Origin: Macrostomum lignano
Lineage: Eukaryota
DNA: 64,000 nucleotides
Direction: 5' to 3'
Assembly (NCBI GenBank): GCA_002269645.1
Contig: NIVC01001414.1
Span: 248,001 to 312,000, forward strand
Shown here: positions 1-64,000 of the stretch, piece by piece
How positions within the stretch are numbered: the first letter of the stretch is position 1
How the letters are laid out: each line of letters starts with the position of its first letter
Translations under genes and position numbers: made by a program
The notes under the pieces: generated by a model
What the model saw: only the letters and a program-made list of their open reading frames with translations
The model's database searches: none
Told to the model about the DNA's origin: nothing

Positions 1-425
1 ACTGCTAGCTGTCAGTAGTAGTGGCGGACATGACAAATTTTCGTCTTGGTTGATTTCTAAATGTACTCGTTGAGTCACCCAGCAATCAGTGACTGAAGCT
101 GCGGTGTCCAAGAGTATCCGCATGTAACGGTTAGATACACATTAAAGAGCTGCTCGCTGTTCGTAGTGAGCACAGAAATGCCGTTCTTATCATTCTGTTG
201 CTTTTATAAGCCTTGCTTATTTTTTTGATGCAAGAAAGATAGAGCACAAGAGCTGAGAGGGACTGGAAGGCCAGAGTGGAAGATGGTCGACATCAGAGAA
301 TCGTCATGCCAACCATAAAAGACTTGTGGAGGATTCGCTGAAATGCTGCAGCTCATCATAAAGGGTTGCTCGGGTGCCCTGAGCCACAGCTCATTGGGGA
401 TCTCGCATCATAGATTATAGCTGCT
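1..425. repeat. Paralogous copy of the SVOP 3' flank (matches 39530-39559 joined to 40763-41470)
   Basis: Bases 1-30 are identical to 39530-39559. The sequence then continues into a close match of 40765 onward (gttgagtcacccag..gactgaagctgcggtgtccaagagtatccgcatgtaa). Confidence 0.85.
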
Positions 426-427
426 TT

Positions 428-810
428 CAGTTGTGATGCTTTTTTGCTTTTTTTGAGAGAAGTAGACAGGAGAGGAGAGAGGGGTAGACAGGAGAGAGGG
501 ATAGACAGGAGATAGGAGAGAGGAGAGAGGGGTAGACATGAGAGAGGAGAGAGGGGTAGACAGGAAAGAGGAGAGAGGGGTAGACAGGAGAGAGGGGTAG
601 ACAGGAAAGAGGAGAGAGGGGTAGACAGGAGAGAGGAGAGAGGGGTAGACAGGAGAGATGAGAGAGGGGTAGACAGGAGAGAGGAGAGAGGGGTAGACAG
701 GAAAGAGGAGAGTGGGGTAGACAGGAGAGAGGAGAGAGGGGTAGACAGGAAAGAGGAGAGAGGGGTAGACAGGAGAGAGGAGAGAGGGGTAGACAGGAGA
801 GAGGAGATCG
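428..810. repeat. 24-bp purine-rich minisatellite (aggagagaggagagaggggtagac)n
   Basis: Direct tandem units; produces 8-aa periodic spurious ORFs. A related repeat lies at 37980-38350. Confidence 0.9.
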
Positions 811-1423
811 AAGGGTTGACAGGAGGGAGATGTAGATAGGAAAGAGTACTGAGAGCACTGAGTGTGCCAAGCACAGCAGCACTGAGAATGAACCAAGCCT
901 GACAACTGTGTGCCATGTGTCAGACACTCTTACCTTTTCAAGCCGCTGATACAGATTTTATAATGTCAGCATTGATGTATAATTTGTTGTTACATTTTTA
1001 TTGTATTGTTTACGCTCGTAAATATTTAACCTTATTTCAAAGTGAGACGATGGCATTAAAATTGTTTGATATCTGCTAAAGTACACAGCGCAACAGTAAA
1101 AGTACATGCGCTACTGTGCAAGCTTCAGCACTGCAAAGAGGTTCTACAATAAAGAAGTCAAAGCATTCGGGAAAATCAAAACGGTGCAGTGAGAGCAGAC
1201 TTTGCTGATAGCGACGCTCGTGAAGGTGCTGGGTGGCTTTTTTCCGTTCTTGAAACGCTACTTCAGTGGTAAAAAATATGTTTCCATAGCATTCCATAGC
1301 TACTAAAGCACCCTAAGAATGAATTTCGGCTAAGTCAATACCCACAACGTATTGTAGCCTAGATTCTCAGAACAAAGAAATCTGATGATTTAAAATTTTA
1401 AATTTAGGATCCAAAGTCAATTC

Positions 1424-1945
1424 TCACGTCGTAGACAGTTTTCGAAGTGAGTCAGACTCTTTCGTCAGGAACTCGTGCTGCAGCAGCTCCACTGCGGGTC
1501 TTCTCTTCCTGCGGTCCTTGGCGGTGCAGCGGCTGTAGAAATCCATCAGCTCTGCGGACTGGCCGTCCGGCAGGGCGGGGGCGCCCCTCCTGTCAAGATG
1601 CTGGGCCATTTCCAAAAAGCTTTTGGCATCAGCAAAAGGCTCAGTACCGGAGGCCATCTGGAAGACCGAGCAGCCGAACGCCCAGATGTCCGACTCTCTG
1701 CTGTACCGCGGGCTGTCCGACTCTTCCGCTCCGAGCAGCTCTGGCGCCATGAAGTTCAGGGTGCCTTTGGGTGACTGAGTGGAGGCTGACATGTGGCTGA
1801 CTAACTGCTCCAGCTTGATTGACAAGCCGAAGTCGATCAGCTTGATTCGCGTGTTGTCAGCACAAACAATTATGTTCGAGCAGTTGATGTCTCTGTGGAT
1901 CACTGGCGGCTGCCGGCTGTGCAGGTAGAGCAGCGCGCGGCAGAT
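1424..1945 (-). CDS. Terminal exon of ankyrin-repeat Ser/Thr kinase gene: kinase C-lobe (STE/MAP3K-like)
   Basis: ICRALLYLH..PPVIHRDINCSNI..KLIDFG..GTLNFMAPE..DIWAFGC. Acceptor cactgaccgaccgctcgcag|ATC at 1945; TGA at 1424-1426. Joins in phase 0 to the exon ending FNKQ at 16623. Confidence 0.92.
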   Translation of the reverse strand: MCRALLYLHSRQPPVIHRDINCSNIIVCADNTRIKLIDFGLSIKLEQLVSHMSASTQSPKGTLNFMAPELLGAEESDSPRYSRESDIWAFGCSVFQMASGTEPFADAKSFLEMAQHLDRRGAPALPDGQSAELMDFYSRCTAKDRRKRRPAVELLQHEFLTKESDSLRKLSTT

Positions 1946-2965
1946 CTGCGAGCGGTCGGTCAGTGAGCAGTCAGCATTCATGGACAACTAGAGTATAAGG
2001 ACGTTATACTCAGCTTTAGTGGAAATCGAGCTGGAGGCCAAATTTTCGCGTAAATACACAAGCGAGATAGAAGAATATAATATTTTTCATGCGAAATAGG
2101 CAGCTAATTTGAGTCGAAGAAGCAGTGAAGTTCTTATTTTGATATAAGTTGAAGGCGTTATTGCTTTGTTGAATTTTATAAGGCTTTCATCGCGAAAGTG
2201 TTGCATTCTACTTTTTACATTTACATTATTATTATAATTATAAGGCATACTCTACTCTAGTAGGCCTCTGGCCTATCTAGTAGTATAGTATTCCCTACTA
2301 TTATTAATATTAGGCTATGTCTACTGTATTCAGTAAGGGACAATGACCAAGCCAGTATATACATCCAGCCTGTGTACTATCTGTAGTAGATCTCAAATTT
2401 CATGCCTATGATCAATATACTTAGTCCTATATACTAAAAATGAAATGCTTGGTTGCTTGCTTGTAATTGATTTTCTCCCGAACGGCTCAACCGATTTTCT
2501 TCAAACTTGCACCATTCGATCAGAAATTTTCCCGGGACGGTACATGCATATTGGCTAAGAAATTGCTCAATGTTAAAGGGATTAAATATTCGAAAAACAT
2601 GATTTTTTGCAAAGGTCAAGCAGCTCTTTCGACCTGAAATGCATTGTAAGAATGCTAGAGAAAAATCTGACTGGTTGAATTCTGATTCTGAAATAGATTG
2701 CATCACAATACACTTTATTTATCGTCTGTGTACTGGCTGAATTTGACACTCAATTGAATTGCGTCACAGCTTTGAGGGTGAAAGTATAGTGCAGTACTGA
2801 ATTTATATTACGTAACCATATTGTTAACTTTCATAGACACTGGTACTGACTTGCCTAAGAAATTGATTATGTCATAACTGCTTCGCGTGACTTTTTACTC
2901 TACCTGACTTGGTGTGAGTGTTGAATTAATTATATAAGTGGTACAAATTCACTGATAACTTCGAT

Positions 2966-3024
2966 GAGAGCTAGCCTAGAGCTGAGCAGACCAGACTGCT
3001 AATGCAGCGACCTGGGTTCGAATC
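2966..3024 (+). ncRNA. tRNA-derived (Ser-GCT-like) Pol III module inside the Helitron-like unit; further copies at 5303-5361, 8572-8630, 13381-13438
   Basis: A-box-like TAGCCTAGAG, anticodon-loop-like ACTGCTAA and B-box GGTTCGAAT, with T-runs downstream. No complete acceptor stem. Confidence 0.55.
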
Positions 3025-3097
3025 TAAGTAGTTTAAAAGTAGTAGTGTAAAATTTTTTATTAAAAGCTTTTATTAAAGGACTAAATAAAAACACTTA

Positions 3098-4998
3098 GAT
3101 TACTGCACTCGATAAGCTAAGGATTATTGCTCTTGGCAAACCAAGGAATACTGCACTCGATAAGCCAAGGATTATTGCTCTTGGCAAACCAAGGATTACT
3201 GCACTCGATAAGCCATGGATTATTGCTATTAATAAACCAAGGATTACTGCACTCGATAAGCCAAGGATTATTGCTATTAATAAACCATGAATTACTGCAC
3301 TCGATAAGCCAAGGATTATTGCTATTAATAAACCAAGGATTACTGCACTCATAAGCCATGGATTATTGCTATTAATAAACCAAGGATTACTGCACTCGAT
3401 AAGCCAAGGATTATTGCTATTAATAAACCAAGGATTACTGCACTCGATAAACCAAGGATTATTGCTATTAATAAACCAAGAATTACTGCACTCGATAAGC
3501 CAAGGACTATTGCTATTAATAAACCAAGGATTACTGCACTCAATAAACCAAGGACTATTGCTCTTGGCAAACCAAGGATTACTGCACTCGATAAGCCAAG
3601 GACTATTGCTCTTGGCAAACCAAGGATTACTGCACTCGATAAGGCATGGATTATTGCTATTAATAAACCAAGGATTACTGCACTCGATAAGCCAAGGATT
3701 ATTGCTATTAATAAACTAAGGATTACTGCACTCGATAAACCAAGGATTATTGCTATTAATAAACCAAGGATTATGCACTTGGCAAACCAAGGATTACTGC
3801 AATCGATAAGCCAAGGATTATTGCTATTAATAAACCAAGCATTACTGCACTCAATAAACCAAGGACTATTGCTATTAATAAACCAAGGATTACTGCACTC
3901 AAAAAACCAAGGACTATTGCTCTTGGCAAACCAAGGATTACTGCACTCGATAAGCCAAGGATTATTGCTATTAATAAACCAAGGATTACTGCACTCGATA
4001 AGCCAAGGATTATTGCTATTAATAAACCAAGGATTAATGCACTCGATAAACCAAGGATTATTGCTATTAATAAACCAAGGATTACTGCACTCGATAAGCC
4101 AAGGATTATTGCTATTAATAAACCAAGGATTATGCACTTGGCAAACCAAGGATTACTGCACTCGATAAGCCAAGGATTATTGCTATTAATAAACCAAGGA
4201 TTACTGCACTCAATAAACCAAGGACTATTGCTATTAATAAACCAAGGATTACTGCACTCAATAAACCAAGGACTATTGCTCTTGGCAAACCAAGGATTAC
4301 TGCACTCGATAAGCCAAGGACTATTGCTCTTGGCAAACCAAGGATTACTGCACTCGATAAGCCATGGATTATTGCTATTAATAAACCAAGGATTACTGCA
4401 CTCGATAAGCCAAGGATTATTGCTATTAATAAACCAAGGATTACTGCACTCGATAAACCAAGGATTATGCACTTGGCAAACCAAGGATTACTGCACTCGA
4501 TAAGCCAAGGATTATTGCTATTAATAAACCAAGGATTACTGCACTCAATAAACCAAGGACTATTGCTATTAATAAACCAAGGATTACTGCACTCAATAAA
4601 CCAAGGACTATTGCTCTTGGCAAACCAAGGATTACTGCACTCGATAAGCCAAGGACTATTGCTCTTGGCAAACCAAGGATTACTGCACTCGATAAGCCAT
4701 GGATTATTGCTATTAATAAACCAAGGATTACTGCACTCGATAAGCCAAGGATTATTGCTATTAATAAACCAAGGATTACTGCACTCGATAAGGCATGGAT
4801 TATTGCTATTAATAAACCAAGGATTACTGCACTCGATAAGCCAAGGATTATTGCTATTAATAAACCATGAATTACTGCACTCGATAAGCCAAGGATTATT
4901 GCTATTAATAAACCAAGGATTACTGCACTCGATAAGCCATGGATTATTGCTATTAATAAACCAAGGATTACTGCACTCGATAGCCAAGGATTACTGCG
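3098..4998. repeat. 24/48-bp satellite (taaaccaaggattactgcactcga / taagccaaggattattgctattaa)
   Basis: Alternating 24-mer variants; marker ggattatgcacttgg recurs near 3770, 4130 and 4465. Confidence 0.95.
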
Positions 4999-5039
4999 CT
5001 TGATAAGCTTGGCTACATGTATAGGATTATTTCTATCCA

Positions 5040-5260
5040 GGGATGCTTGCTATTTAAGGATTCTTGCTATGTGCAGGATGCTTGCTATCTGGAAGGATGC
5101 TTCTACATTATTTGGGGTATGCTTGCTATCTGCAAGATGCTTGCTATCTGCAAGATGCTTGCTATCTGCAAGATGCTTGCTATCTGCAGATGCTTGCTAT
5201 CTGGGTGGATGCTTGCTAGGAGTATTAGGGGATGCTTGCTACTGGGGGGATGCTTGCTGT
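5040..5260. repeat. Degenerate 18-bp tandem repeat (atgcttgctatctgcaag)n
   Basis: Direct tandem copies are visible at 5129-5200. Confidence 0.8.
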
Positions 5261-5418
5261 CTTGGGAATATTTTCTATTTAGGGGTAATGACTAAAATTC
5301 ATGAGAGCTAGCCTAGAGGTAAACAGACTAAACTGCTAAATGCAGGGACGATGGTTCGAATTTTTAGAGAGTAGAGTTTTTTTAATTAAAGCCTTTTAAC
5401 GCCAAGACAAAAAAAATT

Positions 5419-6480
5419 ATGGAAGCGTCATGTAAACAATCATACAAGCGTCATGTAAACAATCATAGAAGCGTCATGTAAACAATCATAGAAGCGTCAT
5501 GTAAAAATCATAGAAGCGTCATGTAAAAATCATAGAAGCGTAATGTAAACAATCATAGAAGCGTCATGTTAAAATCATAAAAGCGTCATGTAAACAATCA
5601 TACAAGCGTCATGTAAACAATCATAGAAGCGTCATGTAAACAATCATAGAAGCGTCATGTAAAAATCATAGAAGCGTCATGTAAAAATCATAGAAGCGTA
5701 ATGTAAACAATCATAGAAGCGTCATGTTAAAATCATAAAAGCGTCATGTAAACAATCATACAAGCGTCATGTAAACAATCATAGAAGCGTCATGTAAAAA
5801 AATCATAGAAGCGTCATGTTAAAATCATAAAAGCGTCATAAAAAATCATAGAAGCGTCATGCAAGCAATCATAGAAGCGTAATGTAAACAATCATAGAAG
5901 CGTCATGTTAAAATCATACAAGCGTCATGTAAACAATCATACAAGCGTCATGTAAACAATCATAGAAGCGTCATGTAAAAAAAATCATAGAAGCGTCATG
6001 TTAAAATCATAGAAGCGTCATGTAAACAATCATAGAAGCGTCATGTAAACAATCATAGAAGCGTCATGTAAAAATCATAGAAGCGTCATGTAAAAATCAT
6101 AGAAGCGTCATGTAAACAATCATAAAAGCGTCATGTAAACAATCATAGAAGCGTCATGTATACAATCATAGAAGCGTCATGTAAACAATCATAGAAGCGT
6201 CATGTAAAAAATCATAGAAGCGTCATGTAAAAATCATAGAAGCGTCATGTAAAAATCATAGAAGCGTCATGTAAAAATCATAGAAGCGTCATGTAAAAAT
6301 CATAGAAGCGTCATGTAAAAAATCATAGAAGCGTCATGTAAAAATCATAAAAGCGTCATGTAAAAAATCATAGAAGCGTCATGTAAACAATCATACAAGC
6401 GTCATGTAAACAATCATAGAAGCGTCATGTAAAAATCATACAAGCGTCATGTAAACAAGCATAGAAGCGTCATGAAAAAA
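5419..6480. repeat. 21-22-bp satellite (aatcatagaagcgtcatgtaaa[c]a)n, array 1
   Basis: Tandem units directly downstream of the tRNA-like head. Confidence 0.95.
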
Positions 6481-7444
6481 TTATAGAAGCCTCATATAAA
6501 AACTAATGAAAGTGTGTCATTTAAAAAATTAAGAAGCATCATGGAAGAATAAAAGAAGCGTAACGTAAAAATCAAAAGAAGCGTCATGTCAGACATGAAA
6601 GAAATGTCATATAAAAATTAAATGAAGCTATAGTACAGTGCTGTGCTGGGGAGAATTACTGAGACGTCAAGGCTCACAGAGAATAACTGAGATTACAGGG
6701 GGGTTTCTGAGATGTTAAAGCAAAAGTCAGAAGCTACTTCAAAGTACATGTACTTTACTTAAGTTTTTTATTGCATTCTTTGTTGGCTTGCCACGGTGGG
6801 GGGGGGCGCTGATAGAAGAAGAGTCATGTAAAAATAAAAGGAGCACTATGTATACATAAAATAAAAGTCATGTCAAAGTTAAAAGATTCATTTGGGAATT
6901 GCTACGATGTCAAAGCTTGGAGGGAATCGTTATAGTGCTGTGATTCTTAAAGAAGGAATCACTTAAATACCAAGGCTTAGGGAAGAAGAATTGCTGTGAT
7001 TTCAAGGCTTTAGGTTGGGTGAAAGTTAGGTTTACGTCAGGTTTGGGTTGAGGGTTAGATTTTAGCGCGTTTCAAGGTTAACAGGGGATTTTTTAGATTT
7101 CAAGGTTTATGGGGGCATCGCTGACATGTCAAGGCTTACGAGGGGAATCTATCTATCTATCTATAGCTGAGATGTCAAGGCTCACGGGGGAATAAATGAG
7201 ATGTCAAGGCTAATGTCAGAAGCTACATGTAGTTTATTGGAAAAAAGTTATTACATTATTTGTTGGCTCCTCACGGGAGGGATCGCTGATAGAAAAAGCG
7301 TAATGTAAAAAAAAAAGAAGCTTCATGTCAAAGTTAAGAGATTCATTTGGGAATCCCTACGATGTCGAGGCTTGCAGGGAATCGCTATAATGCTGTAGTA
7401 GTGCTATAGACTCTTAGAGAGAATTACTGAAATTTCAATGCTTT

Positions 7445-7476
7445 AGGGTTAGGGTTAGGGTTAGGGTTAGGGTTAG
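7445..7476 (+). repeat. Interstitial (TTAGGG)n in Helitron-like unit body; also at about 12622-12665 and 16147-16190
   Basis: 5-6 telomere-type hexamers at the homologous position in each unit. Confidence 0.9.
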
Positions 7477-8698
7477 AAAATAGACAGATTTTTTAAGATT
7501 TCAAGGCTTGTGGGAGCATTGCTGAGATGTCAAGGGGGGAGTTGATATGTTAAGGCTTGTGGGGGGGATTGCTGACATGTCAAGGCTTGTGGGGGGGATT
7601 GCTGACATGTCAAGGCTTACAAGGGTACTGGTAGCGTACTGAAGCATACTGGTAGAAGTAGCTCTGAAAGAAGGCAAGTATGGTTGAATTTCAATGTCTG
7701 TTATAAAATTCTGCACAAACATGTTTTATTGGTACATAAGCCTGGAATTAAAATGAGAATTCGATTCCTAGCCCCCCTCCCTAAGAATTTTTTTTCATTT
7801 AAAAGGATTCGTCCCTTGCTTATTGGCCACCCCGAAGGCCATTTTTTATCAAAAATGATAAAAATAATTTTTATCAAACACGTTGACATATACAGGGCTC
7901 TAAACTAAAAACTGTAAAAAGTTGATAGTTTTGTTTTACCTAAAATGCGTTATTAACGATCTCCAAAAATTCCTATTTTAAGCTTAAGCTTAAGAAAAAC
8001 ACTTAAAGTACTCCTGCTAAAAGGTATATTATATTAGACGAATATTAATTATTTCTGCTCCCCGAAGGGGGGCAAAACTTTAGCTAGTCCAATATACTAA
8101 AAATGAAAATCTTGCTTGCTTGTAATCGATTAGAGAAAAAATGGCTTAACCGATTTTTATGAGACTTGCACTGTTCGATCAGAAATTTTCCCGTGACGGT
8201 ACATGCATCGTGGCTAAGAAATTGCTCGATGCTAAAGGCATTAAATATTCGAAAAACATGCTTTTTTGCAAAGGTCAAGCAAACTTTTCGACTTGAAATG
8301 CATTGTAAGAATGCTAGAGAAAAAACTGACTGGTTGAATTCTGATTCTGAAATAGATTGCATCATAACTGAATTGTAACTCCGACTTGAATTGAAAATGC
8401 AGTGTGGAAGCGTAGCACAGACTTGATTTAAATTGCGTAACCATAATTGTTAACTGATACTGACTGACTGAGAAACTGATTATGTCATAACTGCTTCGTG
8501 TGATTTACTCTATGCTTGGATTTTAAAGTGTTGAATTATATAAGTGCAAAATTTGATGTTATCAAAACGATGAGAGCTAGCCTAGAGGTGAACAAACTGA
8601 ACTGCTAAATGCAGCGACGGTGGTTCGAATTTTCATAGAGTATAATTTTTTTAATTAAAGCTTTTCCACGTCAGGAAAACTAAAAGACTTTTTAAAAA

Positions 8699-11690
8699 GA
8701 AGCGTCATGTAAAAATCATAGAAGCGTCATGTAAAAATCATAGAAGCGTCATGTCAAAAATCATAAAAGCGTCATGTAAAAATCATAGAAGCGTCTTTTA
8801 AAAAAATCATAGAAGCGTCATGTAAACAATCATAGAAGCGTCATGTAAACAATCATAGGAGCGTCATGTAAAAAATCATAGAAGCGTCATGCAAACAATC
8901 ATAGAAGCGTCATGTAAAAATCAAAGAAGCGTCATATAAACAATCATAGAAGCGTCATGTAAACAATCATTGAAGCGTCATGTAAAAATCATAAAAGCGT
9001 CATGAAAAAATCATAGAAGCGTCATGTAAACAATCATTGAAGCGTCATGTAAACAATCATAGAAGCGTCATGTAAAAATCATAGAAGCGTCATGAAAAAA
9101 ATCATAGAAGCGTCATGTAAAAATCATAGAAGCGTCATGTAAACAATCATAGAAGCGTCATGTAAACAATCATAGAAGCGTCATGTAAAAAATCATCGAA
9201 GCGTCATATAAACAATCACTGAAGCGTCATGTAAACAATCATAAAGCGTCATGTAAAAAATCATAGAAGCGTCATGTAAACAATCATAGAAGCGTCATTT
9301 AAAAAATCATAGAAGCGTCATATAAACAATCATAGAAGCGTCTTTTAAAAAATCATAGAAGCGTCATATAAACAATCATAGAAGCGTCATGTAAACAATC
9401 ATAGAAGCGTCATGTAAAAAATCATAGAAGCGTCATGTAAACAATCATAGAAGCGTCATGTAAAAAATCATAGAAGCGTCATGTAAACAATCATAGAAGC
9501 GTCATGTAAACAATCATAGAAGCGTCATGTAAACAATCATAAAGCGTCATGTAAAAATCATAAAAGCGTCATGAAAAAATCATAGAAGCGTCATATAAAC
9601 AATCATAGAAGCGTCATGTAAACAATCATAGAAGCGTCATGTAAACAATCATAGAAGCGTCATGTAAAAAATCATCGAAGCGTCATATAAACAATCACTG
9701 AAGCGTCATGTAAAAAATCATAAAAGCGTCATGTAAAAAATCATAGAAGCGTCATGTAAAAAATCATAGAAGCGTCATTTAAAAAATCATAGAAGCGTCA
9801 TATAAACAATCATAGAAGCGTCATGTAAACAATCATAGAAGCGTCATATAAACAATCATAGAAGCGTCATTTAAAAAATCATAGAAGCGTCATATAAACA
9901 ATCATAGAAGCGTCATGTAAACAATCATAGAAGCGTCATGTAAAAAATCATAGAAGCGTCATGTAAACAATCATAGAAGCGTCATGTAAAAAATCATAGA
10001 AGCGTCATGTAAACAATCACTGAAGCGTCATGTAAACAATCATAGAAGCGTCATGTAAACAATCATAGAAGCGTCATGTAAAAATCATAGAAGCGTCATG
10101 TAAAAATCATCGAAGCGTCATATAAACAATCATGAAGCGTCATGTGAACAATCATAAAGCGTCATGTAAAAAATCATAGAAGCGTCATGTAAAAAATCAT
10201 AGAAGCGTCATGTAAAAAATCATAGAAGCGTCATGTAAACAATCATTGAAGCGTCATTTAAAAAATCATAGAAGCGTCATTTAAACAATCATAGAAGCGT
10301 CTTTAAAAAATCATAGAAGCGTCATATAAACAATCATAGAAGCGTCATGTAAACAATCATAGAAGCGTCATGTAAAAAATCATAGAAGCGTCATGTAAAC
10401 AATCATAGAAGCGTCATGTAAAAAATCATAGAAGCGTCATGTAAACAATCATGAAGCGTCATGTAAACAATCATAGAAGCGTCATGTAAACAATCATAGA
10501 AGCGTCATGTAAAAATCATAGAAGCGTCATGTAAACAATCATAGAAGCGTCATGTAAACAATCATAGAAGCGTCATGTAAACAATCATAGAAGCGTCATG
10601 TAAACAATCATAAAGCGTCATGAAAAAATCATAGAAGCGTCATGTAAAAATATAAAAGCGTCATGTAAAAATCATAGAAGCGTCATGTAAAAATCATAGA
10701 AGCGTCATGTAAAAATCATAGAAGCGTCTTAAAAAATCATAGAAGCGTCATGTAAACAATCATAGAAGCGTCATGTAAACAATCATAGAAGCGTCATGTA
10801 AAAAATCATAGAAGCGTCATGTAAACAATCATAGAAGCGTCATGTAAAAATCAAAGAAGCGTCATATAAACAATCATAGAAGCGTCATGTAAACAATCAT
10901 AGAAGCGTCATGTAAAAATCATAAAGCGTCATGTAAACAATCATAGAAGCGTCATGCAAACAATCATAGAAGCGTCAGGCAAACAATCGTAGAAGCGTCA
11001 TGTAAAAATCATAGAAGCGTCATGAAAAAATCATAGAAGCGTCATGTAAAAATCATAGAAGCGTCATGTAAACAATCATAGAAGCGTCATGTAAACAATC
11101 ATAGAAGCGTCATGTAAAAAATCATAGAAGCGTCATATAAACAATCATAGAAGCGTCATGTAAAAAATCATAGAAGCGTCATGTAAACAATCATAGAAGC
11201 GTCATGTAAAAAATCGTAGAAGCGTCATATAAAAATCATAGAAGCGTCATGTAAAAAATTATAGAAGCGTCTTGTAAACAATCATAGAAGCGTCATGTAA
11301 AAATCATAGAAGCGTCATGCAAAAAATCATAGAAGCGTCTTGTAGCAATCATAGAAGCGTCATGTAAAAATCATAGAAGCGTCATGTAAACAATCATAAA
11401 AGCGTCATGAAAAAATCATAGAAGCGTCATGCAAACAATCATAGAAGCGTCATGTAAACAATCATAGAAGTGTCATGTAAAAATCATAGAAGCGTCATGT
11501 AAACAATCATAGAAGCGTCATGTAAACAATCATAGAAGCGTCATGTAAACAATCATAGAATCGTCATGTAAAAATCATAGAAGCGTCATGCAAACAATTA
11601 TAGAAGCGTCATGTAAAAATCATAAAGCGTCATGCAAACAATCATAGAAGCGTCATGTAAACAATCATAGAAGCGTCATCAAAAGATCAT
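8699..11690. repeat. 21-22-bp satellite, array 2 (~3 kb)
   Basis: Same monomer as array 1. Confidence 0.95.
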
Positions 11691-13494
11691 AGAAGCCTCA
11701 TATAAAAACTAATGGAAGTGTCATTTGAGAAATCATAGAAGCGTCATGGAAGAATAAAAGAAGCGTCATGTCAGACATGAAAGAAGTGTCATGTAAAAAT
11801 TAAAAGAAGCTATTGTGCTGTGCTGGGAGAATTACTAAGATGTCAAGGCTCACGGAGAATAACTGAGATTTTGGGGAGGCGGTTTCTGAGATGCCAGAGA
11901 AGCAAAGTAGCAAACGTCAGAAGCTACTTCAAAGTACATGTAGTTTACTTAATTTTTTATTACATTCTTTGTTGGCTCGCTACGGGGGAGGGGGCGCTGA
12001 TAGAAGAAGAGTCATGTAAAAAAGAAAAGAAGCACTATGTATACATAAAAGAAGAGTCATTATGTCAAAGTTAAAAGATTCATTTGGGAATTGCTACGAT
12101 GCCAAGGCTTGGAGGGAATCGCTATGGTGCTGTGATTCTTAAATAAGGAATCACTAAAATGTCAAGGCTTAGGGGAGAAGAATTGCTGAGATTTAAGGCT
12201 TTAGGTTGGGTTAAAGTTAGGTTTAGGTCAGGTTTGGGTTGATGGTTAGATTTTAGCGGGTTTCAAGATTAACAGGGGATTTTTCAGATATCAAGGTTTA
12301 TGGGGGCATCGCTAACATGACAAGGCTTACGGGGGGAATAGCTGAGATGTCAAGGCTCACGGGGAATAACCGAGATGTCAAGGCTAAATTCACAAGCTAC
12401 ATGTAGATGATGTAGTTTATTGAAAAATGTTTTCATTATTTATTGGCTCTTCACGGGAAGGATCGCTGATAGATAAAGTGTAATGTAAAAAATAAAAGAA
12501 GCTTCATGTCGAAGTTAAGAGATTCATTTGGGAATCCCTACGATGTCGAGGCTTGCAGGGAATCGCTATAATGCTGTAGTGCTATAATGACTCTCGGAGA
12601 GAATTACTGAAATGTCAATGCTTTAGGGTTAGGGTTAGGGTTAGGGTTAGGGTTAGGGTTAGGTTTAGAAGGTTAACAGATTTTTTAAGATTTCAAGGCT
12701 TATGGGGGGAATTGCTAAGATGTCAAGGGGGAGTTGATATGCTAAGGCTTGTGGGGGGGGAGGAATTGCTGGCATGTCAAGGCTTACAAGGGTTTGCTGA
12801 GGTATAATGCAAAGAGACGCTTATATGTAGTTTATTAAAAAACTTGTGCTGTATTTTTTGGCTCCCCAACGGGGGGCGCTGATTGCTAGTCCTATATACT
12901 AAAAATGAAAATCTTGCTTGCTTGCTTGCTTGTAATCGATTAGAGAAAAAATGGCTTAACCGATTTTCATGAGACTTGCACTGTTCGATCAGAAATTTTC
13001 CCGTGACGGTACATGCATCTTGGCTAAGAAATTGCTCCATGTTAAAGGGATTAAATGTTCGAAAAACATGCTTTTTTGCAAAGGTCAAGCAAACTTTTCG
13101 ACTTGAAATGCATTGTAAGAATGCTAGAGAAAAAACTGACTGGTTGAATTCTGATTCTGAAATAGATTGCATCATAACTGAATTGTAACTCTGACTTGAA
13201 TTGAAAATGCAGTGTGGAAGCGTAGCACCAGACTTGATTTAAATTGCGTAACCATATTGTTAACTGATACTGACTGACTGAGAAATTGATTATGTCATAA
13301 CTGCCTCGTGTGATTTACTCTATGCTTGGAGTTTTGAAACTTATAATTATAAGTGCTAAAATTCATATTATCAAAACGATGAGAGCTAGCCTAGAGGTAA
13401 ACAGACTGACTGCTAAATGCAGGGACGATGGTTCGAATTTTTAGAGAGTGGAATTTTTTTAATTAAAGCTTTTTAACACCAAGAAGAAAACTAA

Positions 13495-15270
13495 AAAATC
13501 ATAGAAGCGTCATGTAAAAAATCATAGAAGCGTCATGTAAAAAATCATAGAAGCGTCATGAAAATATCATAGAAGCGTCATGTAAAAAATCATAGAAGCG
13601 TCATGTAAACAATCATAGAAGCGTCATGTAAAAAATCATAGAAGCGTCATGTAAAAAATCATAGAAGCGTCATGTAAACAATCATAGAAGCGTCATGTAA
13701 AAAATCATAGAAGCGTCATGTAAACAATCATAGAAGCGTCATGTAAACAATCATAGAAGCGTCATGTAAAAAATCATAGAAGCGTCATGTAAAAAATCAT
13801 AGAAGCGTCCTGCAGATATCGTAGAAGCGTCATGAAATAATCATAGAAGCGTCATGTAAAAAGCATAGAAGCGTCATGTAAAAATCATAGAAGCGTCATG
13901 AAAAAAACATTGGAGCGTCATGAAAAAATCATAGAAACGTCATGTAAAAATCATAGAAGCGTCATGTAAAAATCATAGAATCGTCATATAAAAAGCATAG
14001 AAGCGTCATGTAAAAAATCATGGAAGCGTCATGTAAAAATCATAGTAGCGTCATGTAAAAAATCATAGAAGCGTCATGAAAAAATCATAGAAGCGTCATG
14101 AAAAAAACATTGGAGCGTCATGAAAAAATCATAGAAACGTCATGTAAAAATCATAGAAGCGTCATGTAAAAATCATAGAATCGTCATATAAAAAGCATAG
14201 AAGCGTCATGTAAACAATCATAGAAGCGTCATATAAAAATCATAGAAGCGTCATATAAACAATCACAGAAGCGTCATGAAAAAATCATGGAAGCGTCATG
14301 TAAAAATCATAGAAGCGTCCTGCAGAAATCGTAGAAGCGTCTTGAAATAATCATAGAAGCGTCATGTAAAAAGCATAGAAGCGTCATGTAAAAAATCATG
14401 GAAGCGTCATGTAAAAATCATAGAATCGTCATATAAAAAACCTAGAAGCGTCATGTAAAAATCATAGAAGCGTCATGTAAAAAATCATGGAAGCGTCATG
14501 TAAAAATCATAGTAGCGTCATGAAAAAATCATAGAAGCGTCATGAAAAAAACATTGGAGCGTCATGAAAAAATCATAGAAACGTCATGTAAAAATCATAG
14601 AAGCGTCATGTAAAAATCATAGAATCGTCATATAAAAAGCATAGAAGCGTCATGTAAACAATCATAGAAGCGTCATATAAAAATCATAGAAGCGTCATAT
14701 AAACAATCACAGAAGCGTCATGAAAAAATCATGGAAGCGTCATGTAAAAATCATAGAAGCGTCCTGCAGAAATCGTAGAAGCGTCTTGAAATAATCATAG
14801 AAGCGTCATGTAAAAAGCATAGAAGCGTCATGTAAAAAAATCATGGAAGCGTCATGTAAAAATCATAGAATCGTCATATAAAAAACCTAGAAGCGTCATG
14901 TAAAAATCATAGAAGCGTCATATAAAAAGCATAGAAGCGTCATATAAACAATCACAGAAGCGTCATGAAAAAATCATGGAAGCGTCATGTAAAAATCATA
15001 GAAGTGTCATGTAAAAAATCATGGAAGCGTCATGAAAAAATCATAGAAGCGTCATGAAAAAATCATAGAAGCATCATGTAAAAATCATAGAAGCGTCCTG
15101 CAGAAATCGTAGAAGCATCATGTAAATAATCATAGAAGCGTCATGTAAACAATCATAGAAGCGTCATGAAATAATCATAGAAGCGTCATGTAAAAAGCAT
15201 AGAAGCGTCATGTAAAAAGCATAGAAGCGTCATGTAAACAATCATAGAAGCGTCATGAAAAAATCATAGA
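13495..15270. repeat. 21-22-bp satellite, array 3, with a 444-bp higher-order duplication
   Basis: Variant monomers cattggagcg (14108, 14552) and cctgcagaaatcg (14319, 14763) both recur 444 bp apart. Confidence 0.93.
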
Positions 15271-16622
15271 AGCCTCATTTAAAAACTAATGAAAGCGTCA
15301 TTTAAAAAATTAAGAAGCATCATGGAAGAATAAAAGAAGTGTAATGTAAAAATCAAAAGAAGCGTCATGTCAGACATGAAGGGTGTCATGTAAAAATAAA
15401 ATGCAGCTATAATGCTGTGCTGGGAAGAAAAACTGAGACGTAAAGGCTCTCAGAGAATAACTGAGATTACGAGGGGGGGTTGTTTCTGGGATCTCAAAGC
15501 AAAAGTCAGAAGCTACTTCAAAGTTCATGTACTTTACTCAATTTTTATTGCATTCTTTGTTGGCTCGCCATGGGGGGGTGCTGATAGAAGAAGAGTCATG
15601 TAAAAAATAAAAGTAGCACTATGTATACATAAAAGAAAAGTCATGTCGAAGTTAAAAGATTCATTTGGGAATTGCTACGATGTCAAAGCTTGGTGGAAAT
15701 CGTTATAGTGCTGTGATTCTTAAAGAAGGAATCACTAAAATGTCAAGGCTTAGGGGAGAAGAATTGCTGAGATTTCAAGGCTTTATGTTGGGTTAAAGTT
15801 AGGTTTAGGTCAGGTGTGGGTTGAGGGTTATATTTTATCGGGTTTCAAGGTTAACAGTGGATTTTTTAGATTTCAAGGTTTATGGGGGCCATCGCTGACA
15901 TGTCAAGGCTTACGGGGGGGAATAGCTGAGATGTCAAGGCTCACGGGGGTATAAATGAGATTTCAAGGCTAAAGTCAGAAGCTACATGTAGTTTATTGAA
16001 AACTTTTTATTACATTATTTGATGCCTCCTCAGGCGAGGGATCGCTGATAAAAAAAGCGTTATGTAAAAAATAAAAGAAGCTTATCGCTATAATGCTGTA
16101 GTAGTGCTATTATGACTCTTAGAGAGAATTACTGAAATTTCAATGCTTTAGGGTTAGGTTAGGGTTAGGGTTAGGGTTAGGGTTAGGGTTAGAAGGTTGA
16201 CAGATATTTTTAGATTTCCAAGGCTTATTGGGGGCATTGCTGAGATGTCAAGGGGGAAGTTGATATGTTAAAGCTGGGGGGGGAATTACTGACATGTCAA
16301 GGCTTACAAGGTTTGACAGGAGATTTTTTAAGATTTCAAGGATACATGTAGCTTATTAAAAAACGTGTATAGCATTTCTTTGGCTCCCCAACGGGGGCGT
16401 AGATTGCTAGTATATTACTAGAGCGTTATGGACAAGCATACAAACCTTAGAGATTTAGTATATTTAGATTGGGTGGCTTTAATTTTTGTTTACTTTTATT
16501 TGAAATGGTTAAATCAGATGTCAGGCATCCCAACACAATCATTACCTTTAAGTTTGATTTACTTAGAATTGTAACTGACGTATGATATTATCATATTTAT
16601 ATACTATTTGCACAATACTCAC

Positions 16623-16986
16623 CTGCTTGTTGAAGTCTCGAATCGTCAGCTCGTCCAGCGGCTTGTTGTCGATAAACCTCTCCAAGCTTCGGCCGTCCAG
16701 CAGCTCCATGAACACAACGACTGTGGTGGGCTCCGGCTGAGCGATGTGCAAGAACTTGACGATGTTGGGATGCCGCAGTCGGCACAGGTTTCTCTCGCTC
16801 TCGACAGCTCTGTGGATCTCTGTGCTCACAGAGGGCAGCTCATCACCGAGCTGCACAGGCAGTCTGAGAGTCTTGGCAGCGCACGTGACGCCCGTGTCAG
16901 TTCGAACTTCGTGGACTTCGCCGAAGCCTCCGCGGCCGATGAGGCGAACTTTGTCCCAGCGCTCCAAGAACAGGGGGCCTTCGGGT
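16623..16986 (-). CDS. Kinase N-lobe exon of the ankyrin-kinase gene
   Basis: IGRGGFGEV (Gly loop), CAAK, ESE (alphaC), LRHPNIVKFL, FMELLDG..FNKQ|gtgagt; acceptor cccctcag|A (phase 2). Confidence 0.92.
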
Positions 16987-17026
16987 CTGAGGGGATGCGA
17001 ATTGAAGCAATGAAGGATAATTTGCA

Positions 17027-17460
17027 TGCAGTAGCTGTGTGTGCTGTAGCTGTGTGTACTGTAGCTATGTGCTGTAGCTGTGTGTGCTGTAGCTGTGTGT
17101 GCTGTAGCTATGTGCTGTAGCTGTGTGTGCTGTAGCTGTGTGTGCTGTAGCTGTGTGCTGTAGCTGTGTGTGCTGTAGCTGTGTGTGCTGTAGCTGTGTG
17201 TGCTGTAGCTGTGTGTGCTGTAGCTGTGTGTGCTGTAGCTGTGTGCTGTAGCTGTGTGTGCTGTAGCTGTGTGTGCTGTAGCTGTGTGTGCTGTAGCTGT
17301 GTGTGCTGTAGCTGTGTGTGCTGTAGCTGTAGCTGTGTGTGCTGTAGCTGTGTGTGCTGTAGCTGTGTGTGCTGTAGCTGTGTGCTGTAGCTGTGTGATG
17401 TAGCTGTGTGTGCTGTAGCTGTGTGTGCTGTAGCTGTGTGCTGTAGCTGTGTGTGCGGTA
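17027..17460. repeat. 13-15-bp intronic minisatellite (ctgtagctgtgtgtg)n
   Basis: Tandem repeat filling the intron; source of the spurious HTATA ORF. Confidence 0.93.
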
Positions 17461-17470
17461 GCGAACTCAC

Positions 17471-17503
17471 AGATGCTCATGAAAGTAGCTCTCTCCTTCA
17501 AAT
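17471..17503 (-). CDS. 33-nt linker micro-exon (FEGESYFHEHL)
   Basis: tttcag| ... |gtgagt; phase 2-2 links the ankyrin exon to the kinase exon in frame. Confidence 0.75.
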
Positions 17504-17910
17504 CTGAAACATGTTGACCGTTAAATGTTTTTTTAGAAGTTCAGTTTCCAGGTAAAGAATACTTAAGTATTAATAGTAACAGTTATTATATATATATACT
17601 TATGTATCCAAAGAGCAGTCACAATTCATTTTTAGTAATAGGGCTTGCAAAAAATGCTTGCTGGTGTCTTACAGCTCGCAGGCAGCTGAACATTAATCTT
17701 CAACTGGCAATCTGCAGTCAAACTGCACTGCAAACTCCCTCAATGCAGCTCAGTCAGTGTCTGCTGCCCATTTAAACTACAAAAATGTAAAAATGCCCAC
17801 TCAGAGCAACTGCAGTCAGCTGCTCAATATTCAATCATAAATTACAGCATAATGTTTATCAATGATAAATCAAAGTCAAAGAGACATTCTAAGTCGTCAT
17901 GGAAACTCAC

Positions 17911-18395
17911 CCACGCAGCAGCTCAGCCAGTTCGCTCTTTCCATTATGTGTGGCCCAATCCAGCGCAGTCTTGCCGTCAACGTCCTTCAGGCTCCAATCC
18001 GCCCCTGAGTCCAGCAGAACCCGACCGACTGCGGCGGCGGTGGCGGGGGGCGCAAAGACGGCTGCATCCATGAGGGGCGTGGCTTCACAGTTATTTCTGA
18101 CATTAGCGGAGTCTCCGGCAGCCAGCAGAGCGGAGGCTGCGGCAGAATTACCAGCCTCAGCTGCACGATGCAGGCAACTTTCAGCCCATTTATCCGCACA
18201 GGTGGGGTCACCCAGCTGCACCAGCTGCTTCCACAGAGCCTCATCGACACACGAGCTGTTCTGAGCTGCCCACATCAACGCGGTGTAACCATTTCTGTCA
18301 GGCAGGTCGCAGCTGTCGTGGGTCGCCGCTCGCCGCAGCCTCGCCGAGTCGCCCGCCTCGGCCAGCCGCTGCAGTTTCTGTCGATCCGCCTCCTC
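17911..18395 (-). CDS. Ankyrin-repeat exon (~4 repeats)
   Basis: GYTALMWAA, ESCLHRAAEAGN, ATPLMDAA, GADWSLKDVDGKTALDWA; ctttgcag| and |gtgagt sites. Confidence 0.9.
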
Positions 18396-18468
18396 CTGCA
18401 AAGGCGAGCGGGAAATTTGAGCACAGCTGCTCAGCTGCAGCCGCATCGGTACTGCAGATGCCGCTCAC

Positions 18469-18523
18469 CTGGTCTGTCAGGCCGGAGATCCAGCCATCTG
18501 CATCCACAACCAGCCGCATCTCC
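18469..18523 (-). CDS. 55-nt linker exon (EMRLVVDADGWISGLTDQ)
   Basis: gttgcag| ... |gtgagc; phase 2 to 0 reconciles the flanking ankyrin exons. Confidence 0.75.
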
Positions 18524-19012
18524 CTGCAACAGCAAAAATGAGCTGCGAATTTGCAATTTTCTCAAATCCTAACTAGAAATTTCTAATTATCTGAGCTGCT
18601 CGCAGATGGAGTTTCCAAGAGGACTGCAGCAGCTCTGCAACAATCAGCATTGGCGAGAGCGCATCCGACTTCTCACACGCAGCTCATTTTCCATTTCTGC
18701 AGCACGAGTTTCCTTCCATCTCACAATGTCTCACAAAGCACTCACGCACAGCTTCCCAGTTCTCCATCAGCAGCTCAACCCACACACTCTCACTGCACAC
18801 CGAGGCCCTACAGCTTCCATTCTCGACTGAGATCAGCCGGCACCCCATTGGCTGTGAGGCAGCCAGCCAATCACAGCTCTCGCCCATCAAGCAGTCAGCC
18901 AGAGACAAGCTCAGCTGACTGGCTCTGATTGGCTGGCATGAGACTGCAGCTCTGGCCACCCCAGCCGAATGCTGCAAAACTTGATGGACACAGCAGCGAA
19001 CTGCTCACTCAC

Positions 19013-19572
19013 CGCTCGATGTAGCTGGCCAGCTCTGAGTGGCCGCTGAGCCTCGCCAGGTCCGACGCCGTCCGACCCTTGGGATTCATCAGTCCGAGCA
19101 GCCGCGACCTCTTCGAGTTTCTGTGCTCCGTGGACTCATTGAAACTCCACTGCCTGAGCAGGTGCAGCAGGTGCTTGGCGCATTTCCAGCTTCCAGTCCG
19201 CGCCGCCTCCATCAGCGGAGTGGCGCCGTTGTTGTTCCGCAGCCACTTCTCATCGAACGACAGCAGCGTCAGCAGCCGCAGGTGGTCCCGCCGGGCTGCC
19301 AGGTGCGCAGCCGTGTCGCCGTTCGCGTCAGCCGCCTTGGGGTTCGCGCCCAGCTCAAATAAGTACAAGATGCACTTTTCAGTGTGCACGGGAGTCTCAG
19401 GAGCGTCGGCCGCCAGCATGAGGACGGTCCGACGAGCTGCATCAGCGCTGGTGACCAGCTGGCGCGTTGCCAGCCGCCGCACCCGGCCGAAGTCACCTCG
19501 GATGACGTCGTGGGCGAGAGTCTGGAGATCGGCTGGTGAGTCTCCGACGCTTGCCCGGTTGCTGGGGTCCGG
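19013..19572 (-). CDS. Ankyrin-repeat exon (3-4 repeats); acceptor ambiguous (19572 or 19561)
   Basis: RTVLMLAA, GANPKAADANGDTAAHLAA, GATPLMEAA, GRTASDLA; donor cg|gtgagt at 19013. The 19561 acceptor fits the phase of the upstream exon. Confidence 0.88.
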
Positions 19573-19589
19573 CTGAGTGAGTTTCTGCA

Positions 19590-19785
19590 ACTGCAATTGA
19601 GGCACCCAAGCTGCACATTCAAACATGTGAGTGAGTTCCCGCAACTGCAATTGAGGCACCCAAGCTGCACATTCAAACATGTGAGTGAGTTCCCGCAACT
19701 GCAATTGAGGCACCCAAGCTGCTCATTCAAACATGTGAGTGAGTTCCTGCAACTGCAATTGAGGCACCCAAGCTGCACATTCAGG
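19590..19785. repeat. 54-bp tandem repeat abutting a splice acceptor
   Basis: About 3.5 copies; 18-aa periodicity in the ORF track. Confidence 0.85.
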
Positions 19786-19914
19786 CCGTAGTTCAAAGTC
19801 TTGAAAAAATTTTCAGTGTAAACTTACTTCTTTAAATAATGTCGTGATGCTAGACGAGGCGGCTCTCCTGGAAGATTAATTTTGTCTAAATTTACGATGC
19901 GTATTTTGATGAAG

Positions 19915-20044
19915 CCTGTCTGTCTGTCTGTCTGTCTGTCTTCGTTTCTGACTGTCTGTCTGTCTGTCTGTCTGTCTGTCTGCCTGTCTGTCTGTCTGTC
20001 TGTCTGTCTTCGTTTCTGTCTGTCTGTCTGTCTGTCTGTCTTAG

Positions 20045-20097
<53 letters not shown>

Positions 20098-20165
20098 TTC
20101 TGTCTGCGTGTCTGTCTGTCTGTCAGTCTGTCTTTGTGTTTTAGTGTCTGTCTAACGTTCTGTCT
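19915..20165. repeat. (TCTG)n microsatellite
   Basis: Directly visible. Confidence 0.95.
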
Positions 20166-20213
20166 GTCAGAAATAGCAGTGTGTGTTGCAGTTGTCTGGT
20201 GTAGATAACTCAC

Positions 20214-20429
20214 TGATGCTCGTAATAGTCCCTGAATTTGTGTCCAGCTGAACTCCTCCAACTCGCCGAGACGGAGGGGTTGTTTTCGATGTCGCTTCCG
20301 CTACCGCTATCGTTATCGCTTCGAGTGTCGGAATAGTATCGGAACAGCTTACCTTTCCTGACCACCAACTTGATGTCGCCCTCGCTTGCGGCCTCTTCTA
20401 AAGTCGCAGCTGTTGTCATTTTGTCTTCT
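20214..20429 (-). CDS. Ser/Asp-rich linker exon (EDKMTTAATLEE..)
   Basis: ttttgccag|A acceptor in phase 2 matches the upstream donor. Donor at 20214 (gtgagt); a competing gtaagc donor lies at 20352. Confidence 0.6.
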
Positions 20430-20760
20430 CTGGCAAAAGGAATTTATGAGGCTTCTGTGTGGTTGAAAAATGTTCTGATGGTAATAAACATGCTGTTTGC
20501 TACTGTAAATTTATTCTTTTATGAGAATTTCGGACTCTAGAGCGTTATGGACAAGCAAGAATTCAAACGTACAAACCTTTAAATATATGTATATTTAGAT
20601 GGATATGAGTTTTCCAGGACAGGCTCTGGGTTGTTGTGGAGAAAAAAACAAAAAAAGTTTTTCAAGTGAATATTCACAACCAGTTCTATCTTACTATCTA
20701 ATAGTCGTTCATCAGCAGATACAAGTACAATTCAGAATGTTAGTAAAATTTTAATCTCAC

Positions 20761-21161
20761 CCCACATTCGGTGTCTCCGCCCTTGCCAGCACTGCGACCA
20801 CCTCCGAGTGCCCTTTGGTCTCTGCCGCATTCAGCGGAGTGGCATCCGAAAAGTTCCTCTCATCGCGGGATGCACCGTATCTGAGGAAAAGCTCAACGAA
20901 TTCCGTGTTGCCAGCAGCAGAAGCCAAGTGCAGAGGCGTATTTCCCTCCAGATCTGCTGCGTTGAGATCCGCACCCAGCTGGAGCAACAGCTCTGCGCAC
21001 TTGAGGTGACATTTGCTAGACGGCCGCAAGCCTCCACTGGCTGCCACCGTGAGAGGAGTTCTTCCCTCCCAGTCTCTCCAGTTGCAGTTCTCTTTGTTTA
21101 CAGTTTTTTTAAACCCCTTCTTCCTAGCTTGGCTGATGAGGCAGTTCAGCTTCTCGGCTTC
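20761..21161 (-). CDS. Ankyrin-repeat exon (~3 repeats)
   Basis: [43 protein letters not shown]; ttttcag|GAA and GG|gtgag. A paralogous exon at 44897-45297 has the same length. Confidence 0.88.
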
Positions 21162-21473
21162 CTGAAAATTTTATGGCAAATTTTTAGGTGACCATCTGTG
21201 GTTTTTTTCGATCGCTTTCTCGGCAACAGAAACGTTTACTTACCGTAATGGAGTGCTCGTTTAACCCAAATTTCTCTCTAAAATGATTTGTTTAAACGGT
21301 AATTTTCATTTTAAAAGAATGAATGCCTGAATATCCACGGTGATACAAAACTAATAAAATAACTAAAAAGATATTTAATTACAATTCCTGAAATGTCAAG
21401 TATAGTTGTCAGTTATCACCCAGTACTTTTATTTTATTGACAGTACTAGGTGTGAAATGTTTAAAATACTCGC

Positions 21474-21691
21474 AGAAGGGCTGCTGGCGAAAGTGACATG
21501 CATCGTTTCAGCAACCCCTGCTGAGGCAGTTCTGCCTATTGCGCTGACTCCTGAGCGCATACGGTACAAGAGCGTCAATACGGTACACAGGCACGCACTC
21601 ATACACACGATCACACAGGATGCATAGCGGTCCTGACTTTCTAATCGTCATACAGGTACATTCTGTGTGCCTTAGGGGTCGGCCCTGATGG
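21474..21691 (-). CDS. Putative exon with a GC donor; 1 nt longer than the in-frame paralogous exon
   Basis: ttcacag| acceptor and |gcgagt donor. The paralog at 46499-46715 is 217 nt and in frame; this copy is 218 nt. Confidence 0.4.
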
Positions 21692-21837
21692 CTGTGAATC
21701 ACAAAAAAACCCCAGCCAATGATCCGTGCACGAGCTCCTAATGAATGGGGCGGCGCACAGAATCAAAACTCTGAGCTGCTCTGCCGTTGTTTGGCTCCCA
21801 GACCTTGAGCCTGACCAGTTCAGGTATTTCTACTCAC

Positions 21838-22445
21838 TGCAGAAGATGCAAGCAGATGTCATCGTAGCCCTGCTTCCACGCAGACCAGTAGATGCTGGCG
21901 TATTTCTTGGCACCGCTGTCACGCAGAATCTCCGGCTCATGCTTCAGAACAGTCTTCACCAGCTCCAGGTTTCCAGCAGAAACAGCCATGGTCAGGGCAG
22001 ACTGACCGGCCTTGTCAGTGAGCTGAGAGTTGGCCCCGTTGTCCAACAGCATCTCTGCTACCGGAGCATTCTCCTCTTCTACTGCCAGCAGCAACGGCGT
22101 CATGCAGCTTCCATCTGCGCTGTTGATGTCTTCCCTGTGGTTTGCCAGCAAAGTGTTTAGCAGAGGAATGTTGTTGGAGAGGACGGCGCAGTGCCAGACG
22201 GAGTGCTTCCGGCTGTCTGCAGCTTGCGGATCAGCTCCTCTGCTGATGAGGATTTCGAAGCACTCGGCATGAGCCTCGGAGCCTTGAGAGAAGTCCGTGA
22301 CTGAGGCTGCTGCGGCACAGAGAAGGGCCGTGCGATGAGGAAACGATTCGTGTGGGTCTTGCAGCACTGACGGATCGGCTTCAAGGATTTGAGCGAGCTT
22401 TGACGCATCTCCGGTGGCTGCGAGATGATGCAGAGCTCTGGGAGT
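21838..22445 (-). CDS. Ankyrin-repeat exon (4-5 repeats)
   Basis: TPRALHHLAATGD, RTALLCAA, GADPQAADSRKHSVWHCAV, MTPLLLAV, GQSALTMAVSAGN; tttacag| and |gtgagt. Confidence 0.88.
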
Positions 22446-24758
22446 CTGTAAAGTTTATTTTGAAGCATATTTATATCAAATATATCAAAACTTACTGGCT
22501 ATGACGAAAATATTATCGCTAGTAGTTTTCTCGGGGGTTTCCAAGACAGCAGAATCTGTATTGTTCCATTGTCGTGCCGTGAATTTGGCATAAAGAAACT
22601 CAAGGTTTATTTTAACTAGCAAGTAGCTTATTTATTAATGACACGAGCAGGGGCTGAGAGAACACCGAAATAAAGTCACGTGATGATAATTAACCACGTA
22701 CAAGTACATGGAGGCTTAGGGGTACGGCCAGTCAGAGCGAAGGGAGAGGAAAGAATGGTGTGCACGTACGATGCACGTACATAGCATAAGTTAGTTAGTC
22801 AGTCAGTGCCTAGAGCTCAGCGCTCCGGCACCACATTCCCAAAGCAATCTCTGAAAGGGGTCCACTTCGATAGAAAGTCCTGCAACATCATATGCTTTTA
22901 CTTGCTACTTAATTAGTCAAGCAATGAATCACTGTTAGCAGACAATTACGAAAAAATAAATTTACAACAAACCCCAGATGTCTCACTGAGTTCCTATTAA
23001 ATATTTTATTATAAACAGCACGAGCCTCATTTAGAATTCGAGCTACATGCAAGAGTATCCTTCTCAGCGCCTGACTTTATACTGGCGCTGGCTTCCTGGC
23101 TGAGAACTTTAAACTAGCTGACTACTGTAGGCCTCCCAAACTGGAAGGCAACATTTTGAATCTACACCCCACCTTCAAACTCTCCGAGTCTGAGACGAGG
23201 CTGCTAGATAGGGGACTCAATTTTATCCCAACCCAAGCCCTTGATTTCGATGATTTGAGGAACTGCATGACGGAATTTCATCGTAAACTTTTCTGGAAAG
23301 ACTTTTTCAAAAAGAGGGGTCTTGCCAATACCAGCCCGCCCCCCCTTCACCGGGAAATCAGTGAAGGAGGTTCCCCTCAGACTTAGAAGGGATGAGTGCA
23401 ACTTGTTGGTACTTGAGAACCAAAATCTGGTAGAGAATTTGACAACGGTACAGATCAAAGGCAACCTAGAGGTACCAGAGACCTGGGCGATTCAGGGGCT
23501 CAAGCGAAACAGCTCCGTCCTTATAAAAAGCCGGACAAAGGCAACGCAGTGGTCATCATGCACCCCAAGGATTACGAATTTGCAGCCTACAACCAATTGC
23601 TTGACACTAATGCCTATCAACAGCTGGACCAGCCACTGCAACCCGAGACTGCGGAACTTATTAGGGGGATCTTCCTCAATTTATGTAACAGAAAGTTCAT
23701 TTCTAAGAAACAGTGTGCATTTCTTTGTCCCGGAGAGAACTTCCGTCCCCGGCATTTCTACCTGCTCCCAAAAATTCACAAGGACCCGGCCACCTGGCTG
23801 ATCCCCTTTCGGGTCCCAGCAGGCAGACCTATTGTTAGCGGATGCAGTTCTGAAGCAATTGGGGCAGAAAAGTACATAGACTTCTTTCTAAAACCGATTG
23901 CCCAAGCGCAACCCACTTTCATTAAGGACTCCTATGACTTCAAGCAGCCTATGACCTTATGGATAAAAGCTGCACAGAAGGTTCGACTCTGGCAACTTGT
24001 GATGTCCAGAGTCTGTACTCCATGATCCCAATAGATCAGGGCATTGCAGCGATCCAGGAATTCTTTAACCGATACCCGGATCCCATTAGACCGGATGCTG
24101 AAATAATAAAGCTACTGGAACTGTGTTTGTACAGGAATGACTTTGAATTTGACAAAATGATTTTCCTACAACTTAGAGGTACAGCCATGGGGCGCATATT
24201 TGCGCCCAGCTATGCCTGTCTCTTCATGAGCCTCTGGGAGGAAACTGCCCTGAGAACTGCTCTTTATAAGCCGAACATCTATTTTAGGTACATAGATGAT
24301 ATCTTCATTCACTGGGAACACCCGGCTGAAGCTCTGACAGAATTTGTTCGACACCTGAATTCAATCAACCCCAACATCAAACTCACCGTCAGCTCCTCAT
24401 CAACTGAGGTCAGTTTCCTTGACATGACCATCAGGAAAGCTGAAAACCGCTTCACAAGACAACTGTTTTCAAAAGAAACAGACACTCATAGATTGTTGCA
24501 CCGACAGTCCTTCCATCCGTCACACACCTTCAAGGGGGTAGTAAAATCCCAAGTCCTTCGGTACTCTCGTATCTGTGATGACTACAAGTCTTTCAACGAT
24601 GCTTTCAATTCTTTAAAATCGGAACTCAAGCAATTAGGCTACTCGAAGATTTTTCTTAGGAACTGCAAAAAGGAGGTCCTCAAACTTATGAACTGGACTG
24701 CGGGACCAACAACCAATCTGGGTCTGCTTCCTAAAGGGTTCCATCCCTGTGGGTCATC

Positions 24759-25366
24759 CACGGACTACTTTGTGTTTCGCATTTGCTTTATACAAGAAAC
24801 CTGTTATACCAATTTAGTCTATACCTTTTGCATACATTTTGATAAAAGCCTATAATATTAAAATGACATCAAAAAACATAATTGAATACTTAGACTTAAA
24901 TTATTATTCTCAAAATCTTTGTCTTATTTCGTCTTTTCACTCTTTTTATCCGATGCGATGGGCACAGAACCAGTGGTATCTATACCTGTACGTCTTCGAT
25001 AGGTTTTTCGTATGCCCAGGTTAAAGGTTCGCTCCACAGAGACAATCAACGGGGTAATACTGAAGCATCGTTTGAAGTAGGTGCTATATCAAGGTAAAGA
25101 GCCATATTTTATGCCATAGTGTCGCACTTCGAAACTCACCAGACAAAAGCTAGTACTCGTCGCTTGAAACTAATTTTAAGGTTTCTACATCGTTTTAATC
25201 ATACATTGCATATCTCACACCAACAAGGACTAAGTTATGTGCATCCTGTGAAAAAACTACACTTCGGCGAGTTTCTGGAGTCGGGCTACATAAAATTGAA
25301 TATTCAGCCTCCAATAAAATTTGCACGTTTCGCGCGTGTCGCGTCCTTCTACTTAAGTAGTCCGTG
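24759..25366. mobile_element. 608-bp non-autonomous TIR element (MITE) with 8-bp TSD, inserted in the PLE ORF
   Basis: Perfect 12-bp TIR CACGGACTACTT/AAGTAGTCCGTG; TSD GGGTCATC at 24751-24758 and 25367-25374. Confidence 0.93.
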
Positions 25367-26310
25367 GGGTCATCACGCTGCAAATGCTGCACCCACTCAC
25401 AACCTGCTCTCTCCGCCCAGGGGCTGAAACCGGCTTCCGGTTTTTTAATCTCTCAGAGCCTGTCCTGTGGCTCCAAGAATATCATCTATGGCATCTCCTG
25501 CAACCAGTGCCACCCTGGGAAGATCTTCTATGTAGGGATGACAAGAAGAACAATGAGAGATAGAATGAACCAACACAGGTCAAATATTAACAGGAGGGTC
25601 GTGACTTCGGGATCAGAGCACTTTCTCACCCCCAATCACTCGATTGCAAACTTTGTCTCCATTGCTATCGAACAAATTCTTAATAACAACAAAATCGAAC
25701 TTAGGGAAGAAATCTGGATTAAAAAACTGGGGACTGACAAACCGCCGGGTACGAACATCAGGGTCGACAATCATCTTCTCCGACCCATCCCATTGGTCCT
25801 TCCTTTTCACCCATCTACGGTCTGGCTTGCCAACGAGATTGCTAAAAACTTTGATAAGCTACAAAATAAACCAGGCTCCCGCATACTGCCCGCTTTTACA
25901 CGGCAACGTAACTTACAGAGCCTCCTGGCGCCCAATAAGTTCAAGTCTCAGCCAGGAAACATTTAATCATTTTAACCAATGCGCTATTTGTGCCTATAGA
26001 ACTACAATATTTATTCACTTTGTCGTGTATTTTACTCAAACTGCTTGATTGTACGCGCAAATATCGATTTTTATGCTCCCACCCTCAATACCGCATTTTA
26101 TTTAATCGTACTTCGAAAAAACAATTTTTTAATATACTAAATATACCGTCGCTTAAACTGACCGGTTGAAAGCCTCTGGGACAAGTTAGAGCTAGAATGA
26201 ACCCAGTTTAAATGTACACCCCTCATATGTACAGCAGCTCAGCAATTTTATTTGACTGAGAAAACTAATACTTAAAAGACCAACTTGCACTGCATGAAAC
26301 ACTGATTTTT

Positions 26311-26348
26311 GGCCTGACGAAGAGCCCAGAGGCTCGAAACCGGTAGCC
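26311..26348 (+). ncRNA. Minimal type I hammerhead ribozyme at the PLE 3' end
   Basis: GGC-CTGACGA-A-GAGCC caga GGCTC-GAAA-CCGG-TA-GCC: conserved core, stem II, palindromic stem III and stem I GGC/GCC. Confidence 0.8.
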
Positions 26349-27178
26349 CATATTAAATTAATTAGTCTTTTGATTTTTGAAACACGCCGTGACCTCTCTT
26401 CTCTCTCTCTCTCTCTACCTTTCTTTAGCTTTCAAATTATAAATCAGGCATGAAGTAACTGTATGGAGTTATACGAGTAGTTAAAAATCATGACAACGAG
26501 TACAACTTTGCTTGCATTATAAGGCAGCCACCGCAAGATTTCCTAACTTCAACATCCCTCTCTCCACGGAAGTTCAGACTTTCAAAGAGTAATCTCGGGT
26601 ACTTTCAGCACAACTATTACATTGAAGCGTATTCAATACGTTTCTAACGTATTCTGATTCCAGCTATGCAAATGCTTAATTATAATGCCACATTCTCTCA
26701 ATGAGAATCGTTAGCACAAACTTTTCACCGTTAAAATCCACCCGATTCCTTCCCCTGTCTCAAAACTGCAGAGAAGTCTTATGATTTTCAAAACAACTTT
26801 TTACTGGTTAGGGTTTTTCTATAAGTATCTGACCACCAGCAACAGAGTTTGAAATATTAAACAGCATTATATAGATCTGTTTATCTTCGCTCTAGAGACA
26901 TAGGTGTACTGAAGAATTTAAATGTTTAGAAATTTTTTCATCACAACGTTCAGAAAGTAAAAAAAGCAATCATACAAGATTAGACCATTGGCAATTAAAA
27001 GTATCAATAGAGAAGATGTTCTACGAGCGGAAGTCGACGCCCCTTTTTCTAGTTTTTTGCATAAAATAGTAGCTCTTACAGACAGAATTAATGCGATTTT
27101 GAGGCAGTGTAAAATTCTGTACTGAAAGATCTCATAACAATTACTACAAAAGCATTGTGCTGCTCTGCGACCACTTAC

Positions 27179-27227
27179 ATGTGCTGGAGATTCTGCATCA
27201 GCGCTCTCCTTTTGGGCTTCCTGAGCT
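27179..27227 (-). CDS. 49-nt exon (AQEAQKESADAESPAH)
   Basis: atttcag| ... |gtaagt; phase 2 to 0 joins the long ORF to the first ankyrin exon across the PLE-containing intron. Confidence 0.72.
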
Positions 27228-27296
27228 CTGAAATGGGACGATACATTGTGTCACCACTATGATAATGATAAAATTGCACTGTTAAAACTGTCTTAC

Positions 27297-28378
27297 ACTT
27301 TTGCTGCTGCCTGCAGCATGTGAGCGGTGTTTCGGCAGGGCACCGTGAAGCACTCCAGCTGAAACGAGTGCTCCTGAGCCAGCTGCTCACACTTGGAAGC
27401 CGCAGCACGCAGGAACTGGTCATCGCTGAACTCGCTTAGTACCTGTTCCGCTGACAGAGCTCCTGTGTCCTGATAGCATTCTCCTTGTTGAAAATCGAAT
27501 AGAATTACTCGGATTTTCAGGCCAGAATCCGATTCCACTCGAATTCGAGTCACGTCATGGTTGGGCAACCGCTTACGTTGACATTCGACTTCTTTTCTGG
27601 TCTTCAGGTACCATTCGCACGTGCTGATCTCGTTGAACAGAATGCACAGATAAACTGGCGTAGAACGCTTTGAGCTCTCAGCGATGCAATGCTCCAACTC
27701 TTCATTGACTGCTTCATCTTCTCCGTTTAAGCAGGAAGTCACAGCGACTCTCATCGAGCACTGGGGCTGATCTCCGATCGTCACCAACGCATCGCCTGCC
27801 GTCAAGTCCAAAAGTGACTCAAGACGGGTTTCTCCCGGGACCCTCAGTAGATGGCAGAACACAAAAGCGGATGACAGGAAATGCCTGATTGAAACGTCAT
27901 CAAGCAGCTGCGGTTGGACTGAGGATTTGAGTATTCGGTCAGCAGTGCTTGGATCGACTTGAATCCTGAGCTGCTTGACTCCAGTCACTTTGATCAGTTG
28001 CGATACAAGTCTGCACAGATCACCGAGCACTGGGGGAAAAGTTGCACTGAATCGCTCGCTTAAATTCGGCAAGCCCGTGAAGGTGACTTTTACCGAGTGC
28101 AATGAAGACACCACTGCATATGGAGCTTGATCCGATCCGGTCGTGTCTTCAGAATCATGAGCTTCCAGACTGGAAATCGTGATCTCACAGCCGGCGTCTT
28201 GGCTGTTGGAAGTTGTGAGTCTCAGAACTGGACTTGCCTCGACAGGTCTGCTTATGTTGTTACGTTTTGACTGAGAAGATCCCAGAATATCACACAGCTT
28301 GAGCACGGTTTGCCGGATGTCCACGCAATTTAGAATGTCCATACTTTCTTTGGTGATTGGATTTCGTTTTTTTGTTGG
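27297..28378 (-). CDS. Large exon (~360 codons) of unrecognised domain, N-terminal part of the ankyrin-kinase gene
   Basis: 349-aa stop-free, non-repetitive ORF; ttttttacag| acceptor at 28378 and |gtaag donor at 27296. Confidence 0.72.
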
Positions 28379-29332
28379 CTGTAAAAAAGAACTTATCTAA
28401 TATAAAGGACCACTAGTTGTTATAGTATGGTCTTGGCTTGTACATGTATTGAAGCAGCGTCTCTCGAAGAGACAACTCTATAGCTATTTTATAATACGAG
28501 CCTAATACCTCTATAGGGAGGCAACGGATAAAGAAGTATTTTTATGAAAAAACATGTGAGTCATGAGCTTCCATTTTTAATTTCTTAGGTGGGAGAGGGG
28601 ATGGAGGAGAAAGGAGGGAAACATAGGGAGATATCTACTTTAGAGATGGAGGGATGTAGCAACTGTGCGAGTTGGCTGCATTCGAGAGAGGGTATCGGTA
28701 AGAACAATGTTTTCGATGGCCATTGCTGCAGTGAAGCTTTGGGTGGTGCTGTATTGGAAGAGTCTGTTGTCAGAGTAGCAGCTGTCAGTCACATGTGCAT
28801 GCTGCCTGCAGCCCAGTTTGCCCTTATTGTCAGCCTAAAATTCATAATATGCCGAAATTTTTCACCTTTTAAACAACGATATTCTACTTCGGCTTCAACA
28901 TCAGTCGGCAGCTCTCTTATCAAAGCTGCTGGCAGAGGTATTGCGAATCCTAATGAGAGAACGATGTTAAACCATCAAAGAGGCTTGGAGAGAAAAAAGC
29001 ATGGAAGCAGAAAGGCTTCGGCCAATGAAATCTTTATCAGCTGGGGTCGGCAAAAAGTTTTGGGGCGTTGACGGTAGTGGGACCGCCTGCGGCTTAGTGC
29101 GGATGCAGTGAAATAGGCACAAATTGGCGCTGGGGTAGCTGCGGTTCTGGGGTGAGTCTGGGGGTGAGTTATATGTTCAGCAAGTGTATCGGGGAATGTG
29201 CAGGTGTATTGGGCGCATGAATGTGCATTGGGTGCATGGATTAAAGGCTTAATGTGCTCACAGGTCCCTAGCCAGAAGCAACGCACCAACCCGCAAATGA
29301 ACCGCAGAGTTTCGCAGCCACGAGAGACTCAC

Positions 29333-29407
29333 CGGCAGATCTTCAAGCGTCAGCAGGTCAGGGTGGACAGTCAGACTCCGCACCCCAGAATCCGCAACAT
29401 TCGTGGA
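29333..29407 (-). CDS. Possible further 5' exon (STNVADSGVRSLTVHPDLLTLEDLP)
   Basis: gttcag| and |gtgagt flank 75 nt with an open phase 0-0 frame; connection to downstream exons is unproven. Confidence 0.3.
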
Positions 29408-29954
29408 CTGAACTGCGCATTTAAGCAGTGGCTGTTAGAGGTGCAGAGGCTGGGGTAAACATTCAGCTGTGACTGTTAACTTGCCGCCTTTGGCTATCCT
29501 GGGACCGGAAATTCTACGCAAGGTGTAGAATTCTAGGCAAGTTCTATTCTAGGCAAGGTGCATGCACCTGATCTGTGCCACGCCAAATGGTCGGCACATA
29601 GATAACACCGCAATGAGTCACTTGTGAAATTTAAATGTAAAACTTTCAAAAAATGTGAATTTTTATTATATTAATATAACTGTGGTGCTTGTTACATTTC
29701 TTTTGTCTTGAGTTCATTCAAATATTGCGCATTTTTGTTGCGTTCCAGCCTTGGCCGCGTGAGTAAATGATGTAGGAATAAAAAACAGCAAGACGTGGGC
29801 ATGTTGGGCGCTGATAAATATAGGATGCTTACTTTTTGTTTATTAGCTCATTTTCTCAAATACCTCAGTCAGAGGCAGCAAGTGCCAGCTGGGTCTACCG
29901 GAGGTCACTTTTCTCAGCACGGCGCCATCGTGAAACTGCGCAACATCCTGTAGT

Positions 29955-30404
29955 GGGCGATCGCTTTCACAAACCCTAAATTTCACAAACCCTAAATTTC
30001 ACAAACTCTAAATTTCACAAAGTCGCAAGACACAAACTTGCATAAGCTCTAAATTTCATAAAACCTAATTTTCACAACGTCGAAAAGTTGTGCACAGAAT
30101 TTCATAATCTCTAAATTTCAGAAGCTCTAAATTGCACAAGCCCTAAATTTCACAAACCCTAAATTTCATACACCCTAATTTTCACAACGTCGAAAAGTTG
30201 TGCCCAGTATTTCATAATCTCTAAATTTCACAAGCCCTAAATTTCACACATCTTTCTTCCACAATCTTTCTGTATCTCCATAGTGTTTTTAGGCGTTGTG
30301 AAATTTAGGGCTTGTAAAATTCTGTGCATGCCTTCTAGGTGTTGTGAAATCTGCTGAATTGCTTATGTTCGACGTTGTGAAAACTAGGGTTTGTGAAACG
30401 ACCC
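29955..30404. mobile_element. Mutator-like (MULE/foldback) MITE
   Basis: Termini GGG..CG(C)TTTCACAAACCCTA are inverted at both ends, with internal (aaaccctaaatttcac) repeats. Flanked by a 9-bp near-TSD tcctgtagt/tcctggagt. Confidence 0.75.
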
Positions 30405-31309
30405 TCCTGGAGTGGCAGGAACCCCGATTCCCCTCTCGCCGTCACATCTTCCTCTCTTCCCTTCTCCTCATCCTCTATTTCTCTCCCCCTCTTCCCCTTT
30501 CCCTCTTTCACCTTCCCCTCTTCCCTCTCCCAGTCTCAAGCGAGCTTATCCAGCCAGCAGAACTCGAGCCGCTGTCACCCAGAGAGCCTGCGTCCTGTTT
30601 TCAGTCTCATAAAAAACTTATTTCTCAAGCCGATCGGCCCTGCGTCAGCTTAGCAAATAAACTGTGTGATTTTTAATGTAAGCAAATACTACTCGCTTGG
30701 CCAGTTAGTAGTAGCAAGTTGCGGGTATTTATTCTATACTGTTTTCAACTGATCGAGCTTCTGTATAACAACTATTTGCAAGGCGGAACTGAGAGCGCAT
30801 TAATATCCCAATTTATCCCCAAAGCCAGAAGTACACTTGATCGAATTTCAGCTTCTGCCTGTCTGTCTCTTACTGTTTTTCCCTGTTTTTGTGCAACCCC
30901 AAATCTGTAAATTTTCTGTATTCATAAATGTGAATCGCTGTTCAAGGAACCCGCGCTGGTTTAAATTTTCTTTTGCAATTGCAAGATGAATGCAAATATA
31001 AATATTAAATAAATATGCATCCCCGATCTGATGATGCGACTCATTCAGACTGAGTATTGCGTGCCAAGGCATGCAGTGATGTGGTTTGTAGCTGAGTGCC
31101 ATCTCTGCATTCGCTAGGTAGTTGTATGGAGAGCAGTGGATGAGTTTTAGCTTAGTATAAACTGTCACAGGTTCAGTGTTCAGTGCCTACTTGTAGTAGT
31201 AGTGATGATTAACTAATCCAGTCAGTTTAGTGCCTTACTTTTGCTTACTTTGGACAGCATGGATGGCTTGGTGATTTGGGAAATGCAGCCTCTGCAGTGC
31301 AGGGCTCTT

Positions 31310-31860
31310 ACTGCCTCTGCCCCTCTCCCTGCCTCTGCCCCCTCTCGCCGCCTCTGCCCCCTCTCCCCGCCTCTGCCCCCTCTCCCCGCCTCTGCCCCCT
31401 CTCCCCGCCTCTGCCCCCTCTCCCCGCCTCTGCCCCTCTCCCCGCCTCTGCCCCCTCTCCCCGCCCCTGCCCCTCTCCCCGCCTCACCCCCTCTCCCCGC
31501 CTCTGCCCCCTCTCCCCGCCTCTGCCCCCTCTCCCCGCCTCTGCCCCCTCTCCCGCCTCTGCCCCTCTCCCCGCCTCTGCCCCCTCTCCCCGCCTCTGTC
31601 CCCTCTCGCCACCTCTGCCCCCTCTCCCCGCCTCACCCCCTCTCCCCGTCTGATCTTCCTCCTCTCCCCGCCTCTGCCCCCTCTCCCCGCCTCTGTCCCC
31701 TCTCCCCGCCTGATCTTCCCCCTCTCCCCGCCTCTGCCCCCTCTCCCCGTCTGATCTTCCTCCTCTCCCCGCCTCTGCCCCTCTTCCCGCATCTTCCCCT
31801 CTCCCCGCATCTTCCCCCTCTCCCCGCCTGATCTGCCCCCTCTCCCCGCCTCAGCCTCTC
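31310..31860. repeat. C-rich 19-20-bp minisatellite (ctctccccgcctctgcccc)n
   Basis: Tandem units; source of spurious Pro-rich ORFs. Confidence 0.92.
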
Positions 31861-32994
31861 CTTACTCTCCTCTCTCCCCAGCACAATCCCTAACGCTGTA
31901 AAACCAGCAGCACCTGTGTAAAGCTATTTGTTTGTTTTTTTTGTTTGTCAGCAGAACCAAATTCTTAACCAGCCAGCTATCGGGTTCCTTGTAAAGTACA
32001 TCGAGTACTTGTTGATTCTCTGTTGCTAGCACAGTGTATCAGCTTTCATCCCAAAGTTTTTATTGTCAGATTCTGTGAGCAAAGATACTTCAGTGCCTGA
32101 ATTTCCCCTGAGGCTAAAATTTATTACAAATTTTCACAGAATTTTTCCCAATTTTAATGTTTTACTGCCCCCATCGGACTGCCACCTGCCAATCACCTGG
32201 TGCCAAAAAGTACAAACTGATATTTGCCACAAAACTGTCTGTCCCGCACTAATTGATTGTCTTTGAAGTTTGCCGCCAGCAACTGTTGGAATTGCTGATC
32301 CCAGTCTCTCAAGCGAGCTTCGTACACAGACAGATTAGCAGTGCTCAGCCTTGGAAGGATTTTTATTAATATATTTAGCGCTTATTGTATACATTTTCAC
32401 TGCCTACTGGCCTTAGTAGTATCTATTGCGAGTTTGTGCCTATTCATAAATTCTATTGCTTTGGTACTTATTAATGAATAAATAGTGAATCATATTGTGT
32501 GTTGAAGTTTTTAATTAAAATCTTTAACTTCTGGCTTACAGTGTGCACTTTTACAGGCTGACTTTACAGCACCTGGATTTTGTGCCCCATCTCTCAGTTT
32601 CTGTGGCTCTGCAGTGCCAGGCATTCTAGAGCTGCCTAATGGCTGTTTTTGTTAATTCTAATTCATTTGTTAATTGCTCTCACCTGGTGCCCTGACTAAC
32701 TGGTTCAAGAGATAAAGTACAGTGTGTACTTTCTGGTTTCTCTGGTGCACCTGAGACACCCTGTTTTTGCAGAGTGCATAGTTTAATTAGCTTATATTGT
32801 GTACTGAATATTTATAATTTAGCCCCAACAACATTTGAACTTTTGTTTTTTTCAAATTGTTTGTTTTTTAATGAAAAATAGAATGAAGCCTTCGCTACGG
32901 AGAGTGAGCTGGTTTGGAGTTCCAGAGAGGCTCAGGTGGGCGATGAGCTCTGCTTGTTTCCAATGTCATTTCAGCAGCTGTGTGCTCAGGCAGG

Positions 32995-33008
32995 CAGTCA
33001 GGCAGTCA

Positions 33009-33059
<51 letters not shown>

Positions 33060-33398
33060 AGTCAGTCAGTCACCCACTCACTCAAATCAGTCAGTCAGTC
33101 AGTCAGTCAGTCAGTCAGTCAGTCAGTCAGTCAGTCAGTCAATCAGTCAGTCAGTCAGTCAGTCAGTCAGTCAGTCAGTCAGGCAGTCAGTCAATCAGTC
33201 AGTCAGTCAGTCAGTCAGTCAGTCAATCAGTCAGTCAGTCAGTCAGTCAGTCAGTCAGTCAGCTAATCAGTCAGTCAGTCAGTCAGTCAGTCAGTCAGTC
33301 AGTCAGTCAGTCAGTCAGTCAGTCAGTCAGTCAGTCAGTCAGTCAGTCAGTCAGTCAGTCAGTCAGTCAGTCAGTCAGTCAGTCAGTCAGTCAGTCAG
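32995..33398. repeat. (CAGT)n microsatellite with cacccactcactc interruption
   Basis: Directly visible. Confidence 0.95.
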
Positions 33399-33491
33399 TG
33401 CCGCTCCCTCATCACTGCAGAGCCAGCAGCCCTCAGCGACCCCCAGGCTGCCCAGGCCCGCCCTCAGTGCCACTCAGTGAGGCTGCAAAGC

Positions 33492-36400
33492 ATGTCTGTC
33501 AGCTTCATCAGGCGCAGTCGCTACAGGCTGGAAGATGACTCGCTGGATGCAGATGGTGAGTTTCTGTACTCAGAAAAATCAATCGGGCAGAAAATACAAA
33601 AAATTGCCTGGCCGGGGAGGGGCTCAAACCCTCGACCTTCGCGTTATCAGCACGACGCTCTAACCAACTGAGCTACTCGGCCGCTATGGTCTCAGCGCCT
33701 CGGATTGTTCTCAAATAGCAGTGCAGTATTGATTAGCGATCTGTTCGGCTTATCGGCTGGTTCTGCTGCTTTTATTGCCTGGGAGCAGAAATTTTTGGGG
33801 CGAGCAGAGGGGTAGAGAAAAGCAGCGGGTGTTCCTTCTTGGCTGCTTGTTGTTTCTGCTTCTGCCAGGGATCTGAGCAGGGTCTCTGATTCTGCCAAAT
33901 GTTTCAGGGCATTTCTACTTCTGCCAAATGTTTCAGGGCATTTCTGCTTCTGGCAAATGTTTCAGGGCATTTCTGCTTCTGCCAAATGTTTCAGGGCATT
34001 TCTGCTTCTGCCAAATGTTTCAGGGCATTTCTGCTTCTGCCAAATGTTTCAGGGCATTTCTGCTTCTGCCAAATGTTTCAGGGCATTTCTGCTTCTGCCA
34101 AATGTTTCAGGGCATTTCTGCTTCTGCCAAATGTTTCAGGGCGTTTCTGCTTCTGCCAAATGTTTCAGGGCATTTCTGCTTCTGCCAAATGTTTCAGAGC
34201 ATTTCTGCTTCTGCCAAACATTTCCAGGTGATCTCAGCAGGGCTGCATCTCCTCGCCGGCAGCCTCGGGTCGCCACCGCTACGCCTTCGCTCATCGTCGC
34301 CGCCTCCCCTGCCGCGCGGGCGCGAGCCAAAAGTAGGTCGCGTGCTGTCGTGCTTGCAGCTGCTTGAGGCATTTGGCCCGGGGTGGTTCTGAGTCACCTG
34401 ATCCTAGGGGACTTTGTGGCTTTGATCCCCATTCACCCTCCCTGATCCCAATTCACCCTCTGATTATCAATCACCCTCCCTGATCCCAATTCACCCTCCC
34501 TGATCCCAATTCACCCTCCCTGATCCCAATTCACCCTCCCTGATCCCAATTCACCCTCCCTGATCCCAATTCACCATCTGATTCTCAATCACCCTCCCTG
34601 ATCCCCATTAACCCTTCCTGATCACAATTCACCCTCTCTGATTCTCATTCACTCTCCCTGATCCTCATTCACCCTCCCTGATCCCATTCACCCTCCCTGA
34701 TCCCCATTCACCCTCTCTGATTCTCATTCACCCTCCCTGATTCTCATTCATCATCCCTGCTCCCCATTCACCCTCCCTGATTCTAATTCACCCTCCCTGA
34801 TTCTCATTCACCCTCCCTGATCCTCATTCACCCTCTCTGATTCTCATTCACCCTCCCTGATCCTCATTCACTCTCCCTGCTTCTAATTCACCCTCCCTGA
34901 TTCTCATTCACCCTCCCTGATTCTCATTCACCCTCCCTGATCCTCATTCACCCTCCCTGATTCTCATTCTGACCCTCCCTGACCCTCCCTGACCCTCCCT
35001 ATTTCTTATTCACCCTCCCTGATCCTCATTCACCATCCCTGATCCCCATTCACCCTCCCTGATCCCCATTAACCTCCCTGATCCTCTTTCACTCCCCATT
35101 AGATCCCCACCGCACAGAATTCCCACAGCACACAAATCCAATTCCAAGGCAAAATCCCGGGCGAAGCAGCCCCGGTCCGCTCCCACCGGAATTTCCCACA
35201 CTTCAAATCCCCTCCCCAGCCCTCCCTGCCGCCTCTCCTCCCGCTGCTCCTTGAGCCGGAAGCGGCAGCGCCAAGTCAGCCGTGTCAAATTTTATTTATC
35301 AGAGGCCTGAGCAGCGCTGCTCAGAAATCTGCCCTCAGCAATTCCTGCCTCAACTGCCCGAGCGCTGACTGACTGCTCAGCTGCAGCAATGCAGTGCGGC
35401 AGCTCTTATTCTTCTTCTAGTAGACAGAGTCTGGCAGCCGCCGCAGCAAGCTCAAAAAGCTACTCAGCAACTCAACAGGGTGCCTTGCATTTTCTCATTC
35501 AACTTGGCGTGTCATTTTGATTGACAGCTCGATTTGCATTGATGCACTCTTCTCGATTTCAGATGCCAGAGTTCTGCTGAGTTCCGGCTCAGCATCCGGT
35601 GCTGCATCAGCTGCTGCAGGCAGCGACAGTTCTCAGGGCGAGCGGCAGGTTCGGTACACGGTGGAGGAGGCGGTTGAGAAGCTGGGGTTCGGCAGGTTCC
35701 AGATTAAAATCCTCTGCATCACCGGCATCATGTCTGTAGGTTGCTGCTTTTGCGGAGTCTTGAGAACTGCTCTCTGATCCCATTTGAGAACTGCTCTCTG
35801 ATCCCATTTGAGCACTGCTCTCTGATCCCATTTGAGTACTGCTCTGTGATCCCATTTGAGCACTGCTCTCTGATCCCATTTGAGCACTGCTCTCTGATCC
35901 CATATGAGCACTGCTCTGTGATCCCATTTGAGCACTGCTCTCTGATCCCATTTCAGTACTGCTCTCTGATCCCATTTGAGTACTGCTCTCTGATCCCATT
36001 TGAGCACTGCTCTCTGATCCCATTTGAGCACTGCTCTGAGATCCCATTTGAGCACTGCTCTCTGATCCCATTTGAGCACTGCTCTCTGATCCCATTTCAC
36101 AAGTATTGCCTCAATATCCGCACATTGCTACTGCCGCACGGACTGTCAGTAGTGCAGCTGGCATTTTGCAATTTCAATGCAGGCAGCGGACGCAATGGAG
36201 ATGCTGCTGCTGTCAGTGCTGGGCCCGGCGCTCCGCTGCGACTGGCGCCTGACGTCAACCGAGGTGGCCGGCATCACCACTGTGGTGTTCGCTGGGATGC
36301 TGCTCGGAGCTCCTGGCTGGGGCGCCGTGTCAGACAAGCGAGGTCGCTGGAGCGTGTTCGCCCTCAGCCTCTGCCTCATGGCCTACTTCGGCCTGCTCTG

Positions 36401-38904
36401 CTCGTTCTCGCCTGACTACTTCTGGCTCGTCAGCCTGCGCGGTGTCGTGGGCTTCAACATCGGCGGTGCGGCCTCCTCCTTCACCCTGCTGTCCGAGTAC
36501 CTGCCTCAGCAGCACCGCGCCAAGGTGCTCATCCTGTACAACCTGTTCTGGGGTCTTGGATCCACCTTTGAGATCCTGCTGGCTTACCTGGTGCTGCCCA
36601 CTTTGGGCTGGAGATACCTGGTGGCCTTCTCTTCACTGCCGCTGTTTCTGTTCATGCTGACGCTGGGGGTGAGTAGCCTGAGCTGCATCTGTGTGTGCTC
36701 ACGCTGGGGGTGAGTAGCCTGAGCTGAATCTGTGTGTGCTCACGCTGGGGGTGAGTAGCCTGAGCTGCCTCTGTGTGTGCTCACGCTGGGGGTGAGTAGC
36801 CTGAGCTGAATCTGTGTGTGCTCACGCTGGGGGTGAGTAGCCTGAGCTGCATCTGTGTGTGCTCACTCTGGGGGTGAGTAGCCTGAGCTGCATCTGTGTG
36901 TGCTCACGCTGGGAGTGAGTAGCCTGAGCTGCATCATCTGTCTCTCCTCTTCCTCAGCACCTGCCGGAGTCTGCGAGGTTCCTGCTGGCCTCAGGACGCG
37001 CTGAGGAAGCGGCTGCCGTCATTGACCAGATCGCCAGGGAGAACCGCAGGCCTGCGATGGAGGGCCGGCCTGCTGTGGCCACCGTCAGCGAGGTGAGCGA
37101 CTGACTGACTGACTGACTGACTGACTGACTGACTGACTGACTGACTTGAGTGAGTGGGTGACTGACTGACTGACTGACTGACTGACTGACTGACTGACTG
37201 ACTGACTGACTGACTGACTGACTGACTGACTGACTGACTGACTGACTGACTGACTGACTGACTGACTGACTGACTGACTGACTTACTTGAGTGAGTGGGT
37301 GACTGACTGACTGACTGACTGACTGACTGACTGACTGACTGACTGACTGACTGACTGACTGACTGACTGACACTCCCGCAGTCAGACCGAGGGCAGCTCA
37401 AGGCGCTCTTCCACCCGTTCTACCGCCGCACCAGCTTCATCCTGTTCTCCCTGTGGTTCGGTGTCGCCTTCTCCTACTACGGCATCGTGCTGGTGAGCAC
37501 TGAAATCTTTCGCTTCCACCAGGACTGCTTCAGCACCGCTCAGTCGGTCACGGTGGCCCACAACACCACGGAGTCCGTGGTGGACAACTCCTGCTGCAGA
37601 GGTCTGCAGTCGGACGATTACACAGCCATGCTGATCTCCTCACTCGGAGAGTTCGTCATCATTCCGGTGAACATGCTCACCATCGATGCCCTGGGCAGGC
37701 GGGCCACCCTCGGCATCAACTACCTACTCACTGGCGTGTTCTTCGGCCTCACCTACCTGTGCGTGCCGAAGGCGGCCACCACCGCGTTTCTGTTTCTGAT
37801 CAGGGCCCACTCTGCTGGCATATTCAATACTATTTATATCTACACTACTGAGGTGAGTAGTGCGGTCTGAGCTGAATGCGAAGTTATTAATGACATTTTC
37901 TCATTTGTTTCCGGCTTTTTAGATGGAAAAGGCAAAAGGAGGAAGATGGGATGGTTAGAAAGCAGCGAGAAGGGAGACAGGAGAAAAATGTAGACAGGAT
38001 GAGAGAGAGGTAGATAGGAGAGAGGAGTAGACAGGAGAGAGTGGTAGATAGGAGGGAGTAGTAGATAGAAGGGAGTGGTAGATAGGAGGGAGTGGTAGAT
38101 AGGAGGGAGTGGTAGATAGGAGAGAGTGGTAGATAGAAGAGAGTGGTAGATAGGAGAGAGTGGTAGACAGGAGAGAGAGGTAGACAGGAAAGAGGGGGAG
38201 ACAGGAGAAAGTGGTAGACAGGAGAGAGGGGGAGACAGGAGAGAGAGGTAGACAGGAGAGAGGGGGAGACAGGAGAAAGTGGTAGACAGGAGAGAGGGGG
38301 AGACAGGAGAGAGAGGTAGACAGGAGAGAGGGGTAGACAGGAGAGAGAGGTAGATGGATTTGAGATCAGGACATTGCGAGAGCAGACATTGCGACAAGCT
38401 TGGTGCAGACTTGGAGCACGCCGTTTGGCTTATATCGGCCCACTGCTGCAGCTTACTAAGTTAGAAACTGGAAGGGTCGGTGAGACTGCAGGGCTGTGCA
38501 CCACACCCAGTGATGTCAAAAGCGGCTTTCCAATCCAGGTGTACCCCACGGTGATTCGCAGTCTCGGGCTGGGCATCTGCTCAGCCATGGCTCGCCTGGG
38601 CTCCATGACAACGCCATTCGTTGCCCAGGTGATCATGCCGGATGTGAGCGTGCTTCTGGCCTTCATCATCTACCTGATGGTGGATCTCAGCTGTGCTGGG
38701 CTCTGCGTGCTGCTGCCCATCGAGACCAGCGGCCGCGCCTTGGCGCACAGCCTGGAGCTGCCGAATGTGAAATTCTCAGCCACTGCTGATGGAGCTGCTG
38801 CTGACGGGGCCTCAGCTGCCGACGGGGCCTCAGCTGCTGACGGGGCCTCAGCTGCTGATGGGGCCTCAGCTGCTGATGGGGCCTCAGCTGCTGACGGAAT
38901 TTAA
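33492..38904 (+). CDS. SVOP: SV2-related MFS transporter (SVOP-like), ~564 aa. Exons 33492-33555, 35563-35735, 36183-36668, 36958-37092, 37382-37852, 38539-38904
   Basis: YTVEEAVEKLGFGRFQ, ADAMEM, SDKRGR, LRGVVGF, LLSEYLP, HLPESARFL, WFGVAFSYYG, IDALGRR, YTTEVYPTVIRSLGLG..MARLG, LPIETSGR. All GT-AG junctions are phase-consistent. Exon 1 is the least certain. Confidence 0.9.
33609..33682 (-). tRNA. tRNA-Ile(GAT)-like gene or pseudogene in SVOP intron 1
   Basis: GGCCGAG TA GCTC AGTTGGTTA GAGC G TCGTG CT GAT AA CGCGA AGGTC GAGGG TTTGAGC CCCTC CCCGGCC A. Full cloverleaf, T-loop TTT instead of TTC, one A-C mismatch in the acceptor stem, T6 terminator 5 nt downstream. Confidence 0.8.
33895..34220. 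repeat. 29-bp tandem repeat (ctgccaaatgtttcagggcatttctgctt)n
   Basis: About 11 copies. Confidence 0.93.
34420..35095. repeat. ~20-bp tandem repeat (tcaccctccctgatcccaat)n
   Basis: Tandem, degenerate. Confidence 0.9.
35760..36095. repeat. 24-bp tandem repeat (ctgctctctgatcccatttgagca)n in SVOP intron 2
   Basis: About 14 copies. Confidence 0.93.
36669..36935 (+). repeat. 41-bp tandem repeat containing the SVOP exon 3 donor site
   Basis: GTGAGT at 36669, 36710, 36751, 36792, 36833, 36874 and 36915. Confidence 0.9.
37098..37372. repeat. (ACTG)n microsatellite filling SVOP intron 4
   Basis: Reverse complement of the 32995-33398 array, including its interruptions. Confidence 0.95.
37980..38350. 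repeat. Purine-rich minisatellite in SVOP intron 5
   Basis: ggtagacaggagagag units related to 428-810. Confidence 0.85.
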
Positions 38905-38959
38905 AAACGGACTGACAACGAAGGGGGCTTTGGGGAGAGCAAGACTGAGTGACCTCAGC

Positions 38960-39006
38960 GTGTCTGTCTGTCTGTCTGGCTGTCTGTCTGTCTGTCTGTC
39001 TGTCTT

Positions 39007-39042
<36 letters not shown>

Positions 39043-39044
39043 CC

Positions 39045-39098
<54 letters not shown>

Positions 39099-39152
39099 CC
39101 TGTCTGTCTGTCTGTCTGTCTGTCTGCCTGTCTGTCCGTCGGTCTGTCTGTG

Positions 39153-39187
<35 letters not shown>
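38960..39187. repeat. (TCTG)n microsatellite downstream of the SVOP stop
   Basis: Directly visible. Confidence 0.95.
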
Positions 39188-39188
<1 letters not shown>

Positions 39189-39659
39189 CAATTATTAAAA
39201 TCTCAATCTGCACAGCTGTGAGCCCTGCTGCAATTCCCCTGCAGCAATTTTTTTAGCAGTTTTTATTGAGGCTGTGAGCTCCACAGGTTTCCTGCATTCT
39301 CAGTTTTCACTAGCAAAATCCAAATTCTTGGCTTCGTGTTGTCCTTGTGCTTTACCCATCTGCATCGCTTGTGAAATTCCACATTCCTAAGTCAAATGAA
39401 ATTTTATATCAACTTCTGTGTGTTTTTACACTGTTTGACCAATGAAGGTTTTTTCTGAGATCACTTTAATTTCAGTGTTGTTTTATGCCTATCCAGTTTA
39501 TTAATGAATTTTCACTAAACTTCTGCACTACTGCTAGCTGTCAGTAGTAGTGGCGGACACCCTCTGGTTAATAAACCAGATAACACCACAAGATAATTTG
39601 CGAATCTTGTCAGATTCACTACCGATTTCCTTGTTTGAGGTGCGAAACTGGTGAAAACA

Positions 39660-40260
39660 CCAGATTCGTCACCAGGTAATTTTTTGTTTTCTTGTTTGAC
39701 TGTTATCTGGTGAGTTATCTGAATTTCACCAGATAACATGGCCCGAATCTTGCTTAGAAATCAGATTACATGACAAGATTTGCCACCAGATAATTTTTGT
39801 TTTCTTGTTTGATTGAATCTTGTTTGAATCGAAATTTCACAGGATAACATGGTGCGAATCTTGTTTGAAAATCAGATAACAGTACAAGATTCGCCACCAG
39901 GTAATTTTTTGTTTTCTTGGTTGATTGAATCTTGTTTGAATCGAAATTTCACAGGATAACATGGTGCGAATCTTGTTTGAAAATCAGATAACAGTACAAG
40001 ATTCGCCACCAGGTAATTTTTTGTTTTCTTGGTTGATTGAATCTTGTTTGAATCGGAATTTCACAGGATAACATGGTGCGAATCTTGTTTGAAAGACAGA
40101 TAACAGTACAAGATTTAAATCAGGATAACTGTGCGTTATCTAGTCTGTAAGAAACCTGTGTGAATCTGAAATTTACCGGATAACAGGATGCGAATCTGGT
40201 TTGCAAACCAGATAATGGAAAAAGATTTCAATCAAGATGCCTTTGTGTTATCCGGTCTGT
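39660..40260. repeat. 112-bp tandem repeat
   Basis: gaatcttgtttgaatc marker at 39815, 39927 and 40039. Confidence 0.85.
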
Positions 40261-41084
40261 AAGAACCCGTTGTACTTTTCACCCATAATTTTTTTCAGAA
40301 TTTCGTGATCCAGGCCTGATTTATTAATTGATTTCCAAGTGAAGGCCCGGATCAGCATTTTTAGCCCGGAATAGCCCTTTTTTCCGGAAATGTGATCCTG
40401 CAAAAGTTCGGGAAGAAGGAAAGCTGTTCCGGCTGCATTTTCCAAAATTTTTCACCTTGAACACTGCTAAATTTTAATTGTAGACCCAAATTTCAGGTTT
40501 TCCAAATGAAAATTTTCTGGATGAGATTTCAGGAGTTCAGTCGGAATTCTTCAGTGATCTAGACCAAGTGATTCGGCAAATCCACAGGGATCAGCTCCCA
40601 TTGACTCGAATCTCTATGAAGTTATCGATAAGACTAGACTGGACTTCGCGTCTGTTGAGGCTCAAGGCAGCTCATATGCTGACCTGCGATGGATAATCAA
40701 TCCTCGCTTCTGTTGGGACTCAAGGCAGCTGCTAAGCTTACCTGCGAGGGGTAAAGTGCCATCATGACAATTTTGTCTTGGCAGATTTCTACATGCACTC
40801 GTTGAGTCACCCAGTAATCAGTGACTGAAGCTGCGGTGTCCAAGAGTATCCGCATGTAAACGGTTAAATACACATTAAAGAGCTGCTTGCTGTTCCTAGT
40901 AGGCACAGAAATGCCGCTCTTATCTCAAAAAATCTGTTGCTTTTTAAGTCTGGCTTATTCTTTGATGGAAGAAAGAGCAGATGAGCAGGGGGACTGGAAG
41001 GGCAGAGGGAAATATGGTCTACATCGAAGAATCGTCTTGCAAACCATAAATGATTTGTGGGGGAATCGCTGAAACGCTGACTCG

Positions 41085-41420
41085 TAGCTCATGGGGTTGC
41101 CCAGATGCTTGGAGCTCATGGGGTTGCCCAGATGCTTGGAGCTCATGGGGTTGCCCAGATGCTTGGAGCTCATGGGGTTGCCCAGATGCTTGGAGCTCAT
41201 GGGGTTGCCCAGATGCTTGGAGCTCATGGGGTTGCCCAGATGCTTGGAGCTCATGGGGTTGCTCAGATGCTTAGAGCTCATGGGGTTGCTCAGATGCTTA
41301 GAGCTCATGGGGTTGCTCAGATGCTTGGAGCTCACGGGGGTTGCTCAGATGCTTGGAGCTCATGGGGGTTGCTCAGATGCTTGGAGCTCATGGGGGTTGC
41401 TCAGATGCTTGGAGCTCACA
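41085..41420. repeat. 27-bp tandem repeat (ggagctcatggggttgcccagatgctt)n
   Basis: About 12 copies. Confidence 0.93.
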
Positions 41421-41499
41421 GGGGACCTGATATCTTAGGCTGCAGCTTGCTTTCAGGCGTGATGCTTTTGTGCCTTAAACATAATTGTCCTGAATTGAG

Positions 41500-41615
41500 T
41501 ATTTTAGTCTTAAGAACTGAAAGGTCCTGGGGTTCGATCCTCGACCGATTCGAAACAAAATTGTGTCCTTGAGCAAGACACTTAACTCTGCATTGCTTCA
41601 GTTCACCCTGCTTTA
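41500..41615 (+). mobile_element. tRNA-derived SINE remnant with a CORE/Meta-like domain
   Basis: B-box GGTTCGATCC (41531-41540) followed by tgtgtccttgagcaagacacttaac, resembling the conserved central domain of CORE/Meta SINEs. Confidence 0.6.
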
Positions 41616-42904
41616 TTCTATTCGTATCTTTTTTATTGATTATCCCTCGGTTTAAACTGACCAGAAAGTTAAATTGTAAAGTAAAATTGGGACATTATTT
41701 AAATAGCTTAACTTACGATTGCACTAGCCGAAAACCCTTACATAAAAACTCCTACTTAGCGAGTGGTTCGGAGGTTCATGCAATAAATTGAGTCTTCGCA
41801 GTAAAAGACCTTATTTTTCGGCTACTAGCCAAACGAAATAAAAAACCAAGAAGAGCACTCTCCCTGGAGAGACTAATAATTATATATTTTAACCAAAATC
41901 AGTTTTTCTAAAATGGGGTGGGTGCTGCTGAACATATTAGAAATGGGGGCTGGGGCTGAAACGTACGTAATTAAAGACATTATGAAAAGTACGCGTAGGT
42001 AAATCGATAAAAGTACATGTAAATGAAGCCCTCTTCTAAACATTCCCCCCTTCCAAAACAAAAATCGAGTAACCGAAAATTAAATAATTTCATTTCGCTA
42101 ATCCCTCCACCAGCAAGTAAAAAAAAACAAAAAACGCGCAAACAACAATGCATTACGCAGCAGGATCATTGTGCAAAAGAACAAAGACTGCTGGTTAGCA
42201 AATACAATAATTAATGTCAAAGAGACGCGTGCCTGCAATTAACTGGAAACTACGAGTAGCAAAAGCTCCCTCTCCTCGAAGTTACATAAACAAAAAAGAC
42301 GAAAAATTAATCAGAAGAAAACGACGCAATGCAGAAAACGGAAAGGATTCATTTGAAAACGAAAAAATCCTTCACCAGCAAATATAAACAAAACGATTCA
42401 GAAAAATACCTCTAAAGATCTCATGAGCCTGCAACAGGACCTAACCCAGCACCAACACCCAGACACACACGACACACGCCACTACACCTAGCTCTCACAA
42501 CCAAGTGCGGAAAGTAATTCAGTTACAGTTCAGTCTTTGTCTCATCCTCAGCTTTTAGTCACTTGTACATCAGCCGGTCGGGCGGTGCCCGGGTGCGTCC
42601 AACCCGGTAGAGCTCGAGTTTCGCCGCGGGCTTCACCTTCGGCACTGGCTTTGTGTCACACATTGGATCGGCTGGACGTCCTCGCGGGTGATCAGCGTGT
42701 CGCCGGATAACTTGGCTCGCCTTCGGGTGACGACTGCGGGATACCGACTGGCCGGTACTTTTTCATTATTTGTCGCGGACGCGGCTCTCCTACAACATAA
42801 ATTTACGATACGTTTTTCTGATGAAGTCTTTCTGTGCATCTGTCTTAGTGTCTTGTTGTCTTTCTGTTTGACTGCCTGTTCTTTTAGCATCTGCCTGCTG
42901 TAGG

Positions 42905-43035
42905 CATGTATGTATGTATGTATGTATGTATTTATGTATGTATGTATGTATGTATTTATGTATGTATGTATGTATGTATGTATGTATGTATGTATGTATG
43001 TATGTATTTATGTATGTATGTATGTATGTATGTAA
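42905..43035. repeat. (TATG)n microsatellite
   Basis: Directly visible. Confidence 0.95.
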
Positions 43036-43616
43036 CTTTTCTTTTGATTCCTGGTCGGTGTCGAGCTTAAGCACTTTGATCACTTTGTAAGCACTTTAAG
43101 CAACTCTCAATTCGATCTCGGTATCGGCACCCAATCCATGTTCGTGCTGAGTGCCGTACCTCATTAACGGCTTGCCAGTCCTGACCGCAAACTTGCTGTT
43201 GCCATCGCGCGCGGCCACCTCTGAAGTCGCATCCGGTGTCTTTTTACGTTTTCTGTCGAAAGAAAATTGATCCGGGTTCTTTGAGGTTGAAATTAATTTA
43301 GTGCTTATTCTTAAGCTATATTCCATGCTAGCTGGTATTTTGATGCGAAGTAATAGATAAATGGCCTGTCAATAATTTAAATTATTTATGGACGTGAAGG
43401 GTCTTAAAATCTCGTGCCCAGAGCATCAAGCTCTGTTTTAGTGAATTCCACCGGAATATCAATTTAGTCTATTTTCTTAAGTCATTACTCAAGAAATTAG
43501 GTAAGTTGAATATATACATGTGACATTTAGAGTCAGGGGTGTATTTATTTTAATCTCGAGGGCCGAAAACCCGAGATTTTTTTGAAAAATACACGTTGCA
43601 ACTCTATGCTACGAGC

Positions 43617-43898
43617 TATTACTGGAAAGCCGCTAGACCTGAGCCAGGCTCAGAACAGAATATTACTGGAAAGCCGCTAGACCTGAGCCAGGCTCAGAAC
43701 AGAATATTACTGGAAAGCCGCTAGACCTGAGCCAGGCTCAGAACAGAATATTACTGGAAAGCCGCTAGACCTGAGCCAGGCTCAGAACAGAATATTACTG
43801 GAAAGCCGCTAGACCTGAGCCAGGCTCAGAACAGAATATTACTGGAAAGCCGCTAGACCTGAGCCAGGCTCAGAACAGAATATTACTGGAAAGCCGCT
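43617..43898. repeat. 44-bp tandem repeat with an internal palindrome; single inverted copy at about 44449-44493
   Basis: tattactggaaagccgctagacCTGAGCCaGGCTCAGaacagaa repeated about 6.5 times. Confidence 0.92.
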
Positions 43899-44896
43899 GA
43901 ATCATTTGGTTTTATGAAAAAACTGCGTAATCATTCACGTATATGGTGTAATCAGAGTCGATGACACACCCATTAAATTACAAATGGCGTCAGACAGGGT
44001 GACCCTTTTCACCATTATTACTTTTTCTTTAGTTATTGATTCCATGAACGAAACGTTAAAAAATCATTCCACCGCAAGACTCAACGAATGAGGAGGTAAA
44101 AAATCTTCTGTACTACAACGACCTGCTTATATTCAGTGGAGGACCTAGCGGAGCTACAGAAGAGCTCGACAATTCATCTGAATTCTGTCAGAATCACAAT
44201 ATGGAGATTCAGAACACTCAGAAACCCAAACTGCTCAGTTGCGATGCAAACCCCAACAAATGAAGCAACTGCTCCTACAGGGCAACTTGTACTCGGAGTA
44301 TCCTTTCAGTAATGGAAATGCCATGTCCATATCCTGATTAGTATAAATGCAAGTATTTACACCCGGGAAATCGTTCTCTGGAACTCTTTTGAATATAAAT
44401 ATGCGGGTAGTACTATCGCAGCCGTGGGAATTTAAGAGGGATGCTCGTATTCTGTTCTGAGCCTGGCTCGGGTCTAGCGGCTTTCCAGTAATATTTCATT
44501 TTGAATCAGACTTAGGTCTAGCGGACCTCTCAGCTACATGTGAGATTACATGTAAGGCCGTTTCCAAAGATCGCTTGTGAAAAGCAGGTGCTCAGACAGA
44601 AAGTGGAAAACTGGAGGAATCACATGTAAATGAAGTGATGTAGTCAGTCAATAAACGAAATTCTGAAAGTGTACTACAGTCTCCCATTGTCAGCCGGCAT
44701 TTTTCTTCTTTCGAGCGTTTTAGTTGCTGTTGCTGTCATCTTTAGTTCAGCGTGGAAAAAAGACTTGTGGAAGTTGGAACAAAATCCTATGCACAACTCC
44801 CAGCGAATAGATTATTAGTATTAATATTGGTATATAAACCATTAATTAAAATATGGTGTATAATTGATATATAGGATACTTGCATATTTATCATAC

Positions 44897-47466
44897 CTCA
44901 CGTTTCGTGTCTTCTCACTTTCCAGCACTGCGACCACCTCTGTGTGTCCTTTGCTCTTTGCCATATTTAACGGAGTGGCATCCGAAAAGTTCCTCTTATA
45001 GCGGGATGCATATTTTCTCAGTAACAGCTTAACGACTTCCGTGTTGCCAGCAGCAGCAGCCAAGTGTAGAGGCGTATTTCCCTCCAGATCCGCGGCGTTG
45101 ACGTCCGCACCCAGCTGGAGCAGCAGCTCTGCACACTTGAAGTGACTTTTGCTAGACGGTCGCAAGCCTCTACTGGAAGCCACCTGGAGAGGAGTTCTTC
45201 CCTCCCAGTCTCTCCAGTTGCAGTTCTCTTTGTTGACAGCTTTTGTAAATTCCTTCTGTCTAGCTTGGCTGATGAGGCAGTTCAGCTTCTCGGCTTCCTG
45301 AAAATTTTATGGCAAATTTTTAGGTGACCATCTGTGGTTTTATTCGCTTTCTCGGCAACAGAAATGTTTTCTTACCAGTGTTGGGCACCGTTAATGAAAA
45401 TCTTAACTTCCGTTAATAGCAAAAGCGTTAGCGTTAAAACAAAAAAATCTTAACTTTTTAACTCCTAATTTTGTTAAGTTAACTGAAAATTAACTGATAA
45501 TCGTTAATAAGCGTTAATCCGTTAAAGTTAACACAGAAAATACGGAAATCTTGCACGTTTTTTTCCAAAACAGACTTCGTAATGCACGTCTTTGCTATTC
45601 CATCTTTTAAGCGAAACACAGAGGTCATCTAAGCGATTTGAAAGCTAAAAAAGTAATAAATAATCATTTTAAAAACTTGCATGCATAATACTACTAAAAG
45701 TAAAGCATATGGTAAAAAAGTAACTTATTTTATTTGAAACTTAAAAGCTAATAACGAGAAGTTCATAATTAAATACGCATAGGAAAGTTGTTTCAGTACC
45801 ATTAGCAGGCGCAGCAGAAAGTTGCAAAAGATTGGGACAGAAGTGAATCAAAGCGATCGATGCTCACGCGCAAGAAATAAAGTTTCACACTATTTTAATT
45901 CATTATTTTAAAGTTTATTTGTAAGAAGTTGTTAATTACATGTACGTCTGTATGATCATCGTCATAAATAAAGAGATTATATTTAGGCATATAGGTAAGC
46001 TCAAATACGTTCGTAATGTTTAAACTTCTTGTAAGACTTCTATTTTTTGTTCCTTCTTTGCGTCTTTGGTCATTGACATAGACACTACCGTTAACGATGA
46101 ATTTATCGTTAATTCACAAAATTTTTAACGCAAATTCGTTAATCCGTTAGTTCAAAAAAATCTTAATGACAGTTCGTTAACGTTAATGAAAAATCTTAAC
46201 GCTTGTTAACGCTTATTAACGGATTAACGCTTATTAACGGACTGGTGCCCAACACTGTTTCTTACCGTAATGGAGTGCTCGTTTAACTCAAATTTCTCTC
46301 TAAAATTGTTTGTTTAAACGGTAATTTTCATTTTAAAAGAATGAATGTCTGAATATCCACGGTGATACAAAACTAATAAAATAACTGAAAAGATATTTAA
46401 TTACAATTCCTGAAATGTCAAGTATAGTTGTCAGTTATCACCCAGTAGTACTTTTATTTTATTGACAGTACTAGGTGTGAAATGTTTAAAATACTCGCAG
46501 AAGGGCTGCTGGCGAAAGTGACATGCATCGTTTCAGCAACCCCTGCTGAAGCAGTTCTGCCTATTGCGCTGACTCCTGAGCGCATACGGTACAAGTGCGC
46601 CAATACTGTACGCAGGCACGCACTCATGCACACGATCACACAGGAGGCACAGCGTCCTGACTTTCTAATCGTCATACAGGTACACTCTGTGTGCCTTAGG
46701 GGTCGGCCCTGATGGCTGTGAATCACACAAAAAAACCCAGCCAATGATCCGTGCCCGAGCTCCCAATGAATGGGGCGGCGCACAGAATCAAAACTCTGAG
46801 CTGCTCTGCCGTTGTTTGGCTCCCAGACCTTAAGCCTGACCAGTTCAGGTATTTCTACTCACTGCAGAAGATGCAAGCAGATGTCATCGTAGCCCTGCTT
46901 CCACGCAGACCAGTAGATGCTGGCGTATTTCACAGCGCCGCTGTCATGCAGAGTATCCGGCTCATGCTTCAGAACAATCTTCACCAGCTCCAGGTTTCCA
47001 GCAGAAACAGCCATGGTCAGGGCAGACTGACCGGCCTTGTCAGTGAGCTGAGAGTTGGCCCCGTTGTCCAACAACATCTCTGCTACCGGAGCATTCTCCT
47101 CTTCTACTGCCAGCAGCAACGGCGTCATGCAGCTTCCATCTGCGCTGTTGATGTCTGCCCTGTGGTTTGCCAGCAAAGTGTTTAGCAGAGGAATGTTGTG
47201 TGAGAGGACGGCGCAGTGCCAGACGGAGTGCTTCCGGCTGTCCGCAGCTTGCGGATCAGCTCCTCTGCTGATGAGGATTTCGAAACACTCGCATGAGCCT
47301 CGGAGCCTTGAGAGAAGTCCGTGACTGAGGCTGCTGCGGCACAGAGAAGGGCCGTGCGATGAGGAAACGATTCGTATGGGTGCAGCACTAACGGATCGGC
47401 ATCAAGGATTTGAGCGAGCTTTGGCGCATCTCCGGTGGCTGCGAGATGATGCAGAGCTCCGGGAGT
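44897..47466 (-). pseudogene. Partial paralog of the ankyrin exons (44897-45297, 46499-46715, 46863-47466), with a frameshift in the first exon
   Basis: Close match to 20761-22445 with the same splice sites. 1-bp deletion near 47291 and a 3-bp deletion near 47381. No kinase exons found downstream. Confidence 0.75.
45376..46257. mobile_element. 882-bp hAT-type MITE
   Basis: 14-bp TIR CAGTGTTGGGCACC/GGTGCCCAACACTG and 8-bp TSD TTTCTTAC. The paralog near 21240 has the empty site. Confidence 0.93.
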
Positions 47467-47862
47467 CTGTAAAGATTATTGTGAAGCATATTTACGAGTA
47501 TATCTAATATTATTGGCTCTATATCGGCTCTATAATATTAATATTATGGAATATATCGACAATCCTCCAACTTCATAATTTTGTATGCTTACTTACTTAA
47601 TCTTCACTTGTATCAATAAGTCACTTTGAGAACACTATTACAAGAAAAACTTATAACAAAAATGTTTCCCGTCGTCTATCCGGGTTTCTATTGTAAACAG
47701 CCTTAGTCCAGTGGTACCAGACAAGACTATTTGAAATAATTTTGCCCTATAGGCTATGAGCCTACCAAACCAAATTAACATTAGATTATCTTTAGTATAT
47801 TGGACTTAGTAACTCAACTGCCACCAAGACTGTGCCCCTAGGCCTAGTAACTTTAAATATAA

Positions 47863-50800
47863 CGAGTGGAACTCCTCCTTCGGAGAAGAGAGGGGAAGAA
47901 CTTCCATCACCGGAATTCCATTCCCTGAAATCCATCAGCTGAAACTCCATGACTTGAATCCCATCTTCCAAATCATCTCCAAATCCTCTGTAAAGCCTTT
48001 TTGCTCTCCTCTTTGCCCTTTCATTTCCACAGTATAGTCTCTTTCCTCTCGCATCTGCTTTCTCATCTCTAGTCTCTCATCTCTACTCTCTCTTTTTTTG
48101 CTATCTTATATCTATTCTCTCCTCTCTCTCTCCTCTCATCTCTACTCCCCTGTTTATATCTTCTCCCTCGTCCTTTGTGTCTACTCTCTCCTGTCTCATC
48201 TCTCCCCTATTCTCTCTCATGTACTCTCTCAACTCCCAAACTCTCTTATCTATCGTCTCTCCTTCATCCTCTCTTTCTTCTCTTTTCTCTCTCCTCTCTG
48301 CTCTCATTTCTCATATCACCTATGCGCTCTCACCCTCTCCTTTCCTATCTACTATCTTTCTTCCCTCCTTTCTACCATCTCCTGTTTCCTTTCTTCTGTC
48401 TTTTCTCTCCTCTCCATTCTTTCTTATCTCTTCTCCTTTCTCCTCTCATCATCGTCTCTAATCTCTAATCTCTTCTCTCTCTTATTTTCTCACTCATATC
48501 TTTTCTCATTGCATCTTTCATTTCTACTCTCCTCACTACTTTCTTATCTTAACTCTCTCATCTCTGATCTTTTATCTCTCTCCTCTCTCCTCTTAACATT
48601 CTCCTCTCGCTTCTCTCTCCTCTCTCTCTCCTCTCATCTCTACTCCCTTTTTTATCTCTTCTCCCTCGTCTTTCGTCTGTACCCTCTCCTGTCTACTCTC
48701 CTATCTTCTATCTAATATCTCCCCTTTTCTCTCATTTCTCATATCTCATCTCTAATCACTTATCTATCGTCTCCGCTCTACTTTCTCTCTTCCCTCTGCT
48801 CTCATTTCTCGTATCTCTTATACGCTCTCAACCTCTCCTTTCTTATCTCCCATTTTTCTTCCCTCCTTTCTACTGCATCACCTGTCTCCTCTCCTCTCTT
48901 CTCTCCTCTCATCTGTACTATCTTATTTATCTCTTCTCCCAGGTCTTTAAAATTTACTCTCTCCTGTCTCCTCTCTCCCCTCGTCTTTCCTCTCTCATAT
49001 CTCTTCTCTACTCACTTATCTATTCTCTCTCCTCTGCTCCCCTTTTACACTTTCCTATATGCTCTCACTCTCACCCTCCCCTTTCTTATCTGCTGTTTTT
49101 ACACTCCTTTCTACCACCTGTCTCCTCTCGTTTCTCTCCTCTCTACACTCTCATCTTTACCCTCTTCTTTCTCCTCACTACTTTCTTCTCTTAAATCTCT
49201 GATCTCTGATCTTTCATCTCTCTCCTCTCACCTCTCACCTCTCTCCTCTCTTTCCCCTCTTCTATTGCCTCTGTACGCTCTTATCCCTTCTTTCTTTTCT
49301 CTCCTGTCTCCTCTCTGCTATCTCATATCTCCTCTCTCATATCCTCTCCCTTCATCTCCTCTCTCCTCTTCTCTTTTCTCTTCCTTCGTTCCCGCCTTAC
49401 TCCCCTCTTCTCTCCCATCTGTCATGTCTAATCTCTCCACTTATTTCTACTCTGTTTTCCATCATCTCATCTCATCTCTCTTCTCTTTTCATTCTTCTCT
49501 TTACTCTCTTCTCTGACTGATTGAAGATGCCAATCCATCAAGATCCTCTCCGCGAAGCAGAAAAATCCTGTCCGTGCAAATGAAAACCATCGAAATCCTC
49601 TCCGTGAAACTGGACTCCTTCGAAATCCTCTCCTTGAAACTTAAATCCATCAAAATCACAGAAATCGTCTCCATAAAACAGAAATCAATCATAGATTATC
49701 TCCGCGAAACAGAAATCCCCTCCGTGAAGCTGAACATCATCGAAATCCTCTCCGTGAAACTGAACATCATCGAAATCCTTTCCACGAAACTGAACACCAT
49801 CGAAATCCTCTCCACGAAACTGAACACCATCGAAATCCTCTCCACGAAACTGAACACCATCGAAATCCTCTCCACGAAACAGAAATCCTCTTCGTCAAAA
49901 TTAAAACATTGAAATCGTCTCCGCTAAACTGGACTCAATCGAATTTTTTCCGTCAAACAACTCAACTCTCCGGATTCATTGGTTAGGGTTAGGGTTAGGG
50001 TTAGGGTTAGAACTACGCACAGGTTTGTGTTAAAAGGCACTGATAAAAATATTGAACTAATTGAATCAATTTATTGCGCAACTTATTTCACAGTCAGTCA
50101 GTCAATCTAAATCAACCCTCCAATACACAGCAGCAGTGAGAAGTTGAACCCTCCCCCAACTTTATCTATTACGTCTCGCAAAACTGATTACAATTTTTGC
50201 AAAAAGGTAAAAGTATGGTAATAGTTTTCCCAATGAAAAGCTTTTAGTTTTCATATATAAAGCAAACAACTTATATCCTCGAACTCTGCATTGCAAGATC
50301 TTTCCAGCAATATAAGTTTCTCCTCTTAAAGTTTAAAACTCGAGGAACAGTTAGCGTTTGAAATTTACCGATCTCCCGACTGCTTGCTAGAGAAGCTCGC
50401 AATTAATTGAATTTCACTGCTAAGCTAATACACAGGGATGCCTATGGAGAAAAAAGGCGCCAATAATAAAACCAATTGAATCTCGACACAGTCCTGATTC
50501 CTATCTATCTGTTTACACTGTACAACTGCTATGTACACTCAGCCCAAGCCCAACCCCCCGTTCTGGGGGAAGCATTAAATTTAACTGAACCCCCCAACAC
50601 GCGGGGGGTTTTATTTCCACTCGCACCCACCACCCCTCAATACACAGCGGCCCGCGGGCGGAGGTTGGGGTGGCTATTTTTACAAACTGGCTGCAGCCCC
50701 AGGCAGAGTGGCCAAAGAAGGTTATTGGGGGTTAAAAAAGCAGTTTTCTGCTTTTTTAGGGATGTTAAAATGTGAAAATTAAAAATTAAAATAGCCTAAA

Positions 50801-53800
50801 GCCTGCTCCGGAAAATTTGCAGTTCTCCCATATAAGTTTCAACGCTGACTTGGCAGAATTGTAGTAGTTCACTTACTACATACATACATACAGACAGACA
50901 AACATCGCGTCAGTTTTAGTATTAGGACGAGGCCAACTCCTCCTCTGGAGGAGAAAGGGGAAGAACTCCCATCACCGGAATTCCATTCCCTGAAATCCAT
51001 CAGCTGAAATTCCATGACTTGAATCCCATCTTCCAAATCATCTCCAAATCCTCTGTAAAGCCTTTCAAATACCATATCTTGTTTTCCCTGTTCGCAAAAA
51101 CTGACTGCCATTGTCCAGACTCAGATTCTTCTGTCTCCTCTCTTCTCTTTTCTCTCCTCTCACGTCTCTCATCTCTACCACCTTATTTATCTCTTCTCCC
51201 TCGTCTTTCGTCTTTCTCTTCTGTCTCCTTTATCCCCTGTTTTCTCCTCTCTCCTCTCTCCTCTCTTCTCTCCTCTCTCATCTCTCATCCCTCATGCCTC
51301 ATCTCACTATTTCTTTCTCCTCTACTCTCAGCTCCTCTCTTCTCTCTCCTCTCATCTCTCCTGTCTCCCTCTGCTATCTCATATCTTCCCTCTCATCTCC
51401 TCTCTCCTCTTTTCTTCTCTCTCCCTCTTCGTTCCCGCCTTACTCTCCTCTTCTCTCCCATCTGTCATGTCTAATCTGTCCTCTCTCATCTCTACTCTCT
51501 TTTCTATAATCTCTTCTCTCTTCTCTTTTCACTCTTCTCTTTACTCTCTTTACTGACTGACTGAAGATACCAAATCCATCAAAATCCCTCCGTGAAACAG
51601 AAATCCTCTCCGCGAAACAGAAATCCTCTCCGCGAAACAGAAACCCTCTCCGTGAAACTGGACTCCTTTCGAAATCCAATCCGCGAAACAGAAATCCTCT
51701 CCGTGAAACTGGGCTCCATGGAAATCCTCTGAGTGAAACTGACATCCATCAAAATCGTCTCCGTAAAACAGAAATACATCTGGATTCTCTCCACGAAAAA
51801 GAAATCCTCTCCGTGAAACCGAAAACCATCAGAATACTCCGTGAAACTGGACTCAATCGAAATTTTCTCTGTCAAAAAGAACTTAACTTTCAGAATTCAT
51901 TGGTTAGGGTTAGGGTTAGAGCTGCACAGAGCTGCGTGTTGAATTAATTGAATCAATTAATTGCGCAAACCATTTCTCAGTCAGACAGTATCAGTCTTAT
52001 TTAAAGTTAAATAAACGGTTGCGCAATCTAAATCAACCCTCCAATACGCAGCGGCAGACCCCCTTCCAATACGCCCAACTTTATCTATTACGTCTCGCAA
52101 AACTGAGTACAATTTTTGCAGAAAGTTAAAAGTATAGAAATAGTTTTTTAAATGCTGTGCTTTTTCTTTTCATATTTAAAGCATATAACTTATATTCCCG
52201 AACTCAGCGTTGCAAGATCTTTCCAGCAATATAAGTCTCTCCTCTCAAAGTTTAAAACTTGAGGAACAGTTAGCGTTTGAAATTTACCAATTTCCCGACT
52301 GCTTGCTAGAGAAGCTCGCAAGTTTATTCATTGAATTTCACTGCCAAACTAATACACAGGGCTGCCAATAATAAAACCAAATGAATCTCGACACAGTCTA
52401 TCTATTTACACTGTACAACTGCTATGTACACTCAGCCCAAGCCCAACCCCCCGTTCCGGGGGAATCATTAAATTGAACTTAACCCCCCAACACGCGGGGG
52501 TTTTATTTGCATTGAACACAGAACACGCGCACCCACCACCCCTCAATACACAGCGGCCCGCGGGCGGAGGTTGGGGTGGCTATTTTTACAAACTGGCTGA
52601 AGCCCAGGCAGAGTGGCCAAAGAAGGTTATTGGGGTTAAAAAAGCAGTTTTCTGCTTTTTTAGGGATGTTAAAATGTGAAAATTAAAAATTAAAATAGCC
52701 TAAAGCCTGCTCCGGAAAATTTGCAGTTTTCCCATATAAGTTTCGACGCTGACTTGGCAGTATTGTAGGAGTTCACTTACAACATACATACACACAAACA
52801 ACGCACCACTTTTAGTATTAAGACGAGTGGAACTCCTCCTTCGGAGGAGAAAGGGGAAGAACTCCCATCACCGGAATTCCATTCCCTGAAATATCCATCA
52901 ACTGAAATTCCATGTCTTGAACCCTATCTTCCAAATCGTCTCCAAATTCTTTACAAAACTTTTCAAAGACCATAGCTCAAAGTCTCCTAAGTCTATTATA
53001 TCTCCTCTCTCCTCTCTTCGCTATTATCGTGACTCTCTTCTCTCTTCTCTCTCTCATTACATCTCTACCCCTACTCCCTTATTTATCTCTTCTCCCTCGT
53101 CTTTCGTTTGTACCCTCTCCTGTCTCTTGTCTCCTCTCTTCTCTCATATCTCTCCCTCTTCTCTCCTCTCTCATATGTCATCTCTCCTTACTTATCTATC
53201 GTCTCTCTTAACCCCCTCTCTCTCTTCTCTTTTCTCTCCTATCTGCTTCTCATTTCTCAAATCTCATATACGCTCTCACACTCTACTTTCTTGTCTCCCA
53301 TCTTTCTTTCCTCCTTTCCACTATCCCCTGTCTCTTCTTTTCTCTCTTTTCTATCCTCTCCATTCTCTCTTCTCTCCTCTCCTTGCTCCTTTCATCTTCT
53401 CCCCTCTCTTCTCTAATCTCTAATCTCCTTTCTCTTATGTTCTCACTCATCTCTTTTCTCATCCCATCTCTCATCTCTCCTCTCCTCGCTACTTTCCTCT
53501 CTTAACTCTCTCATCTCTGATCTTTCATCTCTCTCCTCTCTCCTCTCTCTCTTCTCCTTTCGCTTCTCTCTCCTCTCATCTCTACTACCCTATTTATATC
53601 TTCTCCCTGGTCTTTCGTCTCTACTCTCTCCCGTCTCCTTTCTCCCCTCTTTTCTCCTCTCTTCTCTCTCCTCTCTTCCCTCCTCTCTCCTCTTCTCTTC
53701 TCTCTCCGTTCCCGCCTTACTCCCCTCTTCTCTCCCATCTATCATGTCTAATTTCTCCACTCATTTCTACTCTGTTTTCTATCATCTCATCTCTCTTTTC

Positions 53801-56800
53801 TTTTCATTCATCGCTTTACTCTCTTCTCTGACTGATTGAAGATGCCAAATCCATCAAGATCCTCTCCGCGAAGCAGAAGCAAGATCGTCTCCGCTAAACT
53901 GGACTCAATCGAATTTTTTCCGTCAAACAACTCAACTCTCCGGATTCTTTGGTTAGGGTTAGGGTTAGGGCTAGGGTTAGAACGCACAGTTTCGTGTTAA
54001 AAGGCACTGATAAAAATATTGAACTAATTGAATCAATTCATTGCGCAACCGATTTCACAGTCAGTCAGTATCAGTCTCAGTTAAAGTTAACAAAAACATT
54101 GCGCAATCTAAATCAACCCTCCAATACACAGCAGCAGTGAGAAGTTGAACCCTCCCCCCCCCAACTTTATCTATTACGTCTCGCAAAACTGAGTACAATC
54201 TTTGCAGCAAGTTAAAAGTATGGAAATAGTTTTTCAAATGCTGTGCTTTTTATTTTTATATTTAAAGCAAACAACTTATATCCCCGAACTCAGCGTTGCA
54301 AGATCTTTCCAGCAATATAAGTCTCTCCTCTCAAAGTTTAAAACTCGAGGAACAGTTAGCGTTTGTAATTTCCCAATTTCCCGACTGCTTGACTGAGAGG
54401 CTCGCAAGTTTGTTCATTGAAATTCACTGCCGAGCTAATACACAGGGCCGATAATAAAACCAATTGAATCTCGGCACAGTTCTATCTGTTTACAACAGCT
54501 ATGTACACTCAGCCCAAGCCCACCCCCCCCCGTTCCGGGGAATCATTAAATTCAACTCAACTCCCCAACACGCGGGGGTTTTATTTGCATTGAACGCAGA
54601 AAACGCGCACCCACCACCCCTCAATACACAGCGGCCCACGGGCGGAGGTTGGGGTGGCTATTTTTACAAACTGGCTGCAGCCCCAGGCAGAGTAGCAAAA
54701 GAAGGTTATTTGGGGTCAAAAAGGTAGTTTTCTGCTTTTTTGAGGTTCTTAGAAATTAAAATTTCAGAATTAAAATAGCCTATAGCCGACCTCGGATAAT
54801 TTCCAATCTTCCCATATAAGTTTCAACGCTGAGTTGGCACTATTCAAGGAGGAGTTGTCGAAATGACAGACAGACATACAGACAGACATACAGACAGACA
54901 GACAAACAACGTCAACTTTAGTATATATAGACGAGTGGAACTCCTCCTTCGGAGGAGAAAGGGGAAGAACTCCCATCACCGGAATTCCATTCCCTGAATT
55001 ATCCATCAACTGAAATTCCATGTCTTGAACCCCATCTTCCAAATCGTCTCCAAATTCTTTACAAACCTTTCAAAGACCATAGCTCAAAGACTCTTACGTC
55101 TCTCATATCTACTCTCTCCTCTCTTCGCTATTATCGTGACTCGCTTCTCTCTCCTCTCTCTCATCTCATCTCTACCCCTACTCTCTTTTATCTCTGCTCC
55201 CTTCTTTATCTCTTCTCCCTCGTCTTTCGTCTGTACCCTCTCCTGTCTACTCTCCTATCTTCTCTATTATCTCTCCCCTTTTCTCTCCTCTCTCATATCT
55301 CATCTCTACTTACTTATCTATTGTCTCCGCTCTACTTTCTCTCTTCTCTCTGCTCTCATTTCTCGTATCTCTTATACGCTCTCACCCTCTCTCTTTCTTA
55401 TCTACCATCTTTCTTCCCTTTCTACTGCATCACCTGTCTCCTCTCCTCTCTTTTCTCTCCTCTCCATACTCTCTTCTCTCGTCTCATCTCCCCTCATCTC
55501 TTCTCTAATCTCGAATCTCTCCTCTCTCATATCTCTTCTCTACTCACTTATCTATTCTCTCTCCTCTGCTCCCCTTTTACACTTTCCTATATGCTCTCAC
55601 TCCCATCCTCTCCTTTCTTATCTCCTGTTTTTTACACTCCTTTCTACCACCTGTCTCCTCTCGTTTCTCTCCTCTCTGCACTCTCATCTTTACCCTCTTC
55701 TTTCTCCTCACTACTTTCTTCTCTTAAATCTCTGATCTCTGATCTTTCATCTCTCTCCTCTCACCTCTCACCTCTCTCCTCTCTTTCCTCTCTTCTATTG
55801 CCTCTGTACGCTCTTATCCCTCCTTTCTTCTCTCTCCTGTCTCCTCTCTGCTATCTCATATCTCCTCTCTCATATCCTCTCCCTTCATCTCCTCTCTCCT
55901 CTTCTCTTCTCTCTCCTTCGTTCCCGCCTTACTCCCATCTTCTCTCCCATCTGTCATGTCTAATCTCTCCACTCATTTCTACTCTGTTTTCTACCATCTC
56001 ATATCTCTTCTCTTTCATTCTTCTCTTTACTCTCTTCTCTGACTGATTTAAGATGCCAAATCCATCAAGATCCTCTCCGCGAAGCAGAAATCCTGTCCGT
56101 GCAACTGAAAACCATCGAAATCCTCTCCGTGAAACTGGACTCCTTCGAAATCCTCTCCTTGAAACTTAAATCCATCAAAATGGTCTCCATAAAACATAAA
56201 TCAATCATAATTTATCTCCGCGAAACAGAAATCCTCTCCGTGAAGCTGAACATCATCGAAATTCTCTCCGTGAAACTGAACATCATCGAAATCCTTTCCA
56301 CGAAACTGAACACCATTGAAATCCTCTCCACGAAACTGAACACCATTGAAATCCTCTCCACGAAACTGAACACCATCGAAATCCTCTCCACGAAACTGAA
56401 CACCATTGAAATCCTCTCCACGAAACTGAACACCATCGAATCCTCTCCACGAAACAGAAATCCTCTTCGTCAGAATTTAAACATTGAAATCGTCTCCGCT
56501 AAACTTGACTTAATCGAATTTTTTCCGTCAAACAACTCAACTCGCCAGATTCATTAGGGTTAGGGTTAGGGTTAGGGTTAGGGTTAGAACTACGCACAGC
56601 TTCGTGTTAAAAGGCACAGATAAAAATATTGAACTAATTGAATCAATTCATTGCGCAACCGATTTCACAGTCAGTCAGTATCAGCCTCAGGTAAAGTTAA
56701 CAAAAACATTGCGCAATCTAAGTCAACCCTCTAATACACAGCAGCAGTGAGAAGTTCAACCCTCCCCCCAACAATCTTTGCAGATTAAAGTACAATCTTT

Positions 56801-59800
56801 GCAGAAAGTTAAAAGTATGGAAATAGTTTTTCAAATGCTGTGCTTTTTCTTTTCATATTTAAAGCAAACAACTTATATCCCCGAACTCAGCGTTGCAAGA
56901 TCTTGCCAGCAATATAAGTATCTCCTCTCAAAGTTTAAAACTCGAGGAACAGTTGCCGTTTCTAATTTCCCAATTTCCCGACTGCTTGCCTGAGAGGCTC
57001 GCAATTTTGTACATTGAATTTCACTGCCAAGCTAATACACAGGGCCGATAATAAAAAAGTGAACCAATTGAATCAATTGATTGCGCAATATATTTCTGTG
57101 TTAGTCAGTATAAGTCTCAGTTAAAGTTAACAAAAAGTTTGCGCAATCTAATCAACCCTCCAATACAAAGCAACTGACCCCCTTCCTATACACAGCGCCA
57201 GTTAGAAGTCGAAACCCCCAACTTTATCTCTCACCTCTCGCCAAAATGAGTACAATCTTTGCAGAAAGTTTAAAGTATGGAAATAGTTTTTGCAATGCAG
57301 AGCTTTTAGTTTTCATATTTAAAGCAAACAATTTATATCCCTGAAATCAGCTTTGCAAGTTCTTTCCAGCAATATAAATTTTTTCTCTCAAAGTTAAAAA
57401 CTCGAGCAACAGTTTGCGTTTGAAACTTTCTGATTTAAAGCATTGAAATATCGATTGTACGTTCACTGCCTGCTAAAGAGGCCCGCAAGTTTATGCATTG
57501 AATTTCAAGGTTCAACAAAATCACAGGGCTGCCTATTGAAAATTAGAACACAAATCTTTGCGCAATTGTCTATACAGTCAGCCAGTGAGCCAGGGTCCGA
57601 TTGTACACAGGCAGCCATTAAGAACGCCCCATCCCCCCACTGGAGAGAAAATACACTGCAGAGATAGGGAAAAGTTGTGGCGCAATCACTTGAAATTCAT
57701 GCAAATTTTCAGCTCCAAGCAGAAAGAGGGGACAATTAAGATTATCAAAGGTCAAGACCGCCGTTTTCTGCTTTTTTGAGGATCTTAGAAATTAAAATTT
57801 CAGAATTAAAATAGCCTATAGCCGACCTCGGATAATTTCCAATCTTCCCATATAAGTTTCAACGCTGAGTTGCCACTATTCAAGGAGGAGTTGTCGAAAT
57901 GACAGACAGACACACAGACAGACAGACAAACAACGCGTCAACTTTAGTATATACGAGTGGAACTCCTCCTTCGGAGGAGAAAGGGGAAGAACTCCCATCA
58001 CCGGAATTCCATTCCCTGAAATATCCATCAACTGAAATTCCATGTCTTGAACCCTATCTTCCAAATCGTCTCCAAATTCTTTAGAAAACCTTTCAAAGAC
58101 CATAGCTCAAAGACTCTCACGTCTCTCATATCTACTCTCTCCACTCTGTGCTATTATCGTGACTCTCTTCTCTCTCCTCTCTCTCATCTCATCTCTACCC
58201 GTACTCCCTTATTTATGTTTTCTCCCTCGTCTTTCGTCTGTACCCTCTCCTGTCTCTTGTCTCCTCTCTTCTCTCATATCTCTCCTTTCACTTCTGTCTC
58301 CTGTCTTCTCTCTTCTCTCTTATCTCTCCCTCTTCTCTCCTCTTTTATATGTCATCCCTATTCACTTATCTATCGTCTCTCTTAACCCTCTCTCTCTTCT
58401 CTTTTCTTTCCTCTCTGCTCTCATTTCTCATATCTCATATACGCTCTCACACTCCACTTACTTGTCTCCAATCTTTCTTTCCTCCTTTCCACTTTTCCCT
58501 GTCTCTTCTCTTCTCTCTTTTCTATCCTCTCCATTCTCTCTTTTCTCCTCCCCTTGCTCCTTTTATCTTCTCCCCTCTCTTCTCTAATCTCTTCTCTCTT
58601 CTCTCTTATGTTCTCACTCATCTCTTATCATCGCATCTCTCATCTCTCCTCTCCTCACTACTTTCCTCTCTTAACTCTCTTATCTATTTCATCTCTCTCC
58701 TCTCTCCTCTTTCTCTTCTCCTCTCGCTTCTTCTCTCGCTTCTCTCTCCTATCTCTCCTCTCATCTCTACTACCGTATTTATATCTTCAAACTGGTCCTT
58801 CGTCTCTACTCTCTCCTTTCTCCTTTCTCCCCTCTTTTCTCCTTTCTTGTCTCTCCTGTCTCCCCTCCTCTCTCATCCCTCATCCCCTCATCTCACTCTT
58901 TCTTTCTCCTCTACTCTCCCCTCTCTTCTATTTTCTCTGTACGCTCTTATCACTAATCTATTTTCTCTCGTCTCTCCTCTTTTCTTCTCTCTCCCTCTTC
59001 GTTCCCGCCTAAATCCCCTCTTCTCTCCAATCTGTCATGTCTAATATCTCCACTTATTTCTACTCTGTTTTCTATCATCTCATCTCTCTTCTGCTTTCAT
59101 TCTTCTCTTTACTCTTTTCTCTGACTGATTGAAGATGCCAAATCCATCAAGATCCTCTCCGCGAAGCAGAAATCCTGTCCGTGCAACTGAAAACCATCGA
59201 AATCCTCTCCGTGAAACTGGACTCCTTCGAAATCCTTTCCGTGAAACTGAAAACCATCGAAATTCTCTCTTTTAAACTGGACTCAATCGAAATTTTCTCC
59301 GTCAAAAAAAATAAATATCAGGATTCATTGGTTAGGGTTATTGTTAGGGTTAGGGTTAGGGTTAAAGCTACACACAGCTGCGTGTTCAAATAAAAATTGA
59401 ACCAATTGAATCAATTGATTGCGCAACCGATTTCTCAGTCAGTCAGTATCAGTCTCAGTTAAAGTTAACAAAAAGATTGCGCAATCTAAATCAACCCTCC
59501 AGTACACAGAGACCGACCCCTTTTCAATACGCAGTAGCAGTTAGAAATTGAACGCCGAACTGTTGGGGGCATTGAACCAAAAAATGAGTACAATCTTTGC
59601 ATAAAGCTAAAAGTATGGAAATAGTTTTTTTGATGCTGCTCTTTTAGTCTTTATATTTATAGCAAACAATTTATATCCTCGAACTCAGCGTTGCAAGATC
59701 TTTTCAGCAGTATAAGTATCTTCTCTTAAAGTTTAGAACTCGAAGAGCAGTTAGCGTTTGAAAGTTCCCGTTTTAAGGCATTGAAATATCGCGTGTACGT

Positions 59801-62800
59801 TCACTGCCTGCCAAAGAGGCTCGCAAATTTATTCATTCATTACACAGGCTGGCTATTACACAGGGCAGCCTATTGAAAGGCACAGATAATAAAACAAATT
59901 GATGGCGCAACCGATTTCACAGTCAGTCAGTATCAGTCTCAGTTAAAGTTAAGAAAAACATTGCGCAATCTAAATCAACCCTCCAATACACAGCAGCAGT
60001 AAGAAGTTGAACCCTCCCCCAAACTTTATCTATTACGTCTCGCAAAACTGAGTGCAATCTTTGCAGAAAGTTAAAAGTGTGGAAATAGTTTTTCAAATGC
60101 TGTGCTTTTTCTTTTCATATTTAAAGCAAACAACTTATATCCCCGAACTCAGCGTTGCAAGATCTTGCCAGCAATATAAGTTTCTCCTCTCAAAGTTTAA
60201 AACTCGAGGAACAGTTAGCGTTTGAAACTGTCTGATTTATAGCATTGAAGTATCGAGTGTACGTTCACTGCCTGCTTGCAAGTTGATGCATTGAATTTCA
60301 ATGTCCAACAAATACACAGGACTGCCCATTGAAAGGCAGGAAAACTTATCAGTAGCCATATCATTGCGCAATTATCTATAAAGTCAGCCAGTGAGCCAGG
60401 GTCCAAGTGTACACACGCAGCCACTGAGAACGCTCCCACCCCCCACTGGAAAGAAAATACACTACAGAGATAGGGAAAAGTTGTGGCGCAATCACTAAAA
60501 ATTCATGCATTTTTCAGCTCCAAGCAGAAAGAGGGGACAATTAAGATTATCAAAGGTCAAGACCGCCGTTTTCTGCTTTTTTGAGGATCTTAGAAATTAA
60601 AATTTCAGAATTAAAATAGCCTATAGCCGACCTCGGATAATTTCCAATCTTCCCATATAAGTTTCAACGCTGAGTTGGCACTATTCAAGGAGGAGTTGTC
60701 GAAATGACAGACAGACACACAGACAGACAGACAAACAACACGTCAACTTTAGTATATACGAGTGGAACTCCTCCTTCGGAGGAGAAAGGGGAAGAACTCC
60801 CATCACCGGAATTCTGAAGGGGAAGAACTCCTATCAGCTGAAATTCCATGAATTGAATCCCATCTTCCAAATCATTTCCAAATCCTCTACAATCTATCAA
60901 CTCCCATCTCTCATCTCTTGCGCCCTGCGCTCTGATTTTTATTTTTACTCTCTTCTTTCTCCTCACTAATTACTCCTCTTTACACTTTCATCTCTCTCAT
61001 CTATGATCTTTCATCTCTCTTCTCCCTCCTCTCTATTCCTACTCTTCTCGCTTATCTCTTCTCTCTCTTTTCTCATCTCTACTCCCTTATTTATCTCTTC
61101 TCCCTCGTCTTTCGTCTGTATCCTCTTCTGTCTACTCTCCTATCTTCTCTCTTATCTCTCCCCTTTTCTCTCCTCTCTCATATCTCATCTCTACTCACTT
61201 ATCTATCGTCTCCGCTCTACTTTCTCTCTTCTTTTTTCTCTCTTCTCTCTGCTCTCATTTCTCGTATCTCTTATACGCTCTCACCCTCTCCTTTCTTATC
61301 TCCCATCTTTCTTCCCTCCTTTCTACTGCATCACCTGTCTCCTCTCCTCTCTTTTCTCTCCTCTCCATTCTCTCTTCTCTCCTCTTATCTCCCCTCATCT
61401 CTTCTCTAATCTCTAATCTCTCCTCTCTCATATCTCTTCTCTACTCACTTATCTATTCTCTCTCCTCTGCTCCCCTTTTACACTTTCCTATATGCTCTCA
61501 CTCCCATCCTCTCCTTTCTTATCTCCTGTTTTTTACACTCCGTTCTACCACCTGTCTCCTCTCGTTTCTCTCCTCTCTGCACTCTCATCTTTACCCTCTT
61601 CTTTCTCCTCACTACTTTCTTCTCTTAAATCTCTGATCTCTGATCTTTCATCTCTCTCCTCTCACCTCTCACCTCTCTCCTCTCTTTCCTCTCTTCTATT
61701 GCCTCTGTGCGCTCTTATCCCTCTTTTCTTCTCTGTCCTGTCTCCTCTCTGCTATCTCATATCTCCTCTCTCATATCCTCTCCCTTCATCTCCTCTCTCC
61801 TCTTCTCTTCTTTCTTCCTTCGTTCCCGCCTTACTACCCTCTTCTCTCCCATCTGTCATGTCTAATCTCTCCACTCATTTCTACTCTGTTTTCTATCATC
61901 TCATCTCTCTTCTCTTTTCATTTTTCTCTTTACTCTCTTCTCTGACTGATTGAAGATGCCAAATCCATCAAGATCCTCTCCGCGAAGCAGAAATCCTGTC
62001 CGTGCAACTGAAAACCATCGAAATCCTCTCCGTGAAACTGGACTCCTTCGAAATCCTCTCCTTGAAACTTAAATCCATCAAAATCGTCTCCATAAAACAG
62101 AAATCAATCATAAATTATCTCCGCGAAACAGAAATCCTCTCCGTGAAGCTGAACATCATCGAAATCCTCTCCGTGAAACTGAACACCATCGGAATCCTCT
62201 CCACGAAACAGAAATCCTCTCCGTCAAAACTAAAACATTGAAATCGTCTCCGCTAAACTGGACTCAATCGAATTTTTTTCCGTCAAACAACTCAACTCTC
62301 CGGATTCATTGGTTAGGGTTAGGGTTAGGGTTAGAACGCACAGCTTCGTGTTGAAAGGCACTGATAAAAATATTGAACTAATTGAATCAATTCATTGCGC
62401 AACCGATTTCACAGTCAGTCAGTATCAGTCGCAGTTAAAGTTAACAAAAACATTGCGCAATCTAAATCAACACTCCAATACACAGCAGCAGTGAGAAGTT
62501 GAACCCTCCCCCAACTTTATCTATTACGTCTCGCAAAACTGAGTACGATTTTTGCAGAAAGTTAAAAGTATGGAAATAGTTTTTTAAATGCTGTGCTTTT
62601 TCTTTTCATATTTAAAGCAAACAACTTACATCCCCGAACTCAGCGTTGCAAGATCTTTCCAGCAATATAAGTCTCTCCTCTCAAAGTTTAAAACTCGAGC
62701 AACAGTTTGCGTTTGAAACTTTCTGATTTAAAGCATTGAAATATCGATTGTACGTTCACTGCCTGCTAAAGAGGCCCGCAAGTTTATGCATTGAATTTCA

Positions 62801-64000
62801 AGGTTCAACAAAATCACAGGGCTGCCTATTGAAAATTAGAACACAAATCTTTGCGCAATTGTCTATACAGTCAGCCAGTGAGCCAGGGTCCGATTGTACA
62901 CAGGCAGCCATTTAGAACGCCCCATCCCCCACTGGAGAGAAAATACACTGCAGAGATAGGGAAAAGTTGTGGCGCAATCACTTGAAATTCATGCAAATTT
63001 TCAGCTCCAAGCAGAAAGAGGGGACAATTAAGATTATCAAAGGTCAATATTCAAGTTTTCTGCTTTTTTGAGGATCTTAGAAATTAAAATTTCAGAATTA
63101 AAATAGCCTATAGCCGACCTCGGATAATTTCCAATCTTCCCATATAAGTTTCAACGCTGAGTTGCCACTATTCAAGGAGGAGTTGTCGAAATGACAGACA
63201 GACACACAGACAGACAGACAAACAACGCGTCAACTTTAGTATATACGAGTGGAACTCCTCCTCCGGAGGAGAAAGGGGAAGAACTCCCATCACCGGAATT
63301 CCATTCCCTGAAATCAATCAGCTGAAACTCCATGACTTGAATCCCATCTTCCAAATCATCTCCAAATCCTCTGTAAAGCCTTTTTGCTCTCCTCTTTGCC
63401 CTCTCATCTCTACAGTGTAGTCTCTTATCTCTTCTCTCTAATCTGCTTTCCATCTCTAGTCTCTCATCTCTGCTCTCTCTTCTTTGCTATCTTATATCTA
63501 GTCTCTCCTCTCTCTCCTCTTATCTCTACTCCCTTATGTATCTCTTCTCCCTCGTCTTTCGTCTGTACCCTCTCCTATCTCTTGTCTCCTCTCTTCTCTC
63601 ATATCTCTCCTCTTCACTTCTGTCTCCTGTCTCCTCTCTTCTCTCTTATCTCTCCCTCTTCTCTCCTCTCTCATATGTCATCTCTACTCACTTATCTATC
63701 GTCTCTCTTAACCCTCTCTCTTCTCTTTTCTCTCCTCTCTGCTCTCATTTCTCATATCTCATATACGCTCTCAGACTCTACTTTCTTGTCTCCCATCTTT
63801 CTTTCCTCCTTTCCACTATCCCCGTCTCTTCTCTTCTCTCTTTTCTATCCTCTTCATTCTCTCTTCTCTCCTCTCCTTGCTCCTTTCATCTTCTCCCTCT
63901 CTTCTCTAATCTCTAATCTCTCCTCTCTCATATCTACTCTCTTTTCTATAATCTCTTTTCTCTGTTCTCTTTTCTCTTTTCTCTCGCATCGGAAGAATTC
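47863..64000 (-). mobile_element. Head-to-tail array of at least 7 non-autonomous Helitron-like units (family B)
   Basis: On the minus strand: hairpin CTCCTCC-GAA-GGAGGAG, then TTCCA-CTCG, then TC(T/C)(T/A)ATACTAAA and (GTCT)n. Unit boundaries at 50927/8, 52823/4, 54931/2, 57953/4, 60758/9 and 63245/6. Units carry CT-rich tracts, usually 30-bp repeats, and (TTAGGG)n. Confidence 0.72.

Follow-up and report, generated by a model that had tools for sequence, protein, structure and literature searches.

Ankyrin-repeat kinases are known, and include RIPK4/ANKK1, DAPK, LRRK, ILK and TNNI3K. ILK and TNNI3K, which belong to the TKL group, carry their ankyrin repeats ahead of the kinase domain; ILK is a pseudokinase. 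Within Macrostomum lignano, related proteins are the ANK-kinase paralogs BOX15_Mlig015152g1 (P0128, 699 aa), Mlig013011g1 and Mlig017273g1, and caspases such as P0147, in which the ANK3-ANK4 pair of ankyrin clusters constitutes the pro-domain; ANK-caspases are described from platyhelminths (PMC11463336). Platyhelminths are reported to have lost FADD and DED caspases, canonical components of extrinsic apoptosis, and the same study describes a caspase of M. lignano whose pro-domain is kinase-like (PMC11463336).

The window analyzed here, a stretch of 64,000 nt from M. lignano contig NIVC01001414.1, contains an ankyrin-kinase gene in which an orphan head and two pairs of ankyrin clusters precede an STE-like kinase with a Lys to Asn exchange, a combination that is undescribed. 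The best joint explanation of the region from 28342 to 1424 on the minus strand (about 249424–276342 of the contig) is one intact protein-coding gene of 12 exons and 1465 aa, a reading of the sequence that we consider moderately probable; the contig placement follows from a 2854-bp overlap with locus L004 at 100% identity. The predicted domain order is orphan head, ANK1, ANK2, an 85-aa linker, ANK3, ANK4 and an STE/MAP3K-like kinase. Pfam agrees with the preliminary description of this DNA, which had outlined an unrecognised N-terminal region, four ankyrin clusters, linkers and a kinase; the head comprises 349 aa and has no Pfam match. The features of the gene are as follows.

1424..28342, minus strand: whole gene, 12 exons, coding sequence of 4398 nt, 1465 aa, canonical junctions
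27297..28342, minus strand: E1, start codon and orphan head (aa 1–349), 1046 nt, 100% identical to A0A1I8G7V9
27179..27227, minus strand: E2, 49-nt micro-exon (VAQEAQKESADAESPAH), peptide also in P0121, P0245, P0246 and P0247
21838..22445, minus strand: E3, ankyrin cluster 1 (aa 366–568), 608 nt, Pfam Ank_2 4.8e-21, P0121 96% identical
21244..21277, minus strand: E4, 34-nt micro-exon (QEKFGLNEHSIT), peptide matched in P0121, P0245 and P0247
20761..21161, minus strand: E5, ankyrin cluster 2 (aa about 580–713), 401 nt, Pfam Ank 6.5e-17
20214..20429, minus strand: E6, 216-nt linker exon, homologs: P0247 linker and in-window paralog
19828..19867, minus strand: E6b, 40-nt micro-exon (RAASSSITTLFKE), donor GT (sister copy: GC)
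19013..19590, minus strand: E7, ankyrin cluster 3 (aa 799–991), 578 nt, Pfam match, acceptor TTGCAG/TTGCAG
18469..18523, minus strand: E8, 55-nt micro-exon (EMRLVVDADGWISGLTDQ), identical peptide in P0053, P0043 and P0128
17911..18395, minus strand: E9, ankyrin cluster 4 (aa about 1010–1171), 485 nt, Pfam match, adjoins the kinase
16623..16986, minus strand: E10, kinase N-lobe (GRGGFG, AAK, alpha-C Glu), 364 nt, Pkinase profile 2–108, donor CAG/GTGAGT
1424..1945, minus strand: E11, kinase C-lobe (HRDINCSN, DFG, APE) and stop, 522 nt, Pkinase profile 105–263

The assembled frame starts with an ATG at 28342 and ends with the stop codon at 1426–1424. All 11 junctions are in phase, the acceptors are all AG (that of E11, CGCAG/ATC, in phase 0) and the donors all GT[A/G]AG; the 22 splice sites are intact, and the 4398 nt contain neither frameshifts nor internal stops. 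Each exon is matched by M. lignano proteins at 85–100% identity. Eleven canonical in-phase junctions, 4.4 kb without a stop and this level of identity in every exon place the gene model far beyond chance, and bear out the earlier proposal of one gene in one frame across ~27 kb. The size given there, 4581 nt in 13 exons, was not recovered, the extra 183 nt and the thirteenth exon not being reproduced. Of the three micro-exons proposed, those of 49 and 55 nt were found; the one of 33 nt is in fact 34 nt long, and the 40-nt exon had not been listed. The supposed GC-donor exon of 217 nt corresponds to E6, which has 216 nt and a GT donor (GTGAGT). A GC dinucleotide is found at donor-homologous sites of the other copies: the sister copy has it in GCAAGT, annotated as donor of the 40-nt exon, and the in-window paralog has it within its E6-like exon, where the main-gene E6 shows an internal GTAAGC.

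The exon path is covered by overlapping M. lignano proteins. The UniProt fragment A0A1I8G7V9 (520 aa) covers E1–E3 and is 100% identical to residues 1–507, the path E1–E5 is borne out by P0121, P0245 and P0247, and the path E7–E11 by P0128, P0130, P0131 and P0141. The path E5-E6-E6b-E7 is that of the sister gene BOX15_Mlig001598g12 (P0247), including the GC-AG intron of the latter; this gene belongs to a gene set derived from RNA-seq transcripts (PMC5730564). In P0247, RATSSSVVTLNEE is joined to LQELTQPDP at the E6b–E7 junction. E6, with an ATG in frame and a single ankyrin-like helix, aligns to the P0247 linker with 48% identity over 52 positions (tblastn), and E7 is 85–92% identical to many M. 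lignano proteins, its acceptor being common to P0128 and P0247. No called gene covers E11 in the indexed Mlig_3_7 gene set (GCA_002269645.1). The gene had been described as unannotated, which holds for the last exon, but a UniProt fragment and an annotated sister exist. The annotation is corrected in that existing gene sets contain only fragments of the main gene.

Three other arrangements of the central region were considered. An 11-exon model, in which a 77-nt E6 (donor G/GTAAGC) is joined to an upstream acceptor GTGCAG/CT ('WVP' start), keeps an open frame of 1412 aa; it was dropped because the path of P0247 is E6(216)-E6b(40)-E7. A gene end at the stop codon right after E5 was ruled out, since the pattern GG/GTGAG to TGA occurs at three confirmed internal donors; E5 ends in phase 2 at GG/GTGAGA, showing the donor and phase pattern that is confirmed for E3, E7 and E9. 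A division into two genes, in keeping with 700-aa stand-alone cassette genes and with no protein bridging ANK2 and ANK3, was downgraded by P0247 and the phase analysis.

That a single mRNA carries all 12 exons is likely. One alternative is a transcription unit that yields two mature mRNAs, one for head-ANK1-ANK2 ending after E5 or E6, and a trans-spliced one for ANK3-ANK4-kinase. About 30% of M. lignano genes are trans-spliced, operons occur, the spliced leader has ATG at its 3' end and the acceptor motif is [T/C]TNCAG (PMC8629364), which the E7 acceptor TTGCAG fits in phase 0. A leader at this acceptor would provide the ATG of a product of ~670 aa (M-LQKLTQPDP..), and the 1465-aa protein would be rare or absent. 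Several M. lignano protein fragments start exactly at LQELTQPDP, stand-alone cassette genes of ~700 aa are the norm, head-family proteins without a kinase are known (P0240, 703 aa; P0242; P0243), and an AATAAA is located between E5 and E6. The sister gene, by contrast, cis-splices E6b to the E7 acceptor through its GC-AG intron in a transcript-built gene set, the three intervening junctions in the window are all in phase with consensus donors, and the end of E5 resembles an internal donor and not a terminal exon. Separate mRNAs are, on this evidence, an improbable outcome. Trans-spliced and full-length products could coexist as isoforms.

The contig carries three tandem copies, among which the main gene is the only complete one, the other two being degenerate. 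The sister copy BOX15_Mlig001598g12 (831 aa) lies 8.6 kb downstream and shares with the main gene the head, ANK1, ANK2, E6, E6b, the start of E7 and the splice path. Nucleotide identity is 92–96% over the head and ANK1-ANK2 exons, with E6 far more diverged. A deletion has removed the greater part of ANK3 and the whole of ANK4 from this copy, its open frame ends in a microsatellite, and the orphaned kinase exons carry a stop and a mutated donor. In the sister, the deletion is flanked by the start of E7 on one side and the kinase exons on the other, so the fused order predates the duplication. The third copy, in which ANK1 is frameshifted and E6 interrupted by a stop (tblastn), and the 14.7-kb intron of the main gene are located as follows.

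42700..47518, minus strand: truncated tandem paralog with E3–E6b only, pseudogene fragment, blastn 75–95% identity
1946..16622, minus strand: intron 11, inside the kinase domain, 14.7 kb, satellite-filled (TRF)
3098–4997: 48-bp satellite in intron 11 (TRF)
5411–6589, 8698–11810 and 13493–15369: three 23-bp arrays in intron 11 (TRF)

The state of the array raises the possibility that the main gene is a young, unexpressed or decaying chimera whose open frame reflects its youth. Both neighboring copies are broken, the last exon has no called gene in the indexed set, a huge satellite-filled intron interrupts the kinase domain (its counterpart in the sister copy measures 76 nt, with conserved ends), and pairwise dN/dS values of 0.4–0.6 on most exons indicate moderate constraint only. 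On the other hand, the frame and the 22 splice sites have remained intact despite ~4–7% nucleotide divergence from the sister in E1, E3 and E5, while in the sister one donor is already gone and a stop has arisen, and the exons with dN/dS of about 0.4 include ANK2 and the kinase (0.41–0.57). We regard such a chimera as unlikely, and retain the intact gene as the preferred reading.

The kinase domain is recognized over its whole length: the Pkinase profile (PF00069) matches residues 1182–1452 at profile positions 2–263 of 263 with 163.7 bits, above the curated cut-off of 31.7, which places the protein in the eukaryotic protein kinase superfamily. The G-loop (GRGGFG), AAK, alpha-C Glu, HRD, Asn, DFG and APE motifs are present. 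In the catalytic loop, Asn takes the place of Lys (HRDINCSN); this motif aligns to HRDIKGDN of ASK1 and is conserved in 41 relatives compared. The remaining core motifs, together with an activation loop rich in Ser/Thr, suggest that the kinase is probably catalytically active. The absence of the catalytic-loop Lys counts against the preferred reading.

A search of solved structures returned the STE11-type MAP3Ks ASK1/MAP3K5 and MEKK2/MAP3K2 as top matches (E 1e-27, about 100 bits; ASK1 over 22–285 of 294, MEKK2 over 8–281), in agreement with the STE/MEKK-like assignment made earlier; next in score come chiefly STE20-type kinases and WNK1 (TNIK, SLK and WNK1 at 87–91 bits). ASK1 and MEKK2 share the HRDI..N/DFG/APE layout with the main-gene kinase, but match it only distantly in sequence, lack ankyrin repeats and retain the catalytic-loop Lys. 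As the scores of STE20-type kinases and WNK1 come close to theirs, no orthology can be claimed. The ankyrin portion gives 188 bits with Ank_2 in nine matched stretches distributed over the four clusters (Pfam, joined protein), and these multiple Ank/Ank_2 matches assign the protein to the ankyrin-repeat proteins. No domain other than kinase and ankyrin exceeds the Pfam threshold in the joined protein; LRR, ROC-COR, WD40, death domain and Peptidase_C14 were not found, and an ANK_LRRK2 repeat match stays below threshold (23.2 bits, cut-off 27.5).

A plain ortholog of one of the known ankyrin-repeat kinases is, in light of these data, highly implausible. The general pairing of ankyrin repeats and kinase speaks for it, and the ankyrin-before-kinase order is that of ILK and TNNI3K, but these have neither the head domain nor four separate ankyrin clusters. 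HRD and DFG are intact in the main-gene kinase, whereas ILK lacks catalytic-loop and DFG function. The kinase is C-terminal, the reverse of the order in RIPK4 and DAPK, with no further Pfam domain as a basis for assignment to RIPK4/ANKK1 or to DAPK, which also carries ROC-COR and a death domain, and the missing LRR, ROC-COR and WD40 set it apart from LRRK. The best PDB matches are mostly of the STE group, and the named families are all missing from the top 60; the earlier description had not recognised the domain order from RIPK4/ANKK1, ILK, TNNI3K, DAPK or LRRK. The nearest relatives outside Macrostomum are generic kinases of about 30% identity, compared with 86–89% within M. lignano.

The head has no match in Pfam even at E<=10, nor in a profile search against PDB sequences. 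An AF2 model from seven sequences reached a pLDDT of 55, and Foldseek gave no fold match (best E 0.3); a first run with three sequences only (pLDDT 35) was useless. The RA domain implied by the UniProt name of the head-only relative P0122 was rejected on the empty Pfam result at E<=10. Among 1.84 billion representative proteins, the head matches five clusters only, all five from M. lignano. Conserved Cys, His, Asn and Asp residues are present, and the domain may have a regulatory, oligomerising or enzymatic role. In P0245, the head lies upstream of a Mab-21_C (Mab-21/cGAS-like) domain.

The main gene unites two cassettes that are found apart in M. lignano, head-ANK1-ANK2 and ANK3-ANK4-kinase. 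As a stand-alone gene of about 700 aa, with a first exon of its own, the second cassette occurs dozens of times. The P0128-type paralogs contain ANK3-E8-ANK4-kinase at 85–89% identity, with the exon junctions and HRDINCSN loop of the main gene; they begin with a short Met exon of their own, and head, ANK1, ANK2 and linker are missing. Identities of 85–92% to many members, the same junctions and the HRDINCSN loop place the main gene in this family. A further micro-exon of 14 aa (YDGKIYF..), present in some paralogs, is missing from the main-gene copy. Most kinase-cassette relatives stand alone, which counts against the fused-gene reading. By its sequences, the family is large, fast-diversifying and lineage-restricted, seen only in M. 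lignano, and unstudied. The suggestions of a lineage-specific and of an expanding family both stood up, the former on the head clusters and the low kinase identity elsewhere, the latter on about 46 HRDINC clusters at 90% identity and the tandem copies. The ANK3-ANK4 cassette also occurs upstream of caspases (e.g. P0147) at 65–85% identity; the effector of these proteins is a caspase, that of the main gene a kinase.

Across six genomic copies, none of which has a stop, dN/dS is 1.31 for ANK3 and 1.78 for ANK4, as pairwise values that are mutually non-independent and open to gene conversion. Variability in ANK4 (26 proteins) shows entropy peaks at repeat positions 2, 3, 5, 10, 13 and 14, which we take to be the target-binding positions of ankyrin repeats. 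The ankyrin cluster adjoining the effector bears signs of diversifying selection. The immune-sensor role suggested earlier for the family may apply, and draws indirect support from dN/dS above 1 with hypervariable ANK4 columns and from the cassettes shared with caspases and a Mab-21-like protein.

A recognition-and-activation mechanism is tentatively put forward for the ANK-kinase protein. The ankyrin clusters would provide surfaces for protein binding, with ANK4 probably the diversified recognition module, as it lies ~10 residues from kinase strand beta-1 and concentrates its variable residues at few positions per repeat. Engagement of a partner, or clustering, would switch on the adjacent effector via proximity or relief of autoinhibition. 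In the main gene, Ser/Thr phosphorylation by the kinase would then target either the kinase itself or a MAPK-type substrate further down the pathway; the corresponding cassette of paralogs would activate a caspase. More speculatively, and with little likelihood assigned, Macrostomum may possess a germline-diversified ankyrin-based recognition system, in which the hypervariable ANK3-ANK4 and the species-restricted head-ANK1-ANK2 are shuffled by segmental duplication onto a kinase, a caspase and a Mab-21/cGAS-like nucleotidyltransferase. Such a system would follow the logic of NLR-type or death-fold innate-immune and cell-death sensors with different parts. Transgenesis is established in M. lignano (PMC5730564), and with expression and function confirmed, the gene would offer a tractable entry to flatworm innate-immune or cell-death signalling.

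Two further elements are found within the gene.

23055..26416, plus strand: degenerate Penelope-like retroelement (RT and GIY-YIG; Pfam RVT_1, GIY-YIG), in intron 2 on the opposite strand
19574..19783, minus strand: 54-bp minisatellite, 3.9 copies (TRF), repeating the E7 acceptor and the first E7 bases

Loci L002 and L003 were ruled out as orthologs, being other cassette copies with different upstream sequence. L003 contains a 94–95% identical copy of the retroelement, and the minisatellite unit is also found in L001 and, in ~30 copies, in L002.

An ORF and Pfam scan of the window reveals, on the minus strand, a row of open pieces: one of 349 residues without a Pfam match, four with ankyrin repeats, and two that cover positions 2–108 and 105–263 of the Pkinase profile. 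Each junction was read in the sequence, and the coding sequence was then joined by script. The resulting gene model (window 28342–1424) consists of 12 exons, E1–E11 and E6b, with a CDS of 4398 nt and one terminal stop that encodes 1465 residues: a head domain, the ankyrin clusters ANK1 (E3) and ANK2 (E5), a linker (E6 and E6b), ANK3 (E7), ANK4 (E9), and a kinase domain (E10–E11). All exon borders carry AG acceptors and GT[A/G]AG donors; the reported cis-donor motif of Macrostomum lignano is GT[G/A]AG (PMC8629364). The single joined frame of orphan region, four ankyrin clusters and kinase that the preliminary description proposed is borne out by this in-phase CDS, with its 4581 nt corrected to 4398 and its 13 exons to 12. 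Two of its micro-exons (49 and 55 nt) are retained and that of 33 nt is corrected to 34 nt, the set found being 49, 34, 40 and 55 nt. The exon it gave as 217 nt with a GC donor has 216 nt and a GT donor in this gene; GC at a site homologous to a donor was seen only in the 40-nt exon of the downstream sister copy and inside the E6-like exon of a truncated paralog within the window.

Most junctions are backed by retrieved proteins. Residues 1–507, across E1-E2-E3, are 100% identical to UniProt A0A1I8G7V9 (P0246, 520 aa); the E1-to-E5 junctions are supported by P0121, P0245 (BOX15_Mlig015600g2) and P0247 (BOX15_Mlig001598g12), and those of E7-E8-E9-E10-E11 by P0043, P0053, P0128 (BOX15_Mlig015152g1), P0130, P0131 and P0141. 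The close protein relatives are all from M. lignano, and in the indexed gene set no called gene lies over the last exon. At the end of E1 (window 27297–27299) the sequence AAAA|GT|GTAAGA offers two donors at a distance of 2 nt. The upstream one shifts the frame of E2 to a stop after nine codons, giving a head-only protein of ~359 aa (compare UniProt entry P0122, 360 aa), which may represent an alternative isoform, or else an artefact of gene prediction.

The link from E5 to E7 is the sole doubtful one of the gene model, and at first sight it was unsupported. Among the proteins first retrieved, none spans ANK2 to ANK3; M. lignano has many genes of ~700 aa in which a short Met exon of their own precedes ANK3, ANK4 and kinase, other head-domain proteins lack a kinase, and a stop codon directly follows E5. 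Alternatively, the E7 acceptor could be used for spliced-leader trans-splicing, which would yield two mature mRNAs; its TTGCAG matches the reported trans-splice motif, and the M. lignano spliced leader has an ATG at its end (PMC8629364). The stop after E5 was rejected as a gene end, since it is merely GG|GTGAG read through, a pattern that recurs at three confirmed donors, those of E3, E7 and E9. The sister gene in tandem, which encodes P0247 and starts 8.6 kb downstream of the CDS end, is spliced from ANK2 to a long linker exon, then to a 40-nt exon whose donor is GC, and on to LQELTQPDP, where the ANK3 exon starts. The gene set holding P0247 rests on RNA-seq transcripts that were divided at sites of trans-splicing and polyadenylation (PMC5730564), and a GC-AG intron is unlikely to be an ab initio prediction. 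Homologues of both linker exons are present in the main gene as E6 (216 nt) and E6b (40 nt, GT donor), with all three E5-E6-E6b-E7 junctions in phase. Because of the donor read-through, the P0247 path and these in-phase exons, the link is no longer regarded as unsupported, and one continuous gene is the preferred reading. A 54-bp minisatellite (window 19574–19783; 10089–10486 in locus L001 and 5051–6711 in locus L002, two further cassette loci) copies the E7 acceptor and the first bases of the exon, and therefore supplies further candidate acceptors; in L002 its ~30 copies are annotated as a 488-aa "gene" (5342–6808).

Contig NIVC01001414.1 holds three tandem copies, of which the window gene is the complete one. 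The window (contig positions 248001–312000) overlaps locus L004 (213110–250854, reversed), whose first 2854 bases, read in reverse, match window 1–2854 at 100% identity. The features around and within it are as follows.

47518–42700, minus strand: upstream truncated paralog limited to E3–E6b, its ANK1 frameshifted near 47290 and its E6 interrupted by a 24-nt insert that carries a stop
~35500–38900 (32462–37745 in L004, the adjoining stretch of the contig), plus strand, opposite to the copies: MFS-type transporter gene between the tandem copies (MFS_1, 2.4e-17)
23055–26416, plus strand, within intron 2: degenerate Penelope-like retroelement with RVT_1 and a GIY-YIG endonuclease, its ORFs split across several frames
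1946–16622, minus strand: intron 11, 14.7 kb inside the kinase domain, with 48-bp and 23-bp satellites

In the sister copy, ANK4 is gone together with most of ANK3, a mutation has changed the E10 donor to CAG|TTAAGC, and E11 contains a stop. The beginning of E7 and the two kinase exons survive in it, flanking the deletion, and the head-to-kinase order is therefore older than the tandem duplication. That the window gene is itself a silent or decaying chimera is a less likely rival to an intact gene. The transporter gene belongs to the repeated unit and is duplicated with it at 91–97% identity; its introns contain microsatellites. Intron 11 comprises ~40 copies of the 48-bp satellite, three 23-bp arrays of 52, 137 and 84 copies, and three copies of a dispersed ~0.3-kb element (2434–2706, 8084–8365 and 12777–13175). 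Its counterpart in the sister copy has 76 nt with the same ends, and the intron of the main gene has grown to its present length.

The kinase domain (residues 1182–1452; Pkinase, 163.7 bits) retains the motifs GRGGFG, AAK, HRD, Asn, DFG and APE. The PDB search places it closest to ASK1 and MEKK2, followed by TNIK, SLK, WNK1, MST3 and PAK1, a ranking that points to an STE-like kinase but is not taken to show orthology. The rival reading as an ortholog of a known ankyrin kinase was rejected, none of those families being among the best 60 PDB hits. The catalytic-loop Lys is replaced by Asn (HRDINCSN, window ~1880–1860, minus strand), exactly so in 41 fetched relatives and as Asn throughout the Macrostomum family, and clustering at 90% identity leaves ~46 M. 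lignano clusters with the HRDINC loop. The HRDIN variant is shared, among the hits, by unrelated kinases that carry cNMP-binding domains (P0055, P0068, P0072, P0082, P0089, P0100 and P0112), of which one or more are bacterial; the word index of the search favours such matches.

The head domain (residues 1–349) has no match in Pfam, with the cut-off relaxed to E ≤ 10, or in the PDB, with a seven-sequence profile. Its AlphaFold model (pLDDT 55, pTM 0.57) retrieved nothing better than E 0.3 with Foldseek, and phmmer, run exhaustively against 1.84 billion representatives, returned five proteins, all from M. lignano. The invariant residues, which include D108, C110, H164, C233, N237, E238, Y245, R258–N261, D307, D308, C331 and V334–R337, would be compatible with a role in metal binding or catalysis. 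The name "Ras-associating" given to P0122 in UniProt finds no support in Pfam. In P0245, a 1783-aa protein from a different M. lignano locus, a head-ANK1-ANK2 cassette with ≥90% identity precedes additional repeats of ankyrin type and, just above threshold, a Mab-21_C domain (26.4 bits versus a cut-off of 24.1); its PDB matches are weak (best E 0.006), and 14 of 14 are MAB21L1 or cGAS.

The ANK3-ANK4 cassette also precedes a caspase domain in six M. lignano proteins (P0147, P0148, P0160, P0163, P0165 and P0177; Peptidase_C14, 9.6e-43 in P0147). Published work describes ANK-caspases of platyhelminths and, in M. lignano, a caspase whose pro-domain is kinase-like (PMC11463336); the shared ANK3-ANK4 pro-domain ties the kinase family to these ANK-caspases. 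Cassette number differs among loci, since L001 (1–17354, contig NIVC01000414.1) has three tandem ANK3-ANK4 cassettes before one kinase; the 699-aa gene annotated there takes in only part of them.

dN/dS between genomic copies (Nei-Gojobori); pairwise values are interdependent and gene conversion is possible, so that diversification of ANK4 is a lead, not proof.
E1 (head): 0.56
E3 (ANK1): 0.62
E5 (ANK2): 0.39
E7 (ANK3): 1.31, six copies
E9 (ANK4): 1.78, six copies, stops in none
E10 (kinase N-lobe): 0.57
E11 (kinase C-lobe): 0.41

In ANK4, compared across 26 proteins, columns of high entropy occupy repeat positions 2, 3, 5, ~10, 13 and 14, and the framework positions G, TPL, AA, LL and GA are conserved. 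The variable positions are those that contact targets and are randomised in designed ankyrin-repeat proteins. ANK4 ends ~10 residues before strand β-1 of the kinase. On the mechanism tentatively favoured, the product would be a scaffolded Ser/Thr kinase, in which the ankyrin clusters would bind partners and the diversified ANK4, adjoining the catalytic domain, may couple recognition or clustering to activation; in the paralogs, the same cassette could serve caspases through proximity-induced activation.

Some further repeats were observed. The Penelope-like element has a 94–95% identical copy in a further locus, L003 (5643–7846), adjoining another ankyrin cassette. The truncated paralog runs into sequence normally found 3′ of the kinase gene, with 41079–40763 ~84% identical to window 29–348. 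Between 48000 and 64000, long TC-rich satellite tracts drive the GC skew strongly negative (−0.2 to −0.7) and account for many spurious Leu/Ser-rich ORFs on the plus strand, and a unit of ~2–5 kb recurs there (e.g., 50476 and 54464; 51019, 52917, 55025 and 58047).
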